Part shown: positions 1 through 64,000 of the stretch, one piece after another
How positions within the stretch are numbered: the first letter of the stretch is position 1
Layout of the letters: each line of letters opens with the position of its first letter
Sequence record: PQ066597.1
DNA length: 64,000 nt
Reading direction: 5' to 3' (one strand)
Program-made: the position numbers and the translations under genes
The notes under the pieces: model-generated
Databases searched by the model: none
The model's input: the letters and a program-made list of their open reading frames with translations, nothing else
Told to the model about the DNA's origin: nothing

Positions 1-1830
1 AGAACCCTTGAACGTCTTGGAGTGAAATTCTACCGTATCATAACTCCAAACGGTTTCTTTCCCGTTTCGACTAATGAATTCCGGGGTACGGCATACCAAC
101 AAACGACCTTGATCAATAAAGTGTTTCCAGTACTTATGGAACAACGAGATTATCAGGTTACTGATATGTCCTCGTCCATCAGGATCCGCATCCACCAAGA
201 TAGCAACATAATCATAATTTGCCTTGGTGTTACGTCGAACCCCTTTTTGACCACGATATTTTAACATATCAGGCTGTAGAGTTTGTTCCCAATCCTTACC
301 GGTTACAATACCACGAGTTTCAACCCATTTACCATTTACCAACATTTCATCATTTTCTGCAACAATGAAACCATCTTTATTTACAAAGAAATCTCCTGAT
401 GGTAGCTCTTTTGTATCATCTAGAGTCATACCAAGAATTGAAATAATATTGGCAATCTCTTTGTTGGCAATTACCTTTACCTTTTCGCATTTATGAACAG
501 ATAGAAGTTTACCCTTCAACGGGAATCCACCTTGAGTGTCGTGGTCGCGAGTTATACCCAGTGGGCCACTTGCAGAATCACCCTCGGTCAAGAACAGAGT
601 GGTTTCAAACCCTTTCTTTCCATATTTGTTCGCTTGGATATGTTTTGGTACGTTGGCAGTTAAAGCCTTCTTTTGTGCTTTTGTCGCTAGTGCCTTTTCC
701 ACCGCATCCCGTTTTGCAATTGCACTCTCTACAATTGGCATGATAACAGAATCGTTGGATATCATCTTTTTGGCTATGGACTTGATATCGATCCCGCAGT
801 GATCCTTGATCTGACCGTTGGAATTACTCAACCGTTCTTTAGTTTGTCCGTCAAATTTGGCACCCTCAAAGCCACGAAGAGAAAGGAACAGCAAAGTGTT
901 TTCCTTGATACGGGCTTTGTTAATCTCGACCTTAAACTTACGCTTGATCATGGGGGTCAATTCATCACATAGACTGTTTATCAGATATTCAACGTGGTTA
1001 CCACCCTGCTTAGTGTGAACCCCGTTAACATAACTCAGTTGACGGAATTCATCTGATGTACCGATAAAGAACGAACAATTCTCATTTTCAAAGATAACAG
1101 GATCCCCAAAGTCACTAGCAAATTTCTTGAACTTGGAATCTACTTTTTTCTTATTGAATGTGAATTTTACTTGTGGGAACAAAACAGAAAGGATTTCTAC
1201 CCGAGAACGGATAACATCAACTACATCAGGGGGCATACCGCCAAAGATGTTAAATTTATCAAGAAGATCTGGAATAAACTCAACAGTTGTACCCTGAGTA
1301 CCACCTTTTTTCTTGGTATAGGATTGGTGTTCTGCATTTTGTGTACAATAGATTGTGACCGTATTTTTCCCATCACAAGTTGTCGCACGGAACATTGTAG
1401 AGTATAGGTTGGTCAATACCGAACCAACACCATTTTTACCGATACCCTTACGATCAGCCGAGAAGTTACCACCGGAACGGGCTCGGGTGTAACAAGCTTG
1501 TGGATATGGGATGGTTTCGCCTTCCGGGGTCTTTACGTCATATTGTGGGATACCACGACCATTATCAGAAATGGATACCTGATTTGTCTGATCATCAACA
1601 ATAATATCAATTTTATTAGCAAATTTGAAATCAGTACGAATAGCTTCATCAACTGAGTTGTCGATAATTTCATCGATAATTTTAACCAAACCCGGAATGT
1701 ATTGCTTTTCTACAAAATTCCCATCAACCAACACTAAATGGGTTTCTTCCGAAAGCGACCCAACATACATATCACTATTGAGGAAAATATGTTCGTAATC
1801 ACTTAGGATTTTACCTTCTTGTTCTTTCAT
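1..1830 (-). CDS. 39: DNA topoisomerase II large subunit (gp39+gp60 in one ORF), 3' end runs off the window
   Basis: Not in the ORF track; translated by hand from ATG at 1830 (SD GAGG upstream). Open to base 1: EIIDNSVDE, DNGRGIP, GKNGVGS (GHKL ATPase), then TEGDSA, PLKGK and DADPDG (TOPRIM). Confidence 0.96.
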   Translation of the reverse strand, partial: MKEQEGKILSDYEHIFLNSDMYVGSLSEETHLVLVDGNFVEKQYIPGLVKIIDEIIDNSVDEAIRTDFKFANKIDIIVDDQTNQVSISDNGRGIPQYDVKTPEGETIPYPQACYTRARSGGNFSADRKGIGKNGVGSVLTNLYSTMFRATTCDGKNTVTIYCTQNAEHQSYTKKKGGTQGTTVEFIPDLLDKFNIFGGMPPDVVDVIRSRVEILSVLFPQVKFTFNKKKVDSKFKKFASDFGDPVIFENENCSFFIGTSDEFRQLSYVNGVHTKQGGNHVEYLINSLCDELTPMIKRKFKVEINKARIKENTLLFLSLRGFEGAKFDGQTKERLSNSNGQIKDHCGIDIKSIAKKMISNDSVIMPIVESAIAKRDAVEKALATKAQKKALTANVPKHIQANKYGKKGFETTLFLTEGDSASGPLGITRDHDTQGGFPLKGKLLSVHKCEKVKVIANKEIANIISILGMTLDDTKELPSGDFFVNKDGFIVAENDEMLVNGKWVETRGIVTGKDWEQTLQPDMLKYRGQKGVRRNTKANYDYVAILVDADPDGRGHISNLIISLFHKYWKHFIDQGRLLVCRTPEFISRNGKETVWSYDTVEFHSKTFKGS

Positions 1831-1842
1831 TTATACCTCAAT

Positions 1843-1866
1843 GATAAAAGGGGACGAATCCCCTTA
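1843..1866 (-). terminator. UUCG hairpin upstream of the gene 39 SD
   Basis: Minus strand AAGGGGA-TTCG-TCCCCTT followed by TT. Confidence 0.55.
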
Positions 1867-2172
1867 TAAACCTTTTTCTATAGAATATAACGTATCTTTA
1901 CTGGTTGTGAATTTTATTTTCGTAGCCATGTAATGAATACGGTTTGAACCGATCTTAAGATAGTGTCGATGCCGCTCCATTGATGGGTGAACAAGGTCCG
2001 GAACTACAGAAACCATATCATTAACGGAAGTTAGATCTATGAATCGCTCAAACGTAATATATTCTTCTTGAGAAGGGTTTAAGAAACCCCCCGGTTTAAT
2101 TCTGGTTTGATAATCAACATTGACATCAACCCATGGATTGTTGAATGGGTTTAGATCACTCGCTCCCATCAT
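1864..2172 (-). CDS. hypothetical protein
   Basis: 102-aa ORF tightly packed and co-directional with its neighbours; no motif recognised. Confidence 0.7.
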   Translation of the reverse strand: MMGASDLNPFNNPWVDVNVDYQTRIKPGGFLNPSQEEYITFERFIDLTSVNDMVSVVPDLVHPSMERHRHYLKIGSNRIHYMATKIKFTTSKDTLYSIEKGL

Positions 2173-2347
2173 CCACCTCGATAAACCGAACGGTTACGTT
2201 ATCGGTGCAATCCATCTGCGCAACCAGCTCACCATCCAGATAATACGCTTGAGTATACCCTTCCGGGTCGTATGATGAGCGCATTACAACACCCTCTTGG
2301 TTAACGATGGATTCAAATTCTTCGATAGACAGATATTTAATAGCCAT
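2156..2347 (-). CDS. hypothetical acidic protein
   Basis: 63-aa ORF with SD GAGG, packed in the operon. Confidence 0.7.
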   Translation of the reverse strand: MAIKYLSIEEFESIVNQEGVVMRSSYDPEGYTQAYYLDGELVAQMDCTDNVTVRFIEVDDGSE

Positions 2348-2352
2348 TTCAA

Positions 2353-3006
2353 TTACCTCATTGAGTTAGGGTCTACGTCAGTCGGAATATCTTCCAGACC
2401 ATACGCATATCGTTTTGAATAGATTAACATAAGAATGTCACGAGCGCAATCATGAAGTGAGTTATGTTTTACGAAACCCGGAAGACTCCCGTTAGGAAGG
2501 GGGCAATACGTAACATCGCGATCCATGTTTGCTTCAATTGCGGTTCGTACTTCACGGAAGTTGTTGAACATCACAGGCATAGCAGCAGAAATATCGTCGT
2601 CTGCTAGATCCATAGCATCACAATACCAGCTACGGAACCAAATGATATCCATTTCCCCACGAGTCCAGATATGGGACTTCTTAAACTCGACCCCGGTTTC
2701 CACAAACCAATCTTTGATGTCCATATATCCATCATATAGGGTCCTATCGTCGCTGGATGGCTTCAAGAGAGATTTTGCTTCATCTCCCTGAGATTTCCAC
2801 CATTCCACGGTGGAAGCACTTACACGACGCCCTAGGGCCTTCTGATGTTTCAGATCGAATTTAATTTTCTTTCCGGATTCAACCAGACTTTGAAATGTAG
2901 GTGGATTTTCAATATCCATTTTGAATGGTATCACAGAAAATTCAACTAAGGTAGCTTTTTCTACCGTATTCAAAGTCTCAAAGTCAGTAATATAATCGGT
3001 AACCAT
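2353..3006 (-). CDS. dexA: DexA 3'-5' exonuclease (DEDD)
   Basis: DFETL Exo I motif and HNSLHDCARDIL Exo III motif; T4-like position. Confidence 0.9.
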   Translation of the reverse strand: MVTDYITDFETLNTVEKATLVEFSVIPFKMDIENPPTFQSLVESGKKIKFDLKHQKALGRRVSASTVEWWKSQGDEAKSLLKPSSDDRTLYDGYMDIKDWFVETGVEFKKSHIWTRGEMDIIWFRSWYCDAMDLADDDISAAMPVMFNNFREVRTAIEANMDRDVTYCPLPNGSLPGFVKHNSLHDCARDILMLIYSKRYAYGLEDIPTDVDPNSMR

Positions 3007-3497
3007 TATTTTGTCCCCGAAGAACCAATCCCAGCAGACCCACGAACAGTTTGTGTATCGAAATCATCAACTTGGTTAAACTTGATCTGGTTGAATACAG
3101 GGATAAACACCATCTGACAGAAACGCTCACCCTTCGGAATATGCAAAACCTTGTTGAAGCTCATCGGGTCGTCTTCGTTAACAATATGTTCATTCCGGAC
3201 CTTCACCATGATCTCACCCTGATAGTTTCCATCGATAAGACCAACAGTGTTAGCCAACCGGGTATAGAATTTGAATCCAAGACCAGAACGAGGGAGAACC
3301 ATTGCAGCAATACCAACACCCGGAATACCAGTATCGATCTGACTCATATCAAACCGCATACCAGTGTTAACGATGATATCTTCGCCCGGTTTCAACATAA
3401 TAGCTTCTGGTGTGCGAAGGTCAATAGCTGCATCACCTTCTCGTTGAAAATCAGGACAAACACCATATTCAAAACCACTAATAAAATTCATGTTCAT
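3006..3497 (-). CDS. dut: trimeric dUTPase
   Basis: AAIDL, LPRSG, GLIDGNYQGEI, GERFCQ and RGSAGIGSSG cover motifs I-V. Confidence 0.95.
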   Translation of the reverse strand: MNMNFISGFEYGVCPDFQREGDAAIDLRTPEAIMLKPGEDIIVNTGMRFDMSQIDTGIPGVGIAAMVLPRSGLGFKFYTRLANTVGLIDGNYQGEIMVKVRNEHIVNEDDPMSFNKVLHIPKGERFCQMVFIPVFNQIKFNQVDDFDTQTVRGSAGIGSSGTK

Positions 3498-3498
3498 A

Positions 3499-3741
3499 TT
3501 ATTTTTCCTTTACATATATATCACAAATATTTTCGTAACCGTATGCTGAATATAATGGGCTATGAGAAACATACTCATAACCGTCTAAAAGGGGGCTATG
3601 CTCCGTTTCTTTTATATATCTTATATTCCTCAGACGAACCAATGGTAAATCGTCAGTCAATAAAGCTTCCCGTATGCCACATTTACCAATCTTGGTATTA
3701 TAAACCATAAACCATTTCGTATCCAAAGGATAGTTTAACAT
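3499..3741 (-). CDS. hypothetical protein
   Basis: 80-aa ORF, stop abuts the dUTPase start. Confidence 0.65.
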   Translation of the reverse strand: MLNYPLDTKWFMVYNTKIGKCGIREALLTDDLPLVRLRNIRYIKETEHSPLLDGYEYVSHSPLYSAYGYENICDIYVKEK

Positions 3742-3751
3742 TTCATACGCC

Positions 3752-4123
3752 TTATTTCAATTTTTCAGACAAAAAGGCTGCGAGCTGCTTCCGACTCTCA
3801 CCATATTCAAGTTCATAGTGACTATCCGCTTCATCGTACATCCCATGGTGGTTATCACCATAAGGGGATTTTACAGGATAGCTATCATCACCGGAAAAAT
3901 GATCCCACTCAGCCCAATACAAGGCAAATACCTCGCTCATACAAACAAATTCTGTGTGGTTCTGTTTTTCGAACATATCATCATAGTCTGTACAATAATG
4001 CCAATCTTGGTTACAGAGACCAATTTCAAAGCACCACCATTCAGGAAAAATCCCAACTGATACGTTGTAAAGAACCTCAGAAATGGTCATTTTATAATCT
4101 TGTTCATTTTCAGTATGCATCAC
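3752..4123 (-). CDS. hypothetical protein
   Basis: 123-aa ORF overlapping the primase stop (ATGA-type junction). Confidence 0.7.
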   Translation of the reverse strand: MMHTENEQDYKMTISEVLYNVSVGIFPEWWCFEIGLCNQDWHYCTDYDDMFEKQNHTEFVCMSEVFALYWAEWDHFSGDDSYPVKSPYGDNHHGMYDEADSHYELEYGESRKQLAAFLSEKLK

Positions 4124-5175
4124 GAAATCCTCTTATGTCCAAATTTGCGCCACTTGCTAAGTGCAAGTTCAGCTCTCAAACCACTATATGTGTGGTCTTT
4201 CAGGTATTGTACCACTTCATCAATGGTAGCACCATCATTTTTTATGAAATCGTTGATATCCTTGGAAGACCACGGACATTCATCCCAGATGACAACCTTT
4301 TCACCGGCTTTGATCAGATTTTCGATCCGTTTTAGTGTGTCGAAGGACCGACCCTCTTTATCAAGTACCCATACCCGTTTATCTGGGAACGGTGCATCTT
4401 CGAGAGCCATAACACCACCGACGATAGCACATGCGTTGGGGATGAACACGCTGTCGATTGGTCCTTCCAACATCCAAACTGTTTTTGATGGATCAACACG
4501 TTCCATACCATATACTTTCGACGCTTTGTCATCAGCCTTGATAGTCAAATATCGTCTACTTTTATCAACGTTTGGATCTAATGCTCTACCCTGCAAAGAT
4601 GAGTATGTTCCATCTTTGTTATAGATCGGGATAACCAATCGATATTCTTTCTTATCGTCATACAGATAGGTTTCTGGCTTAACACTATTAGCAACCTTCT
4701 TCCAATCCGCAGTAAAGAAGAACAGTTTGTATTGATGTTTTGGGATTTTACGAGCAGCAACCCATTTCACTGCTGGGTGATTTTCTGGGAGATCCGCTAT
4801 ACAAGTTGAATATGGTATCACACTTTTTGTGATTAGTTCAACTGGTTTCTCAACTGTTTTTTTAGTTTCGAACCATTCGCTGTCGTCTTTGTTTGCAAAT
4901 TTTTCCTTTGCAAATTCTCTGTACATTTCTGGTTCATTATCATACAGATAGTTGGTTAGCTTCATATTAACGTTACAGTTAAAGCAACCGTACCGAACAT
5001 GACCCTCTGATTCGTATATCCACCCACGGGTTTTGCTGTAGTCAGTTTTACTATCACCACATATAGGACAACGGAAATTATACTTTACCTCAACACCACG
5101 GGAATGATCTGTGCACAATTCCATCCGGTAACTAAGTCTAGTTGCAAACTGTCGTTCGATATAAATTATGTTCAT
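4120..5175 (-). CDS. 61: DNA primase gp61
   Basis: NFRCPICGDS...GCFNC zinc finger, EGPIDS and SKDIND TOPRIM motifs; start moved to the ATG with SD GAGGA. Confidence 0.96.
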   Translation of the reverse strand: MNIIYIERQFATRLSYRMELCTDHSRGVEVKYNFRCPICGDSKTDYSKTRGWIYESEGHVRYGCFNCNVNMKLTNYLYDNEPEMYREFAKEKFANKDDSEWFETKKTVEKPVELITKSVIPYSTCIADLPENHPAVKWVAARKIPKHQYKLFFFTADWKKVANSVKPETYLYDDKKEYRLVIPIYNKDGTYSSLQGRALDPNVDKSRRYLTIKADDKASKVYGMERVDPSKTVWMLEGPIDSVFIPNACAIVGGVMALEDAPFPDKRVWVLDKEGRSFDTLKRIENLIKAGEKVVIWDECPWSSKDINDFIKNDGATIDEVVQYLKDHTYSGLRAELALSKWRKFGHKRIS

Positions 5176-5232
5176 ATAAAAATCCTCTTTCAACCTATGA
5201 TATCACACTCACCAGAAACAATAAAGCCCCAA

Positions 5233-5682
5233 TTACGGGGCTTTTACTTCAATTTTACGACGCTCTTTTTTCTTCCCCATGACAGACGGACCTTTATCTG
5301 TAACAGAACCAGATTTTACCCCAGTTGCGATGTTTATCACATTACCCCCGGAATCACCAGCGATCATCTCTTCATACAACATTTCAATCGTGTATTCTGA
5401 TTGACCATATGATTCTGTTAAAGTGTCATATCCAGCCTTCACCGCCAACGATTTAGATACCGACTCGCCTCCATACTTTTGAAGGTTTATTTTCAGTGAT
5501 CTAATTGCTGCGTGAAATGATGTATACGCCGCTTTTTCTCTCACGGTTTCCGGCTTCTTAATAAACTCACCGGCTTCGTCGATAATACCGCGCTTGTATG
5601 CTTCCCAATTACGAAATGGTTTTCTTAATAGGTCTAGCATACGGACGGAATAAATCCCGTCCATAATAGTTTTAATACTCAC
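5233..5682 (-). CDS. 61.1: gp61.1-like conserved protein
   Basis: AYKRGIIDEAG...AYTSFHAAIRSLK resembles T4 61.1; syntenic. Confidence 0.75.
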   Translation of the reverse strand: MSIKTIMDGIYSVRMLDLLRKPFRNWEAYKRGIIDEAGEFIKKPETVREKAAYTSFHAAIRSLKINLQKYGGESVSKSLAVKAGYDTLTESYGQSEYTIEMLYEEMIAGDSGGNVINIATGVKSGSVTDKGPSVMGKKKERRKIEVKAP

Positions 5683-5709
5683 GTTAAATCCTCCTTGGTA
5701 TCCTTTTAT

Positions 5710-7272
5710 TTAGTTATCCCAAGGTGCATCGTCTTCTTGTGTTTGTTCTGCCAGAAGGTCATTAAAATCAACTTCGGTTTTGCTCATACGGCGTTTGAAC
5801 ATAGAACTACCCATCGGAGTAGTATCAATTTCATCAACAACTTCCGGAGTAACTTCAACCGGAACAGAAGTAATTCCATCACCACGACGAACAATAACTG
5901 CATCGTCTTGAATATCAGAACGTTCTTCCAGATCCTTTCTTTCGAATACAACAGTATATGGTGTTGTGTCGTCGAGATCCGACCAACGCATTTTAGCTTT
6001 TTCTACAACCATACAGAATTTATTATGGGTGTTGATATCACCATAACGAGATTTAAGTTGCTTGAACAACTGTTGTCCCATCTGCACCAGATCTTCATCT
6101 TCTGAAATTGCCAATACGAAGTCGCAACCATGAAGAAGTGCATAAGAATCCGCAATATCAGCTTTGTCAATCTCAAGGGAACCAGAAGACCCACGGTTGG
6201 TTTGTGCACCAGACCAAGCAACAATTTTCTTCTCGATAGCAAGTCCACGAACTTCTTCTGAAATTGCCTTGATGAAAGAGTAAGAGTTATCAGAGAACTT
6301 CATACGGGACGAAGCCATGATACCTAGGTAGTCTACCATGATAACATCTGGCTTGAAACCCTTTTTCATTTCAAGCTCATCCATCAGGTTTCTGATGTGG
6401 TTTACGTTTGCCCCTGATGTTGGGAACTGCTTAACATAAAGCTTACCAAGCTTTTTACCTGCAACCTTTTTGTTGAACCGGTTCATGAACTCAGATTTTT
6501 GGATAAGTCCACTATCTAGCTCGTCCAGAGTCAGGTCCATTAGGTTTGCGTCAATACGCTTACCTACAGTTTCTTCCGACATCTCAAACGAGACGTACAA
6601 CACGTTTAACCCGAGTTGCATATACTCGGTTGCAAGGTGACACAGACCGATAGACTTACCAACACCAGTACCGGCTAGAATAACGTTAAGCGTACCACGT
6701 TCAACCCCACCCTTGGTGATCCGGTTCAGCATATGATTCAGGAACGGGATCTTATTTGTCTTTTGGTTATATGCTTCCCAACGTTCTTCTGCGCTGTTCA
6801 TATAATCATGACCAACGTCAAAAGTAAAGCCAACAGACATAGCCTTTTTCATGATCTCTTGCATTGCCCCGATATCTTTTATTTTCGGGTCTTGCTCATC
6901 CAGTGGTTTTGCGAAGTTTTCGCGGATCTGGATACACTCAGATAATGCGATATCGATAGCACGTTCTTTACAGAAAGATTCTGTCTCTTCAATCAACCAA
7001 TTTTTATCTTCTGGGATTTGTTCAATTCGAGATACCAAAACTTTAGTCTGGTCATACTCTACTTGACTCATATTCTGTTTGCGTTCCAGCATAACATCCA
7101 GAGCCGCAACCGATGGAGCTTTGTTATGCTTTTTTGCATAGGTATCAATCAAGTCAAATGCAATACGGTAAGGTCCCTTAGAGAAATATTCAGATTTAAG
7201 AAAAGGGTACACCTTACCAAAATACTCGCCGTTGAAAACGAGGTTATTGATAATAATTTGTGAAATACTCAT
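5710..7272 (-). CDS. 41: replicative DnaB-family helicase gp41 with long acidic C-terminal tail
   Basis: GTGVGKS Walker A, IMVDYLG, QTNR, QLKSRYGD; start at ATG 7272 (SD AGGTG). Confidence 0.97.
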   Translation of the reverse strand: MSISQIIINNLVFNGEYFGKVYPFLKSEYFSKGPYRIAFDLIDTYAKKHNKAPSVAALDVMLERKQNMSQVEYDQTKVLVSRIEQIPEDKNWLIEETESFCKERAIDIALSECIQIRENFAKPLDEQDPKIKDIGAMQEIMKKAMSVGFTFDVGHDYMNSAEERWEAYNQKTNKIPFLNHMLNRITKGGVERGTLNVILAGTGVGKSIGLCHLATEYMQLGLNVLYVSFEMSEETVGKRIDANLMDLTLDELDSGLIQKSEFMNRFNKKVAGKKLGKLYVKQFPTSGANVNHIRNLMDELEMKKGFKPDVIMVDYLGIMASSRMKFSDNSYSFIKAISEEVRGLAIEKKIVAWSGAQTNRGSSGSLEIDKADIADSYALLHGCDFVLAISEDEDLVQMGQQLFKQLKSRYGDINTHNKFCMVVEKAKMRWSDLDDTTPYTVVFERKDLEERSDIQDDAVIVRRGDGITSVPVEVTPEVVDEIDTTPMGSSMFKRRMSKTEVDFNDLLAEQTQEDDAPWDN

Positions 7273-7291
7273 TAAAAACACCTGTAAAAAG

Positions 7292-7337
7292 AAAAGTCGC
7301 TTACGTTAAAGATTATCCCATAACGTAAGCGACTTTT
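7292..7337 (-). terminator. 17-bp perfect stem-loop, terminator-like, directly upstream of gene 41
   Basis: AAAAGTCGCTTACGTTA (7292-7308) / TAACGTAAGCGACTTTT (7321-7337), 12-nt loop, T-rich tail on the minus strand. Confidence 0.75.
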
Positions 7338-7344
7338 TAATTAT

Positions 7345-7860
7345 TTATACAACCTTTTTCTGTGAGGAAAAATGAAGAATACCGGTATCATTCAGCACAA
7401 ACGGTACATCGTCCTCGGTGATGATATGCATCCAGAACCTAGCCTTATATTTGTATTGACGAACCCGTTTTACCCGGTTCACAACACCACCATCAGGAGT
7501 ACAATATTGAGCTGCATATAGCGCCTGATAGGGGCTCTTGCGGTCATATAGACTCAGAACTTGATGGTTCTCTGCACACAACCAAGATTTCCCATTAGAC
7601 ATATGGATTTCCCATACGTTGGGGTTGACCGGTTCTGTGAACTCCGTATCGACCATACGTAAGATCGTTGCGTATTTACCGGTTTCCGGTCCCTTTAGAA
7701 GGATCCGGTTACCCTGTTGGATCTCTAGAAGTTGATATAGAGTCCATGTTTGTTCCCTCATGTCCCCATAAATGTCGGGGGCACAAAAGGTAACAAGGGT
7801 ATCCTCTGGAAATCCAGTTACATCATAACAATCATTACGGTCGCAGGTTTGTTCTGTCAT
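7345..7860 (-). CDS. free-standing Hint-domain (intein-like) protein lacking canonical splicing residues
   Basis: GFPEDTLV (block A-like), VWEIHMSNGKSWLCAENHQVL (block B-like), FWMHIITEDDVPFVLNDTGILHF (block F/G-like); ATG 2 nt after the gene 40 stop. Confidence 0.7.
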   Translation of the reverse strand: MTEQTCDRNDCYDVTGFPEDTLVTFCAPDIYGDMREQTWTLYQLLEIQQGNRILLKGPETGKYATILRMVDTEFTEPVNPNVWEIHMSNGKSWLCAENHQVLSLYDRKSPYQALYAAQYCTPDGGVVNRVKRVRQYKYKARFWMHIITEDDVPFVLNDTGILHFSSQKKVV

Positions 7861-7861
7861 T

Positions 7862-8152
7862 TTATTTCCTTTTGAAAAGATCAAGAAAACGCCCAAAGAA
7901 AGATTTTTCAATCTCAACATTGGTTTGGTTATACATAGCTTGTACTGCATTTTTAACATGTGGATATAGTTCTTCCTTCATGTCTTCGTGTGGAGTACTC
8001 CAATCTAATACAACCTTCCCATCATGATACTGTATATCGTTGATAAACACAAGAAAATTCTCACTATCAATCCGGATAACCAATTCAGTTTGTACATTCT
8101 TTAATGCGTCATTGATTACATCTTTATAGGTATCTTCGTTTATTTCTTCCAT
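7862..8152 (-). CDS. 40: head vertex assembly chaperone gp40
   Basis: NVQTELVI...DGKVVLDW...ELYPHV matches T4 gp40; lies between uvsX and 41. Confidence 0.85.
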   Translation of the reverse strand: MEEINEDTYKDVINDALKNVQTELVIRIDSENFLVFINDIQYHDGKVVLDWSTPHEDMKEELYPHVKNAVQAMYNQTNVEIEKSFFGRFLDLFKRK

Positions 8153-8193
8153 ATATTACCTGTAAGAAATAGACCTAGTTTCCTAGGTCATTG

Positions 8194-8628
8194 TTATTTA
8201 GGGATGATACTAACCTTGGCATTACATGCGGCTGCAACAGGATAAACTATTTCATCAAAATACTTTTTGTTTTGGAAACCATCTAATGCCAAAAGATGAC
8301 TATAAGCGAACCCTTTTAGTCCTAATGGGTCTCTTACTAAGACGAAATACGATTTGTTTTCAAGTTTTATGTATTTTGAATTTGAGGCCAAAACGAATTC
8401 GTCACCGAAAATATTACCCAATTCTTTTAATTGATATTTTATTTCATCAAATATAGTTCCGTTCATTGGTTCCATAGTAACTATGGTCTTTCCGCCATGA
8501 CTATTAAAATACCCGTCATGAACAGCAACCGAAACTGGGGTATCCTGAACTCCGATATGAGTCAAATAAAAACCATAGTCGTTACGAAGATTAACAAACA
8601 ATTCTACTATTTCTTTTGTTAAATTCAT
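8194..8628 (-). CDS. hypothetical protein
   Basis: 144-aa ORF in the operon. Confidence 0.7.
   Translation of the reverse strand: MNLTKEIVELFVNLRNDYGFYLTHIGVQDTPVSVAVHDGYFNSHGGKTIVTMEPMNGTIFDEIKYQLKELGNIFGDEFVLASNSKYIKLENKSYFVLVRDPLGLKGFAYSHLLALDGFQNKKYFDEIVYPVAAACNAKVSIIPK
8195..8201 (-). promoter_or_regulatory. late promoter CTAAATA upstream of gene 40
   Basis: Motif on the coding strand about 43 nt before the start. Confidence 0.6.
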
Positions 8629-8631
8629 TCA

Positions 8632-8964
8632 TTAATTCCCATACGAACTAATTGTATAATTTCCCTCGAAATTTTCAATAACATTATATCCTAAAGACAT
8701 CAATCGATTATTAGATATCTCGACTATTTTTGAATATACATATGATACAGTGTGGTTACATAGGTAAGGATTAAAATTCGCTTCGTGGTTGTGGATGATA
8801 TTTACGTAATCATCCATGTTCAGTGTTATTCCACCACCACAAACAACAAGCTCATTGATTATAGACCGCAAAACATGACTAGACTCAACGTCGAAATCGT
8901 GGTTTGTATATTTTATTTCTTTTCTAACTTCGTCGGCGGTAGTTTTTTCTGTTACAATTAACAT
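8632..8964 (-). CDS. hypothetical protein
   Basis: 110-aa ORF in the operon. Confidence 0.7.
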   Translation of the reverse strand: MLIVTEKTTADEVRKEIKYTNHDFDVESSHVLRSIINELVVCGGGITLNMDDYVNIIHNHEANFNPYLCNHTVSYVYSKIVEISNNRLMSLGYNVIENFEGNYTISSYGN

Positions 8965-8980
8965 TTATATATCCTTTTTA

Positions 8981-9000
8981 AAGTGGGGCTTTCGCCCCAA
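8981..9000 (-). terminator. terminator after uvsX
   Basis: Minus strand TGGGGC-GAAA-GCCCCA then CTTT. Confidence 0.6.
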
Positions 9001-9005
9001 TAATA

Positions 9006-10115
9006 TTAACCGAACAACTGGTCAACTTCATCAAACACTTCCTGAGATACTTCAACTGCTTTCAGTTTGTATGCATCAGACACAGCATCCATAAAAGGCT
9101 TATGAGAAAACATGGGTTTCCAGAATTCCAGAGAGTTGGAATCCTCTTCTGTCCATTTCTTTTCATCATCGGTGATCAGATACATCTCACCAGTTTCAAG
9201 GTCGAGATAATTGCGCTGATAACGTGCGTTTTGTGGTTTGGTAACAAAACCAAGCTCTTGTGCAATCTTTAGCAAACCTGAATATGTATTAATACCACCT
9301 TGGAAGGAAACTTGCAAGTCCAATTTGGATTTTTCTTTGATAGTTCGGCTCTTTTCCGCATTCATAACAAAGTTATAACCCAACAGCTCTTTGCCATCTT
9401 TATCCTGTTGTTTACCAAGAATAATAACGGTGTCGGCGGAATACATCGGACCAGTGCCGCCACTCATAACAGTTTTACTGTACATCTCTTGGGTTTCGTA
9501 TGTGTGGTTTACAGCAATACACGGAATGTCATTAACAGTCAGGTAAGGGGTAACCATACGGAACAGACTCTTGATCTGCTTTGCTCGGGTCATATCCTGT
9601 GCAGACTTTTCATTCTTCGCATCTTCAAGTTCTTTCTTAGAAGCAACGTTACCGATAGAGTCAATATAGATAATAACCTTATCACCACGTTTGACAGCTT
9701 CCAGTTTCTTAACGATATCGAATTTAAGTTCTTCTACGTCAATAAACGGACAATGTACAACCCGGTCAATATCTACACCTTGAGAAGTAAAATAATCAGG
9801 AGTAGAACCGAATTCATTATCAAAGAACAGACAAACTGCATCCGGATACTTACGAAGATAAGCAGAAACCAGAACCAAACTCAGGTTAGATTTAAAGTGT
9901 TTAGACGGTCCGGCAATACAAGTTAGACCCGGCTTCAAACCACCATCAAGATGACCACTCAACATCAGGTTAATGATCGGGACACGAGTCCGGATTACAT
10001 CCTTGTCGTTAAAGAAAACGCTATCGGATAGCATAGAACTCATTTTATTTGAGGAAGTACCAGACAGACGTTCCAGAAGGGCACCAGTATTAACCGTTTT
10101 TGCTTTTTTAGCCAT
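9006..10115 (-). CDS. uvsX: RecA-like recombinase UvsX
   Basis: AGPSKHFKS Walker A, FDNEFG, IDSIGN, SGGTGPMYSAD. Confidence 0.97.
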   Translation of the reverse strand: MAKKAKTVNTGALLERLSGTSSNKMSSMLSDSVFFNDKDVIRTRVPIINLMLSGHLDGGLKPGLTCIAGPSKHFKSNLSLVLVSAYLRKYPDAVCLFFDNEFGSTPDYFTSQGVDIDRVVHCPFIDVEELKFDIVKKLEAVKRGDKVIIYIDSIGNVASKKELEDAKNEKSAQDMTRAKQIKSLFRMVTPYLTVNDIPCIAVNHTYETQEMYSKTVMSGGTGPMYSADTVIILGKQQDKDGKELLGYNFVMNAEKSRTIKEKSKLDLQVSFQGGINTYSGLLKIAQELGFVTKPQNARYQRNYLDLETGEMYLITDDEKKWTEEDSNSLEFWKPMFSHKPFMDAVSDAYKLKAVEVSQEVFDEVDQLFG

Positions 10116-10141
10116 TTTAATTTTCCTATATTAATATTTAA

Positions 10142-10552
10142 TTATTTAAATTCTTTTTCTAAAATCTCATGGTTCTTTCTTTTCGTCTTTATATCTTCTG
10201 GTAAATGTTTTAATCCAGAAAGGCGGATATATGTCGAATCTCTTGTAAGGAAGATAGATTTAAACTCACTTGAACCTTTAAATGGAGATTCAAACTCGAT
10301 TTTAATCACATCTCTATTTGGATTGACTTTAATGGCGAACCTAGAAATAAGTTCTTTATTGATGGAATTTTCTACAACTCTACTAACAAACTTAACCATA
10401 TCATCCGAATAATTCGGTTGATTGATAAATTCTTGGGTGAAACACTTATCTCGTATTGCATCAGAAATATCTGTATTTATATGTTCTTTTACCATTTTGT
10501 AATGGTCACCTGCGACCAAAATATCATGATACTTACTTTTTTGATCTGTCAT
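10142..10552 (-). CDS. hypothetical protein (where T4 has beta-gt/42/imm)
   Basis: 136-aa ORF with SD; no motif recognised. Confidence 0.65.
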   Translation of the reverse strand: MTDQKSKYHDILVAGDHYKMVKEHINTDISDAIRDKCFTQEFINQPNYSDDMVKFVSRVVENSINKELISRFAIKVNPNRDVIKIEFESPFKGSSEFKSIFLTRDSTYIRLSGLKHLPEDIKTKRKNHEILEKEFK

Positions 10553-10616
10553 TTTATTTTCCTTTTGGATTGTAGAGAGATTATATCATCAATAATCTCT
10601 CCATTTAATTTTTGTT

Positions 10617-11792
10617 TTAACCAAACAAGTCATCAAGAGAAAAATTTGCAGGACTTTCTTGTTTCCACCCAATAGCATCGCAGATATTACCAAGCGGCTT
10701 TTGGAAGTGTTTACAATACATACCAACGAAATCAATATCTTTTTCCGGATTAATTCCGAATTCGTCTGGGATCTTATCGCCAGAAGGCCAAGCAATAGTT
10801 TCAATATGATATTTATTCGGAACCTTCAACATCGCATACTGAATTTTTTCACCAGAACGGATTGGGTCAACATAGGATACTGATTTCAACTGATCACAAA
10901 TCTTGTTGTAGTTAATAGCTGCTTTAACGTGACCGGGACAACCAGATTTATGATTGAAAAATTCGTCTGAGTTCTTTTCAATATTATTTGCGCTACTTAC
11001 TTGTGCAATCTTACGATAATCCTGTTTTGGATATTCACCCTTTACCTTGTCAACGTGAGCATGGAGATTTGTTTCATTCTCAGTCAAAATGATGTCAATC
11101 GCTTTTTCAAGGCATTCTGACGCAAAAGGTGGTGTACTGCTACGGCGTGTCTCGATACCCATAATCTTGAGCTTTGGAACTACATTACCATGAGAGTCTA
11201 GTTTTCTCTTACCTTCGTTATCCCACACAGATAGAGCATATCGTTTCTTAGCGGTCCAGAACCCACGAGTTGCGATTACTTCACGGTCCATGAACAATTT
11301 ATGGTCGAAATAGTTCATGTAATCTTTCAGTTCGCGATAACATTCATCGATATATGGCTCGACCATATTCTTTGCGAACTTATCAAGCATATCAACCCAT
11401 TTAATAGGTTCTACATCCTCAATCTTAACGCCTTTCTTGTCTGCCATCATTTTAACGAAGTTTTCAACACAAACATATTGAGAGTCGGTATCACAATAGA
11501 TAACGTAATCTACGTCTTCTGTGTTACACAGCTTATTGAAATACTCGTTCGTTTTTCTGGCAATCCATTTAATGGATAACTGACCACCCATCGTAATTGA
11601 TTCAGCCATTCGTAGATCATAATAACGACCCACAGGATGACCCAAAGACCCATAAAGAGAGTTGATCAATACCTTTTTTGCTTGTTGGGTTACGTTACAT
11701 ACTTTCTCATATTTCCGACAGTCGGAGATGAGCTTTTTCAGCTCATCGTCTGTCATATTTTCCAATTGTTCATCGGTATAATCTAGATTCAT
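10617..11792 (-). CDS. 43B: family B DNA polymerase, C-terminal subunit (gp43B)
   Basis: KVLINSLYG (motif B), YCDTDS (motif C), KKRYA, C-terminal clamp motif SLDDLFG; own SD AAGAGGA. Confidence 0.95.
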   Translation of the reverse strand: MNLDYTDEQLENMTDDELKKLISDCRKYEKVCNVTQQAKKVLINSLYGSLGHPVGRYYDLRMAESITMGGQLSIKWIARKTNEYFNKLCNTEDVDYVIYCDTDSQYVCVENFVKMMADKKGVKIEDVEPIKWVDMLDKFAKNMVEPYIDECYRELKDYMNYFDHKLFMDREVIATRGFWTAKKRYALSVWDNEGKRKLDSHGNVVPKLKIMGIETRRSSTPPFASECLEKAIDIILTENETNLHAHVDKVKGEYPKQDYRKIAQVSSANNIEKNSDEFFNHKSGCPGHVKAAINYNKICDQLKSVSYVDPIRSGEKIQYAMLKVPNKYHIETIAWPSGDKIPDEFGINPEKDIDFVGMYCKHFQKPLGNICDAIGWKQESPANFSLDDLFG

Positions 11793-13312
11793 TTATCATT
11801 CCTCTTTGCCAAGATTGCAGCAGCTCTAGTTGCAAGGGCATCAGCTTTAAACTCTTCGGTCTTGGCTTGTTTCCGTTGGACAAACACCTTCTCAACTTCA
11901 ATAGGAAGGAAACCGCGTTTGTCATTTCGATAACGAACACCATTTGGGGCGACGGAATATTTACCTTCATGAGGAACATCAAACGTCTTGTTAACCAAAC
12001 CCATACCTTCAATATCAGGAACCATACGGTCTTTAACCAAGATACGAGGGAAATCAACCTGATCAACCAAAGTCTCGGGAGAGATATTCTTACCCATGAT
12101 TTCGTGTGGATAAAGGGAAGTCAAGTCAAACGAAATAAGCCACTCATACAACCCCGGAATCGGGTCCTTAACATATGCGCCAGCGAACTTAGACCGTTGG
12201 GCATGTTTGTTTTCAGGGATAATTACGTTATTGGCAAGGAGGCTGTTATAAATGATAGCATCCCAAGTTTTCAACGGACTGAATACGTCTGGTGCGTTGA
12301 TACTCGCATAATAGGATACAGACGCAATCAGGAATATCAAACTCAATGTTTCTTCCAGTCGTTTGATAATTTCAACGTCTCGAATAGAGTAATCGATATA
12401 AGTCTGTGGATTCTTTTCAGCAAACATCAAGTAGGTTTTATAAGTCATTTCGACTTTATTTGTTTTAAGTTCTGCTTCCGCAATCGTATCTAGTTTATAG
12501 TTTGGTCGTGTGGTAAAAGTAAACTTCTTATATGCTGCCATGAAGTCAACACAGTTTACACCTTGGATAGTGTAGGTGGTGTAATCTTCGTCGTTGTCAT
12601 CCTTTTGGGTGATCTCTGTAGTCTCACCAAATGGACTCAGTTTATGGATAAATTTTTCACCAAGGACTTTTTTAATACGACCCATGATATAGGGAATATC
12701 AAAAAACTCACTATTCCACCCACTAAGATAATGGGGTGTATTCGTACAGAAAAAGTGCATGAACTTAATCAGGATTTCTTTTTCAGACCCACACAAAACA
12801 TATTCAACGTCGTCAAGAACCTTCTTATCCAGAATAGATTTACATGCATCCCATTCACGAATAGTCCAGATATAATATTTTTTTGATTTGGTACTATAGA
12901 TCTGAATGGTATCTATTTCATACTTCGTTTCTTCTGCTTGTGGGAAAGGTCCATCAGTTGGGACCTCGATATCCAAAAACATAATATCAAGATATGTATA
13001 ATCATAATACACATTAGAGCCGTAAGTATCAGAGATATATTGGAATGTGTAATTATCCATACCCAATACGTCTTTTCCCATAGACTGCATATCTTTAAAC
13101 CATTTCCTAGCTTCGCTAACAGAATCTAGTTTCTTAGGCAAACAACGCTTACCGAAAATATCCCGATATGGAGTATCAATATGGTCACCAACATGACGAT
13201 ACATAGTTGGTTCATATCTAACCTTTCGGATCTTATCATTACCGTTATCATCGAAATATCGGTCGTAAATGGTATTTCCATCTAGCCAAACACTTGTATA
13301 AAAATTCATCAC
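11789..13312 (-). CDS. 43A: family B DNA polymerase, N-terminal subunit (gp43A)
   Basis: LDIEV (Exo I), WNSEFFDIPY (Exo II), YSIRDV (Exo III), SFDLTSLYP (motif A); ends in the fingers helix. Confidence 0.95.
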   Translation of the reverse strand: MMNFYTSVWLDGNTIYDRYFDDNGNDKIRKVRYEPTMYRHVGDHIDTPYRDIFGKRCLPKKLDSVSEARKWFKDMQSMGKDVLGMDNYTFQYISDTYGSNVYYDYTYLDIMFLDIEVPTDGPFPQAEETKYEIDTIQIYSTKSKKYYIWTIREWDACKSILDKKVLDDVEYVLCGSEKEILIKFMHFFCTNTPHYLSGWNSEFFDIPYIMGRIKKVLGEKFIHKLSPFGETTEITQKDDNDEDYTTYTIQGVNCVDFMAAYKKFTFTTRPNYKLDTIAEAELKTNKVEMTYKTYLMFAEKNPQTYIDYSIRDVEIIKRLEETLSLIFLIASVSYYASINAPDVFSPLKTWDAIIYNSLLANNVIIPENKHAQRSKFAGAYVKDPIPGLYEWLISFDLTSLYPHEIMGKNISPETLVDQVDFPRILVKDRMVPDIEGMGLVNKTFDVPHEGKYSVAPNGVRYRNDKRGFLPIEVEKVFVQRKQAKTEEFKADALATRAAAILAKRNDK

Positions 13313-13328
13313 ATAATCCTCTTATAGA

Positions 13329-13354
13329 TACGGGGATCTTATCAGATCCCCATA
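13329..13354 (-). promoter_or_regulatory. hairpin just upstream of the gene 43A SD, candidate translational operator
   Basis: Minus strand TATGGGGATCT-GATA-AGATCCCCGTA, no U-tract after it, 5-6 nt before SD AGAGG. Confidence 0.5.
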
Positions 13355-13360
13355 GATGGT

Positions 13361-13723
13361 TTAACTTTTCTTGAAAATATACTTACTTTTTAAGGTCCAA
13401 TCTGGTTTATCTTTATGTTGGATAATGTGAAATTCATAAACTTTTGGTGGATTGATTAGGTCTATGATAGAGCACAAACCCCAATCTTCTAAAAGAGATG
13501 TAATGTCGTCACGACGGTCAATGTCCTCTTGTGAGATCACAACATCAAGCCCATCCCGACGCAATAGCTCTTTGAAGTGAGCAATATAATAGAAACCATG
13601 TTTTCTAACAATGTGACAACTTTGCCACAACTTTTTTTGTTCTCGGTTTGCAATACCGATGCGGGTTAAGGTTTCTTGAATTGAAAGGAAGTCTGTTGCT
13701 TCCTGAATACCGATACGAATCAT
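13361..13723 (-). CDS. regA: translational repressor RegA
   Basis: ETLTRIGIAN...LWQSCHI...YYIAHFKELL..DG; 120 aa from the second ATG. Confidence 0.95.
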   Translation of the reverse strand: MIRIGIQEATDFLSIQETLTRIGIANREQKKLWQSCHIVRKHGFYYIAHFKELLRRDGLDVVISQEDIDRRDDITSLLEDWGLCSIIDLINPPKVYEFHIIQHKDKPDWTLKSKYIFKKS

Positions 13724-13727
13724 ATTT

Positions 13728-14306
13728 TTACCATTTCTTGACCACGCCATATAGGCGGGTTCTTTCTGTTTTATTTGGTGCAAACTTCAAAAAATCACAA
13801 TCTGGTGAAGTAACAATACCCTTGTAAAGCTTCTTAATCGCTCTCAGTTGCGTTTCATCATGAAGTTCGATGAAGTCCTTAGCCTTGGAATCGGATACGC
13901 TGTAGTGTCTAGCTAGGAGCTTTACGATAAGGATATAATCCCAGTCATTACTAGCTTTAGCAGCCTTCATAAAAGGTAACTGACATTTAACTACGGTGTG
14001 ATACAGATAATCATAATGCATTTGATCCGTGATACAACCAGCCCACTGGTTAAGCTCGGAAGCATAACCAACCATATGTGCGTGTTGGGATATCATCATG
14101 TTTATCATGTACTGGTCGTAATCTGCAAATTCCCTGACATTTTTGTAACCCGTTTTCTGGGTTACATTTTTAATTATCTCGAATAAGCTTTTGTCTTTAT
14201 CAACCTTAAACTCGTTACAGAGTTCCTTGACTTTATCCCAATCCTTATTATCCCATGCTAAACGGTGTTCATTCGGGGTTTCTAGCCCAAGGAAGTCTAA
14301 ACTCAT
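13728..14306 (-). CDS. 62: clamp loader small subunit gp62
   Basis: Position, size, ITDQMHYDYL and N-terminal SLDFL. Confidence 0.88.
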   Translation of the reverse strand: MSLDFLGLETPNEHRLAWDNKDWDKVKELCNEFKVDKDKSLFEIIKNVTQKTGYKNVREFADYDQYMINMMISQHAHMVGYASELNQWAGCITDQMHYDYLYHTVVKCQLPFMKAAKASNDWDYILIVKLLARHYSVSDSKAKDFIELHDETQLRAIKKLYKGIVTSPDCDFLKFAPNKTERTRLYGVVKKW

Positions 14307-15283
14307 TTCCAGTTAACCTCACATGCCATATCAGACAACATATCCATAAGATGAATTTCCATATTTGGTACAGTGCTTGCAAATTTCTGGAATTCGGCAA
14401 GGATCTTAATCATCATACGATAAGATTGTCCGGTAACTTGGGTAGTTGCCCGCTCATAAAATGCGTTTACAAAGTTCACATAGTCACTAGAGAAGTTAGG
14501 AACCAGTTGACGGATTTCTTGAACTTTCTTGGCTTTAATAAGCTCGAAAAGTTTTTCCATTTCCTTTGTAGAACGATTTACGGAAGTCAGTACACCTTCG
14601 TCAATATAACCACATGCAGCATATTTGTTCATCTCTGTAATAGTGGTTCGGAAGTTTGGGAAATTCTTTTTAACCAAAGCAGCAATAGAATTTTTATCCC
14701 GAATTTCGATTCCTTCTTCTTTACAGATTGCAAAGCAGCGAACAATCATTTCTTTCATCATACGAAGTTCGTCAGCTTTGACCAATTCTTCTGATTCTTC
14801 AACCACTTTACCAAATTCAAAAATACGGAACCGGCTACGAAGAGGATCAATAATCTTTTCGATATTGTTACAAGTCATAATAATGGTACAGTTACCACCA
14901 TATGCTTCCATCCAACTACGAAGCTCTTTTTGTACTGCTGACATATCATCGTTATCACCTTCATCGATGATGATAATTTTTCCGCCTTTCTTACGTGTGC
15001 TGGTGCTGGCGAAGTCAGTTAGAGTAGTCCGAAGGTCATTAATCCGAAGATTACCACCCGAAATAAACATAACATCAGCATCTACATCATTAGCTAGTGC
15101 GAGTGCGGTGGTTGTTTTGCCAGTACCGGGGGACTTAGAACAAAGGAGAAGATGGGGGATCCGACCAAGCTTAATCAGACCATTAAAACGCTCAATATCG
15201 TGACGGGGAAGAATACATTCTGCGATGGATTGGGGACGAAATTTCATTTCCATCATGTGATGGGAATTATCAACTGACAACAT
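14303..15283 (-). CDS. 44: clamp loader AAA+ subunit gp44
   Basis: KFRPQSIAECILP, SPGTGKTT, IIIDEGD, PLRSR. Confidence 0.96.
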   Translation of the reverse strand: MLSVDNSHHMMEMKFRPQSIAECILPRHDIERFNGLIKLGRIPHLLLCSKSPGTGKTTTALALANDVDADVMFISGGNLRINDLRTTLTDFASTSTRKKGGKIIIIDEGDNDDMSAVQKELRSWMEAYGGNCTIIMTCNNIEKIIDPLRSRFRIFEFGKVVEESEELVKADELRMMKEMIVRCFAICKEEGIEIRDKNSIAALVKKNFPNFRTTITEMNKYAACGYIDEGVLTSVNRSTKEMEKLFELIKAKKVQEIRQLVPNFSSDYVNFVNAFYERATTQVTGQSYRMMIKILAEFQKFASTVPNMEIHLMDMLSDMACEVNWK

Positions 15284-15353
15284 ATCAAAAACCTCTTTTA
15301 TATCATTATCTAAAAATTCATAAAGCCCCGCCCTAACGACGGGGAAAAACCTA

Positions 15354-16046
15354 TCAGGACAAAGTAGATGCTTTGTTCATGGAAATTACATAAGTCACTT
15401 GCGGGCACTTAAACTGTGCTGCACCACGGATACATTTTACTGAGGTATCACCGGTAAGATAAGAAAGGTGTTTCATATCAAAACGAAGATCGAAATCACC
15501 AGCGTATTCAGTTTCACCGATAACCACATCAAACTGGTTGCTTTCCTGCTCGGATACACCACCGGATTTATCGACATAAAACAAGCGAGCTACGATTTTA
15601 CCATCTTCTTTGATGAATTTCAACATATTCAGTTTAAGAGTATTACCCATTGCTTGAAGACGGGAAATATCATCAGCTTTCAGATCAAACTCAATTTGAG
15701 CCGCTGGGAATACAATAGGCTTTTTCGGGTAAACAATCAGACTTTCTTGACTCATAATCAGAGTTGCTTTAGCCCCGGATTCATGTTTGAGATTCAATTT
15801 CAGATCATCATCTTTGTTATCGACGGTCATTTCCATTTCACCCTTGAAGTTATTAATAACACCAAGGAGTTGATCCATCGCATAGAGACAGATTTTGTGT
15901 TCAAATGTATCTTCTACGGTTGCTTCTGCGTAGATATTACCATCGGCGGTACGGGTGTTGATATAATTACCCGGCTGGATCAGGATAGATGGGTTGATAG
16001 AAGAAAACAATTTCAGAATTTCGATAGTGGACTTATTAATTTTCAT
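15354..16046 (-). CDS. 45: sliding clamp gp45
   Basis: MKINKSTIEILKLFSSINPSI N-terminus, 230 aa, syntenic. Confidence 0.92.
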   Translation of the reverse strand: MKINKSTIEILKLFSSINPSILIQPGNYINTRTADGNIYAEATVEDTFEHKICLYAMDQLLGVINNFKGEMEMTVDNKDDDLKLNLKHESGAKATLIMSQESLIVYPKKPIVFPAAQIEFDLKADDISRLQAMGNTLKLNMLKFIKEDGKIVARLFYVDKSGGVSEQESNQFDVVIGETEYAGDFDLRFDMKHLSYLTGDTSVKCIRGAAQFKCPQVTYVISMNKASTLS

Positions 16047-16069
16047 TGAGACATTACCTTTTAATCAGA

Positions 16070-16258
16070 TTAGTATTTTTTGAAGGCATCCCAAAATTTA
16101 TGGGAACCGTTTATAATTTTAGTTAGTTCTTCTGGTGAGAACCGTTCTTCTAGATCCTGCATTGTAACAACAAGCTCTATAGGGTCATCCGTGACCTTAT
16201 TAGTAAGAACCCAGAAGTCCTTATATTCTGGGTACATTTCGTGAAGATTGTAAAACAT
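16070..16258 (-). CDS. 45.2: gp45.2-like protein
   Basis: Small ORF between 45 and 46 ending EELTKIINGSHKFWDAFK. Confidence 0.7.
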   Translation of the reverse strand: MFYNLHEMYPEYKDFWVLTNKVTDDPIELVVTMQDLEERFSPEELTKIINGSHKFWDAFKKY

Positions 16259-18588
16259 TATTCTCTTTCCATTACAGTGAAACGACCTTTCTTTGTCATT
16301 TTCATATGCGATGTGAAGCTATCGTCACGGTTTTCTACTCGGTGGGAAATAATAAAGGTGTTTCCTCCAATCTCATTGAGAAGACGGTTAACCGCATATA
16401 CACCTTCGGAATCCATACCACCATCAAAGATTTCATCAAGGATCAACATGGAAATATTTGTCCCAGAAACCAACGACGCGATATATCTCCAAGTAAACAG
16501 AAGTGCGATATTGATACGAGCTTTTTCACCTTGTGAGAATGACATATAAGTAAACTCATCACGACCACGAGATTTGATAGTTTCCTCGAAAGATTCATTC
16601 AGAGAGAAAACATAATCAGCACCAGTAATACCAAGGTATTCGTTAATCTTTGAGTTAAACAGAGGGATATATTTCTTAACGATGTCGCCCTTGATGGCAT
16701 CATCTTTAAGCATGTCCTTAAGTATACCACAACTAAACTTCTGATTGAAAAGTTCTTCGTTCTCTTTTGCCTTTTCAGATAGGATAGACTGGACTTCCGC
16801 CATTCTCGGAGATTCGAAAACCTTAGATTTTAGATTGTCAATATTATCCTTGATGAATTTAGCCATCTCGGTATTTTCAGCAATAGATTTTTCTGTTGCT
16901 GCGATGGTAGATTCAATTACCGCACGTTGACGAGCAATATCCTCAACTTTCCTGTTATGTTCAGCCGTCAAATCAGTAATCTTACGGTCTTTATCGATGT
17001 CAATCCGATCAAGTTGGGATTGTGTAGCACTCAGTTTGGTTTTGAGTTCTATCATCTCATTTGATTTTTGAGTTTCCAAAGAAGAGATCTTTCGTTTTGT
17101 CTCACCGGAAATAGTCTCAAGACGAGTTTTTAGAACACCAATCTTCTCTCGAACACCGCTATTATGTTCTGATACCTTACGTTGTTCCTTCAAAACCTCA
17201 TCAGAAATCGACTGGTTGAATTCCTTCTCTTGGTTAGACCACTCGGTTAGAGAAACCGCATACTCTTCTTCTGATGCACGTACAGCAGCTTTATCCGCAT
17301 CAATCAATGCAGTAATCTCAGAGATTTCAGATTCTACCTTTTCTTTTTCAGACTTAGCAGATTCCAGCTCATCGCGGATCGCGTCGACGTGACTGTGACC
17401 ATCAGAAACATCAGTACCACAAGTCGGACAAACTCCGTCAGCGAAGTTTTCAAGCGCCTTTGTTTTCTCTTTGATAATAAAATCAAGTTCGAACAAACGA
17501 CTGGACTTAACGGTTTTACGGTCACCCAGACTAACATCAATCTTGATTCGGTTATCTTCCGGTTTTGGAACCTCAAACGATTGAGATTTCAAACCAGAGA
17601 TTCGGTCGTCAAGGATCTTATCATCAATCAGAGTGGATTCCAACTCTTTGATTTCATTCAAGAAAGATGATTCACCAACAACTTCATTTTTTGCCTTCTC
17701 AATCAGTTCATCATATTTTGACTCAACACAGGAGATCTGATGTTTTGTGTTATCGATAGACAGACGGAGAACGTGACCGGAGTCAAGGTATTCCTGTTCG
17801 ATACGTTTAACAATTTCATCAATATCAGACGAATCCGGTTCAACAAGATCAACAAGAGAACCTTTCAGTTTCTCGATTTCACCTTTTGCTGAATGAATAC
17901 GAGAAACCAGAGTTTTAACCTGTTCTGTTTGTTGACTAATCGCAGCTTCGTTAGACACTTTTTGTTCTTCGATAGACTTTTCTATAGAACGATATTCATT
18001 CTCAAGACCAGTCATTTCAACCGAAACCAAATCATAAGCTGTATTAACTTGCTTTAGCTCTACGTTGTTAAGCTTGTTCATTTGACCAAGAACAGACAAT
18101 TTGAGAAGGTCTTCGACCATTGTCCGGCGTTGTTCTGGTTTCAGTTCCATAAAGGGAGTATAACCCGCAGTACCCAGAACAATCAACTGTTTAAAGCTCT
18201 CATGGGAAACTTTTAGAATATCTTCTTCAAGGATCCGTTGATATTCAATTGCGCTTGCTGCTTCTGGGATTGGTTCTCCATCAACAGTAACCTTAAAAAT
18301 TGTAGGTTTGATACCGCGCTCGATATGAACAACTTTACCGCCGATTGTAAGCTCCCCCTCGGTATGAAGGTTTTTCTTATTGATCTGGTTGATCAACTGA
18401 TCTTTCTTCAACTTACGGTATGGTTTACCGTACATAAGGAAAGACAGCGCTTCAATCATCGTTGATTTACCGGCACCATTAGACCCAGTAACCAAGGTCT
18501 TGGCGCTTTCGTCGAGTTGCACACGAATTGGAGCCGCACCAACCGACATAATATTTTTGTAACTAATCCAATTAAACGTAATATCCAT
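16258..18588 (-). CDS. 46: Rad50/SbcC-like recombination ATPase gp46 (long coiled coil)
   Basis: GSNGAGKST, CPTCG zinc hook, FSQGE signature, ILDEIFDG. Confidence 0.96.
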   Translation of the reverse strand: MDITFNWISYKNIMSVGAAPIRVQLDESAKTLVTGSNGAGKSTMIEALSFLMYGKPYRKLKKDQLINQINKKNLHTEGELTIGGKVVHIERGIKPTIFKVTVDGEPIPEAASAIEYQRILEEDILKVSHESFKQLIVLGTAGYTPFMELKPEQRRTMVEDLLKLSVLGQMNKLNNVELKQVNTAYDLVSVEMTGLENEYRSIEKSIEEQKVSNEAAISQQTEQVKTLVSRIHSAKGEIEKLKGSLVDLVEPDSSDIDEIVKRIEQEYLDSGHVLRLSIDNTKHQISCVESKYDELIEKAKNEVVGESSFLNEIKELESTLIDDKILDDRISGLKSQSFEVPKPEDNRIKIDVSLGDRKTVKSSRLFELDFIIKEKTKALENFADGVCPTCGTDVSDGHSHVDAIRDELESAKSEKEKVESEISEITALIDADKAAVRASEEEYAVSLTEWSNQEKEFNQSISDEVLKEQRKVSEHNSGVREKIGVLKTRLETISGETKRKISSLETQKSNEMIELKTKLSATQSQLDRIDIDKDRKITDLTAEHNRKVEDIARQRAVIESTIAATEKSIAENTEMAKFIKDNIDNLKSKVFESPRMAEVQSILSEKAKENEELFNQKFSCGILKDMLKDDAIKGDIVKKYIPLFNSKINEYLGITGADYVFSLNESFEETIKSRGRDEFTYMSFSQGEKARINIALLFTWRYIASLVSGTNISMLILDEIFDGGMDSEGVYAVNRLLNEIGGNTFIISHRVENRDDSFTSHMKMTKKGRFTVMERE

Positions 18589-18842
18589 TAACTCATAGCC
18601 TCAATAAGTTCATTACAAATTTGTTGGATGTTATACCGAATCATATGATCCTCTACCATATCTTTCTCGTCATATCGTCTCACGATTTGATATAGTTTCC
18701 CATCATCACCATAATATTGAATCTGGATAATAATAACACCGTCAACTACCATTACGCTGGGTGATGTATCATACCACCCAAGCCCATCATCATCTTCGTT
18801 TGCTTCTCGGAGAAAAGTACATATTCGATATACATCTATCAT
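18588..18842 (-). CDS. hypothetical protein between 47 and 46
   Basis: 84-aa ORF overlapping both neighbours. Confidence 0.7.
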   Translation of the reverse strand: MIDVYRICTFLREANEDDDGLGWYDTSPSVMVVDGVIIIQIQYYGDDGKLYQIVRRYDEKDMVEDHMIRYNIQQICNELIEAMS

Positions 18843-19870
18843 GAGTTGTTCGCTTCTATAAAAAGACGACTGGCGTATTTCATTGCATGATCACGCTCTT
18901 TCTCATCAAGATCCATAGAGTTAATATATTCCTTGATAAGGACATCAATTGTTTTTACTTCTAGGTCTTTTTCGTCTGCATCATCGATAGCACCTGAAAA
19001 ATCTTCCAAGTTCTTTTGATTCAGTTTTTCTACCACAGCTTCAAGTGCGGTAAGAGTAGCATCGAGTTCTTTATCAGATTTATGGATTACCAGCATAACA
19101 CATTTATCTGTGTACATGCTAACATCTTTTTTGTCCACATCTTCATAATTTACCTTGATATGCCACATGTTTTCGTTTGGGACGAATTCAAGTTCCTCGG
19201 TATCTGTATCGAACACATAGAAGCCTCGAACATCATTACAATCGTTCATGGTAATCGTGTATGGGGTTCCAAGGTAATGGACGTTACCCTTCTTACTGGC
19301 TGTGTGATAATGACCGGAGAATGCAGTTTTATACTTACTCAGAAACTCTTTATCTTCACCATGAATCGCGGGGATACCAGAATAGAAGTCAAAACCCATC
19401 AGCTCCCAGTGACCCATAGAATATTGAGATGCACTATTCTTGATGAACTCTCGAATCTGCTCTTTGTTTTCTTTGCATTCCCAAGGGATCATATCAAACA
19501 TCAGAGAACCAAGCAAAATAGTGGTTGGTTCATTATAAATCTTGAACAACGGGTCGTGACCAAAATTTTCATGAACGGAGTTAGGCATGACCGTATTTTT
19601 GTAATGGCAATCATGGTTACCCGGTATAACATGGATTACATCAAATGCGTCTGCGAGCATAGGTCGAATTTCTTCACGCATAAAGCGCAAGGTTTCCTGA
19701 GTTACACCACTCCGCACATCAAACCAGTCCCCGGCTTGAAGAAGTACACGGATCCCATTTTCTTTTGCATAATCACACATCTGTTTAAAAAACAGCTTCT
19801 GTGCTTTCTGGATATATGGACTGTCCTTGGCTTCTCCCAAATGGGTATCACCACACTTTATAGTCTTCAT
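18839..19870 (-). CDS. 47: Mre11/SbcD-like nuclease gp47
   Basis: GDTHLG, AGDWFD, GNHD, SGHYH metallophosphoesterase motifs. Confidence 0.96.
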   Translation of the reverse strand: MKTIKCGDTHLGEAKDSPYIQKAQKLFFKQMCDYAKENGIRVLLQAGDWFDVRSGVTQETLRFMREEIRPMLADAFDVIHVIPGNHDCHYKNTVMPNSVHENFGHDPLFKIYNEPTTILLGSLMFDMIPWECKENKEQIREFIKNSASQYSMGHWELMGFDFYSGIPAIHGEDKEFLSKYKTAFSGHYHTASKKGNVHYLGTPYTITMNDCNDVRGFYVFDTDTEELEFVPNENMWHIKVNYEDVDKKDVSMYTDKCVMLVIHKSDKELDATLTALEAVVEKLNQKNLEDFSGAIDDADEKDLEVKTIDVLIKEYINSMDLDEKERDHAMKYASRLFIEANNS

Positions 19871-19886
19871 TTTTAACCTCATAATC

Positions 19887-19916
19887 AAAAAGACCCACCC
19901 GGTTTAGGATGGGTCT
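19887..19916 (-). terminator. terminator upstream of gene 47
   Basis: Minus strand AGACCCATCC-TAAACC-GGGTGGGTCT-TTTT. Confidence 0.65.
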
Positions 19917-19925
19917 GGTGGTTCA

Positions 19926-20315
19926 TTAAGCTGCACATACTGGGGTTGTTTTACCCTCAGACCGTGGCACTAGATATGTTTCTTGTTCAGCTTGTTTGAA
20001 AGCATCGAACAGAATTTTATCTGTTTGTTGTTTCGAAGTCAAGTACAGAGTTTCTAGAGTCTCTCGGTCCAGCTTTGGTTGCTGTGAGATAAAACGAAGT
20101 TTCTCAATGGAATAGATATAACCTTCTTTATTCGCAGTGATCAGACAGTCGCGAGCGTGGGAGCTAAGACGTTTGATTTCTTTTTCATGCTTCTTATAGT
20201 GTTTTTTAGCCAACTTCTCTACCATCTTTTGTTGATATTCAGTCAGTTTCACACCAGAGTTATTTTCTTCAATAACTTCATCTACTACAGTAGACAATTC
20301 TTGTTGTTCATTCAT
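19926..20315 (-). CDS. a-gt.4: a-gt.4-like conserved protein
   Basis: EIKRLSSHARDCL...NKEGYIYSIEKLR pattern; position. Confidence 0.75.
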   Translation of the reverse strand: MNEQQELSTVVDEVIEENNSGVKLTEYQQKMVEKLAKKHYKKHEKEIKRLSSHARDCLITANKEGYIYSIEKLRFISQQPKLDRETLETLYLTSKQQTDKILFDAFKQAEQETYLVPRSEGKTTPVCAA

Positions 20316-20529
20316 CGAATTTATATTCCAGTTTTATATTATCGGTTGATTCTGTTTTAATTGTACCACGAACAAGAGATGGTTTTGGATTATGTGGGTT
20401 TGTATAATCGAAGTCGATTGGAAACCCAGAACTCTTCAATTCCACCATCAGGATATATTGCATTGCTTTTATGTCATATTCACTATATTCAAGTAAATCA
20501 AGAAGATCAATTGTCAGGTAACGTTTCAT
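20308..20529 (-). CDS. a-gt.5-like small protein
   Basis: Position between 55 and a-gt.4; SD AGAGG before ATG 20529. Confidence 0.55.
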   Translation of the reverse strand: MKRYLTIDLLDLLEYSEYDIKAMQYILMVELKSSGFPIDFDYTNPHNPKPSLVRGTIKTESTDNIKLEYKFDE

Positions 20530-21058
20530 TGTCGTCATCCTCTTGATTTTCTTCGTAATCATATAGCCAATCAAGCTCCCCGACTTGTTCTTCTTTTTCT
20601 TTATCCGCTTTCTTTATAGATTCTTCATATTCGTTGACTTTACCAACCAAGTCAAGATAAAAATCAGGGTCTACCATTTCAGCCATATCGTCGTCGTCTG
20701 AATCGTAAACACATTCAACGAAATATCGGTTTTTGGTAGCTTCCTTTTTCTTCTCTCTCTTTAGTTCGTCAAAGAATGCCCGCATTGCAATCATTGTAAC
20801 ATAAGCGTGTGCATTACCAAAGGACTTTTCGTCAAATTTATGGATTTTTCTGATAAGAATCTCTTGTGCTTCGAGGACAAGGTTTTCTTTCCATATCGGG
20901 GTCATTCGTCTAAATCTATAATATTCTGTACATCCTTGTACAATATTCATTATTGCTTCTCCGAGAGAATCAGACATTTTTTTCGTCGGGTCTTCTCGGT
21001 CTTTTTTCCACTGAACTATATCAGCAATCAGTTTTTGATTATCTACGTATACAGCCAT
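20507..21058 (-). CDS. 55: late sigma factor gp55
   Basis: YVDNQKL, LGEAIMNI, NAHAYVTMIAMRAF, ELDWLY clamp-like motif. Confidence 0.95.
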   Translation of the reverse strand: MAVYVDNQKLIADIVQWKKDREDPTKKMSDSLGEAIMNIVQGCTEYYRFRRMTPIWKENLVLEAQEILIRKIHKFDEKSFGNAHAYVTMIAMRAFFDELKREKKKEATKNRYFVECVYDSDDDDMAEMVDPDFYLDLVGKVNEYEESIKKADKEKEEQVGELDWLYDYEENQEDDDNETLPDN

Positions 21059-21084
21059 TATTACACCTCATCGTTTTATGATTT

Positions 21085-21095
21085 ATTATAACACA
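21085..21095 (-). promoter_or_regulatory. extended -10 promoter upstream of gene 55
   Basis: Minus strand TGTGTTATAAT, 27 nt before the start. Confidence 0.6.
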
Positions 21096-21110
21096 CAGTA
21101 TGCATGTTTT

Positions 21111-22565
21111 TTATTTTGATTTACGACGGGTGGAAATCCAATCTGAAACCAAAGCAATATCGGTTGGCTCCAAGACAGATAATTTACGTCCTATCTGCTT
21201 CTGATAATATGACAATGCTGATTGCTCTTTATTATCCAGACCAAATATAGATTTAAAACTCTCTTTCCTAGCTCTTGGGGTAGTTTCTTTCTTTCTGGGC
21301 TTTCTTTCCTTTTCTGCGAAAATCATCAATGAACAATCGATATTTGCGTCTGGAAGATACTTATTCTTGAGATATTCAGCAACCCTCATATCAGGAACAA
21401 TAAGCCTAACCGGAGACATACTTTTATTATTTCGAATGTCAGTTCTCAAACAAAGTTGGAAAGCTGGCTCTAGATATTTCGAAACCAAGAATGCGTTTGT
21501 CAGATGGTCTACATCCAGACCCTGATTATAACTAAGAGACTTCAACAACTCCAACTGCCATGGGCTTGGGTTATAAGAGAATAACGCAACCGCAGTTGAA
21601 AAGTTCATATAATTGTTCATCCCATGTGGATTATATGGGATCTTAGTCCCGCCATTCAATGGACCTCTATATGAGTTTGTTGTGTATATGTAGTTAACCG
21701 GACCAACCACATTATAAACAATATCTTTTACTTTATTGTATACGGTTTCACCACCAATTTCTATATCGGATGCATATCGAGACCAATTCCCGTCATACAT
21801 AGGTATAATCTCAATTCGTTGAGTGTTCTTGTAGTTTCTGAAATCCAAATCGGAAACCAAAGGACTTTCTACAAATTCCCAACCAGCATATTCTTTAAGA
21901 ACAACACCCGTAAATGTTTCTCGAAAATTTGCACAAGCAATTGTGATTTTTGTAAACAATTCCCATGATTGGGTGCTCATATCTTCAACAAAATAAGCAC
22001 AGCTATCCTTAATAATTACTGGGATGTCAGTTAATAGTGCTTTAACCAAAGGGAATACGCTATTAGACACGACGTCTAGGTTATGCATACCATCCATAGC
22101 AATTTCTTCAAGAGTCTTTCTATGCTTTTCCACGACGGTCATACGACCATTACTAGCAATGTCACAGTATCTTGAAACAACGTCGATGTTTGTCTTGAAT
22201 TGAACCTGACGAAGATCGACCATATCAGGAACTTCATCTATATAAAGCTCATGACCTTCAAATAAATCAAAATGAGGAAAGTTCATTAATGCCGAATGGG
22301 TAATAAAAATAACCCGATACTTCCCAATAGATTCCTTTATAGAATCATATACCGATGCCCGTTTTTTAATATTGTCAGTATCTAAGATGATTGCGTTATC
22401 ATAACCAAGGGTCATTGTAAAGAAATCATAAGATTGCTTAGATAACTGACAGGAAATTGATGCAATAATGGTCGGTTTTCGACTCCGACCAACATGTTTT
22501 AGAATTGCTTTTGTTTTTCCACTACCGGGGACCGATGTCAAAATCTCAACGTTTAGCGATCCCAT
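21111..22565 (-). CDS. SF2/DEAD-like helicase or P-loop NTPase of unknown role
   Basis: SVPGSGKT Walker A, FITHSAL, LYIDEVP Walker B, QLCLRTDIR motif VI-like; ATG 22565 with SD GGAG. Confidence 0.75.
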   Translation of the reverse strand: MGSLNVEILTSVPGSGKTKAILKHVGRSRKPTIIASISCQLSKQSYDFFTMTLGYDNAIILDTDNIKKRASVYDSIKESIGKYRVIFITHSALMNFPHFDLFEGHELYIDEVPDMVDLRQVQFKTNIDVVSRYCDIASNGRMTVVEKHRKTLEEIAMDGMHNLDVVSNSVFPLVKALLTDIPVIIKDSCAYFVEDMSTQSWELFTKITIACANFRETFTGVVLKEYAGWEFVESPLVSDLDFRNYKNTQRIEIIPMYDGNWSRYASDIEIGGETVYNKVKDIVYNVVGPVNYIYTTNSYRGPLNGGTKIPYNPHGMNNYMNFSTAVALFSYNPSPWQLELLKSLSYNQGLDVDHLTNAFLVSKYLEPAFQLCLRTDIRNNKSMSPVRLIVPDMRVAEYLKNKYLPDANIDCSLMIFAEKERKPRKKETTPRARKESFKSIFGLDNKEQSALSYYQKQIGRKLSVLEPTDIALVSDWISTRRKSK

Positions 22566-22821
22566 TATCAACTCCAAAAGACTCCGCACCATATACCTCA
22601 AGAATATACCCAACCGCAATTTCGCGTAATTTGTTCTTGTGGATATTTCCAATATGTGCAGTTTCTTTTGCCATGAAGTTAACAATAACGTCTAGGAATT
22701 TTTCAGTAACAATATTTTTATTTTCGATCCGAACTTCAACACTCTCAATAATGTGTCGCTTGCACAAGTTCTGGATACTAATATAATTTTCACGAGTCAA
22801 TTTCATTTTGCTTTCCATCAT
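22546..22821 (-). CDS. small conserved protein, possibly gp55.2-like
   Basis: 91-aa ORF overlapping neighbours; family call rests on position only. Confidence 0.6.
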   Translation of the reverse strand: MMESKMKLTRENYISIQNLCKRHIIESVEVRIENKNIVTEKFLDVIVNFMAKETAHIGNIHKNKLREIAVGYILEVYGAESFGVDNGIAKR

Positions 22822-23395
22822 GCTTATTTTTTATGTTCTTTTCAACAAGATTCCAATAACGATACCCAAGTTTCCTGAGAGACTTGTCATAGTCTTCTTG
22901 TGAAGATTTATTACCATGGAGACGCTTGGCGTCTTTAATTACCCTAAATTGATATTTTTGATTGTGTCTATTGACAGTTTCTATATACATCAATCCGGCA
23001 AATGTAGGTATTTCTTCTGGGGTTATCAATCCATGTGGAACAATATACCAGAAATAGTTGAGAAGTCTACCTTTTTCTAGTGCTTCATATTTGGTCATCT
23101 CTTCAAGGTCGGCTTTGTATCTTCTACCGTTATCTCTCTCAGGCCAAATTTTAACCATTTTCTTGGCGTCGTTCTTGAAATCGGCTCTACTGATCTTGAT
23201 CTCAAACTCATCCCGAAACCCGCTTTTCCTAAAGGCCAACAAATCAGCTTCTAGGTCATGGGTGTAAAAGCAGTTTGGTACTATCAGGTCATACTTCTTC
23301 TGCATTGGAAAATACGTACCAAAATACCCTTGTATATCACTTTCGGTCAGTTTCTCTTTTACTTCCCAGTCTTGTTCTTTTCTAATGATCGCCAT
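22790..23395 (-). CDS. PD-(D/E)XK nuclease, MmcB-like
   Basis: EADLL....GF..EFEIKISRADFKND. Confidence 0.75.
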   Translation of the reverse strand: MAIIRKEQDWEVKEKLTESDIQGYFGTYFPMQKKYDLIVPNCFYTHDLEADLLAFRKSGFRDEFEIKISRADFKNDAKKMVKIWPERDNGRRYKADLEEMTKYEALEKGRLLNYFWYIVPHGLITPEEIPTFAGLMYIETVNRHNQKYQFRVIKDAKRLHGNKSSQEDYDKSLRKLGYRYWNLVEKNIKNKHDGKQNEIDS

Positions 23396-23663
23396 ATAAG
23401 TCCCTTAATTGTTTCAGAGACCCAATATATCGACCATCAACAAATATTCTAGGAAATGATGTAGGACGATATGGAAGATTTGCTCTGGTTTTTATTTCAT
23501 CAAATTTTTCGATTATATAATCAAATCCCAAACTATTATTAGATTTAGAAAGAACGGGTATGAGTTCATATTCATACCCGTTTTCAATACAAAATCTAAT
23601 AGAGTCGATACAACCGGCGCATTTTGCAATATCCTCCGGAACTCCATAGATTTCAACAAACAT
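23382..23663 (-). CDS. nrdH: glutaredoxin NrdH-like
   Basis: EIYGVPEDIAKCAGC and FPRIFVDG. Confidence 0.85.
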   Translation of the reverse strand: MFVEIYGVPEDIAKCAGCIDSIRFCIENGYEYELIPVLSKSNNSLGFDYIIEKFDEIKTRANLPYRPTSFPRIFVDGRYIGSLKQLRDLYGDH

Positions 23664-23887
23664 TACAACTCACCTCTCATAGCAAACCCGTTTCGCAATG
23701 CAGAATGCCAAGAGACTAGCCTAGGAATATCCTCATTAGATGGATAGTTTTCATTCATATGATGGATAATCAATTCTAACGTATTCAGATCAATGAGTCT
23801 GAATTTGCGACCATAAAAGAAAGAAAACACACTGTCATATGTCAGTTTAGAGTAATTTAGGTTTGGTAGAATGATATCAGAATTCAT
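23663..23887 (-). CDS. hypothetical protein
   Basis: 74-aa ORF overlapping neighbours. Confidence 0.6.
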   Translation of the reverse strand: MNSDIILPNLNYSKLTYDSVFSFFYGRKFRLIDLNTLELIIHHMNENYPSNEDIPRLVSWHSALRNGFAMRGEL

Positions 23888-24146
23888 AATTTCTCAACTC
23901 ATCAAAGCCACCAATAAGAACATCACCAACGAAAATTTGTGGCATGGTGAAACCTGTAATTTCAAGGCCAAGTGCTTTACGACGTTCCCCGAGTTCCTTC
24001 TTATTGGAACGAGATTCTTCTGATGTACCAGTTTTCAGAATTGGTTTGAAAACATAATCAAGCTTTTTCGTATCTGCAAATTTTTTCGCTTTGATGCATG
24101 GGACACATTTGTAATTATCAGGGTCGAAACCAAAAATGGTAATCAT
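23877..24146 (-). CDS. nrdC: thioredoxin/glutaredoxin NrdC
   Basis: IFGFD...KCVPCIKAK, TMPQIF, IGGFDELR; start reassigned to ATG 24146. Confidence 0.9.
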   Translation of the reverse strand: MITIFGFDPDNYKCVPCIKAKKFADTKKLDYVFKPILKTGTSEESRSNKKELGERRKALGLEITGFTMPQIFVGDVLIGGFDELRNYEF

Positions 24147-24147
24147 T

Positions 24148-24621
24148 TTATTTTTCCTTATTGAGTAGATGTATAATTTGATTAGACGAACCTCGCCATT
24201 TAAGGTCTGGGTCTTTCTTATCTTCTTCAAATTTCCCATCGATTAGTACGTCTATGAATCTGATTATACCACACATGGATACATCTTTTGAGATTTCATC
24301 TTTTGTATACCCTGTCCACATCCAGATCGTTTTTTCGGGGTATTTATCTTTGAACCAAGCAACGAATCTAAGAACCCCACCACGATTCTTGTGAAATAAA
24401 GGATCCCCACCCAGCAAGGAAATACCATCCCGCTTTATAATTGGGTCGTTCATGTCATTGTCAACTAGTTTATAAATGTCAATGTCAGACCCATTATCAT
24501 AATTCCAAGTGTTTTTTGAGAAGCAACCTTTACACATATGGTCGCAACCAGAGAACCAAATTGAAGAACGGGTTCCAAACCCGTTCACCACATCAACTGA
24601 CTTATAGTCAATAATTTTCAT
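24148..24621 (-). CDS. nrdG: anaerobic RNR activase (radical SAM)
   Basis: SGCDHMCKGC, LLGGDPL, DVLIDGKF, RGSSNQ. Confidence 0.96.
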   Translation of the reverse strand: MKIIDYKSVDVVNGFGTRSSIWFSGCDHMCKGCFSKNTWNYDNGSDIDIYKLVDNDMNDPIIKRDGISLLGGDPLFHKNRGGVLRFVAWFKDKYPEKTIWMWTGYTKDEISKDVSMCGIIRFIDVLIDGKFEEDKKDPDLKWRGSSNQIIHLLNKEK

Positions 24622-26447
24622 AGATGTTTTACCCTTCTGATGGATTCTTTATGTTTACCTTCGTTCAACGGACGTTTTTCTACATCACCAAGATATCCAC
24701 AAACTCTACGCTTAACATCCAATTTACTACCGTCGTGGTTTCCACATGATGGACATTCATAACCCTTGGAGGTAGGAACCATTTCCCCATGATAACCACA
24801 TTCAAAACACTGGTCGATTGGGGTATTTGTCCCATAATACGGGGTATTTTGATACGCAAAATCCCAAACATCTTCAAGTGCCTTTAAGTTATTTTTCATA
24901 TTTGGGAATTCACCATATGAAATAAAGCCACCTTTCGAATATGTAATGAAATCTCGTTCAAACAGGATCTTGTGGTATGGGTCTGTTTTATACTCAACGT
25001 CAAGATGGAAACTATTCGTGTAATATCCTTTTTCATGAACCATATGAGGATATTTCGTTTCGTCGATATCAACGAAACGCTTACAAAGAGATTCGGAAGG
25101 TGTTCCATATAATGAAAATGCAAATCCTGTTTCATCTGTCCACCGGTCTGTTATATATTTCATCTTTCGAAGAATAGAAATACAAAATTCTTTCTTTTCT
25201 TCGTTTCCGAAAATGTGAGAATCATCATTGAATTTCACAATCTCACTTACTTCATGCAAACCAATATACCCACAGGAAACGGAAGAACGCCCGTTTTGGA
25301 AAAGAGGATATATCTCATCATTTGCGTTTAAACGAGCTACAGCACCATTCATATACAATATGGGGGCACACGATGCTTTAACACCTTTAAATCTCTCTAT
25401 ACGCGATACAAGAGCTTTCTTCACCAATTCCATTCGTTCCTCAAGAAGGGCAAAGAACAATTTCTTATCTCCACCAACTTCTAGGGCGATCCTAGGGAGG
25501 TTCAGCGTTACAACTCCAAGATTTTGACGACCATTATATTCATATTCACCATGCTCGTTTTTCCATGGATTTAGGTAACTTCTACATCCCATAGGGGAGA
25601 CCAGTCCACCAGTAACCTTTACAACTTGGTCATAACTGATGATATCCGGATACATCCTTTTTGAGGAACATAGTAAGGCTTTCAGCTTGACGTCATAGAA
25701 AGGATCCGATGGTTTAAGATTATGACCATCTTTAAGGATGAATACCAGCTTTGGAAATACAGGAGTTTCATTATCGGAACCAAGACCATCGATTCTAACT
25801 TGTAGAATTGTTTCTTGGATCAATTTTGCTTCTGGGGTATCCCCCAATCCGAAAGACAATGTGGTAAACGGAGTTTGTCCCTGTGAAGTACTTAATGAAT
25901 TAATCTGATATTCCAGTGTTTGGATCGCATCATATACAATCTTTCTGATTTTATTTTCTACGTAGGAATGTTTGTCTGGGATTTTATAATAATCAGCTTC
26001 GTTACAAAGTTTGTCATAATCCATTTTCACATATTCAGCTAAGAGAATATCAATATCCGCGACAGTATTACCACCGTATATGTGATTAGCAACAGAGCAT
26101 ATGATCTGAGAAATGAGGGTAGTTGCTGTTTTAATGTTCTTAGGTTTACTGATCTTAGCACTAGACATAGTGAACCCTTTGTCGAACATATCCTTTACGT
26201 TGATCAGCATACAATTAAAGAACGGTAGGAGAGGACTATATCCAAGATCATGATAGTGGATGATACCTTCATTGTGTGCTTCCAGAACATCAACCGGAAT
26301 AAATTCTTTTGCAAATTCTTTACTAACAGCAGAAGCAAGCGCATCTCTCTTCGTCACGAATATTTTCAGATCTTTATTTGCATTTTCTTTAGCCAAACCG
26401 GACGAAGAATCGTGAACAATTTCCATTACTTCTTTATAAAGATTCAT
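24618..26447 (-). CDS. nrdD: class III anaerobic ribonucleotide reductase
   Basis: ENANKD, HYHDL, MGCRS, YTNSFH, CFEC...CPSC, RRVCGYLG glycyl-radical loop; uninterrupted. Confidence 0.97.
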   Translation of the reverse strand: MNLYKEVMEIVHDSSSGLAKENANKDLKIFVTKRDALASAVSKEFAKEFIPVDVLEAHNEGIIHYHDLGYSPLLPFFNCMLINVKDMFDKGFTMSSAKISKPKNIKTATTLISQIICSVANHIYGGNTVADIDILLAEYVKMDYDKLCNEADYYKIPDKHSYVENKIRKIVYDAIQTLEYQINSLSTSQGQTPFTTLSFGLGDTPEAKLIQETILQVRIDGLGSDNETPVFPKLVFILKDGHNLKPSDPFYDVKLKALLCSSKRMYPDIISYDQVVKVTGGLVSPMGCRSYLNPWKNEHGEYEYNGRQNLGVVTLNLPRIALEVGGDKKLFFALLEERMELVKKALVSRIERFKGVKASCAPILYMNGAVARLNANDEIYPLFQNGRSSVSCGYIGLHEVSEIVKFNDDSHIFGNEEKKEFCISILRKMKYITDRWTDETGFAFSLYGTPSESLCKRFVDIDETKYPHMVHEKGYYTNSFHLDVEYKTDPYHKILFERDFITYSKGGFISYGEFPNMKNNLKALEDVWDFAYQNTPYYGTNTPIDQCFECGYHGEMVPTSKGYECPSCGNHDGSKLDVKRRVCGYLGDVEKRPLNEGKHKESIRRVKHL

Positions 26448-26476
26448 TTTACATACCTTTTCTTTTAAAAACAAGA

Positions 26477-26500
26477 AAGGGAACCGATTTGGTTCCCTTT
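26477..26500 (-). terminator. hairpin between nrdB and nrdD
   Basis: AAAGGGAACC / GGTTCCCTTT arms. Confidence 0.6.
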
Positions 26501-26507
26501 CATCTAT

Positions 26508-27635
26508 TTATACATCAAGAGAAGCTAGTTTCTCTTTGCTCAAGTCCGCAACAACCGCAGACAGATATTCAGACACTTCCACCTCTTGGGGGGCAACCTG
26601 AACAGATTCAGAGTTCAGCCACTTAGTTACCCATGGCAGAGGGTTCTTTCTCTTCGCATACGAACTAGGGAGACCAGCCGCCCGCATTCGGTTATCAGAA
26701 AGATACTCGATATAATCGCAAAGATTTTTAGCAGTAAGACCATTAAGAGCCTTATCACCAAAAAGGTAATTAGCCCATTCTTTTTCTTGATCTACCACAT
26801 CTTCAAAAATCTTAACAGCAATAGGTTCAAGCCGTTTCGCGATTTCTACCATCTCTGGGTCGTCTTTACCGCTTTGCCAGCGATGTAGGATAGTCTGGGT
26901 TGCCTTAAGGTGTACTGCTTCGTCACGGGCGATTAGACGCATGATCTTGGCACTACCTTCCATCATCCCAGTGAATTCCGGGAAAGAGAAGTTACAGACA
27001 AAACTGACATAGAACCGAATGGCTTCAAGTGCGTTAATTGTATGGACACACAAATAAAGGGCTTCTTTAAGCTTAGTCAGTTGTAGCTTTTGCAGACCCT
27101 CATCCATATTCATGATACGCATTACAGTAAGCATATCGGATTCTTTTATAACATCGTCGTAATACTTGGTAATAGACTCAGCACGTTTCATGATCTGAGG
27201 GGTCAACATAACACCATCAAAAACAACGGTTGGGTCTGTATAAACGGCACGAACGATATGGGTATATGAATCGCTATGAAGGTTACCTTCTGTCATTGTC
27301 CAAGCGGTAATGAAGTTCTCTAGAGTAACATCACTAACGTGAGGAAGCAATACCAAATTAGGCCCACGACCTTGGATTGAGTCTAGTAGGGATTGAACAA
27401 ACAGGTTCTGAGTGAAAACATGTTTGGCATGGTCAGATAATTGCTGAAACTCAATAGTATCTTTACTAAGATCTACCTCAGTCGGTCGCCAGAACAGGCT
27501 TAATTGACGATCCATCAACTCATAGAAAGTTCGGGTGTTCATGGTATCAAATCGTTGTACGTTTGGAGACTCACCGAAGAACATATATTGTTTTGTGTGG
27601 TCGATAATTTCTTTATTGAAAACAGTTGAACTCAT
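26508..27635 (-). CDS. nrdB: class Ia RNR beta subunit
   Basis: FWRPTEV, LLDSIQGRGP, EGNLHSDSY, LEAIRFYVSF, RDEAVH; uninterrupted. Confidence 0.97.
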   Translation of the reverse strand: MSSTVFNKEIIDHTKQYMFFGESPNVQRFDTMNTRTFYELMDRQLSLFWRPTEVDLSKDTIEFQQLSDHAKHVFTQNLFVQSLLDSIQGRGPNLVLLPHVSDVTLENFITAWTMTEGNLHSDSYTHIVRAVYTDPTVVFDGVMLTPQIMKRAESITKYYDDVIKESDMLTVMRIMNMDEGLQKLQLTKLKEALYLCVHTINALEAIRFYVSFVCNFSFPEFTGMMEGSAKIMRLIARDEAVHLKATQTILHRWQSGKDDPEMVEIAKRLEPIAVKIFEDVVDQEKEWANYLFGDKALNGLTAKNLCDYIEYLSDNRMRAAGLPSSYAKRKNPLPWVTKWLNSESVQVAPQEVEVSEYLSAVVADLSKEKLASLDV

Positions 27636-27651
27636 TTTTAAATCCTTGGAG

Positions 27652-27670
27652 AAAAGGGGCTTTCGCCCCT
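27652..27670 (-). terminator. hairpin between nrdA and nrdB
   Basis: Minus strand AGGGGC-GAAA-GCCCCT-TTT. Confidence 0.65.
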
Positions 27671-27677
27671 ACGAAAA

Positions 27678-29927
27678 TTAAATACTGCAACCAGCACAAT
27701 CAGCTTCTTTGGTTACTTCAATCCCTTCTTCACTACCATCACGAGTATTATGATAGTAAAGGGATTTCATTCCATACTTATTAGCAAAGACAACATCACG
27801 AAGAATAACGTGAATAGGGAGTTTGTTGTCTTCATAATTTGATGGGATATAACTAGTGTTCGCACTAATACCTTGGTCGAAGAATTTTTGGATGACAGCA
27901 CATATAGACAGATAACCAGTCATCCCACCGCGATTAACCATTTTCCACAGAGGTTCATATTCATCAGCAAGGAATTCTACATCTGGAACAACCTGATTAA
28001 ACGAACCGTCTTTAGAAGCTTTTACGCTCACCAGAGAGCGCACCGGTTCGATACCATTAGTTGCATTTAGGAGCTGTGAACTACTCTCAGCAGGCATTTG
28101 TGCAGTTACGGTATCATTACGAAGACCATACATTCGGATTTGACCACGCAACCATTCCCAATCTTGTTTTAGATCATTTGGGGTTAGGTCATCCACATTC
28201 TTGTTATACCAATCGATGGGAAGCAAACCATCAGCCCACTTGGTCCGATCATGCCATTCACTACGACCTCGCTCTTTAGCAAGTTCCATAGACGCTTGAA
28301 GCAAGGAGAACTGCATAGCCTCAATATGCTCGTGTACCAACGAAAGCGCGGCTTTGTCGTTATATCCAACATAATTCTTTGCCAAGAAGTATGCCAAGTT
28401 TACCACACCAACACCAAGAGCACGACGTTTTTTTGCAGCAAGAGCTTGTTTTACTGGATAATCTTGATAGTCCAACAGATTATCGAGAGAACGAACGACG
28501 ATTCTTGCCAATTCGAGATAATCATCTGTCGATTCAATCATACCCAAGTTAATAGCAGAGAGGGTACATAGTGCGATTTCTTCCTGATTTGATCCCATAG
28601 CATAAGTTGGTAAGAAAATCTCTTGACAAAGATTTGACATTTTGATCTTTTCTTTGTACGGGGTCTGTTTATTCATGTTATCAACAAACAAGCAATAGAT
28701 CCGACCAGTACCAGCCCGTTCTGTCGCAAATGCAGTAAACAATTCAGATGCTTTAATACGCTTCTTGCGTATAACGTGGTTCATCTCAAGTGATGCATAA
28801 CGTTTCCTAAATTTGGTATCATCTGCATCATAGAAGTCTTCATACAACCGACCACAATCAACGTCAGGGCTGAATAGGGTGATATACCCATCATCACGCA
28901 ATCTCTCCAGAAACAGCTTGTTGATATGCACACTGTAATCAAGACCCCGGATCCGGGTTTCATCAGTACCCTTGTTATTCTTCAATACAAGCAGTTTCTC
29001 AACCTCCAAATGCCACATAGGGTAATTCAGAGTAGCAGAGCCACCACGTAGAGCACCTTGTGAACAGCTCTTAACCGCAGTATGGAAGTGCTTGTAGAAT
29101 GGGATTACGCCGGTATGGGTTGCTTCGCCGTTACGAATGGGTGAACCCTCGGCACGAATAGCACCAGCATTAATACCAATACCAGCACGTTGACTGATAT
29201 AGCTAATAATAGATGCGGACGTATCGTTAATAGATTTCAGAGAATCACCAGATTCAATTTTCACACACGAACTAAATTGGCGAGTTGGGGTGCGGGCACC
29301 ACCCAAAATAGGGGTTGGGATTGAAATCTTAAATAGAGAAGCCGCATTATAATAGTTGATTACGTGTTGAAGTCGGTTTTCTTTTTCACTCTGATGCAGA
29401 GCCATGGCAATTCCCATATAAAGGAATTGGGGAGTTTCGTACATCTCTTTAGTTACTCGATTTCGAACCAAGTACTTTTCTTTTAACTGCATTGCACCAG
29501 CATATGTGAAATTCATATCTCGGGAATGATCAATATGAAGATTGAGATATTCAATATCTGCCGGGGAATATTGTTTCAGAAGGTCTTTATCATAAAATCC
29601 AAGGTCAACCAATTTAGAAATATGGTCATACAATGAAATTGGGTCGAATTGTCCATATACATCCTTACGAAGGGTGTACATAGTTAAACGACCTGCCACA
29701 TATTGATAATCCGGTTCTTCAACGGAAATCATATTTGTTGCAGCTTTAATAACTTGCTTTTGGATATCCTTCGTGTTCATACCATCTGTAATGGATGACA
29801 TTGCAGCATCAAGAATAGCTTGTGGATCTGCTTCTGTATTCTCACACGCAAATTCTATGACTTTTAAAATCTTATCCTTGCTAAATTCTTCGGTAATACC
29901 GCTCGATTTTACAACTTTACTGATCAT
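27678..29927 (-). CDS. nrdA: class Ia RNR alpha subunit with ATP cone
   Basis: PTRQFSSC, SNLCQEI, LCTLSA, MPAESSSQ, KSLYY, C-terminal CAGC. Confidence 0.97.
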   Translation of the reverse strand: MISKVVKSSGITEEFSKDKILKVIEFACENTEADPQAILDAAMSSITDGMNTKDIQKQVIKAATNMISVEEPDYQYVAGRLTMYTLRKDVYGQFDPISLYDHISKLVDLGFYDKDLLKQYSPADIEYLNLHIDHSRDMNFTYAGAMQLKEKYLVRNRVTKEMYETPQFLYMGIAMALHQSEKENRLQHVINYYNAASLFKISIPTPILGGARTPTRQFSSCVKIESGDSLKSINDTSASIISYISQRAGIGINAGAIRAEGSPIRNGEATHTGVIPFYKHFHTAVKSCSQGALRGGSATLNYPMWHLEVEKLLVLKNNKGTDETRIRGLDYSVHINKLFLERLRDDGYITLFSPDVDCGRLYEDFYDADDTKFRKRYASLEMNHVIRKKRIKASELFTAFATERAGTGRIYCLFVDNMNKQTPYKEKIKMSNLCQEIFLPTYAMGSNQEEIALCTLSAINLGMIESTDDYLELARIVVRSLDNLLDYQDYPVKQALAAKKRRALGVGVVNLAYFLAKNYVGYNDKAALSLVHEHIEAMQFSLLQASMELAKERGRSEWHDRTKWADGLLPIDWYNKNVDDLTPNDLKQDWEWLRGQIRMYGLRNDTVTAQMPAESSSQLLNATNGIEPVRSLVSVKASKDGSFNQVVPDVEFLADEYEPLWKMVNRGGMTGYLSICAVIQKFFDQGISANTSYIPSNYEDNKLPIHVILRDVVFANKYGMKSLYYHNTRDGSEEGIEVTKEADCAGCSI

Positions 29928-29956
29928 CAATTTATCTCTTCCTTTGTTTTTCCATT

Positions 29957-29965
29957 ATTATACCA
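29957..29965 (-). promoter_or_regulatory. extended -10 promoter for nrdA
   Basis: Minus strand TGGTATAAT, 30 nt before the ATG. Confidence 0.55.
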
Positions 29966-29970
29966 TTTCC

Positions 29971-29977
29971 CTAAATA
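29971..29977 (+). promoter_or_regulatory. late promoter CTAAATA for the GIY-YIG gene
   Basis: Motif 26 nt before ATG 30003 (SD AGAGGA). Confidence 0.6.
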
Positions 29978-30002
29978 CTTTTAGATATTAGAGGAAATTG
30001 AA

Positions 30003-30905
30003 ATGGAAAAAATTAACTATGGTCACTGGGTAACTGACGAGCAGTTTGACCCAAAAACGGTTCTTGGTTTTGTGTATATGATTACTTTCTCCAATGGTAA
30101 AAAATACATTGGAGCGAAACGGGTTTGGAAAAACCTAAAACGCCCGCCATCCACATACAAGAGGCAGGGTAAAACAGAATTTATTGAATCTGATTGGCGC
30201 TCGTATAGGTCCAGTTCAAACGAAGTGGTTGAACTGGAAACCAGAGGTATAGAGATCTCAGAGATGAGGATCCTCGCCACCTATGATTCTTGGGGTAAAG
30301 TACTTCTTTTAGAATGTATGCTCCAATTCTCGCTCAATGCGTTAACCTCCGATATATACCTAAACAAGCAAATTGAAGGCATGTTTACGGGGGCATGTTT
30401 TGATAAAAAGGTATACGATGACGTTGCTCGTCTCGTTGCGATTGAGCAATATGATGAGTCTATCCCACAGGTAATTGTTTACCGTGGTGGAGACCGGAGT
30501 GTTATATGTGACAAACAATCAGCAAAAGAATACATCAAAGCTGGTTGGTCTGTCGCGTCTTTACCAGAAAAATATCATCGTAAAAGTATTCCAATGGTTC
30601 CCTATACAATCAAATGTAAGGAAACTGGAACTGAATATACCATCAGTGATTTCAAAACTCAATACGAAGTTTCAAAAAAACTTGAATGTGTTGCAGGGGA
30701 TCTTAGTCGGCTTCGCTCTGGTGAAATTCTGAACATAGGTTCATACACCATGAAGATTCAACGGGAACCCCAACGTTGGGTAAAAGACGGAGTTTCATAC
30801 TACAGTACAGCAGAGTTGAAATCCGCAAAGGTTGACAAATCCGAGTGTGAACACTTCCCAGCAGAAGACCGGGAAGCTTACCGGATTAGATTGTCTAAGG
30901 CTTAA
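30003..30905 (+). CDS. GIY-YIG family (Seg-like) endonuclease
   Basis: GFVYMITFSNGKKYIGAK...ESDWRSYRSSS...LLLEC...YLNKQI. Confidence 0.8.
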   Translation: MEKINYGHWVTDEQFDPKTVLGFVYMITFSNGKKYIGAKRVWKNLKRPPSTYKRQGKTEFIESDWRSYRSSSNEVVELETRGIEISEMRILATYDSWGKVLLLECMLQFSLNALTSDIYLNKQIEGMFTGACFDKKVYDDVARLVAIEQYDESIPQVIVYRGGDRSVICDKQSAKEYIKAGWSVASLPEKYHRKSIPMVPYTIKCKETGTEYTISDFKTQYEVSKKLECVAGDLSRLRSGEILNIGSYTMKIQREPQRWVKDGVSYYSTAELKSAKVDKSECEHFPAEDREAYRIRLSKA

Positions 30906-31021
30906 TAAAGCGATGCCAAGACAGCGAAAGCCCATTCAACATAGAGATATGATAGAGATGGGTTTTTGTCAAAGGGGAACGGGATCAGTGGGATTGTTAC
31001 TGAAAAAGTTTTACTGTTCAT
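30902..31021 (-). CDS. unannotated 39-aa ORF with hydrophobic C-terminus
   Basis: MNSKTFSVTIPLIPFPFDKNPSLSYLYVEWAFAVLASLY; SD TAAGGA and an early promoter upstream. Confidence 0.55.
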   Translation of the reverse strand: MNSKTFSVTIPLIPFPFDKNPSLSYLYVEWAFAVLASLY

Positions 31022-31054
31022 CAAAAATTATCCTTATGGTTAGTTGATTACTAG

Positions 31055-31084
31055 ATAGTACTACATCCAAAACAGAATGTAAAC
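31055..31084 (-). promoter_or_regulatory. T4-type early (sigma70) promoter
   Basis: Minus strand GTTTACA - 17 nt - TACTAT. Confidence 0.7.
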
Positions 31085-31085
31085 T

Positions 31086-31205
31086 ACAGATCTCGAACGT
31101 AGTGAGACGGCGTAGCCGCCTGTTCGCTTCGCTCACTCTTTCTAATTATAGATCTTCTATATAAATACTTATAGAGACTTTATACTTTGATTGCACTTGA
31201 AACTA
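31086..31205 (+). repeat. 120-bp structured element, copy A
   Basis: 114/120 identical to the reverse complement of 55681-55800 (manual alignment). Confidence 0.97.
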
Positions 31206-31219
31206 ATCCATAGACACGA

Positions 31220-31248
31220 AAAGCCTACCCAAAACAGGGTAGGCTTTT
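31220..31248 (-). terminator. terminator after gene 35
   Basis: AAAGCCTACCC / GGGTAGGCTTT arms with flanking T/A runs. Confidence 0.75.
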
Positions 31249-31252
31249 CATT

Positions 31253-34200
31253 TTATACCTTTTTCCAATTAACTGTCTGTAGTTTTACACCTACCAGACC
31301 AATTGGTCTTATGTCAATAACTTTATATTGACTAGATGGCTCTAACCAGTTATCTACATCAATATCTTTCGATATAACATAGTTATCAGTTCCTATATAT
31401 GCATATTTAGTTTGCAATATACCACCAATTTTTAAGGTTACTTCTAGCTGAGAATATGGTGTAACTTTTCCTTCAAACTCAATGACCATACTATGAGTTG
31501 AACCACCACTAACAATTTTAGATATCCTATTATTGTATATATAGATATCATCCTTCAACCTACCGTTCCCTGCTACATCACCCAGCACAGAATCCCATCC
31601 AACAACCCCACCACCAGTTTTAAGAAGAACAGAGCGTAGCTTCTTTCTGAATGTCAGAGTATTTTGAATAACATCGTTTTCTGGGATTATATATCCATTG
31701 TCAACTAAGTTATAAACTCGTGAGCTAGATACGGTATTTGTTGATTCTATCATATCAATTTGTTTGATGATACAGGATGAATTCCTCATACACATATCAG
31801 AAGATATCCCATCAACATGATTATATGTTGAATTGCTAATAACAGAGTTTGTTCTGATATATAGGTCTGGAAAATTGTATTGAATGTCAATATCAAATTC
31901 CTTACCAACAGTCATACCATGGTTAATGGTAATATTGCTTATATTAGAACCACGGTTTTTGACAACAAACTGTAAAGTGGTTGACGATAAAGTGATGAAT
32001 ATACCATGGGTTTTATCCGTATTATCTAGATAATAACCACTAGAGAAATTATCACCAACGAATCTCAGTCTCCATGAATCTTTTTGTGGTAACCACGCCG
32101 GTAATATATTTAGGTAATTGTTATTTGATAGGTTTGGAACCCAAGAACTCATTGTATTCCCGATCATTTGAGGTTCTTCAAATGTATTAAAGAAATACGA
32201 AGCCCCTGCTACGTTATAGCCGATAGCATCCGTTTTTGTGGAATATGCTACTAGGCTTCTGACAGTTACCACATCCCCATTTCTTGCATTTGGTACACAG
32301 ATATACAGACCCGAATCATGAGACGATTCTGTGTGGTTATGATAAATAACACCTTTAAATCTACCGTATGGTAAAGATTTTAGAATCTGACCGACACCAA
32401 CTGTTGTCCCATATACATCTTTAAGAAATAATGGTCTTGGACAATCGATATCATATTCTATTCTGTATCTTCCCTTTGCTGGCAAGTTAAGATGATATGT
32501 CATCCCACCCTCTGATACATCTTTCACAAATTTAAATCGGTTGTTGCTAACCACACTAATCGGTGAGTTTAGTTCATCCGACATTTTCCATTTAGACAGA
32601 TCAACAGTGTCATATACCAATACACCAGCATTATTCTGATCTTCTATACCCGTTGAGTAGTAGTTAAATCTAGATTCCTGTGTGTTTATATATGCTCGGG
32701 AATCATTATCCCCGACAATATTAATGTCCCATATTTGACCATTCAAACATTCAGTTTTTGAATATCTACCACCAATATTTCTGATTACCGAACCTTTTTT
32801 CAGTTCAACAACAATACTATGTGGAATATTAGGAGTAATTGCTTCACCGTTATATGGCTTTCCGTCCAATTGAACGATAGACATATATGTGGAAGAAAAA
32901 GCAAGTGCCTTCTGTCTAGATATATATAACCATCCACCTTGAAGTTCTTGAGCGTTAGAACTTCGTCCATCCAATAGATACATATTGAAATCTACGTTTC
33001 CAAAAATGAAATTGAATGTGGCATAACCAGATTTATTTATCAAATATACCGGTGGAATATCAACCATCGTACCCCCATTGAAATTGAAGGTGTATTTGTT
33101 GTTTTTAACCCATGATATAGTAGGTTTCTCACTAATTATGTCTGGGTCTGTGTAACAATCAACATCAAATTTAAGGTTAGTCATGTTACCAGCGGTTATC
33201 CAGTTTACACCGTCTTTCCTAAAGAAGAACATATGTCTAGGCTGTAAACCCTGTGTTTGTTGTCTTTCCGCAATAACCTCATATCTTTTGTTCATTTCAA
33301 TACCGGTATTCAACGTAGCACCGTTATTTTCAACTATGGTAACATAAGCCTTAGAACCGGTTTTCATTCCTGCTGGGATTAGTTGACTTCCGATACCGCA
33401 ATATAGCCAACCACCACCCGCATCAGGTGTGATATTGGAACCGGAATAATAAACACCACTAGCAGGAGAAGACCCTTTAATAAAAGGTAGTTTTTCTGAT
33501 TGTGGATATTCATAATATCTTGAATTATTTGGTAGCTCATAATCTTCATACTCCGAAGATATGATATACCCACTCATTTCAGAACCAACTCGAATTTCTT
33601 CAAACTCTCGTCTTGCTAAGTCTTCTATTGTTGTACTTCCAACTAAAACCCCGTTGACATAAAACTTCATACTTGGGCTATCAATTTCCAACTTATACAA
33701 ATATTCTTTATTACAAGAAATTATTTCATTCGTGGTTATCGTTTTTCCAGCATAAGTAACAATATGCCCCATACCAGTAGGATGAGTCTTTGTTGTCATA
33801 CCAATGAAAATAGTATCATCGGATCCAGATCCAACCCGGTTTACAGGTACGTTGGTATCTGTATAAACCATTGATATAAAATAAGAAAATTTCTTACCAA
33901 CTACCAATTTAGGGTCTTTTATATATTTTCCGTCATTATATGTGAAGTGTGGAAAACTGACATTTTCTAAATTACCATATTCAAATGCGGTAATATTTTT
34001 CTCTTTAATTCTACCTGCGATGTCCCCACTGGTTTCTATCGCGTCTTCTGTAATAAAACCCCATTGACCGAAAGAAGCAGTTCCGGATTTAACAACTACC
34101 GGTTTTTTCCTGAATACGGATACCGTGCGAACCCCAGTAGTACCAATATATTGGGATTTAACGGGCCATGACGTAGCATATACGGTTAATCTATCTATTG

Positions 34201-35032
34201 TGGTTGGAACAACAAAATCGTTATAAACAAAATCCCACTGCCCAGACGTATCAAGAGAACTGACATATCCGGAAGTCACGGAAGTATTTCCGTTATATCC
34301 AATATAATATAGTCTTATTGATTCACCAGCCGCCGCCGCTAGGTCGTCCCTATACGTCTCAAGGCTGAATCTAAGGGTTTCACCCCAGTTAACCACCATA
34401 TCAGATATAAGGGTTTTATTCATGAATGTTTTGAATTCCGCTGTTTTTGATTTTTCGTTTATATATTCCTGTTGGTCTGAGATGATATTGTTTCCATATC
34501 CTACAACACCAATATCATTGAACGTATCAAAAACAACTTCTAGAGAAACATTTATAAGCGAACTAACCCCAAATTGTTCTACCATAATCTTTTTCAGACC
34601 ACAGTCATATATTGCAGCGTATCGGGTGTTCTGTGTGTTTGTTGATGGATTCCAATGATTTGACCAACCAATACATCCAATTTTTTTGAAATAGTTGTTG
34701 ATTGATGTAGTTGTTATGTTTTCACCATGAGAGATCATTAGAATAATCCCACTACCAATGGAATTGATCCAACCTTCAAACCGATTGACGTCAGTTGAAT
34801 TCTTAAAATTAAAAACGTCTCGGATTCCAACACTGAGATCGTTGTTTATACTGATACACTCAAGACCGTCTATTTCTACTGGGTTAATTGAGTATCCGTT
34901 GATAGACGCAATTTTATTTTGAGTGTCTGTTTTTGGGGATATCTTGATCTGATTTAATCCAGAAAAGTTCTCTGATAATTTATTAGACTTGATACCGCCA
35001 TTTGAAATACTTGATATAACAAGTTCGGCCAT
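31253..35032 (-). CDS. 35: long tail fibre hinge gp35-like protein with large multi-domain C-terminal extension (about 1259 aa)
   Basis: Follows gene 34; gp35-like N-terminus; beta-rich lectin/LamG-like segments later; start moved to ATG 35032. Confidence 0.65.
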   Translation of the reverse strand: MAELVISSISNGGIKSNKLSENFSGLNQIKISPKTDTQNKIASINGYSINPVEIDGLECISINNDLSVGIRDVFNFKNSTDVNRFEGWINSIGSGIILMISHGENITTTSINNYFKKIGCIGWSNHWNPSTNTQNTRYAAIYDCGLKKIMVEQFGVSSLINVSLEVVFDTFNDIGVVGYGNNIISDQQEYINEKSKTAEFKTFMNKTLISDMVVNWGETLRFSLETYRDDLAAAAGESIRLYYIGYNGNTSVTSGYVSSLDTSGQWDFVYNDFVVPTTIDRLTVYATSWPVKSQYIGTTGVRTVSVFRKKPVVVKSGTASFGQWGFITEDAIETSGDIAGRIKEKNITAFEYGNLENVSFPHFTYNDGKYIKDPKLVVGKKFSYFISMVYTDTNVPVNRVGSGSDDTIFIGMTTKTHPTGMGHIVTYAGKTITTNEIISCNKEYLYKLEIDSPSMKFYVNGVLVGSTTIEDLARREFEEIRVGSEMSGYIISSEYEDYELPNNSRYYEYPQSEKLPFIKGSSPASGVYYSGSNITPDAGGGWLYCGIGSQLIPAGMKTGSKAYVTIVENNGATLNTGIEMNKRYEVIAERQQTQGLQPRHMFFFRKDGVNWITAGNMTNLKFDVDCYTDPDIISEKPTISWVKNNKYTFNFNGGTMVDIPPVYLINKSGYATFNFIFGNVDFNMYLLDGRSSNAQELQGGWLYISRQKALAFSSTYMSIVQLDGKPYNGEAITPNIPHSIVVELKKGSVIRNIGGRYSKTECLNGQIWDINIVGDNDSRAYINTQESRFNYYSTGIEDQNNAGVLVYDTVDLSKWKMSDELNSPISVVSNNRFKFVKDVSEGGMTYHLNLPAKGRYRIEYDIDCPRPLFLKDVYGTTVGVGQILKSLPYGRFKGVIYHNHTESSHDSGLYICVPNARNGDVVTVRSLVAYSTKTDAIGYNVAGASYFFNTFEEPQMIGNTMSSWVPNLSNNNYLNILPAWLPQKDSWRLRFVGDNFSSGYYLDNTDKTHGIFITLSSTTLQFVVKNRGSNISNITINHGMTVGKEFDIDIQYNFPDLYIRTNSVISNSTYNHVDGISSDMCMRNSSCIIKQIDMIESTNTVSSSRVYNLVDNGYIIPENDVIQNTLTFRKKLRSVLLKTGGGVVGWDSVLGDVAGNGRLKDDIYIYNNRISKIVSGGSTHSMVIEFEGKVTPYSQLEVTLKIGGILQTKYAYIGTDNYVISKDIDVDNWLEPSSQYKVIDIRPIGLVGVKLQTVNWKKV

Positions 35033-35047
35033 TATATTGCCCCTATG

Positions 35048-35071
35048 AAAAAGCCACCCCGTAGGATGGCT
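35048..35071 (-). terminator. terminator between 34 and 35
   Basis: Minus strand GCCATCC-TACG-GGGTGGC-TTTTT. Confidence 0.7.
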
Positions 35072-35079
35072 TTGTTTTA

Positions 35080-38000
35080 TTAACTGATCCAAACAAAGTC
35101 AACAGACTTGGTAGTTGGGTTTGCTCTTATTTCTAAGAATTCTCCGTTACCAACTGCTATCCTAAGTTTATTTACGGTTGTTGTTCCATTCAGGTTAGAA
35201 TCACCATTTACGGTTAGCGCTTTCACCGAATTGATGATAAGCTCGCCTGTCATGGTATCACCACCCTTAAACACACGAGAACCAGATGTAGTATTCATAT
35301 CGTCTATCACGGAATCCAGATAGTCTTTACGAATTGCATCATCAGGATCAATCGGTAATGCACTTCCTATCTTAACTTGAGCATTTACCTTTAGGTCACC
35401 ATTCGATTCAAACGATGATGTATTTGATGGCGAAGATAGACCATTAGGGCGAATTTGTAATCCACCAAGAGAACCAATATTCAAACTCTCGTTTGCGTTT
35501 ATGGTTATCCCACTCTTAGAAGTATTACCCATCCATATATTTTGGACACCGCTGTTCTTAAAATATGTAGTATTAACAAAAGTCTTGTTACCGGTAATAG
35601 TTTCTGCGAAGTTACCCGGTCCACGAACATATCTTTCTTCTGCATAAGCAAAACGAACAAGGTGGTTCCCAGACGTTGGGTTCTGTCCGCCGTTTTGAAC
35701 TTGGTTGGTGAATATTGCATTACCATCCCGTTCAACAGTAAAGATCCTATAATATCTACTGTTTTCGTCCATTGCGTTAAGGATTAATGGACCATCAATC
35801 GTGTTTACACCAAGATCTAAAAACGCATTGCTACCCTGACGTTTCCACTGGATCATGGATACATGAGATGTAGTCGATGTTTCGTTGAGATAGAAATAAG
35901 GTCTAATCTTCTCAATAGACGGATTTGCGGTAAACGTCATTTCGCCGGTTATTGTTTGTGCGATAGTACGACGAACCCAATCAGTTGAAGGTATACGGTT
36001 TCCACCAACCTCCATTGCACTGGCACTTACAGCCACAGCTTTAAGTGGTAGGAAATTAGCTAATGCTGTATTCAAACCTCTCGGGGAAACCAATACATCT
36101 CCATGTGCGTAGCCTGTTAATGCTCTTGTAGAACCAAGAATATCATTGCCTTCAAACACGGAGTTAGCAGAGTTGTTGTTTGACAATATTGCAGTAATAC
36201 CAACACCATATCTAGTATCAGTCATTCTATAACCTGCACTATTTCTAGAGCTGGTTAGAGCGGTTAACGGGGTTAGGTATTTTGTGTTGTTAGTACCGGT
36301 ATCAACCTCAGATTGAGTTGCAATTTGAGACAAACCCGTTTGGGTTGTAGTCGCTAGTCTTGCACTCAGTTTCTTTGGAGTTACGATAATTTCGTCATTT
36401 GCGGTTCCGGTCATATCGTTTACTTCATTCTGAGTTGCAATTCTAGCAGTGCCTCGTTGTGACTCAGTAGGAATAACGATATTAAAAGATTGACCTTCCC
36501 AAATATTACCAACGGTTCTAAGTCCCGATGTATCGAACACAGTCAGTCTTTCTCTAGCTAACCAGTTACCAAACGTTTTTGGAGTAACAAACCATTTGTC
36601 ATGTAATGTCCCTGCATCTACTTCCGCTTGTGTTGCGGTTTCGGACAAACCCCAACGGGTTTCTGTTGCGGTTCTACTTACAAGCCCTTTTGCGCTAACG
36701 TGTACGTTGTCACCAGCCGGTGGAGTGTTGCTAAGTACTTCTGCTGCGGTTGCAGCCCTTGACAACCCGGTTAGTGATGCTGTAGCCTGACGTCCTTCTA
36801 GGGTAGTTGCGGTTACTACTAGCGCACCGGTTGCGGTGTCAGCAGTACCTGTGTTAACCTCCCCTTGGTTGGCAATGTACACCATACCTTGTGAAAACTC
36901 AGTTGCGTTTTTCTCAAATAGAGTTTTCGGAGTGATTACCTTACTATGATCATTATAATCATAAACACCTGTACCCGGAGTTGTTCTTGTGGTAGGCTTA
37001 GTTCCATTAGCTGAGACAAGAGCCGATAAACCAGTCATGGACTCTGTGGCAACTCTACCGTTAAGGGTAGATGGTGTGACCGCAACCTGAGCCCAGTTTT
37101 CACCGGAACCGGATTGTGCGTTTGCTTGACTCTGTGTCGCTACCTTCAACAAACCACGCATTGTTGTTGTAGATAGACGGTCGTTCAACAGGAACGGGCT
37201 TATTGCCACCCCGGACCATGCTTCATCGGATAGGTTTCCACTAACTGCCTTTGATTCACTATTAGATGCATATCGGGTGATACCACGCCGGACGGTACTT
37301 GCTGTTTTGTTAGCCAATGTTTCTGCGGTAACAAAATCCTCACAATCTGGGTTTTGACCTGTCGTGATCTCTTCTTTGTTCTTGTTTACAGATGATTGAG
37401 ATGCAATGGCAGCCATACCATAAAATTCTGGTACATTTCGGTCTACTCGATACGGAATCTCAGACATAGTAACAACCGACCAAACGTCTTTACCAGAACC
37501 AAGAGCATTTGTGAAGTACACAAATTCCCACTGTTCCCCACGGTTTTGGATATCAAATGACTGAGTTTTTACGGTCTTTGATTCCATATTAGCAAGAAAA
37601 TCGCGGTATGCGCTGATCCGGGGGTTCATTAGAGTGTTACCATCGGGTACAAAGAAATCATTTGTACTGGATGCATCAATATTTAAAGTTAAAGTGGAAC
37701 CCCTTTTCATGTATCGTGTGTCTATAAAGAAGCTATCACCTCTTGCCGCATCACGAGGGAATGTAATGTTGACAGTCGACGGAGTTTCAGTATAAACTAC
37801 TAGTCGGTCGTTTGGTTGACCTAAGTATGTGGATGTTTTGACACTTTTCCAACGACTAAGGTTGTCAGCGTCGAAAACTCTCCAAGCGTTTAGACTTGAA
37901 TCAAAAACAAACATACCCCAATCTGTAGAATCAAAAACGACCGTTTTCATTGGGGTCGATCCGTATTCAACTATAATGTTGTGGCTACTACCCGGATGAA

Positions 38001-38772
38001 CGTTTACGGTTGTCTTTGTTACGGGGTTATTACCATCAAGATCATATGTGGTAATAGTATCACCGTTTCTGGCGTATTTTGGTAGTTGGATCTTAATTCC
38101 ACCAGTATATCTGGTTTCTCTCATCAACTGGTCACCAACAATGGATTTATAATATCCACCGGCTGGGTACGACTTGTTGCTGATAAATGATTTGTTTACA
38201 TCACCAGCGTATTCAGTTTGAACAAACCATTCGCTACCATTCAAAATGAAGTAGTTGGATGAATTTTTGGCTGTGATCTTATAAGAAGCCAAACCGGAAA
38301 TAGTTCTTCCATTACCAGAAACATCTATGGTATAATCGTGAAGATTAGAACCATTATCTCTGATAACAATAACGTCCCCATTAAGAGCATTAGTTGGTAA
38401 GGTAAATGTTACGTCGCTACTTATGGTCTGTGCCAATATGTGATCGCCAGCAGAAAGATTCGTCAACGCTGGTGCATTAGTCGTAACCAGCTTCCAACTT
38501 GGGTCTGTACGTACTGGTTTCCATTTTACCGGGTTGAATGCCTCGGGTGAGGTTATATCAACTTGGCTTAGGTATATTCGGTTATCATAGATAACAGCAA
38601 AGTTTTTGTCGTATGTTCTAGTTGCGTCATATAGTTGGATTGTGTTTTCTTGTACAAAGAAATCGACACTCACACCATCCATCTTTGAGTTAATATCGGG
38701 ATAACCGACGTTAACTATTTTTTGACCGGCGGCATCTAAGCCGTCGGTAACGCGAAACGGAATTGAAGACAT
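35080..38772 (-). CDS. 34: long tail fibre proximal subunit gp34
   Basis: FRVTDGLDAAGQKIVNV N-terminus, WKPVRTDPSW, repeated AT.T..G...ATQ.EV units. Confidence 0.95.
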   Translation of the reverse strand: MSSIPFRVTDGLDAAGQKIVNVGYPDINSKMDGVSVDFFVQENTIQLYDATRTYDKNFAVIYDNRIYLSQVDITSPEAFNPVKWKPVRTDPSWKLVTTNAPALTNLSAGDHILAQTISSDVTFTLPTNALNGDVIVIRDNGSNLHDYTIDVSGNGRTISGLASYKITAKNSSNYFILNGSEWFVQTEYAGDVNKSFISNKSYPAGGYYKSIVGDQLMRETRYTGGIKIQLPKYARNGDTITTYDLDGNNPVTKTTVNVHPGSSHNIIVEYGSTPMKTVVFDSTDWGMFVFDSSLNAWRVFDADNLSRWKSVKTSTYLGQPNDRLVVYTETPSTVNITFPRDAARGDSFFIDTRYMKRGSTLTLNIDASSTNDFFVPDGNTLMNPRISAYRDFLANMESKTVKTQSFDIQNRGEQWEFVYFTNALGSGKDVWSVVTMSEIPYRVDRNVPEFYGMAAIASQSSVNKNKEEITTGQNPDCEDFVTAETLANKTASTVRRGITRYASNSESKAVSGNLSDEAWSGVAISPFLLNDRLSTTTMRGLLKVATQSQANAQSGSGENWAQVAVTPSTLNGRVATESMTGLSALVSANGTKPTTRTTPGTGVYDYNDHSKVITPKTLFEKNATEFSQGMVYIANQGEVNTGTADTATGALVVTATTLEGRQATASLTGLSRAATAAEVLSNTPPAGDNVHVSAKGLVSRTATETRWGLSETATQAEVDAGTLHDKWFVTPKTFGNWLARERLTVFDTSGLRTVGNIWEGQSFNIVIPTESQRGTARIATQNEVNDMTGTANDEIIVTPKKLSARLATTTQTGLSQIATQSEVDTGTNNTKYLTPLTALTSSRNSAGYRMTDTRYGVGITAILSNNNSANSVFEGNDILGSTRALTGYAHGDVLVSPRGLNTALANFLPLKAVAVSASAMEVGGNRIPSTDWVRRTIAQTITGEMTFTANPSIEKIRPYFYLNETSTTSHVSMIQWKRQGSNAFLDLGVNTIDGPLILNAMDENSRYYRIFTVERDGNAIFTNQVQNGGQNPTSGNHLVRFAYAEERYVRGPGNFAETITGNKTFVNTTYFKNSGVQNIWMGNTSKSGITINANESLNIGSLGGLQIRPNGLSSPSNTSSFESNGDLKVNAQVKIGSALPIDPDDAIRKDYLDSVIDDMNTTSGSRVFKGGDTMTGELIINSVKALTVNGDSNLNGTTTVNKLRIAVGNGEFLEIRANPTTKSVDFVWIS

Positions 38773-38811
38773 TTACAAGATCCTCTTGTGTTAGAATTAG
38801 TTATCATATAT

Positions 38812-38818
38812 TATTTAG
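38812..38818 (-). promoter_or_regulatory. late promoter CTAAATA for gene 34
   Basis: 40 nt upstream of the start. Confidence 0.7.
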
Positions 38819-38830
38819 GGAGATTAACAG

Positions 38831-39766
38831 ATGTCATTATTTGACAATCCAGATCTTGGGCTAACTGGCGAACCCAATATTCAACTAATAGATTATAGCC
38901 AAATAGTAATTTCAAATTTGATGTATTACTTCAAACCGGAAGATATCATCACTCCAAAAATCATTCGTAATATCATCATCGATGCATTGCGTTCTCATGT
39001 ATTGAAAAACAAAAATGATTATCCAAATATCATTATTGCAATAGATTCCGTTGATGGATATTGGCGACGGGATGTAGCTCCGTATTATAAAAAGAGTCGG
39101 ATCGCCAAAAAAGAAGAAAGCGGTTACGATTGGAAAGCTATTGGTGAAGCAATGACCGAAGTTCGGAAAGAAATTGCACAACACCTTCCATATAAGACTA
39201 TTTATGTTCCGGGCGCAGAAGCGGATGATATTTTTGGTGTTTTGATAAAATACTTCAAAGAAAAAGACCCTGATGTTAAGATACACATAACGTCAGCAGA
39301 TGGAGACTTTACCCAACTTCAAAAATGGAAAGGTGTTCGTCAATGGAATCCAATGCATAAGAAATGGGTTAAACCTGAACATGGCAGCGCTCAACGGGAT
39401 CTCCTTTATAAAATTGTAAAGGGTGATACCAAGGACTCTATCGCAAATATCTACTCTCCGTCAGATCTTATTTATAAGAATAGTCTTCTGGAAAAAGAAG
39501 ACCGAGTGAGACAGAAGTCAATTCGAAAAGAATTGTTGGCAAGTGTATTTACTGCCAAGGAACCAAAATCACTTTTTGAAGGTGATGTATTGGCAAGATT
39601 TGAAGAAAATGAAAAATTAATTGATTTTAACTTCATACCAGATGATATTTCTGCTAAAATACTATCAGAATATCATTCTTTCAAAGTTCCAGCTCGTGGT
39701 AAAATCACAAATTACTTTATCTCTTCTGGTATGTCAGAAATGATCGGAAAAGAATCTGAATTTTAA
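38831..39766 (+). CDS. rnh: RNase H / 5'-3' flap exonuclease
   Basis: LIDYSQI, YWRRD..PYYK, EADDI, SADGDFTQL, KGDTKDSI. Confidence 0.95.
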   Translation: MSLFDNPDLGLTGEPNIQLIDYSQIVISNLMYYFKPEDIITPKIIRNIIIDALRSHVLKNKNDYPNIIIAIDSVDGYWRRDVAPYYKKSRIAKKEESGYDWKAIGEAMTEVRKEIAQHLPYKTIYVPGAEADDIFGVLIKYFKEKDPDVKIHITSADGDFTQLQKWKGVRQWNPMHKKWVKPEHGSAQRDLLYKIVKGDTKDSIANIYSPSDLIYKNSLLEKEDRVRQKSIRKELLASVFTAKEPKSLFEGDVLARFEENEKLIDFNFIPDDISAKILSEYHSFKVPARGKITNYFISSGMSEMIGKESEF

Positions 39767-39781
39767 TTGAGGAAATATAAT

Positions 39782-40105
39782 ATGGCTCGTGAAGCAAAAG
39801 AAAAACCTATTTTTAATATCCATTCTTCTAAGCAAGAACTTATTCAACTAGTAAAAACTTGCTATGAACATCACACCAAGATCTCTATCGAGAAGGAAGG
39901 TATCAAAGCCGCTAAAGATGCAGCAAAGGCTATGGGTGTGGACGGTAAGCGTTTCAATAAGGTTCTGAAAATGTATCTTGATCAGAACCGCGACGAAGTA
40001 GAACAAGAAAACGAAGAAGCAATCGACCTCTTTGATACTCTGTTCGTTAATGGTATGAAACAACAAACTCACGACTTCGATGATGAAGTTGGAGAAGATG
40101 AATAA
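39782..40105 (+). CDS. dsbA: dsDNA-binding protein DsbA
   Basis: Position between rnh and 33; GVDGKRFNKVLKMY. Confidence 0.85.
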   Translation: MAREAKEKPIFNIHSSKQELIQLVKTCYEHHTKISIEKEGIKAAKDAAKAMGVDGKRFNKVLKMYLDQNRDEVEQENEEAIDLFDTLFVNGMKQQTHDFDDEVGEDE

Positions 40106-40344
40106 TGGCTACAGAAAACGATAAGATTGAATTCTCTAAGAGAGTTGAAGAACTAGCAGAGGCTCAAGGTTTGAGCCTACTAACAGCCTGTTTTGAAGTG
40201 GCTGACGAACAATCGGTGGAAGAGGATCAGATTCATTCTCATATCCACCCAGTTTTAAAAGAGAAAATTCGAATGGAAGCTATCAGCAATCGTGTACTTC
40301 GAGTTGAACAAGAAAATAACTTGGACTTTCTATTTAACCAATGA
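40105..40344 (+). CDS. 33: late transcription coactivator gp33
   Basis: LKEKIRMEAI...LR and C-terminal LDFLF clamp motif. Confidence 0.9.
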   Translation: MATENDKIEFSKRVEELAEAQGLSLLTACFEVADEQSVEEDQIHSHIHPVLKEKIRMEAISNRVLRVEQENNLDFLFNQ

Positions 40345-41006
40345 TTAAACTAATTCTCCCTCCAAAACCAATGATTACGATTGATGGGAGAAGCTGTTAT
40401 CGCCTTTATAGGTCTTTAAAGACCCAATTTTCTAACCCTAAATATCAGGTGGTTAAAGGTGGTGATTGGAAACTCCTAAATACATCGGAAGCAACCTATA
40501 ATAAAATGGCGCGAAAGCACATTTACGAACGGTTAGCGAAGAAATATAATCTGGGCACTCTATGTGGTATAATGATCACAAACCTGTGTTCTAATCCGGA
40601 TATGTGGGGTGGTGAATTCGGTGGTGAAGACGCCCACGATCATTACTTAAAAACTACCGGTAAATATGAGAGAATGAGCATAGTCTTTAAGAAAGAAATT
40701 CAAGACTTACTCAGGAAATCAAAATCAAAAGGTGTATCGTTCCGTGATATGATACTACCGACTGATGGTCAACCTTGGTTATTTAAATACGTACAACAAG
40801 ACGTTATTAGCTATGAAACGATGTTGCTTTTGGATTCATTATTCAATTTCATTGATTCATATGATAAATTAAACGACCATGTTTGGCAGAACGGTTATTC
40901 TAGCCGTATCAAAGCTTATCGTAGCTTAGTTAAAATAGATAAAGAAAAAGTAAGAAAGCATTTCAAAAAAATAATCGAAGATTACAAAGAACTAAACAAT
41001 ATCTAA
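40341..41006 (+). CDS. 59: helicase loader gp59
   Basis: MIKLILPP...IDGRSCYRLY, ISYETMLLLDS. Confidence 0.93.
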   Translation: MIKLILPPKPMITIDGRSCYRLYRSLKTQFSNPKYQVVKGGDWKLLNTSEATYNKMARKHIYERLAKKYNLGTLCGIMITNLCSNPDMWGGEFGGEDAHDHYLKTTGKYERMSIVFKKEIQDLLRKSKSKGVSFRDMILPTDGQPWLFKYVQQDVISYETMLLLDSLFNFIDSYDKLNDHVWQNGYSSRIKAYRSLVKIDKEKVRKHFKKIIEDYKELNNI

Positions 41007-41030
41007 AATAATCCAAAGGAAAAATAAAAT

Positions 41031-42002
41031 ATGTCTACTGCATTTGTTCGTCGTAAAAAAGACCCGTCCGCCCTGCAAGCTCAACTGGAAGCTGTATCTA
41101 ACAAAGGTGGTTTCCAACAAGACCTGACTGAATGGAAACTGACTGTTGATAAGAAGACCAAAGAAGGCTCCGCTATCATTCGTTTCCTGCAACCTAGTGA
41201 TCTGGAAGGTATGGAAGATTGGCCCACCATCGTGACCATCTCTAACCACTTTGTAGAGCGCGGTGGTAAGTACTACGTAGAAAACTGTACCGGTGGTACT
41301 CACAAGAATTACGATGGCTGCCCTGTGTGTCAATGGCGCAATGCTCAAGGTTGGGACTGGTCTAGCGAAGCTGATAAGAAAGCTGCTCGTGAAACTGGAA
41401 CCAGTATCAATACCAACTACTGGGCTAACATCATGGTCATCAAAGACCCGGCTAACCCGGATAATGAAGGTAAAGTATTCAAATACCGTTTTGGTGTTAC
41501 CATCCTGAAAATGATTCAAGCCGCTGCCGCTGGTGATGAGGAAATGGGTGAAGCCAAGGTTACAGTTACTGACCTTGACGAAGGTGCTAACTTCCTGCTC
41601 CGTTCTACCAAGAAAAACGAGAAGAATGCCACTCTGGAAACTTCCAAGTTCCAACCAGTAAGCCCGCTTCCGGGTATCGAAAAGCCGGAAGTTCAGAAGG
41701 CAATTTTGGAAGGTATGCAAGATCTGCGTAAGATTGTAGCACCTGACCAATTCAAGCCTTATGATGAACTCAAGAAGAAGTTTGATACTATTATGGGTGT
41801 TCGTGGTTCTACTGCTTCTGCAAAGAAAGCTGATCAAGAACTCGATTCATTCGAAGCGGATATGAAAAACTTCGAAGCAAGCACCACTTCCAAACCGGAA
41901 GTAAAGAAAGATGATACCGACGAACTGGCTAAAGCTGTGTCAGAAAGTGTAGGTTCCTCTGATGGTGATGACGACCTCGACGCTCTGTTGGCTGGTCTGT
42001 AA
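41031..42002 (+). CDS. 32: ssDNA-binding protein gp32
   Basis: GSAIIRFL, YVENC...CPVC zinc site, YWANIMVIKDPANPDNEGKVFKYRFG, acidic tail. Confidence 0.97.
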   Translation: MSTAFVRRKKDPSALQAQLEAVSNKGGFQQDLTEWKLTVDKKTKEGSAIIRFLQPSDLEGMEDWPTIVTISNHFVERGGKYYVENCTGGTHKNYDGCPVCQWRNAQGWDWSSEADKKAARETGTSINTNYWANIMVIKDPANPDNEGKVFKYRFGVTILKMIQAAAAGDEEMGEAKVTVTDLDEGANFLLRSTKKNEKNATLETSKFQPVSPLPGIEKPEVQKAILEGMQDLRKIVAPDQFKPYDELKKKFDTIMGVRGSTASAKKADQELDSFEADMKNFEASTTSKPEVKKDDTDELAKAVSESVGSSDGDDDLDALLAGL

Positions 42003-42008
42003 GAATTC

Positions 42009-42035
42009 AAAAAGAGACCTTCGGGTCTCTTTTTT
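42009..42035 (+). terminator. terminator after gene 32
   Basis: AAAGAGACC-TTCG-GGTCTCTTTTTT. Confidence 0.9.
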
Positions 42036-42092
42036 AGTTTACAACGTATGAAATTTTGTGATAGAATGATTCAAAACATAATGAGGTTTAAA

Positions 42093-42695
42093 ATGAAAAG
42101 TGTATTCTTAACAGACATTGATGGTGTATGTGTTTCTTGGCAAAGTAATCTACCGTTCTTTGCAGCAGAGCATAACCTACCGACTGACGTAATTATCGAG
42201 ATGATTATGGACGAGAAGTTTAGACCGATGAGTGAGATTTTTAATTGCTCCCCTGCATTTGGTGACCAGCTTCTCAGGAAATACAATGAAAGTAAGTGGA
42301 TTCGTGGTCTCAAACCTTATAACGACGCACTAAAATTCATCAACGAAAATAAAGATGAATTCGATTTCGTTGGTATTACTGCTTTGGGAACTAAGTTTGA
42401 AGTTGCTGCAAACCGGATGTCAAACCTGAACGTATTGTTTCCCGGTGCGTTTCGCGAAGTTCTGATCTGCGATCACAACGAAAGTAAAGAGAAACTGTTT
42501 GAAGAGGCGTTTCAACACTATGGAAACCGGATAGTAACTTATGTGGATGATCTACCTCATCACTGTGATATGGCTCGTAAGGTGCTAAATGACCGTTGTG
42601 GACTCAATATTCCAGTTTATGAAATGAACCGTCGTAATAGCGACAAATCCGAATTCGTAGTTAACGATTTTAGTCAACTAGTAGGTAAAATTTAA
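42093..42695 (+). CDS. 30.2: HAD-family gp30.2-like protein
   Basis: FLTDIDGVCVSWQSNLPFF, YVDD. Confidence 0.85.
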   Translation: MKSVFLTDIDGVCVSWQSNLPFFAAEHNLPTDVIIEMIMDEKFRPMSEIFNCSPAFGDQLLRKYNESKWIRGLKPYNDALKFINENKDEFDFVGITALGTKFEVAANRMSNLNVLFPGAFREVLICDHNESKEKLFEEAFQHYGNRIVTYVDDLPHHCDMARKVLNDRCGLNIPVYEMNRRNSDKSEFVVNDFSQLVGKI

Positions 42696-43156
42696 TGCAA
42701 TATGAAGTAATTTGTGATGAAACAAATAATCCGATGTTAAATATTAAATCTCCGGTTCCAACCTATTCTGTACCTCGCCGGGGGTACGTTTTTGTACATC
42801 GTGGGATCTCTGGTATCTATGCTGGTATTCAGCTTGCACATGCACTCGCACGACTTGTACATGATCAATACGCAAATACTGATATGATTGAGTGGATCCA
42901 AAACCACGAAACTCTGGTTGCTCTGGATGGTGGTAATTCCGATAACATGAACCAGATTATGGGGATTTTGTATGGTGCTGACAATGTGTTTGCATCATTT
43001 AACGAACCAGATATGAACAATATGGTTACTGCAATTGCATATGTTCCCTCTGAGGATGAAATGTTGGATATTGAATTCTATAAAAATAACAAGGAATTGG
43101 TCCCAACAAACCCAGTAATCGATCTCCTTATTAAAACTCGTACTCATAAAGGTTGA
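42695..43156 (+). CDS. peptidyl-tRNA hydrolase type 2 (PTH2)-like protein
   Basis: YVFVHRGI...IQLAHA...W...TLVAL...FNEPDMNNMVTAIA. Confidence 0.7.
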   Translation: MQYEVICDETNNPMLNIKSPVPTYSVPRRGYVFVHRGISGIYAGIQLAHALARLVHDQYANTDMIEWIQNHETLVALDGGNSDNMNQIMGILYGADNVFASFNEPDMNNMVTAIAYVPSEDEMLDIEFYKNNKELVPTNPVIDLLIKTRTHKG

Positions 43157-43159
43157 TAT

Positions 43160-44713
43160 ATGATTCTTGATATTCTGAACGAAATTAATACCGCCCGTGG
43201 TAGAGCAAAACTGGAAGTTTTGAAATCACATGTAGATAACGAACTTCTCTCCCGAGTATGTCTGATGACATACAGTAAGCAGATTACCTTTGGTATCAGC
43301 AAAAAGACATTCCCGGTTGTGTCATCCCATACCGGGGAATGCAGTCTTGAAAAAGCTCTAACTTTCATGATGGAAAAATTCGCAACTCGGGTCTTTACTG
43401 GTGGAGATGCTATCAGTAGACTTTCTGAAATTCTCAGTCAATTGTCTGAATCTGATTCGGAAGTGGTTAAAAGGATCATGTTTGGTGATCTAGATGTCGG
43501 TATTAACGTATCCACTATCAACAAGGTATGGAAAGGTCTGGTTAAAGAACAACCTCAGATGCTGAGTAGTCCAGAAGATCAAAAACTGATTGATAAAATT
43601 CTCAAACTTGGTAATGCATATGCAGAACTTAAGGCTGACGGGGCTCGTGGATTTGGTGATGTGACTGGATTGTCAACTGATGATGGTGTACATTTCTTTA
43701 CCCGTAGTTCAAACGAATATTTGGGTCTTAATCGCATTTTGAGAGCGATTGATAAGATGCAGTGTATTGGGTGGGTGTTGGACGGGGAATTCGTTGTACG
43801 AGCATCTGATGAGCCAGAAATCGATGTTATGGCAGCCCTTATGGGTGATGTTGAAGAAGTTGAACTGTCGAAAAGTAAAAAGTACGATAAAACTGTGTTT
43901 GACCGTGAATCTGGTAATGGGATCATGAATACATCCCTTAAAAACAGTATCACCCCGGAAGACTCAGAACGTGTTGTTTATCAGGTATGGGATATTGTAC
44001 CCCGTGATGTGTATTATGGTTTGGTTCCTTGCCCCCCAGAATTGACCCAACAGAAACGACGTAAAATTTTGATTGACTTTTTGTCTAAGTTGGATGATGA
44101 TTGTATCCAGATCATTGAGTCTACCCCTGTTAAAACCCTTGCTGATGTACGCCGCGTGTATCAGGGTTATGTACAGGATGGATACGAAGGTATCATTCTT
44201 AAACACGGCGATTCTTTGTGGGAAAATAAGCGTAGTAAACTGTTTGTTAAGTTCAAGGAAAAATACCCGTTTGACCTTCGAATCATTGAGGTTTACCCCC
44301 ATGACAAAGACCCTAACAAGGTTGGTGGATTTGTCATGGTTTCCGAATGTGGTACTATCAAGACAAACGGCGGCAGTGGTCTTACCGATACAACCCATAA
44401 AAAATCATATAGTTCGGTTGACATTTTTAATCATCCAGAACTAGAGAGATTCGAAGATAAGGGTGGACAATTTATCGAAATCTATATCCCGTTGGAAGAA
44501 CGTGGTGAACTAGACCGTGAAAAATTGATGCAGATGTACCGCGACGGGGAACTTGATGATATGATTGTTGAGTGTGAAGTTAACGCACCAACCACATCAA
44601 AAACCCGGAAAGCTGGTGATCCAGAGTATAGTTTCTTCTTGCCTATCATCAAGAAACTGAGATGGGATAAGAACACCGCAAACCGCTACGAAGATGTTTT
44701 TGTTGTCAGTTGA
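43160..44713 (+). CDS. 30: ATP-dependent DNA ligase gp30
   Basis: ELKADGAR, LDGEF, YQVWD, EGIILK, KRSKLFVKFK. Confidence 0.97.
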   Translation: MILDILNEINTARGRAKLEVLKSHVDNELLSRVCLMTYSKQITFGISKKTFPVVSSHTGECSLEKALTFMMEKFATRVFTGGDAISRLSEILSQLSESDSEVVKRIMFGDLDVGINVSTINKVWKGLVKEQPQMLSSPEDQKLIDKILKLGNAYAELKADGARGFGDVTGLSTDDGVHFFTRSSNEYLGLNRILRAIDKMQCIGWVLDGEFVVRASDEPEIDVMAALMGDVEEVELSKSKKYDKTVFDRESGNGIMNTSLKNSITPEDSERVVYQVWDIVPRDVYYGLVPCPPELTQQKRRKILIDFLSKLDDDCIQIIESTPVKTLADVRRVYQGYVQDGYEGIILKHGDSLWENKRSKLFVKFKEKYPFDLRIIEVYPHDKDPNKVGGFVMVSECGTIKTNGGSGLTDTTHKKSYSSVDIFNHPELERFEDKGGQFIEIYIPLEERGELDREKLMQMYRDGELDDMIVECEVNAPTTSKTRKAGDPEYSFFLPIIKKLRWDKNTANRYEDVFVVS

Positions 44714-44743
44714 CAAAAATGTGCAGGGGGAGTAAAATCCCCC
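44710..44743 (+). promoter_or_regulatory. sigma70-type early promoter with its -10 inside a palindrome
   Basis: TTGACA - 17 nt - TAAAAT; GGGGGA-GTAAAA-TCCCCC at 44726-44743. Confidence 0.75.
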
Positions 44744-44767
44744 ATACAATCAAAAGAGGAATACATT

Positions 44768-44944
44768 ATGAAAGGTTATATCTCATACATGGGTAAAGTT
44801 GTTGATGTAGAGCTTGACGAAAATGGTAACATCGATTTTGAATCTATGGGGATCCCAATCGTCGGAGTTTTACCGACTGCGTTTAACAAAAACACGTTTG
44901 TTGATGCATATGGTAATGTCCTTCATTTCAACGTACATCGGTAA
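44768..44944 (+). CDS. unannotated 58-aa early ORF
   Basis: MKGYISYMGKVVDVELDENGNIDF...; SD AGAGGA; below the ORF-track cutoff. Confidence 0.7.
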   Translation: MKGYISYMGKVVDVELDENGNIDFESMGIPIVGVLPTAFNKNTFVDAYGNVLHFNVHR

Positions 44945-44953
44945 GGGATTTTT

Positions 44954-45574
44954 ATGACTCGTAAATTTAAATTCAAAGACGAAGAATCATTTAACAATTT
45001 CATCAGTAAACATCCTTATCTCAAAGGGATTTTGTTCTGGTTTCGAGAATTTGAAGTAGATTATGACGAGGACTTTGGTAGGATCTATAATATCCAAGAC
45101 GTTTTTGGAGATTGGCATACCACCCAGTTCGGTTCACCTTTTTTCTCTTATGGTGATATTAAATCGTCCCTTATCGAAATTTATGATTGTGAATATCGTA
45201 ATAAGTATGGTATGACCAGAGAAGAATACTGGGATGAGGTAATGCGCCGTCGTCAACCGGAATATTGTGAGCTTGACCGCCTTAATATGATTGGGTCTTA
45301 TTTCTTCCATGAAGAAGAATACAAAGACTCGCATTATGGTGGTAAACTGTCTGTATTCCTTAGTGAGGCAAAACGACCTTACGGAAACAAAGATATTCAA
45401 CAGTCTATCGCATATACTTTGGGATGGGATTGGGGTCGCGAACTTTGTTACGATATGAAGGGGTTGCCAGATAATGTCAAAGAAGCAGCTACACAATTAC
45501 ATAAAAAATTGATAGCACAAGTTAGAGAGAAGGAAAATAATGAGGAACGAGAGCGAAATAACACTAACAAATAG
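44954..45574 (+). CDS. hypothetical protein
   Basis: 206-aa ORF with SD AAGGG. Confidence 0.7.
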   Translation: MTRKFKFKDEESFNNFISKHPYLKGILFWFREFEVDYDEDFGRIYNIQDVFGDWHTTQFGSPFFSYGDIKSSLIEIYDCEYRNKYGMTREEYWDEVMRRRQPEYCELDRLNMIGSYFFHEEEYKDSHYGGKLSVFLSEAKRPYGNKDIQQSIAYTLGWDWGRELCYDMKGLPDNVKEAATQLHKKLIAQVREKENNEERERNNTNK

Positions 45575-46844
45575 TCAACAAATGGCGGTAGATGCGGTTC
45601 GATCTGGGACTGGTCATATTACGATATCCGGTCCTCCCGGTAGTGGTAAAACATTCTTGGTAAAATATATTATCAAAATGCTTGGTGACGAATTGGGTAC
45701 GGTTCTTGCTGCCCCCACACACCAAGCTAAAATCGTTCTAACTGAGATGTCAGGTATTGAGGCTTGCACAATCCATAGCCTAATGAAAATCCACCCAGAA
45801 ACACTTGAAGATATTCAGATCTTCGACCAAAGTAAAATGCCAGACCTTAGCACGGTTCGATATCTCATTATCGAAGAAGCGTCTATGCATTCAAAAACCT
45901 TGTTTAATATTACGATGAAATCTATTCCTCCTACTTGTCGTATTATTGCCATAGGTGATAAAGACCAGATTCAACCAGTAGATCACGCACCGGGCGAATT
46001 GAGTCCGTATTTTACAGATAGTCGATTTACTCAAATCCGAATGACTGATATTATGCGTCAATCTCTGGATAACCCGATTATTCAGGTAGCAACAACTATC
46101 AGGGAAGGTGGATGGATTTATCAGAACTGGAACAAAGAGAAAAAGTCTGGTGTGTATAAAGTCAAAAGTATCACAGACCTGATCAACTCATATCTCCGAG
46201 TTGTGAAAACTCCGGACGACCTAACCAAATACAGGTTCTTGGCATTTACAAACAAGGTCGTTGATAAAGTCAACTCGATTGTCCGAAAACACGTATACAA
46301 AACAGATCTACCATTCATCGAAGGTGAGAAGCTTGTTTTACAAGAGCCGGTTATGGTTGAATACGACGATGATACGATAGAAACAATCTTCACTAATGGT
46401 GAGGTAGTAACTGTTGATGAAATCGAAGTGTCTGATATGAACATTCGTATTGATGGATCCCCTGCATTTTCTATTTCAGTTGCCAAGCTTAAGGTAACAT
46501 CAGATTTTTCTGGTGTGACCCATGACATTATGTCTGTATATGGCGAAGACTCAAAAGCCGAGTTTAATTACCAACTCAGTGAGGCAGCGGCAGTTATCAA
46601 ACAAATGCAACGTGGACAAACTAAGGCGGCGTGGGCTTCGTTCTGGGATGCTAAAAAGACATTTACAGAAACGAAATCTCTTGGTGCATGTACCATTCAT
46701 AAGAGCCAAGGATCTACTGTAAAGGGTGTCTGGCTTGGGTTGCATGATATCAGTTATGCTGATACCGACCTACAGCAACAGCTTGTTTATGTTGGCGTGA
46801 CCCGCCCAACAGATTTCTGTTTGTACTTCGATGGCTCTAAATAA
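45540..46844 (+). CDS. dda: SF1B helicase Dda
   Basis: GPPGSGKT, LAAPTHQA, IEEASM, GDKDQIQPV, TIHKSQGST, YVGVTR. Confidence 0.96.
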   Translation: MRNESEITLTNSQQMAVDAVRSGTGHITISGPPGSGKTFLVKYIIKMLGDELGTVLAAPTHQAKIVLTEMSGIEACTIHSLMKIHPETLEDIQIFDQSKMPDLSTVRYLIIEEASMHSKTLFNITMKSIPPTCRIIAIGDKDQIQPVDHAPGELSPYFTDSRFTQIRMTDIMRQSLDNPIIQVATTIREGGWIYQNWNKEKKSGVYKVKSITDLINSYLRVVKTPDDLTKYRFLAFTNKVVDKVNSIVRKHVYKTDLPFIEGEKLVLQEPVMVEYDDDTIETIFTNGEVVTVDEIEVSDMNIRIDGSPAFSISVAKLKVTSDFSGVTHDIMSVYGEDSKAEFNYQLSEAAAVIKQMQRGQTKAAWASFWDAKKTFTETKSLGACTIHKSQGSTVKGVWLGLHDISYADTDLQQQLVYVGVTRPTDFCLYFDGSK

Positions 46845-46885
46845 AGGAAAGGGGGGATTCCCCCTTACTTGAAAGGAATATGAAA

Positions 46886-47059
46886 ATGAAATGTATCATT
46901 TGTAAACAAAAAATTGAATCGCATCAAACCACTGTAGATACTCCCCATGGTACTCTCCATTATCAAGGGTGTTATGCATACTACAAAGACCAATTTGAAA
47001 ACTCTAAACTAAACGAATCGGATTTGAGTTCTAAAATTGAAGAGGTGCAACTGCTGTAA
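46886..47059 (+). CDS. uvsY.-2: UvsY.-2-like small zinc-binding protein
   Basis: CIICKQKI...HGTLHYQGC...EEVQLL; not in the ORF track; CTAAATA at 46837-46843. Confidence 0.8.
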   Translation: MKCIICKQKIESHQTTVDTPHGTLHYQGCYAYYKDQFENSKLNESDLSSKIEEVQLL

Positions 47060-47475
47060 TGGATCACTCATTGGAAAGCTTACAAGCAGAATTGGAAAAA
47101 GACCTTATTATCGACCGTGGTAATATTCAAAATTCCGCTATGGACAATCCAGTAATCTATGGGAAATGGATCCGGTACAAAGCAGACCTAAGTCGTCAGC
47201 GTATTGGTATTCATTCTTCGCATGTTGTTATCCTGAAAGATAGTCTAATGCACAATACTGGACGTGGTGATGATATATGCGAGTTCGATTTCAGTGCAAC
47301 TGAATTAAAAACCATCATCCCAGCGGACGATAAAGTTCTTTTGTCATCAAAAAAACTGGATTATCTGGATCTGATGATTAAGTTTTGTGATGGTGCAATC
47401 GAATCTATCCGACAACGTGGATTTAGTATTAGAGCGATTGTTGACCACCAAGCCCTTATGGTTGGTGTAAAGTAA
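47059..47475 (+). CDS. uvsY: recombination mediator UvsY
   Basis: LESLQAELEKDL.ID...YGKW...IRQRGFSI. Confidence 0.9.
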   Translation: MDHSLESLQAELEKDLIIDRGNIQNSAMDNPVIYGKWIRYKADLSRQRIGIHSSHVVILKDSLMHNTGRGDDICEFDFSATELKTIIPADDKVLLSSKKLDYLDLMIKFCDGAIESIRQRGFSIRAIVDHQALMVGVK

Positions 47476-47478
47476 AGT

Positions 47479-47513
47479 AAAATCCCAAGTGAATCAATCA
47501 CTTGGGATTTTTT
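47479..47513 (+). terminator. terminator after uvsY
   Basis: AAAATCCCAAGTGA-ATCAA-TCACTTGGGATTTT then TT. Confidence 0.85.
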
Positions 47514-47535
47514 GCATTTATTTTTCAAAAATCGC

Positions 47536-47563
47536 TTGCACCAAAATCCAGTTCTGGTAATAT
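47536..47563 (+). promoter_or_regulatory. sigma70-type early promoter
   Basis: A-tract, TTGCAC - 16 nt - TAATAT with TG extension. Confidence 0.6.
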
Positions 47564-47611
47564 TACTCATGTCGGGACGGGTTGTCCCTCTTCTGAAAAA
47601 GGAAATGAACC

Positions 47612-47839
47612 ATGACTATGACCGCTCAAGTTTTCTTCGCTACTCGTTCTGCCGCTCGTGTCGCTTCCTTCGGTAAAATGACCGACAACGGTAAAGATTC
47701 TGCAAATCGTTGGGCTCGTTCTGTAGAGGTTACCCCTTCTCAGAAAAAAGAGACCATGACCCTGACCCGTACGGGTCGTCGTGGTCCTTCCACCCAGACC
47801 ACCGTGGTTGTCAAGAAAATGAAAACCATGGTTCGCTAA
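47612..47839 (+). CDS. small basic early protein
   Basis: 75 aa, strong SD AAAGGA, GCT/CGT/GGT/ACT-ACC codon bias. Confidence 0.8.
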   Translation: MTMTAQVFFATRSAARVASFGKMTDNGKDSANRWARSVEVTPSQKKETMTLTRTGRRGPSTQTTVVVKKMKTMVR

Positions 47840-47850
47840 GGAGAGATAAA

Positions 47851-48186
47851 ATGAATCACCACAATAACGATGTTTTGAAAAATGGTGAATTTGGTCAAGT
47901 GATGGAGATCCGTGAACTGACTAACCAAGTTCGAAAAGAACTTAATTGTCTTGTTCTAGAACACACACGGGGAAAGAACCGCCAAAACTGCATCTTGGCT
48001 CTCCTTTATGATGTAGACCCAGAACTCGCCCACATGTTCTCCGCATCACGTTATGTTCGGGTTAGTGGAGCCATCTATCAAAAAGGAAAATGTAGCGTTG
48101 GTTTCATAGCGCAAACGGTTTATGATGAGTTGAAGAATTACGAGAAGTTCCTTAAAAACCCAAGTAAAAACCACAACCCATTCTAA
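47851..48186 (+). CDS. hypothetical protein
   Basis: Start reassigned to ATG 47851 (SD AGGAG). Confidence 0.7.
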   Translation: MNHHNNDVLKNGEFGQVMEIRELTNQVRKELNCLVLEHTRGKNRQNCILALLYDVDPELAHMFSASRYVRVSGAIYQKGKCSVGFIAQTVYDELKNYEKFLKNPSKNHNPF

Positions 48187-48189
48187 ACA

Positions 48190-48221
48190 GAAAAGCCCCA
48201 ACCGAAAAGGAAGGGGCTTTA
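48190..48221. terminator. bidirectional terminator at a convergent junction
   Basis: AAAAGCCCC...GGGGCTTT. Confidence 0.65.
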
Positions 48222-48225
48222 AAAA

Positions 48226-48507
48226 TCAAAAGTCTTCTACTTCCTCACCGCCTTCCTCTTGTTTAAAGGCTTCGCGGCGACCATCGATTGCATCACGGAT
48301 CTGAATATCATCAGTATCCGAAATAGCAACGGATTTTATTCGACTTTTATAATAACGCTCTAATTCGTCAAGCCCTTTGGGTGTCATCGCTGACATAATT
48401 TTACCCAAAAACTTTTCGATACTTACAGCAGGCTTGTCATCACCACCATCGGTGTTTTTTTCTTCTACCTCTTCTTGAAGGCGAAGATAATCAGCAAAGT
48501 ATATCAC
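48226..48507 (-). CDS. uvsW.1: UvsW.1
   Basis: SIEKFLGKIMSAMT..GLDEL..YY..R....ISDTDDIQIRDAI.GR. Confidence 0.9.
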   Translation of the reverse strand: MIYFADYLRLQEEVEEKNTDGGDDKPAVSIEKFLGKIMSAMTPKGLDELERYYKSRIKSVAISDTDDIQIRDAIDGRREAFKQEEGGEEVEDF

Positions 48508-50009
48508 AGTTCTATTTCCTTAATTTGATAGTCAAATTGTTCACTTGCATATCTTTCGATACGAAGCATTGCATGTTTGTAAGCATAATTTTTATGTGCA
48601 TATTTAACCGAGCCCGGTTTCGAATTTTTGGTCTCAATACATAGGTTATCTACGATATCCCATAGAGTGGCGATAGTCTTTTCTCCATGTTTTCGAAGAA
48701 CCCGACCAATACTCTGTAATGTGGTAACCTTAGATTTAAATGGGGAAGCGAAAATAACGTGGAATAGCTTTTTGATAGAAATACCTGTCGAGAATATACC
48801 AATAGAAGCAACGATAATCATTCCGTCGCTACCCTCTGCAATTTTCTTAAGCTGATCCCGTTCCTCTACGTTAGTATCGCCATTAGCAAAGAATACATTG
48901 TCATGTTTTTTTCTAAGGGCCTCATAAAGCTTCTTCCCATGTTCCTTATGCCTAAACAGTATCAAGGTATTCTCTTTCTTCTCTTTGGCTAATTTTAAAG
49001 CCAAACGACACACAAAAGCATTTCTCTTTGTATGTTCCTCGATATATTTAATCTCTTGTTGATATTCTATTCCTTTAGTTAATACACAATCTTGTTTAGG
49101 ATACCGCAAGAACAGGTTATTTATTTTAAGATCTGTTACTTGACCCTCTTCCATAAGTTGTTTAGTACTAACCGGCTTGAATACATCCCCAAACAAACCA
49201 ACATACGACATAATATTACATTTACCATCTTTCAAAGAACCACTCATACCCCATTTAAACGGGCACTCAGAGAGGTTTGTGATGATATTCTTAATTTCAC
49301 TACCTACGTTGTGACATTCATCAATCAAAAGAGCCCCAAATTGGCGGAACCAATGAACTGGTTGTTTCGATGCACTTTGCCATGTACTAACAAATACTGG
49401 TGCTGGGTGATCTTTTGTTTTACCAGCCATAATACCATGAGAAAATTCCCGTCTCATAAACTGATAATCTGCGAAATCGTCCATCATCTGAGTAACAAGG
49501 GAGGTTGTTGGAACGATTAGCAATATTTTCCCATCATAATTAGTCATATACCAGTAACAAATAAGAGCTGCTATTAGGGATTTACCGGCAGACGTAGGAA
49601 GGTTTAAGATACCCCGGTTATTCTGAATTGCGTAATAAACCGCATCAGCCTGATACCAGTGCGCGGTAATCTTATTTCCCCCAGAATATATATCAATATC
49701 AGCCAACCATTTATCAAACTCTTCTCTAGATGTGAAATGGTTAATAGGAGTAAAGTCTTCTTCTTTTTCAAATTCGTATTCGTTTCTAGCGCAATATTTC
49801 TCAAGGTTATTGACCAGACCATAAGGGAATTTTCCATCCGGTTGTAGGAGACGGATCCGACCATCCCAACCGCTATATTTAAACTTAGGATTAAATCTAG
49901 CGCCACCTTCCGTCTCAAATGAATAATACTCTCTCAGCTCCATGAAGATGTCACGTTCACATTCAATAATCGCATTACTATAGTCGTTGAATTTAACTGA
50001 TACTTTCAT
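48504..50009 (-). CDS. uvsW: SF2 helicase UvsW
   Basis: WDGRIRL, LPTSAGKS, IDECH, STGISIK, LQSIGRVLRK. Confidence 0.97.
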   Translation of the reverse strand: MKVSVKFNDYSNAIIECERDIFMELREYYSFETEGGARFNPKFKYSGWDGRIRLLQPDGKFPYGLVNNLEKYCARNEYEFEKEEDFTPINHFTSREEFDKWLADIDIYSGGNKITAHWYQADAVYYAIQNNRGILNLPTSAGKSLIAALICYWYMTNYDGKILLIVPTTSLVTQMMDDFADYQFMRREFSHGIMAGKTKDHPAPVFVSTWQSASKQPVHWFRQFGALLIDECHNVGSEIKNIITNLSECPFKWGMSGSLKDGKCNIMSYVGLFGDVFKPVSTKQLMEEGQVTDLKINNLFLRYPKQDCVLTKGIEYQQEIKYIEEHTKRNAFVCRLALKLAKEKKENTLILFRHKEHGKKLYEALRKKHDNVFFANGDTNVEERDQLKKIAEGSDGMIIVASIGIFSTGISIKKLFHVIFASPFKSKVTTLQSIGRVLRKHGEKTIATLWDIVDNLCIETKNSKPGSVKYAHKNYAYKHAMLRIERYASEQFDYQIKEIEL

Positions 50010-50043
50010 CTCATTCTCTCTTTAAATTTTTCACATATATAAT

Positions 50044-50064
50044 TATTTAGGGCAACACTAAATA
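50044..50064. promoter_or_regulatory. back-to-back late promoters CTAAATA
   Basis: Minus 50044-50050 towards uvsW; plus 50058-50064 towards ORF 50110. Confidence 0.65.
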
Positions 50065-50109
50065 AATGCGAGGGAATACCATTCCCTCGTGACGTAGGGA
50101 GAAAATAAA

Positions 50110-50472
50110 ATGCTTATAAATAGTAAGCTGTTTAAAGACACCCTACCCGTCCTAACCGTTATTGTGGCGATCTGGGCCTCTATATTTTCATATAATGAAT
50201 TTATAGCGGATTCCCGCCAAGTAGCTTTTAAAGAGCAAATCACTTCCCACATGGACAAATCTATAGATAACCTAAGAACGGAGATTAAATCTCTCCCAAA
50301 TAAGGATTCTGTAGAAACTGCTCAACTGCGGGCAATGCTTTATAGTAAGGATCTTATCGATGAGGTTAATAGGGGGAACCGAGTTGAATTGGAGAGACTT
50401 GAGAAGCGGATCAGTGAGATGGAAAACGCCAGAGTTGAGAAGAAAACTCAAACAAAACGCGAGGACGGTTAA
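50110..50472 (+). CDS. membrane-anchored coiled-coil protein
   Basis: TM-like LPVLTVIVAIWASIFSY followed by a helical charged region. Confidence 0.7.
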   Translation: MLINSKLFKDTLPVLTVIVAIWASIFSYNEFIADSRQVAFKEQITSHMDKSIDNLRTEIKSLPNKDSVETAQLRAMLYSKDLIDEVNRGNRVELERLEKRISEMENARVEKKTQTKREDG

Positions 50473-50531
50473 GTTGTCTAACGTGGGTCATGATGCAATT
50501 TGCTCATGGCCTTTTTTCTTTTAAAAAGGGG

Positions 50532-50561
50532 TTGACTCATGAAACTTGTGTGTAGTATTAT
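50532..50561 (+). promoter_or_regulatory. sigma70-type early promoter
   Basis: TTGACT - 18 nt - TATTAT, A-rich upstream. Confidence 0.6.
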
Positions 50562-50593
50562 CTATCTCGTTGAGACACAAAAGAGGAATTACA

Positions 50594-51076
50594 ATGCTGA
50601 ATGATCCTTACGAGTTGTTTTTTGATATGGATGGGGTGATGGCTGACTGGTGTCGTGCATTCGATGCTCGTTTTGGTGAGGGTGCGGCAGAACAGTTTGA
50701 CAGTCTGAACAAAGAAGATAAGAATCTTATCAAAGAAGAACTGGCAAATGGTAATTTCTATCGTCATCTTCCGGTGATGGAAAAAGGGGTTTCTCTGGTT
50801 ATTGAGATGGTTCGTAGTGGTCGCAAGGTAAGTATCTTAACCAGCGTCGGTCGTCAAAACCCAGAGAACGTAGTTCGCCAGAAGAAAGCTTGGGTCTCTT
50901 ATGTATATCCTGCTGACGTCGCTGCGGTACTGTTAGAAAACTTCCATTATACCCTGTGTAGTGAAGACAAAGCCGCGTTTGCTCGTCCTAACGTTTGTCT
51001 GGTTGATGACCGTGCCAAGAGCCGAATCCCGTTCATCGCTGCTGGTGGTGTTGCTGTTGATATCGCTGACCTTTAA
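50594..51076 (+). CDS. HAD-family 5'(3')-deoxyribonucleotidase-like protein
   Basis: LFFDMDGVMADW, ILTS, KAAFA, LVDDR. Confidence 0.85.
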   Translation: MLNDPYELFFDMDGVMADWCRAFDARFGEGAAEQFDSLNKEDKNLIKEELANGNFYRHLPVMEKGVSLVIEMVRSGRKVSILTSVGRQNPENVVRQKKAWVSYVYPADVAAVLLENFHYTLCSEDKAAFARPNVCLVDDRAKSRIPFIAAGGVAVDIADL

Positions 51077-51089
51077 GAGGAATTAATTA

Positions 51090-51425
51090 ATGTTGGTAGA
51101 AAGTTTGTCTGTTGGTGTTGTTTGTCTTGGTCTGGCATATGGTCTTGACAAGTTTTTAGGAACTGGTATATTTTCTTGGAAAGAGAAAACCCCATCAAAA
51201 CTGATGCGATCTAACGCAGATCAAGATTCAGTAATGAGGAACCAACACCACCAAAAAGGTATGATCGCCAAAAATGTGTTTGGTAAATTTTATGGTGGAA
51301 AACACAAAGCTAGGGTAAGTTATACCGAGAAAGAAATTTGTGTCCCCCACCCGGTAATTGTTAACTTTATTAACAACCTTTATAAAGAAAGGAAACAAAA
51401 ATGTGTAACGAAGAATTGCAAGTAA
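51090..51425 (+). CDS. hypothetical protein with N-terminal hydrophobic segment
   Basis: 111 aa, SD AGAGG. Confidence 0.65.
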   Translation: MLVESLSVGVVCLGLAYGLDKFLGTGIFSWKEKTPSKLMRSNADQDSVMRNQHHQKGMIAKNVFGKFYGGKHKARVSYTEKEICVPHPVIVNFINNLYKERKQKCVTKNCK

Positions 51426-51724
51426 AATACCCAAACATTTATTTTTCGAAGTACTGCACAGGGTCTTATTGGCGAAAAGGGGTTGGTGGTCGAGATGCAG
51501 AAGCACTCCCACGAAACAAACCACTTGAGTTCCTTAACGAACAGTGTGGTTTGGTAAATGTAGGTGTTCGATATTTTGTATGTACTTGTTGTGGTACTGC
51601 ACAAGACGAAGACCAACTTGTTGGTAATGTGTTTGCTGGGAAATATTGCAAAACCTGCTATGACAAAGAGCCACAAATTCGCAAATCTATTGCTGAAAGC
51701 AAAAAACCCGGTTTTTACGACTAA
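51401..51724 (+). CDS. hypothetical zinc-finger protein
   Basis: CTCCG...YCKTCY cysteine pairs. Confidence 0.7.
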   Translation: MCNEELQVKYPNIYFSKYCTGSYWRKGVGGRDAEALPRNKPLEFLNEQCGLVNVGVRYFVCTCCGTAQDEDQLVGNVFAGKYCKTCYDKEPQIRKSIAESKKPGFYD

Positions 51725-51739
51725 ATAAAAGGAAATAAT

Positions 51740-52741
51740 ATGATTTTTGTAAAATATAACTCTCTTGAGAACCACTATCGTCAAACCGTCATCGACTCTT
51801 TTGCAACTTCCGGATATACTGCAAAGGGTGTTGAATGGGTTGCAATGGAAAAGATTCATGGTACTAATTTTCAACTTGCTGTAAATGATGAACATGTACA
51901 GGCTGGTCGTCGAACTGATCTTCTTGGTGATTTTGACCAGTTTTATGAAGCAGACCTGATTGTAAAGAAATATCATGATAATGCCCGAAAAGTATACAAT
52001 TTTGTTAAACAAAAACATCCAGAAGTTGATCAAGTAACAATCTTCGGGGAATATGCTGGTAATCTTACTACTGGTAAAATGATTCAAAAAGAAGTAGAGT
52101 ATGGAGATCAAGACTTTTATGTGTTTGATATCTTCATTTTCTCTGGTGAAACTGGAATGTACCTCTCCCACGATTTCGTTATGGATGCAATCGATGGGAT
52201 CTTCAAACATGCCCCTGTTATCTACCGTGGGGATTTCGATGGTGTAACAAAACTCCCGAACGACTTCCAATCAGTTGTTATCCCAAGCAACAAAGCAGGA
52301 AAATTCGATCTTGTTGAAGGAACTGATAACATTGCGGAGGGGTTTGTTGCGAAGACAGTAGACCCACATTATACCCGTCAAGGTCGGACTATTTTCAAAT
52401 CTAAAAACTCCAAGTTTACAGAGAAAGGGAAATCTGACAAACCGGTAAAGGTAAAAGAGCCTCTGGGTGAATCAGATCTTGCTATGGTTCATGAGATTGC
52501 TGAATATATCAACGTGAATCGTCTTAAAAATGTCCTCAGTAAGATTGGGATCCCTACCACCAAAGAGTTTGGTAAGGTTTCTGGTAACCTCTCGAAAGAC
52601 GCAATTGAAGATTTCACGAAGGATACCAGCAAAAATCTACGAGATGCAGAACGTCCTTCTGATGTAGGTAAAGCAGTGAACAACCTAGCAGGGGAACTTG
52701 TTCGGGAACACTGGATGAATATCCTTGATGGAAATTTCTAA
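51740..52741 (+). CDS. rnlB: RNA ligase 2
   Basis: KYNSLENHY, EKIHGTNF, FGEYAG, FYVFDI, AEGFVAK, KSKNSKFTEK. Confidence 0.95.
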   Translation: MIFVKYNSLENHYRQTVIDSFATSGYTAKGVEWVAMEKIHGTNFQLAVNDEHVQAGRRTDLLGDFDQFYEADLIVKKYHDNARKVYNFVKQKHPEVDQVTIFGEYAGNLTTGKMIQKEVEYGDQDFYVFDIFIFSGETGMYLSHDFVMDAIDGIFKHAPVIYRGDFDGVTKLPNDFQSVVIPSNKAGKFDLVEGTDNIAEGFVAKTVDPHYTRQGRTIFKSKNSKFTEKGKSDKPVKVKEPLGESDLAMVHEIAEYINVNRLKNVLSKIGIPTTKEFGKVSGNLSKDAIEDFTKDTSKNLRDAERPSDVGKAVNNLAGELVREHWMNILDGNF

Positions 52742-52751
52742 AAATAAATGA

Positions 52752-52789
52752 AAAAAGGCTTGCCAATGGGTGAGCCTTTTTGATATCTT
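52752..52789 (+). promoter_or_regulatory. early promoter overlapping a terminator-like palindrome
   Basis: AAAAAGGCT/AGCCTTTTT arms (52752-60, 52773-81); TTGCCA - 18 nt - TG.TATCTT. Confidence 0.55.
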
Positions 52790-52825
52790 ATCCATATCGA
52801 AACAAGAGACAAAAAGGAACGAACC

Positions 52826-53461
52826 ATGAACAACGAAAAATTCAATGAAATTATGGAAAACGTAGTTGGTATGGTTGAAGCCGGTTTTGTTTCTAAGGCC
52901 GGTCAGAAACGCGCCCTGAACGAATGCGCAAAAATGATGGAACTGGTGCGGGCCGAATTCTCTTCTTTCTATCTGGACTCCATCCACATCGAACAGCGTA
53001 ATATGAATCTTCCGGAACACGAAGCAGCGGTAGACCTTTATTATGCACAACCAAACACCGCGACTTTCGCCAAATATCTGGTAAAAGCAGAAAAAGCAAT
53101 GCCTTGGATGGATAAAGCTCTGTGTGAAGAATTGGTTTCTATGGGTGAACAGGTTGTTGCTATGATTGAAACAGTTAAAAACGCTCCAATCAACCAACCA
53201 GAACCGAAAGTTAGCGAGAAAGAAGCCGTTATCAAGAAAAACATCATGGAGATCATGGAACTTCGGGGTGAACAGTTCAACCGGTGTCTTCGTTTGGATG
53301 AGATGTTTGGTCGGATGATGGTAACCGCTAACGTGCACCTTGTTCGTGGACACAAAGGTACTGTGTTTGTTCGCGCCTTCTACTACGTTTGTGGACACCT
53401 GACCCCCCTGAATGTAATCATTGCTGCTATGGAAGAAGCAGCAAAAAAAGAAACCAAATAA
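52826..53461 (+). CDS. hypothetical early protein
   Basis: 211 aa, strong SD; C-terminal HLVRGHKGTVFVRAFYYVCGHLTPL. Confidence 0.8.
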   Translation: MNNEKFNEIMENVVGMVEAGFVSKAGQKRALNECAKMMELVRAEFSSFYLDSIHIEQRNMNLPEHEAAVDLYYAQPNTATFAKYLVKAEKAMPWMDKALCEELVSMGEQVVAMIETVKNAPINQPEPKVSEKEAVIKKNIMEIMELRGEQFNRCLRLDEMFGRMMVTANVHLVRGHKGTVFVRAFYYVCGHLTPLNVIIAAMEEAAKKETK

Positions 53462-53482
53462 CTTTAAATTGAGGAATGAAAA

Positions 53483-54202
53483 ATGAAAAAGCGGTTTGTT
53501 AGTTTTGCTATCTTAGGTGCTATGTGTGCTATTAGTGCGGTACAGGTTAATGCGGCATCTTTTGACTGTGAGAAAGCATCGAGTAAAATAGAACGAACTA
53601 TTTGTGCAGACGAACGGCTGAGTGAATCAGATGAGAAACTGAATTCTGTTTATAAAGAAGTTCGAAAAATTAACCCAGCAATCATAGAAGGTCAGCGAGA
53701 TTGGGTCAAACGTCGTAATAAAGCATCTTCAATCGAAGAACTTGACCAACTCCATGAAACACGGATCCAAGAACTTGAGGCCATGCTTAAACCAATCATC
53801 GAACAAGATGATGAAAGTGTATTCACCCGTGCGGAAAAACCAAAAATCAAGAAAGTGTCTGTTGTTGAAAATAAAAACGTAGTGAAAGACATTAAATATT
53901 ATGTCGATGAAGTACAACGTACTGGTGGAATGACTGGTAAGGACGGATTCTTTTCTGCAAAAGAAGTTGGGAAGGGTTACCCTAGCTGGTTAAAAGGTTG
54001 TGGGATTATGGTAGGAGAAGTACACGGTACAAAATACTTCATCAACGACGCCAAGAAATATGGTCAATTTGATATCTATGTTAATAATGAGCATAGCTTT
54101 AAAATTGTTGCTGCAAACATGATGATCAAATATATGGTGGATTCCGTGAAGGGTGATTTGGGTCTTGTTAAAATCATGTGTGATTCCGGAGAATTATATT
54201 AA
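53483..54202 (+). CDS. secreted LprI/DUF1311-like (lysozyme inhibitor-like) protein
   Basis: Signal peptide ending VNA-A, then SFDCEKASSKIERTICADERLSESDEKLNSVY...QRDWVKRRN. Confidence 0.8.
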   Translation: MKKRFVSFAILGAMCAISAVQVNAASFDCEKASSKIERTICADERLSESDEKLNSVYKEVRKINPAIIEGQRDWVKRRNKASSIEELDQLHETRIQELEAMLKPIIEQDDESVFTRAEKPKIKKVSVVENKNVVKDIKYYVDEVQRTGGMTGKDGFFSAKEVGKGYPSWLKGCGIMVGEVHGTKYFINDAKKYGQFDIYVNNEHSFKIVAANMMIKYMVDSVKGDLGLVKIMCDSGELY

Positions 54203-54468
54203 TGAACCCAAAAGCTCGTGAATTGATGATAGAGCTATTCAATAGCGGGATCGAGTGTAGGTTGGTATCTTCATCCACAAGCTCTTATATCGACGTACAG
54301 GGGCATATGGTGAGGGTTTCAGACCACGGAGGTCATTCTAAGTTCAAAGGAACTCAGATCCGAAAAGATCATGGCTATAAAAAGACCAAATATGGCATGA
54401 TCTTTGGGTATAACGAGATTGGGATGGCAGTAAAATATCTCAAATCCCTAAATACATTAACAAACTAA
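54202..54468 (+). CDS. hypothetical basic protein
   Basis: 88 aa, TAATG overlap; VRVSDH motif. Confidence 0.7.
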   Translation: MNPKARELMIELFNSGIECRLVSSSTSSYIDVQGHMVRVSDHGGHSKFKGTQIRKDHGYKKTKYGMIFGYNEIGMAVKYLKSLNTLTN

Positions 54469-54480
54469 GAGGAATGCGAA

Positions 54481-55278
54481 ATGGCATTGAATTATGTAGA
54501 AGAACCAGTAGAAAAAGAAACTAAACCAAAAAAGTCTACTGTGAAAAAACAAAAAGAACTTGACCTTGGGGTAATCAACGAAATTGTTGATGCTAATACC
54601 GCACCAGAAGCGAAAGCGAAAATTCAAGCATATGCTAAGGAATGTGGTTTTAAAATTAGCAAGTCTAATACTTCGGTTGACGATATGATCGTTAAACTCC
54701 TTGAAATGGCGGACGCCAAAGAGAATGAAAAACTGGACCTTGCACCGGAACCGAAAGAAAAAACCCCTTTTGTCGAACCAGTTGTAGTCGATGATGAATT
54801 CGACAATGTAGAAGAGGTTATTGAACTTGGTGTGGTTGAATCAATCAAAATTGATGATGGGGTGGTTAATATCAATACTCCTAACGATGTTAAAATTGAA
54901 TTCACTCCACCGAAACAACCAGAATATATTGATGCTTCTGGGTTTAAAACTCTCGACGAATTAATTGAAGATGAAAAGAAGTTCGTTAAAGAAAAAATGA
55001 ATTTGGAAACTACTAAAGATACCCAAGAACCGGATTTGACTTATGGTTTCAAGCCGAAAGTAAATCTGATTGGTGCTGTTGGTAACCAATACCTAAATTG
55101 CCCGTATTGGATTCTTGATTGGATCCTTGAGAAAGGACCGTCTTGGAAGAGTATTATTGATACTCATGAACGCGAACCGGATAAAGCACTTCTGAAAACA
55201 GTTCTTTATTACATCCAGATTAATGGTAGTGTGACATTGCGCGAGAGTCGTAATTCTCGTTTCCATACCATTTACTAA
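54481..55278 (+). CDS. inh: inhibitor of prohead protease
   Basis: C-terminal PYWILDWI...LYYIQINGSVTLRESRNSRF matches Inh; CTAAATA at 54448-54454. Confidence 0.88.
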   Translation: MALNYVEEPVEKETKPKKSTVKKQKELDLGVINEIVDANTAPEAKAKIQAYAKECGFKISKSNTSVDDMIVKLLEMADAKENEKLDLAPEPKEKTPFVEPVVVDDEFDNVEEVIELGVVESIKIDDGVVNINTPNDVKIEFTPPKQPEYIDASGFKTLDELIEDEKKFVKEKMNLETTKDTQEPDLTYGFKPKVNLIGAVGNQYLNCPYWILDWILEKGPSWKSIIDTHEREPDKALLKTVLYYIQINGSVTLRESRNSRFHTIY

Positions 55279-55283
55279 TATCT

Positions 55284-55308
55284 AGCCATCCTACTGGGTG
55301 GCTTTTTT
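55284..55308 (+). terminator. terminator after inh
   Basis: GCCATCC-TACT-GGGTGGC-TTTTTT. Confidence 0.75.
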
Positions 55309-55363
55309 GTATCCCTAAATACCAATTGACTGACCATTTTGGTCAATATAAGAAGGGTGTTTA

Positions 55364-55585
55364 ATGGAATACAATTTCATCGAAGTTAATGAAAATATTT
55401 TTGTTCTTACTGGATATTTCGGATCTTATAATTTGATTGAGAGATGGAAAAGACTTGAAGAAGATGACCATTTAATGATCGTGAAGATAAAGGAATATTT
55501 GGGGAAGGGGAATATTGTGGTTGTACATGATGTACAAGAAGATTTATTCGTTAAGCTAGATGGAGATAAATTTTACGTTTTTTGA
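55364..55585 (+). CDS. hypothetical protein
   Basis: 73 aa, CTAAATA at 55315-55321, followed by hairpin AGGTGGTC-GAGA-GATCACCT-TTTT. Confidence 0.65.
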   Translation: MEYNFIEVNENIFVLTGYFGSYNLIERWKRLEEDDHLMIVKIKEYLGKGNIVVVHDVQEDLFVKLDGDKFYVF

Positions 55586-55680
55586 TTTCGTATTGTATCA
55601 GACATTACGAATGTTTTTAACTTTTATACTTAGGTGGTCGAGAGATCACCTTTTTTGTATCTTTTATATACAAAATAAAA

Positions 55681-55800
55681 TAGTTTCACTTGTAATCAAA
55701 GTATAAAATCTCTATAAGTATTTATATAGAAGATCTATAATTAGAAAGTGTGAGCGAAGCGAACAGGCGGCTACGCCGTCTCACTACGTTCGAGATCTAT
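55681..55800 (-). repeat. 120-bp structured element, copy B (inverted relative to copy A)
   Basis: Reverse complement matches 31086-31205 at 114/120 positions. Confidence 0.97.
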
Positions 55801-55838
55801 TTATTTATAATGCTATTTAGGTGTGTTAAAATATCATC

Positions 55839-56399
55839 ATGAAAAGGAAAATTGTAACTCTTATAGGAACCAGATATCCTAACGAAGAGTATAAACAGTT
55901 GATGATAAGAATTGGAAAAGCTTTTTCTGATCGTGGTTATGGTGCTAGATCTGGTGGTGCCATTGGTTCTGATACGCTTTTCCTAACCGAATATGACCCA
56001 GCATTAACCATTGTATATCGTCCTGATGATAGACCCGGTTGTGTTAATGTCAAAAATCATGAAAACTATTATGAATTTGAATTGCTTGCTTCCCGTGTTC
56101 ATGGATCTGGTATTGGATGGGAATTTATGCCAATTGGTCACCAAGAATTACACGCTAGGAACGTTCCTCAAGTCATGGGATTAAATCTCAAGTCTTATTC
56201 TGACTTAGTTGTATTTTGTGCGGAAGAATCGATACATGGTACTGTATCTGGTGGAACTGCTACTGCGGTTAAAATAGCAAGAAGCCTAAATATACCTACC
56301 CTAAACATTATGAACCCGGTTCAAAGATCAAAACTTTGTAAGTGGTTAGGTATTGATGATATACCAGTATTAGAAAAGGTTGACATTTTCAATCTCTAA
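55839..56399 (+). CDS. SLOG (DprA/Smf/LOG) superfamily protein
   Basis: LIGTRY, RSGGAIGSD, HARN..QVMG, GGTATAVKIA..LNIPTLNI. Confidence 0.85.
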   Translation: MKRKIVTLIGTRYPNEEYKQLMIRIGKAFSDRGYGARSGGAIGSDTLFLTEYDPALTIVYRPDDRPGCVNVKNHENYYEFELLASRVHGSGIGWEFMPIGHQELHARNVPQVMGLNLKSYSDLVVFCAEESIHGTVSGGTATAVKIARSLNIPTLNIMNPVQRSKLCKWLGIDDIPVLEKVDIFNL

Positions 56400-56437
56400 A
56401 TATTGTTGTGGAATAATAACAATAAACGAGGTTGAAA

Positions 56438-56782
56438 ATGAAAAGCTCACCACGTAAGATCGCCAGAACTGCGCATGATGCGATTCGACGGTTTAATTTA
56501 ATACTAGGCGACACCGATACATTGTGGAAAGAAGAACCAGAAAAAGTTAAACGGGTTTGGACTAAACATGTAACATATATAATCGATCACCCTGATTCTG
56601 ACGCTCGAACTGTTCATGAGCTTTGGAGAAATTATAAAGAGGGAGAAGGTTGGATATTTGGTGAAGATAAATCTAGAGACGAGAAAACCCACCCATGTTT
56701 GACATCTTACGATGAACTACATGAAATAGAAAAGATGAAATATTATATTTTCATCGAAACTGTTCTTGAGCAATCAAAATAA
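56438..56782 (+). CDS. RyR-domain protein
   Basis: HELW..YK..EGWIFG..K....KTHPCL..YDEL...EK; CTAAATA at 56396-56402. Confidence 0.88.
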   Translation: MKSSPRKIARTAHDAIRRFNLILGDTDTLWKEEPEKVKRVWTKHVTYIIDHPDSDARTVHELWRNYKEGEGWIFGEDKSRDEKTHPCLTSYDELHEIEKMKYYIFIETVLEQSK

Positions 56783-56817
56783 AAAAGCCCCGACCTAAAA
56801 AGGTTGGGGCTTTCTTT
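56781..56817. terminator. bidirectional terminator between the RyR gene and gene 24
   Basis: AAAAAAGCCCC.ACC...GGTTGGGGCTTTCTTTT. Confidence 0.7.
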
Positions 56818-56860
56818 TATCCAGAATAAAGCTTCTACGTCTTTTTATCTGGAAAATTAA

Positions 56861-58090
56861 TTATGCGTAATCTTTCATTTCGACCATGCACATACGAGCC
56901 AATTGAGACTTGTTGGCGGCACCTACCCAATCTTCCCCATCATACACCTTAGCCGGGTTGGATTCAATTTTTCTGAAATCTGGGCTAGTAGATAGAGCGT
57001 ATCTTGAGATAATACCAACTACAGGTTGTAGTGCATCCGGATCGGCAGCAACCATAAAAGTCCCCGCTTCATCTTCTTCGATATAAGGACTGTAATAAAC
57101 AGCACTTACTGTATCAACACCTTCATCAAATTTAGCCTTAACACCAACCAACATATAATGAACAGGAGTCTTTGAATCAACAACCAATTTCATTTTAGTA
57201 CCGATAATTCGGTGTTGATCGTCAACTAGTCCAGACGTTTGTATAAGTGCGGCCACATGAGCAGAAGCAAGAATATAAGTCGGTTTGAATGTGGTATCTA
57301 ACGTAATTTGAGCAGCCATACGACACGCACGAGCCACCAAATCACGACCAGCGAAATATTCAGTAGTTGCTACATTATACGGAGTTGCTTTAACTTCTTT
57401 GGTGGCAACAGTTACCAACTTCATGATAATATCGCTGTTAATTTCTTCTGCGATGGCAACAGACAATAGATCTTCTACTGCGGCATCACCATCCATATTC
57501 ATACCACCCATATCTTGAAGAAGTTCTAGGGTGATGTTAGATTTTAGTTTGCGACTACGAACAACGGATTTCCATTTGTTCATTACATATCTGGTTTTTT
57601 GGATTTCTTTATCTTCTTGTGTGTTTGGTACAATTGCGTCAACAACAAGACGAAGGTTGCCGGTAAAGACGTTCTCAAAAAGAGAATTCAAATCACCGGA
57701 GTAATCACCATCATTGATAACTTGGAACACATAACCTTCACTGGTAAAATATGTTTTTGATACCATACCAGCACTACCAGCGGGTAATGCAGCAACGGCA
57801 GCCATATCAAATTCACCACCATAATTACGGTTGTCAAGGTTAATATCCCGATGACTTTGATTGTCTTCGCTAATATACTCGTAACGTACACCAAATACGT
57901 TTGCTACTGGGTCTGTAGTTGGTTGAACACCAGCAAGCTCATCATAAATTTTATTAAATGTTTTGCGAGTTAGTGAAACTAAAGAAGGGCGACCCGTTAC
58001 GATATCACCACTACTAGATTCAACCAACCGCCCGGACATACCAGACTCTTTAATTAGGTCTTGTATTTTTTTGGAGACTACTTTAGCCAT
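56861..58090 (-). CDS. 24: capsid vertex protein gp24
   Basis: GRPSLVSLTR, GVQPT..PVA..FG.RY, RSRKLK..IT.ELLQD, LS..IAEEIN.DI. Confidence 0.93.
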   Translation of the reverse strand: MAKVVSKKIQDLIKESGMSGRLVESSSGDIVTGRPSLVSLTRKTFNKIYDELAGVQPTTDPVANVFGVRYEYISEDNQSHRDINLDNRNYGGEFDMAAVAALPAGSAGMVSKTYFTSEGYVFQVINDGDYSGDLNSLFENVFTGNLRLVVDAIVPNTQEDKEIQKTRYVMNKWKSVVRSRKLKSNITLELLQDMGGMNMDGDAAVEDLLSVAIAEEINSDIIMKLVTVATKEVKATPYNVATTEYFAGRDLVARACRMAAQITLDTTFKPTYILASAHVAALIQTSGLVDDQHRIIGTKMKLVVDSKTPVHYMLVGVKAKFDEGVDTVSAVYYSPYIEEDEAGTFMVAADPDALQPVVGIISRYALSTSPDFRKIESNPAKVYDGEDWVGAANKSQLARMCMVEMKDYA

Positions 58091-58113
58091 TTTTAAGATT
58101 CCTCTTTTTCTTT

Positions 58114-58120
58114 TATTTAG
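58114..58120 (-). promoter_or_regulatory. late promoter CTAAATA for gene 24 (second copy at 58161-58167)
   Basis: 24 nt before the start. Confidence 0.7.
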
Positions 58121-58183
58121 GGCTCATTCATTGGTTGACTGTATGAACTCTATCTAGTATTATTTAGACCAGTAAGAAAAACG

Positions 58184-58208
58184 AAAAGGGAACCCGAAGG
58201 TTCCCTTA
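58184..58208 (-). terminator. terminator after gene 23
   Basis: Minus strand AAGGGAACC-TTCG-GGTTCCCTTTT. Confidence 0.9.
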
Positions 58209-58223
58209 TTTTTGGATTTGCTA

Positions 58224-59906
58224 TTAGGCACCCAGAACACGTACACGACGGTAGAAGGAGTTCTTACCGAAGATTGCAGCACCCGGCATTCCGGAAGTGA
58301 TCTTGGAGAAGCCTTTGTTCTTGGAACCGTCAGCGAACGGGTGCAGTTTAACACCGTAACGGGTCTTGAAGCCAAGAATGGTAGCGAAGGACTTAGGATC
58401 CACACCACGCAGCGGGCTCAACGGGACGTATGGGCAGTAGTACAGACCTGCATCCAGTTCGGAGCTACCCTTGAAGCCTACAGTGAAGTAATCTTCAACA
58501 GCGTACTGGTCGATGAAGACACGATACTTACCAGCCAGAACACCAGCGAACTGAGATACGGAGGTATCAGTGTTCAGCTTGGTAGTACCAGCAGCAGCCG
58601 GAGAAACCAGTTGGTCGGTGGAACCGAGCATTACGGCAACGTTACGGGAACAGATTACGAAGTTACCGTTACCACGACCGGTTTGACGACCGATTTCAGC
58701 AGCTTCCTTATCGATTTGGGTAACCAGAGCCTTGGCGCTCTCACCTTGCCAACGAGCACCACGAATGTCGTTCGGGTCGGCAAAGTTGAAGACACCAGCT
58801 TGACCACCATGTTGGTTAGTCCAACCGGTCTTACCAATTTGAGCGGTAGCGTTGATCCACAGGATCATTTCACGGTTGATTTCCAGCATGATTTCGTTAG
58901 CCAGAATGCTGGACAGTTCGCTGTCTGCATCCAGACCGTGAACGTTACGCAGGTCCTGAGCCAGTTCGATGGAGTACTGAGCTTTCAGTTGACGAGCCTT
59001 AGCTTCAACTACTTGCTTATCAATACGGAAACTCATTTCGGGCCACGGGTTATTGCTGGAACCATTAAAGTTCTCTTGCAGTTCCGCCATGGAGGTAGCC
59101 ATACCTTCACCGATTTCAACCGCGATCTTGTCGTGGATCAGTTTCAGGTAACCAGCGGTTTTAACGTCAGCAGCAGTACCAGCAGTATAAGCGGTAACGA
59201 ACTGAACAACCTTAGTACCGGAGTTGGAATAAGCGTCTACTTCTTCATCCAGTTGGAAGCGAGCCAGATCACCGATTGCATAGGTTCCGTCTTTATCAAA
59301 AGCAGGAATCAGCGGGGCAGTGGCACCACGACCAGAGAAGCTGGAATCAGGTGCATATTGCGGGTGGAAAGCTTCGCGAGCTTGAGCATCCAGCGCATCA
59401 GTACCATAGATGGCACGAAGGGTGAATACCTGACCAGCGGAAGAGGTCATCGGCTGAACACCACAGATATCAAAGGCAATCAGGTTGCTGATAGCACGAC
59501 GAGCCAGACCCATAACAGCCGGACCGACGTTGGTGATGTTACCGGAAGCTTCACCAGAGGCGATCTTAACAGCATCATAACCGTGGTCACCGACGATGTT
59601 AGCTTCGGTTAGCATGGTTTCCATCTCTTCACCGGTCAGTTCGCGACCTTCTGCCAGAGCAGCGGCTTGAGCTTCGTTCAGCATCTTTTTGGCTTCTGCC
59701 AGTTGAGCTTTACGACCTTGAACGTCAACCATGGAGTCGATTACGGTTTGGTCGGTATATGCAGCACCGTCGTTACTCTTGATGTCTTCATATTGGTTTT
59801 CCATCAGACGAGCGACGATATCCTTGCGCTTCATGGTAGCAATTTCCGGCATACCTTCTTTTTCAAGAAGCGGTTTCCACTTAGCGATAATAGCGGTCTT
59901 AGACAT
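58224..59906 (-). CDS. 23: major capsid protein gp23
   Basis: LIAFDICGVQPM, EMSFRIDK..VEAKARQLKAQYSIELAQDL, YCPYVPL, FKTRYG. Confidence 0.99.
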   Translation of the reverse strand: MSKTAIIAKWKPLLEKEGMPEIATMKRKDIVARLMENQYEDIKSNDGAAYTDQTVIDSMVDVQGRKAQLAEAKKMLNEAQAAALAEGRELTGEEMETMLTEANIVGDHGYDAVKIASGEASGNITNVGPAVMGLARRAISNLIAFDICGVQPMTSSAGQVFTLRAIYGTDALDAQAREAFHPQYAPDSSFSGRGATAPLIPAFDKDGTYAIGDLARFQLDEEVDAYSNSGTKVVQFVTAYTAGTAADVKTAGYLKLIHDKIAVEIGEGMATSMAELQENFNGSSNNPWPEMSFRIDKQVVEAKARQLKAQYSIELAQDLRNVHGLDADSELSSILANEIMLEINREMILWINATAQIGKTGWTNQHGGQAGVFNFADPNDIRGARWQGESAKALVTQIDKEAAEIGRQTGRGNGNFVICSRNVAVMLGSTDQLVSPAAAGTTKLNTDTSVSQFAGVLAGKYRVFIDQYAVEDYFTVGFKGSSELDAGLYYCPYVPLSPLRGVDPKSFATILGFKTRYGVKLHPFADGSKNKGFSKITSGMPGAAIFGKNSFYRRVRVLGA

Positions 59907-59978
59907 TTTTGTTTTCCTTTTTGGATTTGAAATTTAATTTTCTGGGAGAAGAACCATTTCTTCTTTCCCTTACAAATA

Positions 59979-59985
59979 TATTTAG
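59979..59985 (-). promoter_or_regulatory. late promoter CTAAATA for gene 23
   Basis: In the 22-23 intergenic region, 73 nt before the start. Confidence 0.75.
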
Positions 59986-60031
59986 GGGAGTTATTTCTAG
60001 TTATTTTTATAACTCCCCGTTAAACAGAAAA

Positions 60032-60865
60032 TTACCAGTGCATGAACTCTTGTACAGACTCATCGATTTTTGATTTGGGTTCTGGCTTTTTATCTTTCTT
60101 ACCTTTTTCGCCTTTCTCACCCTTTTCATCTTTGTCGTCTTTCTGACCTTCGTCATCATTGAAGTTAAGATTTTCGTTTAGAGGTTTCTGATTAGGTTCT
60201 TGTTCTTTCTTCTGAGAAACCATTTCAACCAGAGCACTTACACGAGTACCGAATTGTTCAGCAGAACCAAACGAAATTCCTTCACAAAGAGTTTTAACTT
60301 GTTCTTGTTGAACCATAGTCAGATCTTTAATAGACTCGGCGATAACAGCTTCACGTTCTTTAGCTTGAATACTTTCGGTCAGAGCAGAGTTTTTACTAAC
60401 CAGATCGTTAATCATGCTTTGGGCTTCTTCCAGTTCAGCAGCTTGTTCAGCAACGATGTCAACTGCATCCTCTGGAACAACAACATGATGAGACACAAAT
60501 AGTTCTTTCATACCAGCAAGCAGACTTTCAGCAAGTTGGGCTTGGATACCAGTTTCAATAGCTACTTTGTTATCTTCCATAAAGCTTTCTGCTAGATGTT
60601 CGAAATAACTATCCATGGTTTTAATCAGTTCTGCATTCTTTGCTTCGGCAGCTTCTTGAACCAGTTCATCGGATTTAGCGGCTAGGGCTTCGATGTGCGA
60701 TTCTGCGAGCTGTACGGCTTCTTCACGCAGTTTGGTTTGAAATACTTGGGTCAGTGCGTCAACGACACCCTCGCTCAAATTGAGCCCTTGTAGAGCGCCA
60801 GAAATGGCATCTACTTGTACAGTGATATTTTTAGATTCACTGAGCAGTTGGTCTTTAATAGACAT
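60032..60865 (-). CDS. 22: prohead core scaffold gp22
   Basis: KDQLLSESKNI, YFEHLAE, GIQAQLAESLLAGMKELF. Confidence 0.93.
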   Translation of the reverse strand: MSIKDQLLSESKNITVQVDAISGALQGLNLSEGVVDALTQVFQTKLREEAVQLAESHIEALAAKSDELVQEAAEAKNAELIKTMDSYFEHLAESFMEDNKVAIETGIQAQLAESLLAGMKELFVSHHVVVPEDAVDIVAEQAAELEEAQSMINDLVSKNSALTESIQAKEREAVIAESIKDLTMVQQEQVKTLCEGISFGSAEQFGTRVSALVEMVSQKKEQEPNQKPLNENLNFNDDEGQKDDKDEKGEKGEKGKKDKKPEPKSKIDESVQEFMHW

Positions 60866-60886
60866 TGGTTTTTCCTTATTTGAAAG

Positions 60887-61612
60887 TTAACTTTTCAATG
60901 CTTCGATTAATTTGAGAATCTTTGCATCGTCTGTATTATTTAGGGTAGGTTTTTGATCGGTTTTTGATTCGTTAACTCGGTATGCGTTTGTATACGCATT
61001 AGGTGCGCTTGGTCCCCAAACAACATCTACCCCAACAGTTAAACGATAACCTTCTTGAACTTCATTTAAACCGCGTGAATTACGCTTTAAAGAACCAAGA
61101 CCACGAGAACTAACACCCGGAATCCAACCAGCTCTAATAAGAGCAGCGACCTTATCACCTTCCGCATGGTCTCCTTCTACAATACGAGCACGACCATAAA
61201 CGTCGTTACCTTTCCACCAGAGCTTTTCAATGACCAAAGCTGATTTTGATGGGTCTGGATAAGAACGATCACCGGGGTGATTTAGCTCACCAAGAGATTG
61301 TTTAGACGCAACCTGATCTTTAATGTATCTTTCTACGGCTTTTTCCATTACCCGTTTTGGATAAATGCGACCATTACCATTAGGAACTTCCGCTTGGAGG
61401 AAAATACCCTCGATATAAAGATTACCAGTACCTTTGTCATCCACTGATTCAATAAGGTAACATTCTTTATTGGGAACCCCAGATTCATTTTTCTCGGTTA
61501 GATTAGTATCAGTCCTATATTCGGTGCTCCAATGCTCAATTAAAAGCATATTTTTTGAAGGTTCACCGTTGTCTCTACCTTCCCAGTTTTCTACTAGAAT
61601 ATTTTCATACAT
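60887..61612 (-). CDS. 21: prohead protease gp21
   Basis: LYIEGIFLQAE..N.NGRIYPK, GELNHP, GVSSRGLGS, DVVWGPSAP. Confidence 0.97.
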   Translation of the reverse strand: MYENILVENWEGRDNGEPSKNMLLIEHWSTEYRTDTNLTEKNESGVPNKECYLIESVDDKGTGNLYIEGIFLQAEVPNGNGRIYPKRVMEKAVERYIKDQVASKQSLGELNHPGDRSYPDPSKSALVIEKLWWKGNDVYGRARIVEGDHAEGDKVAALIRAGWIPGVSSRGLGSLKRNSRGLNEVQEGYRLTVGVDVVWGPSAPNAYTNAYRVNESKTDQKPTLNNTDDAKILKLIEALKS

Positions 61613-61614
61613 GA

Positions 61615-62091
61615 TTAGAGCCCCATCGAATGGCGCTTACGCATAGCCTTTTTATATTTCTTATTAGCTCGAATCTGAATAGACGGGTTAGCTCTTTTGG
61701 TTTTAACCGCATGTCTAGCAATTTGACGACGCTGTGACTTACTTAATCCAGTGGTTTGTGTCGCTCTACGTTTACGGGTTTCACGGTCATGGATACGTGT
61801 AACAGTACCGGCAGCATTTACACGCTTCACAAGAACTTCATCAAGTTCCTCAGACTCTTCCAAAATACTTAGGATCGCCAATGCTTCAATCGCATTTTCA
61901 GAAATCATATTTTCTGCAATTGTCAAAGAGTCATCTTCACCAAATACAGATTTAAGGTGTTGTGCTTTTTCGGGAGCAGTTGATTCAACGCATTCAGCGA
62001 TTAACGAAAGGAGTACGTCGTACTCCAAATCGGTTTCAAGAATGCGAGAACCTTTTACTCCCCATTTGGAAATTACTTCTTGTTTTTCCAT
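61615..62091 (-). CDS. 68: prohead core protein gp68
   Basis: RRATQTTGLSKSQRRQIAR..VKTKRANPS...R..MRKR..MGL. Confidence 0.93.
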   Translation of the reverse strand: MEKQEVISKWGVKGSRILETDLEYDVLLSLIAECVESTAPEKAQHLKSVFGEDDSLTIAENMISENAIEALAILSILEESEELDEVLVKRVNAAGTVTRIHDRETRKRRATQTTGLSKSQRRQIARHAVKTKRANPSIQIRANKKYKKAMRKRHSMGL

Positions 62092-62119
62092 TTTATTTTC
62101 CTTATGGGGTTGTTAAAAA

Positions 62120-62275
62120 TTATTCTTGTTCGTCTTCGAAGGGGGCTAAGGATGCTCCCATCTGAACCCGCATATCATGAGTTTTAGCGGCAATACGTGA
62201 AAACATTTCAGTTTCGAATGCACCTTTAGCGGCAATAAGATCACCAGCTCGTGCTGCATTAATAAATTCTTCCAT
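62120..62275 (-). CDS. 67: prohead core protein gp67 (51 aa)
   Basis: MEEFINAARAGDLIAAKGAFETEM..RI; not in the ORF track; CTAAATA at 62289-62295. Confidence 0.85.
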   Translation of the reverse strand: MEEFINAARAGDLIAAKGAFETEMFSRIAAKTHDMRVQMGASLAPFEDEQE

Positions 62276-62300
62276 CACTCTATACCTTTATTTAGTGTTG

Positions 62301-63878
62301 TTAAAAATCAGCGAGACCATCTTCTGGATTTGGTGGATTGAGAATTTCGGATTTCATTTCTTCCTCAATTTTCTTCGCCTCTTCTTCAATTTGTTTATCT
62401 GTCATTTTCATTATGTCTTTCATAATTGTATTATGAGACATATATTTTCCGACAATGTTATTTTGAATGAGACTACTAACCACATCTACTCTACGTTGAA
62501 GAATCTCAATATCTTTAAGTTCTTCATAATAAGAATCTTTGGCATATACAATCTTGATGTTATTCTTTTCTTCATCCCATTCTTCCTGACTCATAATACC
62601 TTTTAGAATAAGGTTTGTAACAAGTGGGTCATAGAAAATTGGGTCAAATTGGCGCTGCATACCACGAACCAATTTAGAAAACAACAGCTCATCACGAGAT
62701 ATTTCCCCACCATTTGAGAATGTAACACCACCAGATTCCATTGGGAGGCGACTAAGTGGTAATTTCATTGCTTCATATACTTTACGGTTGAACCAACGAA
62801 CGTCGTCCATTTCACCAATAGACTGAGCACCCGGAAGAGTAGAAATCTCAGTAGAAGCCTTACCATCACGACGCATCAACCAGAAATCTTCTGTCATACT
62901 TAGGTTATTGGCTGCTGTTTTAACCTTACCAGTTGAACTGTCATAGATAACCCGGTTTTTAAAACCTTGCATGACTTTGTTTACGTGTTCGGTTGCTTTT
63001 TTCGGTTGCATATTACCAACGTCAATATAAAAAATACGACGTTCTGGTGCGCGTGATACGCGATATATAACCAATGCATCCTCTAACATCTTCAAAATGT
63101 TAGCTGGCTTTATTGCAGCATGTAAATGCCCTATAATGGATCTACCATCACAAGATACTTTGCCACTATGAGCATAAACCATCGCATCGCGGGGAATAAC
63201 GATATGGTTTGTATTGGCTTGGTTTATATTATAAGTCGAACATTCAGTACCAGAATAAGTAAAATATTCACGATGACCTTTATAAATGCTATTACCACCT
63301 TCAACCTCTTTAAAGTTTTCTCTGTGATAATATACGGCTCGTGGGTCTAACAACCGAAGTTCTTTAATACCTTCTTTTTGGCGTTTCGGATCGATCATTT
63401 TATGGAAATAGATCCGACTATCAACATACCAACGGCGATATAATCTCTTACCTTCTTTTTCGAAGTTCAAAAGAGACAATATTTCTTCAAATTCTTCCTG
63501 AACCCGGTCTTTAATGGATTTATTCCATTTAGTTGCATCCAGATCCAATGAAACAGTATTCTTTTCGTCTTCTTGAACAATTGCATCGTTTACGATTTCA
63601 TCAATCGCATTATCAACTTCGTGATAATTTGTTAGAGCGCGATATTGATCTATAAGTTGACGAGTTGAATTAATTTTTTGTTCAGTACCATATGCATAAG
63701 CTTGATATGCACGACTGGGTGCTGATGTATCGGTTCTATCAATAGAATTTGCACCATCGGGATTGTCTGGTGCGGAGAAACTATCAATACCCGATTTGAG
63801 TTCTATATCTAGTTCCTTATCGTCATCTTTCGCCCACGGACGAAGAAAACTTGGAACAGTAAAACGACCATTGAACAT
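62301..63878 (-). CDS. 20: portal protein gp20
   Basis: EVDNAIDEIVN, RWYVDSR, MLEDALVIYRVSRAPERRIFYIDVGN, EDFWLMRRDG; CTAAATA at 63908-63914. Confidence 0.98.
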   Translation of the reverse strand: MFNGRFTVPSFLRPWAKDDDKELDIELKSGIDSFSAPDNPDGANSIDRTDTSAPSRAYQAYAYGTEQKINSTRQLIDQYRALTNYHEVDNAIDEIVNDAIVQEDEKNTVSLDLDATKWNKSIKDRVQEEFEEILSLLNFEKEGKRLYRRWYVDSRIYFHKMIDPKRQKEGIKELRLLDPRAVYYHRENFKEVEGGNSIYKGHREYFTYSGTECSTYNINQANTNHIVIPRDAMVYAHSGKVSCDGRSIIGHLHAAIKPANILKMLEDALVIYRVSRAPERRIFYIDVGNMQPKKATEHVNKVMQGFKNRVIYDSSTGKVKTAANNLSMTEDFWLMRRDGKASTEISTLPGAQSIGEMDDVRWFNRKVYEAMKLPLSRLPMESGGVTFSNGGEISRDELLFSKLVRGMQRQFDPIFYDPLVTNLILKGIMSQEEWDEEKNNIKIVYAKDSYYEELKDIEILQRRVDVVSSLIQNNIVGKYMSHNTIMKDIMKMTDKQIEEEAKKIEEEMKSEILNPPNPEDGLADF

Positions 63879-63959
63879 ATGAGTAATCCTTTTATTTTAT
63901 CTATATTTATTTAGGGCAATAAAATTAAAAGGATATGGGGTATTTCTACCCCAATCATT

Positions 63960-64000
63960 TTATTCCCACCAGTCCAAAGCCATAATAACTTCAAACATTT
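63960..64000 (-). CDS. 19: tail tube gp19, last codons only
   Basis: ...FEVIMALDWWE-stop resembles the T4 gp19 C-terminus; upstream of 20 as in T4. Confidence 0.8.
   Translation of the reverse strand, partial: MFEVIMALDWWE

Follow-up and report, generated by a model that had tools for sequence, protein, structure and literature searches.

In a T4-like phage of Aeromonas that belongs to the CC2 group (Straboviridae, Emmerichvirinae, Ceceduovirus), an intact gene between genes 40 and 41 encodes a 171-residue protein that is predicted to consist of a single, free-standing Hint domain. Profile comparisons and structure predictions give the Hint fold good support, and the residues at the former active site argue against any canonical splicing activity. 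We think it probable that an intein gave rise to this protein, which would now be an ordinary phage protein standing on its own and serve as a noncatalytic binding or adaptor module. Our confidence in the identity of the protein is high, whereas the mechanism proposed for it is put forward with low confidence. Inteins are usually regarded as selfish elements, with splicing and decay as their only two fates. In full-text literature searches no paper mentioning the 171-residue protein was found.

The Gene and Its Setting

The window analysed here is a stretch of 64,000 nucleotides from sequence record PQ066597.1. The Hint gene occupies positions 7345..7860 on the minus strand, with its ATG at 7860 and its stop codon at 7345–7347. 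Its product matches PHROG 16672, a group with no annotated function, over the full length (E 2.1e-104, positions 1–171 of 171), and is present with 100% identity in 14 GenBank records, among them CC2, P19, AP1, and vB_AdhaM_G2. The upstream neighbour is gene 40 (7862..8152, minus strand; Pfam Phage_head_chap, E 1e-17), and the downstream neighbour is gene 41 (5710..7272), which encodes the DnaB-type helicase gp41.

The preliminary description of this DNA had remarked on the lack of a host extein, and the surroundings of the domain bear this out. Only 15 residues precede Gly16 and only 7 follow Phe164, the gene has its own SD sequence and ATG, and gp40 and gp41 are both complete proteins. The 15-residue N-terminal leader, MTEQTCDRNDCYDVT (7816..7860, minus strand), stands in the place of an N-extein; its residues D7, N9, and D13 are moderately conserved in the family. 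The family proteins are mildly acidic (pI 5.2–6.2), a property that does not suggest DNA binding.

The layout of the gene 40 junction (7862..7875, minus strand) points to coupling, as had been claimed earlier: the SD sequence AAGGA lies within the end of gene 40, and 1 nt separates the TAA at 7862–7864 from the ATG at 7860. In all eight lineages that we compared, the Hint gene starts 1–5 nt past the stop codon of gene 40, behind an SD sequence, and translation of the two genes thus appears to be coupled. A fusion with gp40 by read-through or programmed frameshifting is ruled out because the Hint gene does not keep one frame with respect to gene 40 across the lineages. Downstream, the Hint gene is followed by an intrinsic-terminator-like hairpin (7286..7337, minus strand), with a 17-bp stem and then CTTTTT. 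A GC-rich hairpin precedes gene 41 in 8/8 lineages; its sequence differs from one to the next, and a T run follows it in most. Given the coupling to gene 40 and the strong terminator hairpin, the Hint gene would be transcriptionally separate from gene 41 and, to judge by these signals, belongs to the expression unit of gene 40. Between an upstream 144-residue ORF and gene 40, at 8172–8189, lies a further hairpin, a perfect 7-bp palindrome that resembles a terminator on either strand, so that gene 40 and the Hint gene are bracketed by two hairpins.

The late promoter that had been proposed for this unit was not found: neither gene 40 nor the Hint gene is preceded by a TATAAATA late-promoter motif. 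The only exact copy nearby (7342–7349, minus strand) overlaps the Hint stop codon and points towards gene 41, and the number of copies within the window is at chance level. That copy is kept in L013, which forms the closest pair with the window, and is missing from more distant lineages. A sigma-70-like promoter (TTAAAA, 17 nt, TG-GATAAT) lies within the terminator hairpin and likewise faces gene 41; it and the TATAAATA copy together fall in 7312–7349 (minus strand).

Two features of the neighbouring genes may be recorded here. The gp41 helicase carries an extension of about 80 residues past its helicase profile match (5713–5964, minus strand). The tip of this extension is acidic and contains Trp, reading DDAPWDN in the window and DDDIPWD in phage 65; we take it to resemble the C-terminal tip of SSB, DDDIPF. 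By tblastn, the tail and the Hint gene are found in an identical set of 21 phage records, and the tail has 79.5–100% identity among the CC2-like phages. On the other side of gene 40, a 110-residue ORF (8632–8964, minus strand) lies between uvsX and the 144-residue ORF; the CC2 reference lacks it and has a single ORF in this interval. The C-terminal end of the 110-residue ORF gives a weak NUMOD4-like match (E 0.08).

Evidence for a Hint Fold

Searches with the single 171-residue sequence are uninformative. Pfam gave no match at E ≤ 1, Hint models included, and NCBIfam, PADLOC, and a phmmer search of PDB sequences gave nothing significant. An exhaustive search of 1.84 billion representatives with the family HMM, on the other hand, reached two multi-intein proteins outside the family (E 4.5e-5 and 7.5e-4). 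The matches sit exactly on intein block B, where the family reads vyeitlengkkllccenHkvl and the intein reads VYEITLDNGKVFKCTENHKFL. Further long matches in this search were to Ig-repeat proteins and were discarded as spurious. When the family profile was run against PDB sequences, the top matches were the gp41-1 intein (E 0.09) and a DnaE intein (E 0.34), neither significant alone but both in line with the other matches. Block B is the strongest sequence tie to inteins and the segment under the tightest constraint.

The resemblance to Hint domains, which had been claimed from motifs alone, is upheld by comparison of profiles. The eight-member family alignment was compared by hhalign with four mini-inteins cut from the multi-intein proteins, and the match (E 1.3e-6, probability 90.6%) extends over residues 17–165 of the query and 2–143 of the template. 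Control templates, one reversed and eight with shuffled columns, gave E values of 0.3–0.8. Blocks A, B, F, and G run in order at mini-intein spacing. Conversely, when the intein profile was searched against the 393 six-frame ORFs of the window, the Hint gene ranked best (E 2.3e-4).

No second intein or Hint sequence was found among the 393 ORFs. A 91-residue ORF at 22546–22821 (minus strand) matched the N-terminal part of the mini-intein profile with E 0.009; it is not Hint-like, and the match was judged to be due to chance. The DNA polymerase gene 43 (10617–13321, minus strand) is split, with no intein, into 43A and 43B. The latter spans 10617..11792 (391 residues), and 43A lies directly upstream, the stop and start codons overlapping. 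Gene 43 is split likewise in CC2, in phage 65, and in metagenomic relatives.

AlphaFold2 was run first with five sequences and again with eight, after the exhaustive search had added two distant members. The first model had a pLDDT of 55, and its top 22 Foldseek matches were all inteins or BIL domains. With eight sequences the pLDDT rose to 88.7 and the pTM to 0.83, and the Hint horseshoe β fold, for which a check by AlphaFold and Foldseek had been proposed, is indeed predicted. The best 50 PDB matches of this model are all inteins, BIL domains, or Hedgehog Hint domains; the best E value is 1.2e-5, 28 of the 50 have E ≤ 1e-3, and the target-normalised TM score reaches 0.76 (VidaL intein). The CC2 protein also has an independent model in BFVD, which superposes on the AlphaFold2 model with a TM score of 0.87. 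The remaining viral matches in BFVD are intein-bearing polymerases, terminases, helicases, and reductases, and the database also holds a few short Hint-fold viral proteins of 143–172 residues. The structural matches include 9hth, a fused version of the PolB1 intein of Aes123, which is split in nature; from its name we take Aes123 to be an Aeromonas phage.

Catalytic Positions

The catalytic positions were mapped by global hhalign alignment and by the family columns, over eight lineages. The three motifs of the preliminary description are present, in the order given there. In the block A equivalent, GFPEDTLV (7792..7815, minus strand), an invariant Gly16 occupies position 1, the site of the canonical Cys/Ser nucleophile, in 8/8 lineages. 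In the block B equivalent, EIHMSNGKSWLCAENHQVL (7555..7611, minus strand), Ala96 replaces the block B Thr, a position that reads Ala, Ala, Cys, Cys, Cys, Cys, Pro, and Ser across the family; His99 is found in 8/8. Blocks F and G are represented by HIITEDDVPFVLNDTGILHF (7369..7428, minus strand), where His145 takes the place of the block F Asp (position 4; His or Asn in the family) and Phe164 that of the terminal Asn (Phe, Phe, Val, Tyr, Val, Gly, Gly, and Ala). The invariant Thr148 and the penultimate His163, the latter again in 8/8, fall inside this segment. The +1 residue, canonically Cys, Ser, or Thr, is Ser in six of the eight lineages.

No cysteine is conserved in the family, and one member has none at all. 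The signature of class 3 inteins, Trp-Cys-Thr (Trp in block B, Cys at position 4 of block F, Thr in block G), is absent from the family. Among the canonical splicing residues only the two histidines are invariant; apart from Gly16, the other invariant residues of the protein are Met1, Gly32, Glu73, Gly124, and Thr148. With the splicing residues replaced and only His99 and His163 invariant, canonical splicing (classes 1–3) appears to be excluded for the family, as does autoprocessing of the Cys1 type. The alignment thus agrees with the substitutions read earlier from one sequence: the nucleophile has become Gly, the block B Thr has become Ala, and the terminal Asn has become Phe, with both histidines kept. 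It agrees as well with the claim that the protein does not splice, since each canonical route would be closed by loss of residues.

Conservation and Selection

The family is small, comprising 21 phage records, all from Aeromonas phages, and four 50% clusters among the 1.84 billion representatives. A second, word-indexed protein search with the family alignment revealed no new members. The lineages are the CC2-like phages, a Logan contig at 80% identity, Aswh_1/ZPAH1 at 62%, a contig at 54%, phage 65 and a relative of it at 33–36%, and two metagenomic lineages at 29% and 21%. The DNA was recovered for all eight, and in each the ORF is intact between the Phage_head_chap and DnaB_C helicase genes. 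The possibility that these relatives are assembly duplicates of one genome is excluded by the divergence of the flanking genes.

The closest pair, the window and L013, has a pairwise dN/dS of 0.12 (dS 1.18), and phage 65 and its relative have one of about 0.09, values indicative of strong purifying selection on the Hint gene. A survey of the 40–41 interval and of dN/dS had been suggested, and its outcome (an intact ORF in the same slot in 8/8 lineages, and the ratio of 0.12) sustains the earlier view that the intact ORF reflects selection. No genuinely frameshifted copy was found in the 21 phage records. An "81%" copy in AsSzw2 (L011, MN871441), with an apparent insert of 40 codons, proved to be an artefact of ambiguous bases in the record; positions 2700–3900 of MN871441 contain many of these, across gene 40, the Hint gene, and gene 41. 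The preliminary description had left a choice between a relic of an intein and a domesticated Hint fold. Conservation and dN/dS favour the domesticated fold and speak against a decaying relic.

The comparison with L013 is instructive. The flanking genes are 95–100% identical in DNA, and the proteins gp40, gp41, and UvsX are 97%, 96%, and 100% identical. Within the Hint gene the DNA identity falls to 43–92% and the protein identity to 80%. Most of the replacements lie in a variable surface patch encoded by codons 24–66 (7663..7791, minus strand), where dN is 0.56 and dS 2.3. Codons 67–120, which include block B, show 3 nonsynonymous and 23 synonymous differences (dN 0.02, dS 2.2), a dN/dS of about 0.01 in which the synonymous sites are saturated. 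On these figures the block B half is extremely constrained and the patch is free to vary. A drop in identity inside near-identical flanks, together with this codon pattern, looks like the exchange of an old allele through recombination.

L013 differs from the window at gene 41 as well. Just past this gene it carries an extra gene of 313 codons (6189–7130) with CapR/DUF723 domains, which we suspect to be a free-standing homing endonuclease. The 3' end of gene 41 in L013 (5821–6060) has only 72–82% DNA identity and looks like a co-conversion tract.

Relationship to Known Hint Proteins

The phage protein falls within the Hint superfamily, yet it lacks the properties that define inteins, BIL and Hog domains, and the HO/WHO proteins. 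With mini-inteins such as the gp41-1 intein (6qaz), VidaL (6vgv), and Npu DnaE (4kl5) it shares the predicted fold, the size, the order and spacing of the blocks, and the block B and penultimate histidines. Block B of the gp41-1 intein, SYKITLEDGKEIICSEEH, is close to the family consensus vyeitlengkkllccenH. In contrast to mini-inteins, the protein has no host into which it is inserted, no nucleophile at position 1, no terminal Asn, no block B Thr, and no block F Asp, and it is inherited vertically like an ordinary gene.

BIL domains and the Hint modules of Hedgehog/Hog proteins are Hint domains outside classical splicing, and BIL domains (6tmm, 2lwy) are the top structural matches to the phage protein. 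BIL and Hog domains belong to larger proteins and retain Cys1 and autoprocessing, whereas the phage protein is a Hint domain alone, with neither Cys1 nor an additional domain. Two annotations of stand-alone Hint proteins, in Listeria LIS04 and Salicola SCTP-2, were considered as parallels and set aside; they are pieces of larger intein-bearing genes or lie inside them.

To our knowledge, yeast HO is the only well-known parallel, and it relies on its endonuclease domain. HO and WHO are eukaryotic proteins in which a LAGLIDADG endonuclease domain interrupts the Hint-like domain and provides the function. They are free-standing, of intein-like descent, and do not splice; HO is domesticated, and WHO genes lie beside the host gene rather than inside it (PMC7282813). 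The Hint protein differs from them in that no endonuclease match, or any other domain, is found in its 171 residues. Only 43 residues separate its block B His from block F, a distance of mini-intein size.

Origin and Function

In the explanation that we favour, the Hint protein would neither splice nor cleave. Instead, the relic active-site cleft, in which Gly16, His99, and His163 are retained, would clamp a peptide, either the leader and tail of the protein itself or part of a partner protein, and residues 24–66 would form the surface that faces this partner. The structure behind this explanation is a prediction, made by AlphaFold2 from 8 sequences only. Because the protein is made together with gp40, as the coupling and the terminator suggest, the partner would most likely belong to the uvsX-40-41 replication and recombination set or to the set that functions in head initiation. 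The fixed place beside gene 41 may reflect a single insertion that has simply been inherited rather than a functional linkage. A role as a substitute for the gp59 helicase loader was considered and is ruled out because CC2 keeps a gp59 homologue.

Descent from a helicase intein, one of the possibilities raised in the preliminary description, is only a candidate origin: the match to the gp41-1 intein is weak (E 0.09) and restricted to block B, both gp40 and gp41 are complete, and the flanks of 15 and 7 residues are too short to be recognisable as remnants of exteins. Nor do the multi-intein proteins P0011 and P0012 count as evidence for a helicase origin; their hosts have no Pfam domain and are uninformative.

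A bolder reading, possible though in our estimate unlikely, is that the protein is the first domesticated viral mini-intein, with a relic cleft that acts in trans. The target would be a helicase of the DnaB family or an intein-bearing protein of a competitor, and the patch at codons 24–66 would set the specificity. The candidate helicases are the phage gp41, reached through its clade-specific C-terminal tail, and the DnaB of the host.

The main rival of the adaptor explanation holds that chemistry has been kept or gained. Retention of the two histidines, Thr148, and Glu73 could equally be read as a sign of residual or new chemistry: the His pair, with Thr148 and/or Glu73, might cleave the protein's own leader or tail, or might carry out a new reaction in trans, such as cleavage of a peptide bond or some metal-dependent activity. 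The invariant residues Gly16, His99, Thr148, and His163 do cluster at former catalytic positions, and the constraint on the block B half is extreme. However, there is no conserved nucleophile at either junction, position 1 being Gly in 8/8 and the +1 residue Ser in only 6/8, and the family has neither a conserved Cys nor the Trp-Cys-Thr signature of class 3. We consider residual or new chemistry rather improbable.

Somewhat more doubtful is a role as an antagonist or decoy, in which the protein would bind the intein halves or intein-bearing proteins of competitors or, through a surface inherited from a helicase intein, the host DnaB or the phage gp41. An action on the split inteins of competing phages had been suggested in the preliminary description, as had a putative chaperone role. 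It is true that the gp41-1 helicase intein is the best sequence match in the PDB and that the Hint gene adjoins gene 41. The variation in codons 24–66 looks like an exchange of alleles between otherwise near-identical phages, and the clade-specific C-terminal tail of gp41 occurs in exactly the 21 phage records that contain the Hint gene. Yet the gp41-1 match is nonsignificant and does not extend beyond block B, a segment that many inteins have in similar form. The Hint gene and the gp41 tail occur together within a single clade, an association confounded by phylogeny; moreover, the tail varies (79.5–100% identity) where the Hint protein is 100% identical. The window, finally, holds no other intein or Hint sequence.

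It is most improbable that the gene is a decaying intein relic with no function of its own. All splicing residues but the two histidines have indeed been lost, and a precedent exists in Arth_1007 of Arthrobacter sp. FB24, a splicing-inactive intein pseudogene of phage origin that has no real host protein, only 66 residues of exteins (PMC3196547). Arth_1007, however, exists as one copy that is in decay and no longer has even its block B His (PMC3196547), whereas the Hint family keeps both histidines and experiences strong purifying selection across many lineages. The ORF and the context of its start are conserved in eight lineages at 21–80% identity, dN/dS is 0.12 overall and close to 0.01 (at saturated dS) in codons 67–120, and the one irregular record among the 21 owes its irregularity to ambiguous bases. 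Equally improbable is the view that the motifs arose by chance and that a shallow alignment misled the fold prediction, as the empty Pfam, NCBIfam, and single-sequence PDB searches and the poor five-sequence model might suggest, since the profile evidence is independent of AlphaFold2, even the model with pLDDT 55 retrieved inteins or BIL domains as its top 22 matches, and the BFVD model agrees.

A stand-alone Hint domain that has no nucleophile and is nevertheless under strong purifying selection would indicate that phages can recruit this fold for a role other than splicing. The protein is a compact and tractable case in which to learn what a Hint scaffold and two conserved histidines can do besides splicing. 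Its study may also uncover a factor that assists T4-type replication or head initiation in the phages of Aeromonas.

Follow-up and report, generated by a model that had tools for sequence, protein, structure and literature searches.

A six-copy hairpin and palindrome cassette at fixed intergenic sites in the genomes of T4-like Aeromonas phages

The repeat pair and its surroundings

The DNA analyzed here (the window; 64,000 nucleotides) spans positions 62001-126000 of the 230-kb genome of Aeromonas phage vB_AdhaM_G2, hereafter G2. Two inverted copies of a non-coding element, A and B, lie in it 24.5 kb apart, and their coordinates and those of the neighboring features are given in Table 1. The homing endonuclease gene beside copy A occupies the same place in phage 65 (85% amino acid identity). 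The sigma70-like promoter abutting copy A has a phage 65 counterpart scoring 10/12, and the terminator hairpin on the other side is kept in phage 65 and ZPAH1. Beside copy B, the CTAAATA motif keeps its position in phage 65, avDM6 and ZPAH1.

Table 1. Features around copies A and B in the window.
Feature	Position	Strand	Remarks
SegE-like GIY-YIG homing endonuclease gene, left neighbor of copy A	30003..30905	+	Pfam PF19835, E=3e-30; annotation
Small ORF (39 aa), between homing endonuclease gene and copy A	30902..31021	-	Phage 65 counterpart, 45% identity over 31 aa
Sigma70-like promoter TTTACA-17-TACTAT, directed at the small ORF	31055..31083	-	Abuts left end of copy A, outside the repeat
Copy A	31086..31205	+	Top orientation on + strand; H hairpin ~31094-31136; P palindrome and tail 31141-31205 (alignment-derived limits)
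Intrinsic-terminator hairpin with A and T runs on both sides	31218..31249		Separates copy A from the 3' end of gene 35
Gene 35 (long tail fibre proximal connector), right neighbor of copy A	31253..35032	-	Annotation; 49% aa identity to phage 65
Intrinsic terminator, 30 nt before copy B	55632..55651	+	After 73-aa ORF 55364-55585
Copy B	55681..55800	-	Top orientation on - strand; P and tail 55681-55745; H hairpin ~55750-55792
CTAAATA late-promoter motif of the phage group, pointing into copy B	55814..55820	-	Strand opposite to flanking genes
DprA-like gene, start 38 nt past copy B	55839..56399	+	Annotation; weak Pfam match

Direct comparison of copy A with the reverse complement of copy B confirmed identity at 114 of 120 positions, and the adjoining 60 nt matched at only 15 and 19 positions, which is the random level and agrees with the flanks having been described as unrelated. 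A repeat search of the window recovered the same pair (31088-31205 and 55681-55798; 118 nt, 96%), with a BLAST E-value of 1e-50 for the match within the 230-kb genome. The next-longest repeat in the window was 39 nt, so the initial annotation was correct that nothing else of this size is present, and it was equally correct about the non-coding nature of the repeat and the unusual length of the gaps that hold it. These are 30906-31252 for copy A (31022-31252 should the small ORF be genuine) and 55586-55838 for copy B, compared with mostly less than 100 bp for the other intergenic gaps listed for the G2 genome. The placement of copy A after gene 35 has to be revised, as the ORF to its left encodes the homing endonuclease and gene 35 lies to its right. 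Mis-assembly, which had been named as a possible source of the pair, is excluded for the G2 record because the junction contexts of A and B each recur unbroken in about 15 independently assembled relatives.

A six-copy family with a modular anatomy

BLASTN of the element against the full G2 genome returned exactly six copies, without additional degenerate ones. A and B are therefore not a special pair but two members of a dispersed family (A, B, c1, c2, c5 and c6) in mixed orientations, three of the six lying in core regions. The copies are 92-99% identical over about 118 nt, and each consists of a GC-rich imperfect hairpin (H), an AT-rich imperfect palindrome of about 50 bp (P) and a 20-nt tail (TTTGATTnCAnnTGAAACTA). 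The GC content of P and tail is 23%, against 61% in the neighboring H hairpin and 39% in the window. P is a dyad with arms of 16-17 nt, near perfect in phage 65, and at each of its outer ends a -10-like hexamer faces outward (TATAAT on one strand and TATAAT or TATACT on the other). These two hexamers correspond to the invariant blocks, TCTAATTATA and CTTTATA(A/C)TTTGATT, that are common to both variants of P described below. In G2-type copies, the heptamer TAGATCT stands at the left border and is repeated inside P.

The copy alignment gave a 10-pair consensus for the H hairpin, with several GU/GC alternations and, at the tip, a G-C pair exchanged for C-G; as read from this alignment, the exchange shows covariation of the hairpin tip. 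H is flipped relative to P in G2 c6 and in ZPAH1 copy B. The modules can thus flip relative to one another, which argues that structure, rather than sequence, matters. Near-invariant sequence amounts to about 63 nt, which is more than a promoter or a terminator needs.

Conservation, age and concerted evolution

Each of the six sites has an ortholog in phage 65, where the flanks are about 70% identical, and the sites in CC2 and ZPAH1 are orthologous as well. As far as genome comparison shows, the six sites are fixed across two genera and occupied in all sequenced Aeromonas T4-like phages of the subfamily Emmerichvirinae (Ceceduovirus and Ishigurovirus), to which the element is private. Because of this orthology the copies are ancient, and the recent duplication that had been suggested from their near identity was not supported. 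The other explanations offered at the time, gene conversion or strong selection, fit the comparative data. The P and tail of G2 are 92-97% identical to those of ZPAH1 and about 84% identical to those of phage 65, well above the flanking DNA (about 70-72%) and the flanking proteins, which at c1 are only 33-36% identical. Additionally, P exists in two variants, each common to all copies of one genome: type I in G2, CC2 and ZPAH1, and type II in phages 65 and avDM6 and two metagenome contigs. Conservation above the surroundings, combined with a single P variant per genome, indicates purifying selection together with concerted evolution, probably through gene conversion.

These observations also bear on whether the element is functionless for the phage, being a selfish, MITE-like miniature mobile element or the product of a recent duplication. 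Its short, non-coding, hairpin-rich sequence, its intergenic location in both orientations and the TAGATCT repeat of G2-type copies would suit such an origin. The element has no terminal inverted repeats, however, its two ends being unrelated, and the TAGATCT repeat is internal and lineage-specific, being absent from the phage 65 copies. There is no presence/absence polymorphism among G2, CC2 and phage 65, which share the same six sites, and conservation far above that of the flanks argues for constraint. Copies of the element were absent from 185,579 bacterial or archaeal species genomes and from other viral contigs. We consider a selfish element extremely unlikely. A host origin was also rejected, as neither the P nor the H pattern occurred in the same 185,579 genomes.

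Copies A and B as a possible inversion pair

The initial annotation had proposed that copies A and B recombine by UvsX/UvsY-type homologous recombination to give two isomers of the 24.5-kb segment, and that the element family seeds the rearrangements seen relative to T4. Several features made this plausible. The A/B pair, 118 nt at 95-96% identity, is longer than the roughly 50 bp that T4 recombination is said to need according to Singer et al. in 1982. The window carries phage genes annotated as repair or recombination proteins, and concerted evolution shows that the copies do exchange sequence. The T4 gene order runs 34-35-36-37, and copy A does sit where this order is interrupted, the succession here being gene 35, element, homing endonuclease gene and nrdA.

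The deposited assemblies did not bear out the existence of two isomers. Both parental junctions were unbroken in all 20 of the 20 relatives with readable junctions, representing two genera, and a search of deposited phage records for the predicted swapped junction found none, the best coverage being 57%. With regard to the seeding of breakpoints, the replacement of both neighbor genes at c2 between G2 and phage 65 speaks in its favor, though c2 is the sole such site. No copy lies at the other breakpoint in T4 order (genes 36/37; 176-181 kb in G2), and five of the six sites, A, c1, c5 and c6 among them, have orthologous neighbors on both sides. Support for the element seeding rearrangements is therefore weak.

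One deposited record, AP1, joins the left flank of copy A through the element to the right flank of c5, which would count as recombination through the element. AP1 is, however, a 254-kb mosaic in scrambled order, with no elements at its other junctions; the record was set aside as uninformative, and the join is most likely an assembly artefact. In AS-zj, AS-sw and AsSzw2, copy A seems partly deleted, which was considered as evidence of dispensability or mobility, but the records have runs of N and poly-A there. Both the scrambling of AP1 and the N-filled copies elsewhere appear to reflect difficulty in assembling the repeat.

Neither the window nor the whole G2 genome has an annotated recombinase or invertase, and the sole nuclease near the segment bounded by A and B is the GIY-YIG homing endonuclease. 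A connection between the element and this SegE-like gene was rejected, since the gene is present at only one of the six sites, in the same place in both genera, and no mechanistic link was found. The invertible G segment of phage Mu and C segment of phage P1 have an adjacent serine invertase (Gin or Cin) and crossover sites of about 26-34 bp, and both orientations are found. The present locus resembles them in that an inverted repeat pair flanks a segment including tail-fibre genes, but differs in having no annotated recombinase, repeats of 118 nt, a segment of 24.5 kb and a single observed orientation. There is no sign in the deposited genomes of the element ever having flipped the DNA between its copies, and the cassette is probably not an inversion switch. 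We regard the recombination scenario as a whole as very unlikely; reciprocal crossovers between copies would be very rare or selected against.

A proposed role in transcription or RNA punctuation

The reading that we favor, tentatively and with slightly less than even confidence, is that the cassette serves as an orientation-tolerant unit of transcription or RNA punctuation at gene boundaries, its copies kept alike by selection and gene conversion. It would usually lie between the terminator of the upstream gene and the ribosome-binding site of the next, in either orientation. A canonical terminator or long hairpin was found just upstream of the element at A, B, c1, c5 and c6. At c1, c2, B and c5, the start of a gene follows 8-76 nt past the element. 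The tail end is followed by a Shine-Dalgarno sequence and ATG at c2 (8-12 nt) and faces the hub gene at c5, while at c1, B and c6 the downstream gene is faced by the opposite, hairpin end. The orientation of the element relative to the local genes is mixed, which we counted against the punctuation reading.

Within such a unit, the H hairpin may, in RNA, terminate transcription, insulate or protect transcript ends. Its GU/GC alternations suggest RNA-level constraint, and at c2 of phage 65 the H tip together with the T-rich tail gets a terminator-like score. With canonical terminators already ahead of most copies, there is no obvious need for H in that capacity. Whole-element RNA folds were no more stable than those of shuffled sequences (z = -0.6 and -1.6), and a search of Rfam assigned no family, giving only chance-level matches, mostly to the neighboring terminator.

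The P dyad, in turn, may be a factor-dependent, bidirectional start or operator region. A consensus scan of G2 copies A, B and c1 and phage 65 copies A and c2 found no canonical sigma70 -35/-10 pair, and the element matches neither the early consensus of the phage (TTGAC…TGnGATACT) nor the late motif CTAAATA. Two promoter candidates were weighed. The first, a T4 late promoter represented by TATAAATA in the G2 P module, has 22 occurrences in the genome, 6 of them in the element, and stands upstream of no late gene; it was also ruled out by its absence from the phage 65 copies and by CTAAATA being the late motif of the group. The second, TTGAAA/TTGTAA-17-TATAAG on the opposite strand, read as an early sigma70 promoter, was not adopted: it lacks the -7 T, went unreported in the scan and does not resemble the early consensus of the phage. 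Gene conversion between the copies would run through the homologous-recombination machinery of the phage itself.

A possible DNA-level site

Alternatively, the six cassettes could be replication origins of the oriF/oriG kind, or an array recognized by a DNA-binding phage protein, with dyad symmetry and spacing mattering rather than transcripts. On the circular map the copies are evenly spaced, with gaps of 24.6-48.4 kb (G2, P(min gap) = 0.006 and P(sd) = 0.001 in a post hoc test; phage 65 similar), and because the genomes are collinear this spacing counts as a single evolutionary observation. A DNA site would be consistent with the independence from orientation, the module flips and the long AT-rich dyad beside a GC-rich hairpin; the long invariant stretch suits protein recognition, and co-evolution with a binding protein would be consistent with all copies having switched together between two P variants.

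The minimal T4 origins oriF/ori(uvsY) and oriG/ori(34) are units of about 100 bp with a MotA-dependent middle promoter as transcription start signal and an A+T-rich, easily unwound stretch (DUE), and they share no sequence (Kreuzer & Brister 2010, PMC3016281). The cassette is likewise a unit of this size with several dispersed sites per genome, copy A adjoining genes 35 and 34. It differs in occurring as six near-identical copies and in having no MotA box: by eye, neither P variant has a TGCTT-type box about 30 nt upstream of its -10-like hexamers, and there is no canonical promoter. A six-fold identical origin would be unprecedented in the group, given that the T4 origins share no sequence motif (PMC3016281), and the GU/GC alternations in H favor constraint on RNA. 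GC skew, tried as a test for origins, tracked gene strand only and gave no signal.

The unusually even spacing keeps a DNA-level role, origin-like or protein-binding, as a candidate, although we judge it unlikely. Its more specific form, in which the cassettes would be chromosome landmarks (oriF/oriG-like origins or a dimeric-protein site array) whose P variants reflect co-evolution and were spread by gene conversion, appears more doubtful still. If true, T4-like phages would have their first multi-copy family of origins or landmarks defined by sequence.

Relation to other dispersed repeats and significance

Bacterial chromosomes carry ERIC/IRU, REP/BIME and Neisseria Correia elements, imperfect palindromes of about 35-150 bp that lie in transcribed intergenic regions in either orientation and influence termination, mRNA stability or promoter activity. 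They number tens to hundreds of copies with polymorphic presence, and Correia elements have terminal inverted repeats and TA duplications. The phage element differs in its six fixed sites and in lacking terminal inverted repeats and target-site duplications.

The promoter-early stem-loops (PeSLs) of the T4-type phages RB49/phi1, PST/T4 and nt-1/KVP40 (Arbiol et al. 2010, PMC2839356; Comeau et al. 2014, PMC4122927) are closer. Both are composite intergenic cassettes of about 100 bp, repeated around the genome, in which a stem-loop stands beside an AT-rich, promoter-like region; in the element, H abuts P. In both, the cassette can lie just upstream of the Shine-Dalgarno sequence of a gene, as the element does at c2. 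Copies of both are substrates for homologous exchange. Neighbor-gene replacement, known for PeSLs, is seen here at c2 only, the neighbors at c1, A, c5 and c6 being orthologous. PeSLs, in contrast, have a sigma70-like -35/N17/-10 promoter, occur by the dozen, cluster in hyperplastic regions, are co-oriented with genes and share only motifs. The element has six copies, evenly dispersed with core regions included, in both orientations relative to genes, nearly identical throughout and fixed in position across genera, and its long dyad and conserved tail have no PeSL counterpart. Since it contains no canonical sigma70, early or late promoter of the phage, it resembles PeSLs but is not a member.

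T4-like phages are models for recombination-driven genome evolution, and to our knowledge few sequence-defined dispersed repeats are known in them besides PeSLs. The cassette offers a clean natural case of concerted evolution, that of six dispersed 118-bp repeats in a virulent phage genome, and illustrates that dispersed repeats in both orientations can persist for long without fixing inversions or deletions. Its anatomy (a structural hairpin, a long AT-rich dyad and even spacing) points to a previously unrecognized regulatory or chromosomal signal in jumbo Aeromonas phages. These phages are in development for phage therapy in aquaculture, and at a practical level the repeat degrades their short-read assemblies, as seen in the Ns, the poly-A fillers and the scrambled 254-kb record.

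A six-copy repeat family with modular anatomy

Direct comparison of window positions 31086-31205 (copy A) with the reverse complement of 55681-55800 (copy B) showed identity at 114/120 positions, with the adjoining 60 nt of the two copies agreeing at the random level (15/60 and 19/60). This confirmed the 120-bp inverted repeat with unrelated flanks as described in the initial annotation, which had also noted no further repeat of such size in the window; a repeat search indeed returned the A/B pair (118 nt, 96%), and every other repeat was 39 nt or shorter. The window is identical to positions 62001-126000 of Aeromonas phage vB_AdhaM_G2 (G2; PQ066597.1), a 229.6-kb T4-like jumbo phage whose close relatives are classified in Straboviridae, Emmerichvirinae, Ceceduovirus. 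Across the whole G2 genome the A/B match had a BLAST E value of 1e-50, and similarity by chance is excluded. The two copies are a genuine repeat pair, but not the sole one of their kind, as a genome-wide BLASTN check raised the number in G2 to six; BLAST and an nhmmer profile agreed on exactly six copies, without degenerate extras (c1, c2, A, B, c5 and c6).

Copy A sits between two convergent genes. The T4 gene order is broken after gene 35, as had been noted, with genes 36/37 lying 85 kb away in G2; the left neighbour of copy A is, however, a SegE-like homing endonuclease gene and not gene 35. In Ceceduovirus and Ishigurovirus alike, this endonuclease gene has a fixed place between nrdA and gene 35 (85% amino acid identity), and a conserved hydrophobic 39-aa ORF on the opposite strand extends over its stop codon. 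Copy B is flanked by two plus-strand genes, a 73-aa ORF whose terminator lies 30 nt before it and a DprA-like gene 38 nt beyond it.

Coordinates of the element copies and of features discussed in the text (plain, window; G2, whole genome)
Feature	Coordinates	Strand	Basis or remark
c1	G2 3142-3253	+	BLAST/nhmmer
c2	G2 51527-51640	-	BLAST/nhmmer
A	G2 93081-93215	+	BLAST/nhmmer
B	G2 117681-117798	-	BLAST/nhmmer
c5	G2 159892-160009	+	BLAST/nhmmer
c6	G2 190092-190164	+	BLAST/nhmmer
SegE-like GIY-YIG homing endonuclease, 300 aa, left of copy A	30003-30905	+	Pfam PF19835, E = 3e-30
39-aa ORF just left of copy A	30902-31021	-	conserved in phage 65
Sigma70-like promoter of 39-aa ORF	31055-31083
Gene 35, right of copy A, then gene 34	31253-35032	-	annotation
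CTAAATA late motif	29971-29977	+
CTAAATA late motifs	38812-38818, 58114-58120, 58161-58167, 59979-59985, 60937-60943, 63908-63914	all -
CTAAATA aimed into copy B	55814-55820	-
Terminator AGCCATCCTAC(G/T)GGGTGGCT	35052-35071	-
Same terminator	55284-55303	+
Same terminator	G2 159862-159886		just left of c5
Palindrome right of c1	G2 3262-3335
Palindrome left of c6	G2 189985-190055
DNA polymerase, two adjacent ORFs	10617-13309	-	annotation
UvsW-like helicase, two ORFs	48226-50009	-	annotation

Each element is built from three modules. The H module is a GC-rich (61% GC), imperfect hairpin of ~43 nt, CGAACGTAGTGAG-ACGGCGTAGCCGCC-TGTTCGCTTCGCTCAC; the P module is an AT-rich, imperfect palindrome of ~50 nt, with arms of 16-17 nt in phage 65 (AATTATAAAGTT(T)CTAT / ATAGAACTTTATAATT); and the tail reads TTTGATTnCAnnTGA(A/T)ACTA. 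The GC content of P plus tail is 23%, versus 39% for the window. The consensus of H from 8 distinct sequences contains 10 pairs, AGUGAG/UUCGCU with a GC tip of 4 bp; one pair has changed from G-C to C-G, three are G-U in some sequences and G-C in others (or U-G and C-G) as read on the written strand, and the tips vary between copies (GGCG/CGCC, CGCC/GGCG, CGGC/GCCG, GGGC/GCCC). The predicted hairpin is thus supported by comparative data. Additionally, G2 c6 and ZPAH1 B have H turned around with respect to P, ZPAH1 copy A has an inverted P plus tail, with tails on both sides, and phage 65 c5 (locus L019, 5360-5560) has a head-to-head pair of P-plus-tail modules surrounding GC hairpins. Since the modules flip in this way, the structure and the dyad tolerate either orientation.

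Age, conservation and concerted evolution

In phage 65 (Ishigurovirus), the element was found at 6/6 orthologous sites, where the flanking DNA is ~70% identical to that of G2, and it was present in CC2 and ZPAH1 at each site examined. At c1, A, c5 and c6, G2 and phage 65 have orthologous genes directly beside the element, with amino acid identities of just 33% and 36% at c1. The copies are therefore older than the split of Ceceduovirus and Ishigurovirus, which refutes the recent duplication proposed initially as one source of the A/B similarity. For P plus tail, G2 shares 92-97% identity with ZPAH1 (flanks 72%) and ~84% with phage 65, and the element is the best-conserved sequence of its neighbourhoods.

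Two variants of P were observed. Every copy in G2, CC2 and ZPAH1 is of type I (...ATTATAGATCTTCTATATAAATACTTATAGAGA...), and every copy in phages 65 and avDM6 is of type II (...ATTATAAAGTTTCTATTAATATATTATAGAA...), which also occurs in two metagenome contigs. Such a multi-base difference, shared by each of the six or seven copies in a genome, is the hallmark of concerted evolution, which could come from gene conversion among copies, possibly alongside co-evolution with a trans-factor. Because conservation between genomes is high, purifying selection is required as well. The alternative of gene conversion or selection, also raised initially, is thus backed by the P variants shared within genomes and by conservation above that of the flanks.

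Pattern scans found the family only in the 65, CC2 and AS-zj entries of IMG/VR and in two short metagenome contigs, and none of 185,579 bacterial or archaeal species genomes scanned carries it; the family is private to this Aeromonas phage clade. No description of the element was found in the literature searched. Altogether, the element is real, ancient, conserved and, as far as we found, undescribed.

Inversion and rearrangement

The initial annotation had proposed that the A/B pair flips the segment between the copies, giving two genome isomers, and seeds rearrangements. Neither part of this inversion/REARRANGEMENT idea was supported by the 20 available genomes. Queries across the A and B junctions aligned without a break, and with unchanged relative order, to ~15 Ceceduovirus records and to the Ishigurovirus records, and a synthetic swapped junction (A-left, element and reversed inner B flank) was at most 57% covered in any record, corresponding to one flank plus the repeat. 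Thus, no sequenced relative has the inverted segment. Three apparent exceptions proved to be artefacts or of no informative value. One is c2, the only site with the pattern of the promoter-early stem-loops (PeSLs) of T4-type phages: the genes on either side of it differ between G2 and phage 65 through replacement.

A join of A-left to c5-right through the element does occur in AP1 (MT713136.1, 119000-137000); this 254-kb record was rejected as an exception, being a scrambled mosaic with several junctions lacking the element. AS-zj, AS-sw and AsSzw2 were likewise rejected, as Ns or poly-A run across their copy A. All four of these deposited close-relative genomes are faulty at the repeat; the AP1 mosaic consists of G2-like segments.

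Judging from their concerted evolution, the copies clearly exchange sequence non-reciprocally. In principle this makes inversion at a low level plausible, but there is no sign of fixed, frequent or functional inversion. Crossovers between direct copies would delete tens of kb of essential genes, so selection must oppose reciprocal outcomes.

Transcription signals and putative function

A consensus scan found no sigma70 -35/-10 pair inside any copy tested, and the element did not match the early-promoter consensus of G2 (TTGAC…N17…TGnGATACT). The late genes of G2 carry CTAAATA (often CCCTAAATA) rather than the TATAAATA of T4; this group motif lies upstream of genes 34, 24, 23, 22 and 20 and of the SegE-like endonuclease gene. 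TATAAATA occurs 22 times in G2 against ~35 expected, with 6/22 inside the element, where it belongs to type I P and is missing from type II. It was consequently rejected as a late promoter, and its presence in type I P is probably coincidental. Invariant across P variants are two outer-dyad blocks, TCTAATTATA and CTTTATA(A/C)TTTGATT, which give an outward-facing TATAAT on one strand and TATAAT/TATACT on the other.

The surroundings are alike from copy to copy. A canonical terminator or long hairpin belonging to the upstream gene usually lies ahead of the element, and the next start codon with its ribosome-binding site is found within 8-76 nt past it, on the tail side at c2 and c5 and on the hairpin side at c1 and B. 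At c2 of phage 65, the tip of H and the T-rich stretch behind it are scored as terminator-like. Whole-element folds were of no unusual stability and Rfam gave no match to the element, which weakens a purely RNA-structural role. The favoured reading, falling slightly short of probable, is that the element is an orientation-tolerant transcription/RNA punctuation cassette. In it, H would function at the RNA level, and the dyad, which bears the outward -10-like hexamers, would form a factor-dependent start or operator region. Such a cassette would work like PeSLs (PMC2839356, PMC4122927); however, the sigma70 promoter that defines these was not found, and the element is therefore not filed as a member. 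It is instead a variant within the known dispersed hairpin-plus-promoter-like cassettes of T4-like phages, with a putative function.

A less probable alternative to the cassette reading is a DNA-level role, as a replication origin resembling T4 oriF/oriG (PMC3016281) or as an array of protein-binding sites. Even spacing, the long dyad, orientation independence and the ~100-bp size would fit such a role. The gaps between copies on the circular map are 48.4, 41.6, 24.6, 42.2, 30.2 and 42.7 kb; in a post hoc test of random placement, 0.6% of trials reached so large a minimum gap and 0.1% were as evenly spaced. The spacing in phage 65 is not independent evidence, since the two genomes are collinear, and GC skew, which follows gene strand only, does not help an origin reading.

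Additional sequence features

Opposite the strand of the genes flanking copy B, a CTAAATA conserved in the same position in phage 65, avDM6 and ZPAH1 could drive a short late antisense RNA stopping at the hairpin. A second small repeat family, a terminator hairpin, was found at at least three gene ends, twice near the element. Outside the window, long near-perfect palindromes with a common motif (AATCAATT…AATTGATT) adjoin c1 and c6, and the one beside c1 is conserved in ZPAH1. The DNA polymerase and UvsW-like helicase are each annotated as two ORFs. Split-gene arrangements have been described for some T4 relatives, and the polymerase and UvsW-like ORF pairs look similar.

Follow-up and report, generated by a model that had tools for sequence, protein, structure and literature searches.

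Six homologous palindromic elements on the chromosome of Aeromonas phage vB_AdhaM_G2 look like undescribed replication-start or special promoter sites

The DNA analysed here, a stretch of 64,000 nucleotides called the window below, is 100% identical to Aeromonas phage vB_AdhaM_G2 (PQ066597.1), a T4-type myovirus of the CC2 group with a genome of 229.6 kb. It contains two copies of a 118-nt element, which is present exactly six times in the full genome, in each case between genes, and makes up the main dispersed repeat of this phage. Judged from their sequence, the six elements look like undescribed replication-start or special promoter sites. The reading that we favour, with a probability of roughly 0.38, is that each of them is one of six homologous cis-acting sites functioning as transcription-activated replication origins of the phage chromosome. 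It proceeds from the anatomy of the element, its copy number, spacing, conservation, covariation and low duplex stability, all of which were registered directly. BLAST located the copies as follows (position in the record is equal to position in the window plus 62000):

record 3142-3245, minus strand: c1
record 51528-51640, plus strand: c2
record 93088-93205 (window 31088-31205), minus strand: c3, or copy A
record 117681-117798 (window 55681-55798), plus strand: c4, or copy B
record 159896-160009, minus strand: c5
record 190092-190164, minus strand: c6, where the match spans the AT-rich half only

Copies A and B form an inverted pair separated by 24.5 kb, with arms of 118 nt that are 96% complementary. 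The near-identity of their GC-rich halves, pointed out in a preliminary description of the window, is borne out: a 35-nt GC core is the same in both copies, with no such matches (0) expected by chance, and the nearest and only difference in the vicinity of this half is at position 55748. An invertible 24.5-kb segment bounded by the two copies was considered and rejected, as all related genomes show one and the same arrangement and only two of the six copies belong to this pair.

The family occupies about 100 places across 20 records of related phages and is unannotated in all of these public genomes. The carriers are Aeromonas phages related to CC2, ZPAH1 and 65, classed in Emmerichvirinae wherever the record has a taxonomy line, and the phage 65 copy, used as a query, led to these 20 records again. 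A scan of viral contigs registered the element in phage 65 and CC2 only, and a pattern scan of metagenomes gave 120 hits, two of which were real and belonged to 65-like contigs. No description of the family was found in the accessible literature on phages 65, CC2 and P19. No run recorded as RNA contains the stretch, and a search for RNA or DNA time courses of infection found none.

The element is composed of an AT-rich palindrome (A-module) and an adjoining GC-rich hairpin unit (G-module), the main features of which have the following positions in the window:

55681..55747, plus strand: A-module of copy B, an AT-rich imperfect palindrome of 66-67 nt delimited by alignments
31139..31205, minus strand: A-module of copy A, delimited by alignments
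55702-55716 and 55725-55739: arms of the core dyad around an 8-nt centre, including TCTATA, TATAGA and TCTATA
55700..55705, minus strand: mirror -10-like hexamer TATACT, facing left
55736..55741, plus strand: perfect hexamer TATAAT, facing the G-module
55748..55792, plus strand: G-module of copy B, a GC-rich quasi-palindrome of roughly 47 nt from GTGAG to GTTCG
31094..31138, minus strand: G-module of copy A, placed by alignment with copy B
55754..55760, plus strand: mini-hairpin GCGAAGC inside a larger hairpin
55766..55778, plus strand: apical 4-bp GC stem with a tri- or tetraloop

All motifs that had been read in copy B were recovered by position: the mutually pairing arms TCTATA (55711-16), TATAGA (55725-30) and TCTATA (55734-39), a possible sigma70 promoter made of TTGTAA (55690-95), a 17-nt spacer and TATAAG (55713-18), TATTTATA at 55719-26, which is TATAAATA on the minus strand, the outer stem GTGAG (55750-54) and CTCAC (55780-84) enclosing GCGAAGC (55754-60) and GGCG-GCTA-CGCC (55766-77), and, on the minus strand beyond the repeat, TATAAATA at 55802-09 and CTAAATA at 55814-20.

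Within a genome the A-module is nearly invariant. Its centre in phages of the CC2/ZPAH1 type differs from that in phages of the 65/avDM6 type and is uniform inside each of these types. The dyad symmetry is confirmed by comparison of the copies: 19 proposed pairs are formed in 89% of the cells of the alignment, only 21-53% are formed if the pairing is slid by 1-3 columns, and compensatory changes were registered at two pairs. Hexamer TATAAT is retained in 28 of 29 aligned copies, and its leftward counterpart, TATAnT, is present in all of them and varies at hexamer position 5 only. Both face outward and both are devoid of a -35 element. The rightward hexamer may function as a promoter with a predicted start approximately at the boundary of the two modules near 55748, and its leftward mirror is likewise a putative -10 element. 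Less can be said in favour of the sigma70 promoter TTGTAA-17-TATAAG (55690..55718, plus strand) suggested previously. It is really present, with a -35 that varies from copy to copy (TTGTAA, GTGCAA, ATGAAA) and a -10 that ends in G across the CC2 clade, and because of this last base it is rejected by the promoter consensus scan.

The A-modules belong to the least stable duplexes of the genome. According to nearest-neighbour calculations with segments of 40 and 50 bp, the six of them take ranks 2-7 from the lowest stability in G2, where other loci of the same tail lie within about 1 kcal/mol of the elements. In phage 65 they occupy ranks 1-4, 7 and 8 (40 bp) or 2-10 (50 bp), despite the different centre. 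Applied as a control to the T4 origin oriF, the same measure gave z of about 2 within its 8-kb neighbourhood, so that oriF is not singled out and duplex stability is not a validated predictor of origins. No partial or degenerate copies of the A-module were found elsewhere in the G2 genome, which means that it does not represent a general promoter class. As a separate observation, the sole locus of G2 with a predicted duplex less stable than that of the six elements is situated at positions 10114-10166 of the window (record 72114-72166).

The G-module varies in sequence between paralogues, most of all in phage 65, and preserves its pairing. The inner stem pair of the mini-hairpin is C:G in 7 and T:A in 8 of 15 sequences and is unpaired in none of them (0/15), thereby confirming that this small structure is under selection; its loops are GAA, GTA, TTTA and TATA. 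In the 65-type it reads GTGAAAC, with a T:A pair closing the loop, the loops of two c6 variants contain four bases and do not belong to the GNA class, and in the c6 copies of phage 65 and avDM6 the stem is lengthened to three pairs. Two pairs of the apical stem switch between GC and CG across the copies. Compensatory changes maintain these stems. Two overall folds fit the alignment about equally, 88-90% of cells in either case: a long nested hairpin, which needs several G-U pairs, and a GTGAG/CTCAC stem around two hairpins with CGAAC/GTTCG as a pseudoknot or an alternative pairing (three-way junction). Since T-to-C replacement at alignment column 47 breaks CGAAC/GTTCG in 5 of 15 sequences and at the same time improves the nested helix, the pseudoknot is not established.

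Folding energies add little to this comparison. The window copy folds no better than its shuffled versions (z from -1.2 to -1.5 for RNA and from -0.3 to -0.5 for DNA), and values from -4.5 to -4.9 are reached only by some paralogues in other phages; the evidence for structure is therefore provided by comparison of the copies and not by folding energy. The two strands of 17 variants differ on average by 0.04 kcal/mol, with the forward strand favoured in 6 of them. Altogether, the pattern of changes indicates that hairpin potential is selected on both strands, and a strand-specific RNA was rejected on the ground of their equal folding. The motif at the 3' side of the G-module was detected only in copies of the element. 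Past the G-module itself, one strand continues with TACGTTCGAG and the other with TCTTTCTAA, and there is no U-tract. An intrinsic terminator was discarded as well, because T-runs are lacking and neither strand was flagged by the terminator scan. The preliminary statement that this is not a plain terminator is consistent with that, the real terminators being upstream and outside the repeat.

RNA families gave no better match. A search of the window against Rfam at the gathering score was empty, a search of the region with E up to 10 returned noise only, and ARAGORN found no tRNA or tmRNA. The interleaved pairs GTGAG/CTCAC and CGAAC/GTTCG resemble the P1-P2-P3 order of HDV-like ribozymes, yet this candidate was also rejected, as it has no Rfam hit and its linker is TAC, TTC, TTT or GGT depending on the copy, so that the catalytic C which such ribozymes conserve between the last two strands is not preserved.

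The distribution of the copies along the chromosome is peculiar. Matching of flanks by tblastx showed that the six sites are orthologous in G2, ZPAH1, 65 and avDM6, and the same six positions are kept in phages of the CC2, ZPAH1 and 65 types, with none elsewhere. On the 229.6-kb circle the gaps between copies are 48.4, 41.6, 24.6, 42.2, 30.2 and 42.6 kb. If six points are placed at random on this circle, the probability is 0.006 of obtaining a minimum gap equal to the observed one or larger, 0.001 of a maximum gap equal to it or smaller, and 0.001 of a coefficient of variation as low as that registered. The copies are spaced much more evenly than would be expected at random (P about 0.001-0.006), a value that refers to a single set of sites, since orthologous copies in other genomes are not independent samples. 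Four of the six copies have the same direction as the flanking genes, c2 and c5 are antisense to them, and three of the six lie beside structural genes.

Orientation turned out to be changeable. The G-module is reversed relative to the A-module in c6 of G2 and in c4 and c6 of ZPAH1, and the reversed module of ZPAH1 c4 is the exact reverse complement of the G-module of ZPAH1 c1. In c3 of ZPAH1 it is the A-module that is inverted relative to the flanks, and it now represents a fuller palindrome made of two left arms. The A-module of c5 in phage 65 is also inverted relative to the flanks. At this site phage 65 (record about 102150-102355) and avDM6 (78292-78746) have two inverted A-modules flanking a 72-nt spacer, where two other small GC hairpins replace the G-module. 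From these rearrangements the function of the element appears to be independent of orientation.

Paralogous A-modules of one genome are 88-91% identical. Between G2 and phage 65 the identity of orthologues is 72.6% and that of non-orthologous pairs is 72.3%. Because orthologues are no more alike than non-orthologues, the uniformity of paralogues in each lineage is a result of concerted evolution or of co-evolution with a trans-acting factor. The six copies constitute one sequence family, and the properties that they share should consequently be counted as one or two observations rather than six.

The immediate surroundings of the two copies in the window are formed by the following signals:

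55632..55651, plus strand: intrinsic terminator upstream of copy B, found by the terminator scan, outside the repeat
31218..31249, both strands: hairpin of a bidirectional terminator that separates the tail-fibre gene from copy A, outside the repeat
55814..55821, minus strand: CCTAAATA, the predicted apparent late-promoter consensus of G2, pointing into copy B

Copy B resides between the terminator of a 73-aa ORF and a SLOG/DprA-like gene. Copy A is bordered on one side by the long-tail-fibre gene with its bidirectional terminator and on the other by a 39-aa ORF. The upstream terminators of c3 and c4 are different. Directly downstream of copy A, before the ribonucleotide reductase gene, there are the annotated 39-aa ORF (window 30902-31021, minus strand) and, oppositely directed, a gene of a homing endonuclease (30003-30905, plus strand). 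Promoter-like sites were found between the element and the next start codon at c3 (TTTACA-17-TACTAT), c4 (TTTATA-17-TAAAAT with TG) and c5 (CTAAATA); c4 orthologues also carry CTAAATA. Only in c1 does the element run directly into a gene: a ribosome-binding site and a start codon come within about 10 nt of its G-module, and there is no further promoter. At c2 the leftward hexamer has a suitable position for gene 0129, which starts about 40 nt away.

The late box TATAAATA of T4, to which the early interpretation assigned motifs at copy B, does not withstand comparison with the rest of the genome. It is depleted in G2 (22 observed, about 35 expected), late genes carry CCTAAATA instead, and 65-type copies of the element are devoid of it; a T4-type late promoter at the element was therefore rejected. 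The late-promoter consensus of G2 appears to be CCTAAATA rather than TATAAATA. Across the G2 genome CCTAAATA was registered 34 times with about 14 expected, in late regions on the correct strand, and it precedes gp23, gp24, inh and the hub gene. All other xTAAATA heptamers are depleted in G2.

As to other regulators, G2 encodes an AsiA homologue (record 186116-186343, minus strand, 73.8 bits), and searches of G2 and phage 65 with the Pfam models MotA_activ and MotCF found none, the MotA_activ search having no positive control. AsiA without a detectable MotA raises the question of what activates middle transcription.

If the elements are transcription-activated origins, the 66-bp AT-rich palindrome would serve as a DNA unwinding element. 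The -10 hexamers at its edges, or promoters of the neighbourhood reading in, would supply the transcript that opens or primes the A-module, as in oriF and oriG of T4. The G-module with its very stable GNA mini-hairpin would either bound the melted region or, folded on the displaced strand, act as a signal for loading or priming. Unwinding, priming and any other role in replication we infer from sequence features. This scheme fits six intergenic copies of about 100 bp at the same orthologous sites in three phage types, their even spacing and orientation independence, the extreme meltability of the A-modules and the presence of -10 hexamers. It also fits the existence of separate promoter-like sites for the genes at c3, c4 and c5, the lack of looser A-module copies, selection of hairpins on both strands and the recurrence of GCGNAGC mini-hairpins at priming sites (PMC13037366). 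The origin-like reading put forward in the preliminary description has thus gained in plausibility from the six conserved positions, the over-even spacing, duplex instability of the AT-rich half and independence of orientation.

Several observations speak against replication origins. A homologous family of origins would be unlike the T4 model, because origins of T4 share no sequence motif. The TGCTT (MotA) box is absent from the element, and the MotA domain is undetectable in the genome. No consistent shift of GC or AT skew beyond effects of transcription direction was found at the six sites. Preservation of all six sites in each lineage fits a local non-redundant role, for instance in gene expression, no less than redundant origins. 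By analogy with oriF and oriG of T4, which are themselves promoters, the two interpretations are not exclusive. A more specific version, which we put forward tentatively and consider rather doubtful, regards the six elements as a sequence-defined homologous family of origins, where a cruciform-prone palindrome and a mini-hairpin loading signal are read by a lineage-specific trans-acting factor. Such a factor would explain the joint change of six copies between genera.

In T4, at least five origins, each about 100 bp long and combining a promoter with an AT-rich unwinding element, are dispersed over the genome, and there is no sequence motif that they have in common (PMC3016281). Among known systems, the R-loop origins oriF (ori uvsY) and oriG (ori 34) are the nearest in proposed function. 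The new element resembles them in its size of about 100 bp, in the combination of promoter-like elements with a predicted AT-rich unwinding region and in the dispersal of several sites around a circularly permuted genome of the T4 type; its 118 bp contain a low-stability stretch of 40-50 bp by a measure that misses T4 oriF. The T4 origins differ in having a MotA-dependent middle promoter (TGCTT box near -30) with the unwinding element downstream, and the element in forming six homologous palindromic sites without a MotA box and with a GC hairpin unit. As for the position, c4 adjoins inh, and oriF is about 3 kb off, at uvsY, according to the T4 rep_origin annotation; oriF is the origin covered by this comparison.

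Among described repeats, the nearest in kind are PeSLs (Arbiol 2010; Comeau 2014), which are also composite conserved intergenic motifs of T4-like genomes with promoter-like boxes and a stem-loop and are possible substrates for homologous exchange. Their own order is a terminator stem-loop, a sigma70 -35/-10 promoter, a ribosome-binding site and a start codon. In the element the conserved hairpin is on the other side of the promoter-like boxes, terminators are outside the repeat, and both orientations occur. What may correspond to the PeSL promoter is TTGTAA-17-TATAAG with the varying -35, not accepted by the scan, and TATAAT hexamers without -35. PeSLs are numerous and clustered in hyperplastic regions, in contrast to six evenly spaced copies, some of which are in regions of structural genes. 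A canonical PeSL was rejected since the motif has no upstream terminator and is not represented by many hyperplastic copies, each before a ribosome-binding site.

Mini-hairpins of the GCGNAGC type recur at priming sites of phages and plasmids (PMC13037366). Complementary-strand origins of G4, St-1 and alpha3, ssiA of RSF1010 and early promoters of N4 have the same compact GNA mini-hairpin in a larger hairpin, as the element does at what is proposed to be a starting point of nucleic-acid synthesis, and GCGAAGC of the element agrees with the form typical of ssi-type signals, GCGNAGC or GCGNNAGC within a larger hairpin. Those signals operate in single-stranded DNA of small phages and plasmids and are recognised by particular primases or, in N4, by the virion polymerase, and the element deviates from them by the T:A closing pair of the 65-type and by the non-GNA four-base loops of two c6 variants. 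REP and BIME sequences are also imperfect GC-rich intergenic palindromes of either orientation, in some cases adjacent to an AT-rich module that binds protein. REPs, however, are numerous, evolutionarily mobile and linked to RAYT transposases, and the element has six fixed orthologous sites and no sign of mobility. In ColE1-type origins with a primosome site, the origin opened by a transcript is located beside a hairpin which, once single-stranded, attracts the machinery of the lagging strand. Only this logic is shared, as an analogy, with no homology to the element in sequence or architecture; T4-type phages load helicase through gp59 rather than PriA.

A close rival, only somewhat less probable than origins, is that the repeat is a purely transcriptional cassette, i.e. 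a compact bidirectional -35-less promoter/operator with a hairpin, possibly used after AsiA has remodelled sigma70 and with the aid of an activator. The G-module would then be a 5' hairpin of the rightward transcript, which stabilises or insulates it, making the element akin to PeSLs with another architecture. Near-universal conservation of TATAAT and its mirrored TATAnT agrees with this, as does coincidence of the predicted start with the boundary where conservation shifts from sequence to structure. A 5' hairpin works either way round, matching the inverted G-modules. The gene at c1 has no promoter other than the element, the leftward hexamer of c2 is placed for gene 0129, and AsiA is present in a genome where MotA is undetectable. 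Each of the six sites is individually kept, and conserved intergenic repeats of phages usually prove to be promoters, PeSLs among them. On the other hand, early promoters of G2 are ordinary TTGACA-N17 sites, and the element has no such -35. Only six copies exist, without degenerate relatives, and separate promoter-like sites precede the genes beside c3, c4 and c5. One direction of several copies leads antisense into a gene or straight into a terminator, and a promoter function does not predict even spacing. An architectural or enzymatic DNA site, where adjacent palindromes extrude cruciforms or bind a dimeric protein, would account for that spacing, as well as for independence of strand and orientation and for the dyad symmetry conserved in both modules. 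It could be a strong topoisomerase site, a domain boundary or a programmed cleavage or recombination site seeding recombination-dependent replication. The sequence, lineage-specific and internally uniform, is compatible with co-evolution with a protein acting in trans; no candidate for such a binding partner was found, however, and AT-rich palindromes arise easily, which leaves this idea improbable.

Concerted evolution of paralogues (88-91% identity against 72-73%), together with sharp boundaries and both orientations, would also be expected from a MITE- or REP-like repeat, selfish or neutral, that had spread to six intergenic sites and was kept similar through gene conversion only. We consider this very improbable: the six positions are orthologous across two genera without gains or losses, the stems are maintained by compensatory changes, and the family is absent outside this phage subfamily. 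Inspection of flanks revealed neither terminal inverted repeats nor consistent target-site duplications, and a mobile MITE/REP repeat was rejected for the latter reason and because the sites are orthologous in all three clades. Still a little less probable is a gene of a small structured RNA of about 50-100 nt starting at the boundary of the modules. The predicted start is indeed directly before the covarying hairpin unit, and in c5 a hairpin terminator about 20 nt past the G-module would give an RNA of roughly 100 nt. The remaining copies, however, have no common 3' end, the sequence of the G-module is not the same in all paralogues, some of which carry it inverted, folding shows no strand bias, and there is no Rfam match with E up to 10. 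On these same grounds the structured sRNA proposed earlier as an alternative to an origin has weakened.

T4 is the textbook model of multi-origin phage replication, and since its origins have no shared motif, origins are not predictable in its many relatives. Six homologous evenly spaced sites would offer a directly testable handle, one 120-bp sequence in six places. They would bear on the start of replication and the organisation of transcription in large T4-type genomes, on the trans-acting reader of such sites and on the upkeep of identical dispersed copies. If the elements are true origins, G2 would become the first T4-like phage with origins readable from sequence, and their architecture would be new. 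If they are promoters only, they would make a new class of bidirectional -35-less promoters in a phage with AsiA and no recognisable MotA.

Other repeated signals of the genome were registered along the way. The early region (record 5649-49028) has classical TTGACA-N17 promoters, and T4-type early promoters with GTTTAC were rejected, as no such family exists in G2, where TTGACA types are used instead. Several early -35 elements are in or next to a terminator hairpin and form PeSL-like composites, for instance at 29316-29388 and 44524-44609, which are distinct from the six-copy element. A second repeat is the terminator hairpin AAGCCA-CC...GG-TGGCTT with a T-run (window 35048-35086 and 55269-55307, record 159855-159890). 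It follows three genes, namely the first long-tail-fibre gene, inh and, beside c5, the tail-tube gene, and two of its three copies are within 40-400 nt of a copy of the element. Finally, upstream of c1 (record 3246-3340) and downstream of c6 (189990-190090) there are perfect inverted repeats of 16-23 bp with AATCAATT/AATTGATT.

What the first reader, a model, noticed from the sequence alone, without database searches (positions are those of the whole stretch)
55839..56782. SLOG + RyR-domain gene pair: candidate counter-defence module against nucleotide signals
Seen: two adjacent co-oriented genes inserted between repeat copy B and gene 24, closed by a bidirectional terminator. One is a stand-alone SLOG protein (SGGAIGSD, GGTATAV), the other a stand-alone RyR-domain protein (GWIFG...KTHPCL..YDEL) with a late promoter at 56396. 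Established: SLOG domains bind or hydrolyse nucleotides (the ThsA SLOG domain senses gcADPR in Thoeris; LOG and PpnN are nucleotide hydrolases), and RyR repeats bind adenine nucleotides. From memory and unverified here, phage RyR proteins have recently been linked to degrading ADPR-based immune signals. Inference: the pair may sequester or process TIR-derived or NAD-derived signals in sequence. I know of no description of the pair as a unit.
Basis: partly seen in the sequence, partly recalled or inferred. Interest (0 to 1): 0.7.

Follow-up and report, generated by a model that had tools for sequence, protein, structure and literature searches.

The report
Phage SLOG and RyR counter-defence genes
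Two neighbouring genes of an Aeromonas T4-like phage encode a widespread but untested nucleotide-binding SLOG protein and a member of the recently described RyR-domain family that neutralises bacterial Thoeris alarm molecules, but the two look like separately regulated neighbours, not one two-part machine.

Summary
The window is Aeromonas phage vB_AdhaM_G2. ORF 55839-56399 is a stand-alone SLOG-fold protein and ORF 56438-56782 a stand-alone RyR-domain protein. They lie between a repeat element and a bidirectional terminator next to gene 24.

Two 2026 preprints (RyDEP; RyR Tad) show that phage RyR-domain proteins cleave or sponge 2'/3'cADPR and defeat Thoeris. The window protein keeps the ligand-contacting His, Trp, Lys and His. 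It has Tyr where RyDEP has its catalytic Asp, so I predict a sponge, not a glycosidase.

A strong RNA helix pairs the end of the SLOG ORF with the RyR ribosome-binding site. A late-promoter motif sits between its arms, which implies late-only translation as for T4 genes e, soc and I-TevI.

The SLOG protein belongs to the large viral DprA-like SLOG family (PHROG 768). Members are fused to NADAR or DUF4326 and lie near Nampt or Macro genes. The family was predicted in 2022 to act on ADP-ribose derivatives and has not been tested.

The pair is not supported as a unit. Adjacency occurs only in Aeromonas T4-like phages and diverges in step with gp24. None of 162 other RyR loci has the SLOG nearby. 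The SLOG stands alone at the same locus in other T4-likes.

Interest is moderate.

The parts
55632..55651 (+). Intrinsic-terminator-like hairpin followed by a T-run; it closes the upstream gene 55364-55585.
55681..55798 (+). It contains a GC-rich palindrome at 55750-55784 and a sigma-70-like TTGTAA-N17-TATAAG. Together with the terminator before it, it resembles a PeSL promoter-terminator cassette.
   Evidence: It is 95.8% identical to 31088-31205 on the minus strand. Relatives carry 4-7 matching places per genome. The promoter reading comes from the sequence and was not tested. PeSL concept: PMC4122927.
55839..56399 (+). Gene for a 186-aa stand-alone SLOG-fold protein of the viral DprA-like family (PHROG 768).
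56384..56440 (+). Two-tier RNA hairpin. The outer stem pairs 56384-56396 (last codons of the SLOG ORF) with 56428-56440 (GAGG Shine-Dalgarno plus AUG of the RyR ORF). The inner hairpin pairs 56401-56409 with 56416-56424.
   Evidence: MFE -20.4 kcal/mol, z -7.1, 0 of 200 shuffles as stable. Outer duplex -16.5 kcal/mol, 0 of 500 shuffles as stable. The same layout occurs in relatives with different arm sequences.
56396..56402 (+). Late-promoter-like motif CTAAATA, lying between the 5' arm of the outer stem and the inner hairpin.
56438..56782 (+). Gene for a 114-aa stand-alone RyR (Repeat12-like) domain protein of the RyDEP / RyR Tad family. It carries H60, W63, K78, H85 and K101, and Y102 in place of the family's Asp.
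56784..56813 (.). Bidirectional intrinsic terminator shared with the convergent gene 24 (56861-58090, minus strand).
   Evidence: + strand; T-run on the minus strand read

Best explanation
These are two separate phage genes that deal with host NAD-derived nucleotides. They lie side by side in a variable region next to head gene 24, and they are not an obligate two-step module.

The RyR-domain protein belongs to the RyDEP / RyR Tad family. [quoted passage not shown] That would keep Thoeris-type effectors switched off. It is unlikely to cleave the signal, because Tyr replaces the catalytic acid of the glycosidase dyad.

Its translation is probably confined to late infection. In transcripts that read through from upstream, its ribosome-binding site is locked in a helix with the end of the SLOG ORF. 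Transcripts starting at the late promoter inside that structure lack the 5' arm and can be translated.

The SLOG protein is a member of a very widespread phage family. It most likely binds, and perhaps processes, an ADP-ribose-related nucleotide in the pocket formed by its invariant residues. It is expressed independently from upstream promoters.

Shown here: the gene structures, family membership, residue pattern, predicted RNA structure and distribution. Inferred: ligand identity, sponge behaviour, expression timing and the activity of the SLOG protein.
For: RyR protein:
- Pfam RyR score is above the gathering cut-off.
- PDB sequence hits are RyR Repeat12 domains, the Bacteroides RyR-like protein and 35TM, the RyDEP structure, at E 5.5e-4.
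- BLASTP against DyoEdafos gp78 gives E 2e-8.
- Foldseek top hits are all RyR domains.
- Equivalents of RyDEP H75, W78 and H100 are invariant in 80 distinct sampled domains. The D117 equivalent is Asp in 76 and Tyr in 4, the latter from the window clade and Ishigurovirus. The Tyr is fixed across that clade.
- Both preprints show that the His/Asp dyad is needed for cleavage, and that homologues act as nanomolar gcADPR sponges.

Late-only switch:
- T4 genes e, soc, 49 and I-TevI are the precedent (PMC3014915).

SLOG protein:
- PHROG 768 match at E 1e-51.
- 1573 representative clusters and 1386 phage records.
- Invariant G10, R12, S38-GGAxGxD45, R107, N108, Q111 and G138-G-T140.
- SLOG fold.
- Fusions to NADAR (3), DUF4326 (2) and DUF488-N3a (1) among the top 150 relatives.
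- Neighbours include Nampt, Macro and NAD-dependent ligase.
- Published prediction in PMC9503650.

Independence of the two genes:
-.
Against: - No ligand binding, activity or expression timing was measured for either protein.
- In RyR Tad the Asp is also a binding residue: the K170A/D171A mutant binds about 100-fold more weakly. The Tyr could therefore weaken or redirect binding instead of simply abolishing catalysis.
- The SD-sequestering helix is statistically strong in the window clade. It is weaker in Aeh1 (13 of 500 shuffles as good) and not significant in phiWae14 or PX29 by the duplex test.
- Adjacency has been kept across about five genera with a constant 37-39 nt spacer. That could reflect selection for co-location.
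- My samples of other RyR loci are biased towards the clades nearest the query alignments. Genome-wide co-occurrence away from the immediate flanks was not measured.
Confidence: 0.6

Rival explanations
1. The SLOG and RyR proteins form a functional two-step unit that sequesters and then processes the same TIR- or NAD-derived signal, or acts as a complex.
For: - Adjacency with a 37-39 nt spacer is kept in the window clade, Ishigurovirus, Cinqassovirus, Chrysonvirus and Angelvirus, although RyR identity falls to 32%.
- Both families are linked to ADP-ribose chemistry.
- DyoEdafos RyDEP does hand its product to neighbouring NARP1 enzymes. That phage also carries a SLOG protein of another family (YAcAr) about 5 kb away.
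- The end of the SLOG ORF is physically part of the RyR translation switch.
Against: - None of 162 RyR loci outside Aeromonas T4-likes has the SLOG in its flanks.
- The SLOG gene stands alone at the same locus in PS2 and Phi1 and elsewhere in about 1,350 phage records without RyR.
- Divergence of both genes tracks gp24, so the adjacency is a single inherited event.
- The RyR protein lacks the catalytic Asp.
- The switch uncouples RyR translation from SLOG transcripts.
- In phage 65 the SLOG copy is frameshifted while the RyR gene is intact. That is an old record, so sequencing error is possible.
Confidence: 0.15
2. The SLOG protein has nothing to do with immune signals. It is a DprA-like nucleic-acid-binding factor that serves recombination or RNA repair, and its position beside the RyR gene is incidental.
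For: - The best structural matches are DprA and ShosA (TM about 0.54 and 0.45).
- The GxR and SGGAxGxD motifs align with DprA's first 50 residues.
- Of 86 family members, 63 give weak DNA_processg_A hits.
- The gene directly follows RNA ligase 2 in Klebsiella phage Miro and lies near rnlB in T4-likes.
- Sporadic fusions of viral SLOG domains to nucleic-acid enzymes are reported.
Against: - Scores are far below the DprA family cut-offs: Pfam 18.4 against 29.6, TIGR00732 15 against 191.
- Similarity to DprA ends after about 50 residues.
- There are no extra DprA domains; the protein is a bare 186-aa Rossmann-like domain.
- The family's own invariant R107-N108-x-x-Q111 block has no counterpart in the DprA alignment.
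- The recurrent fusions and neighbours are NADAR, DUF4326, Macro and Nampt.
Confidence: 0.17
3. The Tyr-for-Asp change means that this clade's RyR protein no longer targets 2'/3'cADPR. It has either shifted to another adenine nucleotide or lost its counter-defence function.
For: - The Asp contacts the terminal ribose and contributes to binding in RyR Tad.
- Only 4 of 80 sampled domains carry Tyr.
- Two of eight tested homologues in the RyDEP study did not bind the signals.
- RyR Repeat12 domains also bind ATP and ADP.
Against: - The other binding residues (His, Trp, Lys, His, Lys) are intact.
- The Tyr is fixed, and the gene is under strong purifying selection at dN/dS 0.07. Loss of function is therefore unlikely.
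Confidence: 0.2

Closest known systems
RyDEP (mycobacteriophage DyoEdafos gp78; PDB 35TM; preprint PMC13232231)
   Same: Both are small stand-alone phage RyR Repeat12-like domains. The window protein is 30% identical to gp78 over 64 residues (E 2e-8). It conserves the equivalents of H75, W78 and H100. The family is shown to defeat Thoeris by acting on 2'/3'cADPR.
   Different: The window protein has Tyr at the D117 position, the catalytic acid, so glycosidase activity is not expected. It is not embedded in a NARP1 operon. It sits next to a SLOG gene and a head gene, and it carries a late-only translation switch.
RyR Tad (Pectobacterium phage vB_PatP_CB1 gp68, C-terminal domain; preprint 10.64898/2026.06.04.730250) and the sponge-type RyDEP homologues H4 and H7
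   Same: A non-catalytic sponge is the behaviour I predict here. The window protein is about 33-36% identical to the close CB1 relative, phage CB4. Equivalents of H129, W132, K147, H154 and K170 are conserved.
   Different: RyR Tad has an extra N-terminal domain and lies in the N4-like 'anti-signalling hotspot' beside the primase. It keeps D171, which the window protein replaces with Tyr.
Viral SLOG domains of Iyer, Burroughs, Anantharaman and Aravind 2022 (PMC9503650); PHROG 768 'DprA-like DNA recombination-mediator protein'
   Same: It is the same family. The protein is stand-alone in most phages, and relatives are fused to NADAR and DUF4326. The family is predicted to sense or process ADP-ribose derivatives made by host immunity.
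   Different: That paper does not mention RyR domains. It assigns most viral SLOGs to the YpsA-like clade, whereas here the nearest solved structures are DprA and ShosA. No member has been characterised experimentally, as far as my searches show.
T4 genes e, soc, 49 and I-TevI, and Aeh1 mobE: hairpins that sequester the ribosome-binding site and contain a late promoter (review PMC3014915)
   Same: The SD and AUG are paired with upstream sequence. A late-promoter motif lies inside the structure, so late transcripts lack the 5' arm.
   Different: Here the switch controls a predicted counter-defence gene, and the 5' arm is the coding end of the neighbouring SLOG gene. Transcript ends have not been mapped.
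DprA / ShosA
   Same: They share the SLOG Rossmann-like fold and the first glycine-rich nucleotide-binding loop.
   Different: Scores are below the family thresholds. The protein has no SAM or C-terminal domains and no ShosT partner, and its conserved core motifs differ.

Membership tests
Pfam RyR domain (PF02026) | Profile score above the curated gathering cut-off | tested here: met
   41.8 bits against a cut-off of 27.4. The precomputed Pfam entry for the identical protein is PF02026.
RyDEP / RyR Tad family (phage anti-Thoeris RyR-domain proteins) | Sequence and fold relationship to the founding members | tested here: met
   35TM chain at E 5.5e-4. BLASTP against DyoEdafos gp78 at E 2e-8. 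32-35% identity to the homologues in phages CB4, 8P and LKA5. All top Foldseek hits are RyR Repeat12 structures, although with weak E-values.
RyDEP / RyR Tad family | Ligand-contacting His, Trp and His (RyDEP H75, W78, H100), and Lys (RyR Tad K147, K170) | tested here: met
   The window protein has H60, W63, H85, K78 and K101.
RyDEP glycosidase subtype | Catalytic dyad His75 + Asp117 | tested here: not met
   The position aligned with D117 is Tyr102, in a gap-free stretch of the alignment. The Tyr is fixed in the clade.
RyDEP / RyR Tad family | Binding of 2'cADPR or 3'cADPR and relief from Thoeris | not testable with these tools
   This needs biochemical and biological measurement.
SLOG superfamily | Rossmann-like fold shared with DprA, LOG, YpsA, Moco carrier protein and the ThsA sensor domain, with a glycine-rich loop | tested here: met
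   AF2 model with pLDDT 96. Foldseek finds DprA, ShosA, Moco carrier protein, LOG, YpsA and the ThsA SLOG domain, all at probability about 1.0 and TM 0.39-0.54. SGGAIGSD loop.
Viral SLOG family PHROG 768 | Full-length profile match | tested here: met
   E 9.9e-52, covering residues 1-173 of the protein and positions 1-182 of the 191-position profile. BFVD matches reach TM 0.82.
DprA (PF02481 / TIGR00732) | Score above the curated cut-offs and similarity over the whole Rossmann domain | tested here: not met
   18.4 bits against 29.6 and 15 bits against 191. The profile alignment to DprA chains covers only positions 5-53.
LOG (cytokinin riboside 5'-monophosphate phosphoribohydrolase) family | Profile match to the LOG family | tested here: not met
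   No Pfam LOG hit at E up to 1. Structural similarity is only distant, TM about 0.47. A LOG chain scores E 0.37 in the profile search.
ShosTA (ShosA antitoxin) | ShosA profile match and an adjacent PRTase toxin ShosT | tested here: not met
   The PADLOC ShosA hit is 19 bits over residues 3-47 only. There is no PRTase gene in the neighbourhood.
T4-type late-only translation switch (genes e, soc, 49, I-TevI) | SD/AUG paired with upstream sequence, and a late promoter placed so that late transcripts lack the 5' arm | tested here: met
   A 13-bp outer stem covers GAGG to AUG, with CTAAATA between the arms. The predicted late transcript leaves the SD unpaired.
T4-type late-only translation switch | Mapped late 5' ends and reduced early translation | not testable with these tools
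   This needs expression data.
Conserved SLOG+RyR gene pair (the proposed unit) | Adjacency recurring in unrelated phage lineages | tested here: not met
   None of the 80 IMG/VR loci, the 77 metagenome loci or the 5 reference phage loci has the SLOG in its flanks. The pair was found only in Aeromonas T4-like phages.

The most novel reading that the evidence does not exclude
The Tyr-for-Asp variant of the RyR sponge, translated only late, and the separately expressed SLOG protein may divide the work in time or by ligand. The SLOG protein would deal with ADP-ribose-derived molecules from the start of infection. The late RyR variant would capture a signal, possibly different from 2'/3'cADPR, that host TIR sensors make once structural proteins appear. 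It might also be packaged into heads for the next infection. This would make the locus a small, timed anti-signalling island, and it would give the first functional handle on the very large viral SLOG family.
Probability: 0.15. Interest if true: 0.65.

Novelty: new member of a known kind. Interest (0 to 1): 0.4.

Why it matters
The RyR half adds a T4-like Aeromonas phage clade to a counter-defence family described only in 2026. It brings two features not reported there. One is a fixed Tyr at the catalytic and ribose-contacting Asp position. The other is a T4-style late-only translation switch. Both bear on when and how phages silence TIR signalling.

The SLOG half belongs to one of the most widespread uncharacterised phage protein families: about 1,400 phage records and 1,573 clusters at 50% identity. 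Its position beside a validated type of anti-Thoeris gene, together with its NADAR, DUF4326, Macro and Nampt associations, strengthens the 2022 prediction that it acts on ADP-ribose derivatives. That remains an association, not a demonstration.

Showing that the pair is not a conserved module saves effort that might otherwise go into treating it as a two-component system.

Tried and rejected
- **Protein searches with limited reach.** The word-based protein search found only 7 relatives for the SLOG protein and 5 for the RyR protein, all close. Single-protein search for related loci found only two near-identical loci.
- **Alignments too diverse for pattern scans.** I therefore have no large independent sample of SLOG loci. 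I inspected 9 annotated phage loci and 2 metagenome contigs instead.
- **Consensus RNA structure.** RNAalifold on the MAFFT alignment of the intergenic region gave no structure, because the two clades are out of register. I folded each sequence alone and tested arm-to-arm duplexes against shuffles instead.
- **T4 consensus late promoter.** TATAAATA is not enriched and not on the right strand here. The operative motif in this phage is CTAAATA.
- **Rejected family assignments.** ShosA-like antitoxin mimic: the match is weak, N-terminal only, and there is no ShosT. LOG-type hydrolase: no profile match. NARP3 link: unrelated.
- **Other dead ends.** The sigma-70 scan gave nothing above chance. A literature search for host Thoeris in Aeromonas gave nothing usable.
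Full report
**Identity of the window.** The region 55300-57000 is 100% identical to Aeromonas phage vB_AdhaM_G2 (PQ066597.1), a 229.6-kb T4-like myovirus. It is 96-99% identical to CC2, AS-sw, AS-zj and about a dozen other Aeromonas phages. Window base 1 corresponds to record base 62001. The finding lies in the variable region between inh (54481-55278) and the convergent head genes 24 (56861-58090, minus) and 23 (58224-59906, minus).

**Observation.**
- Upstream lie a terminator-like hairpin (55632-55651) and a 118-bp repeat (55681-55798). The repeat has a 95.8% identical inverted copy at 31088-31205.
- Downstream lies a 13-bp GC-rich hairpin (56784-56813) with T-runs on both strands.
- CTAAATA at 56396-56402 matches the motif found 14-75 nt upstream of gp23, gp24, gp22, gp20, inh and a tail-fibre gene. 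It occurs 23 times in the window against 12.9 expected, and no shuffle reached 23. The T4 consensus TATAAATA is not enriched here.
- Against phage ZPAH1 (76% nucleotide identity), dN/dS is 0.05 for the SLOG gene and 0.07 for the RyR gene, compared with 0.10 for gp24. Synonymous sites are near saturation, so the ratios are rough. Both are clearly constrained genes.

**The RyR protein.**
- It passes the Pfam RyR threshold.
- Its PDB sequence matches are RyR Repeat12 domains, the Bacteroides RyR-like protein and chain 35TM_A.
- 35TM is the structure of RyDEP, gp78 of mycobacteriophage DyoEdafos. The preprint PMC13232231 shows that RyDEP is an inverting glycosidase. It opens 2'cADPR and 3'cADPR to linear ADPR using a His75/Asp117 dyad, with Trp78 and His100 holding the ligand. 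It relieves Thoeris, and six of eight tested homologues bind the signals without cleaving them.
- A second preprint (10.64898/2026.06.04.730250) describes 'RyR Tad', the C-terminal domain of Pectobacterium phage CB1 gp68. It is a dimeric sponge for 1''-3' gcADPR (Kd 43 nM), 1''-2' gcADPR and cADPR. Its binding residues are H129/W132, K147/H154 and K170/D171.

I fetched DyoEdafos (accession given in the paper) and aligned gp78 with the window protein, and with homologues from seven other phages.
- The window protein has H60, W63, K78, H85 and K101 at the binding positions. It has Tyr102 where RyDEP has Asp117 and RyR Tad has Asp171.
- Among 80 distinct RyR domains from the loci I collected, the His, Trp and His are invariant. 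The Asp position is Asp in 76 and Tyr in 4, all from the window clade and Ishigurovirus.
- The Tyr is fixed in relatives down to 72% identity.
- Mutation of the dyad abolishes cleavage in RyDEP, so I predict no glycosidase activity.
- The Asp also contributes to binding in RyR Tad, so affinity or ligand preference may differ as well.

**A translation switch.** The 61 nt from the end of the SLOG ORF to the RyR start fold into a two-tier hairpin (-20.4 kcal/mol; z -7.1; 0 of 200 shuffles as stable).
- The outer 13-bp stem pairs 56384-56396, the last SLOG codons, with 56428-56440, the GAGG Shine-Dalgarno sequence through the AUG.
- The late-promoter motif lies between the outer 5' arm and the inner hairpin. 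A transcript starting a few bases downstream of the motif lacks the 5' arm, and its ribosome-binding site is predicted to be free.
- ZPAH1, phage 65, Aeh1 and phiWae14/phiAS5 show the same layout with different arm sequences. For example, anti-SD CUC pairs with SD GAGG in the window clade, and UCCUUC pairs with GAAGGA in Aeh1.
- The arm-to-arm duplex beats all 500 shuffles in the window, all but 7-13 in ZPAH1, 65 and Aeh1, and is not significant in phiWae14 and PX29.
- This is the arrangement documented for T4 genes e, soc, 49 and I-TevI and for Aeh1 mobE (PMC3014915).
- The inference is that the RyR protein is made only from late transcripts. That fits the report that Thoeris sensitivity depends on tail-fibre proteins. 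The timing itself is not shown.

**The SLOG protein.**
- It matches PHROG 768 over its full length. It reaches only sub-threshold scores against DprA models and ShosA.
- An exhaustive HMMER search found 1573 representative clusters, mostly 170-200 aa stand-alone proteins. tblastn found the family in 1386 phage records.
- The invariant positions are G10, R12, S38-GGAxGxD45, R107, N108, Q111 and G138-G-T140.
- The AlphaFold model is confident (pLDDT 96). It matches only SLOG-superfamily structures: DprA, ShosA, Moco carrier protein, LOG, YpsA and the ThsA sensor domain, with TM 0.39-0.54. In the viral library it matches many phage 'DprA-like' proteins, with TM up to 0.82.
- Profile similarity to DprA stops after the first 50 residues.
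- Among the ten longer relatives in the top 150, three carry NADAR, two carry DUF4326 and one carries DUF488-N3a plus DUF7831.
- In other phages the gene lies near Nampt and a Macro-domain gene (PAK_P4), directly after RNA ligase 2 and near Nampt (Klebsiella Miro), or between two NAD-dependent ligase ORFs (Vibrio Athena).
- This matches the 'viral SLOG' of Iyer et al. 2022 (PMC9503650). They predicted that it senses or degrades ADP-ribose derivatives and noted that it is uncharacterised. That paper has no mention of RyR, the RyDEP preprint has none of SLOG, and no paper in the library holds both terms with 'phage'.

**Is the pair a unit?**
- The pair sits beside gene 24 in the window clade, ZPAH1 and 65 (Ishigurovirus), Aeh1 (Cinqassovirus), phiWae14, phiAS5 (Chrysonvirus) and PX29 (Angelvirus).
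- Between the window phage and Aeh1, identity is 41% for SLOG, 33% for RyR, 44% for gp24 and 31% for Inh. Both genes have therefore diverged with the backbone, and the adjacency counts as one ancestral event.
- Outside this lineage I found no pair. None of the 80 IMG/VR RyR loci or the five annotated reference phages (8P, LKA5, Vibrio 230E39-1, CB4, Marshall) has the SLOG within 5-8 kb. None of 77 metagenome RyR loci has it either; 33 of those are 8 kb or longer.
- Conversely, the SLOG gene is the last gene before gene 24 in Serratia phage PS2 and E. coli phage Phi1, with no RyR gene. The most economical history is that a RyR gene was inserted between an older SLOG gene and gene 24 in an ancestor of these Aeromonas phages.
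- In phage 65 the SLOG copy is frameshifted while the RyR gene is intact. tblastn covers it in two pieces in two frames, and a strict alignment shows four indel events, none a multiple of three. The record dates from 2010, so sequencing error is possible.
- DyoEdafos also has a SLOG protein, but of the YAcAr family and about 5 kb from RyDEP.

**Verdict.**
- The RyR gene is a new member of a family described in 2026, with a variant pocket and a T4-style late switch.
- The SLOG gene is a member of a very large, still uncharacterised phage family.
- The limits are as follows. The RyR locus samples are biased towards clades near the query alignments. Genome-wide co-occurrence away from the immediate flanks was not measured. 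I could not obtain a large SLOG-anchored sample. Nothing about ligands or timing was measured.

Noticed in passing
window 55681-55798 and 31088-31205 (minus): A 118-bp repeat, 95.8% identical between the two copies. Each copy follows a terminator hairpin and precedes a small gene. It contains a GC-rich palindrome flanked by AGATCT and a sigma-70-like TTGTAA-N17-TATAAG. Relatives carry 4-7 matching places per genome. It resembles the PeSL promoter-terminator cassettes that mediate gene shuffling in T4-like phages (PMC4122927).
   Followed up: partly
window 53483-54202 (+): A 239-aa protein with a signal-peptide-like N-terminus and a Pfam LprI (lysozyme inhibitor) domain (E 8e-7, above the cut-off). 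This is unusual for a lytic T4-like phage. The family is PHROG 4675, of unknown function.
   Followed up: no
L009:5986-6846, L010:5995-6867, L100:4452-5324, L011:5671-6327: In Pseudomonas phages 8P and LKA5 the RyR domain is the N-terminal third of a protein of about 290 aa, encoded between capsid and tail genes. In Kuttervirus Marshall it is the C-terminus of a 290-aa protein. In Vibrio phage 230E39-1 it is fused to a Phage_gp49_66 domain. A position inside the structural gene block suggests late expression or packaging of RyR-domain proteins in other lineages too.
   Followed up: partly
L182:1692-4485 (Vibrio phage Athena): The SLOG gene and one small ORF lie between two ORFs that are both annotated as NAD-dependent DNA ligase. 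The ligase gene therefore looks split around them.
   Followed up: no
L003:15387-15803 (DyoEdafos gp89): The phage in which RyDEP was discovered also encodes a YAcAr (cpYpsA-related) SLOG protein, two genes upstream of an RNA ligase and about 5 kb from RyDEP. The RyDEP preprint does not mention it.
   Followed up: partly
L006 (Aeromonas phage 65, GU459069.1), SLOG gene upstream of 65p078: The SLOG homologue is frameshifted (two tblastn pieces in two frames; four indel events in a strict alignment) and annotated only as small fragments. The RyR gene's annotated start also looks too far downstream. These may be true decay or errors in an old sequence.
   Followed up: partly
window 30003-30905 (+): A homing endonuclease gene lies between the ribonucleotide reductase genes and the tail-fibre genes, next to the other copy of the repeat element.
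   Followed up: no
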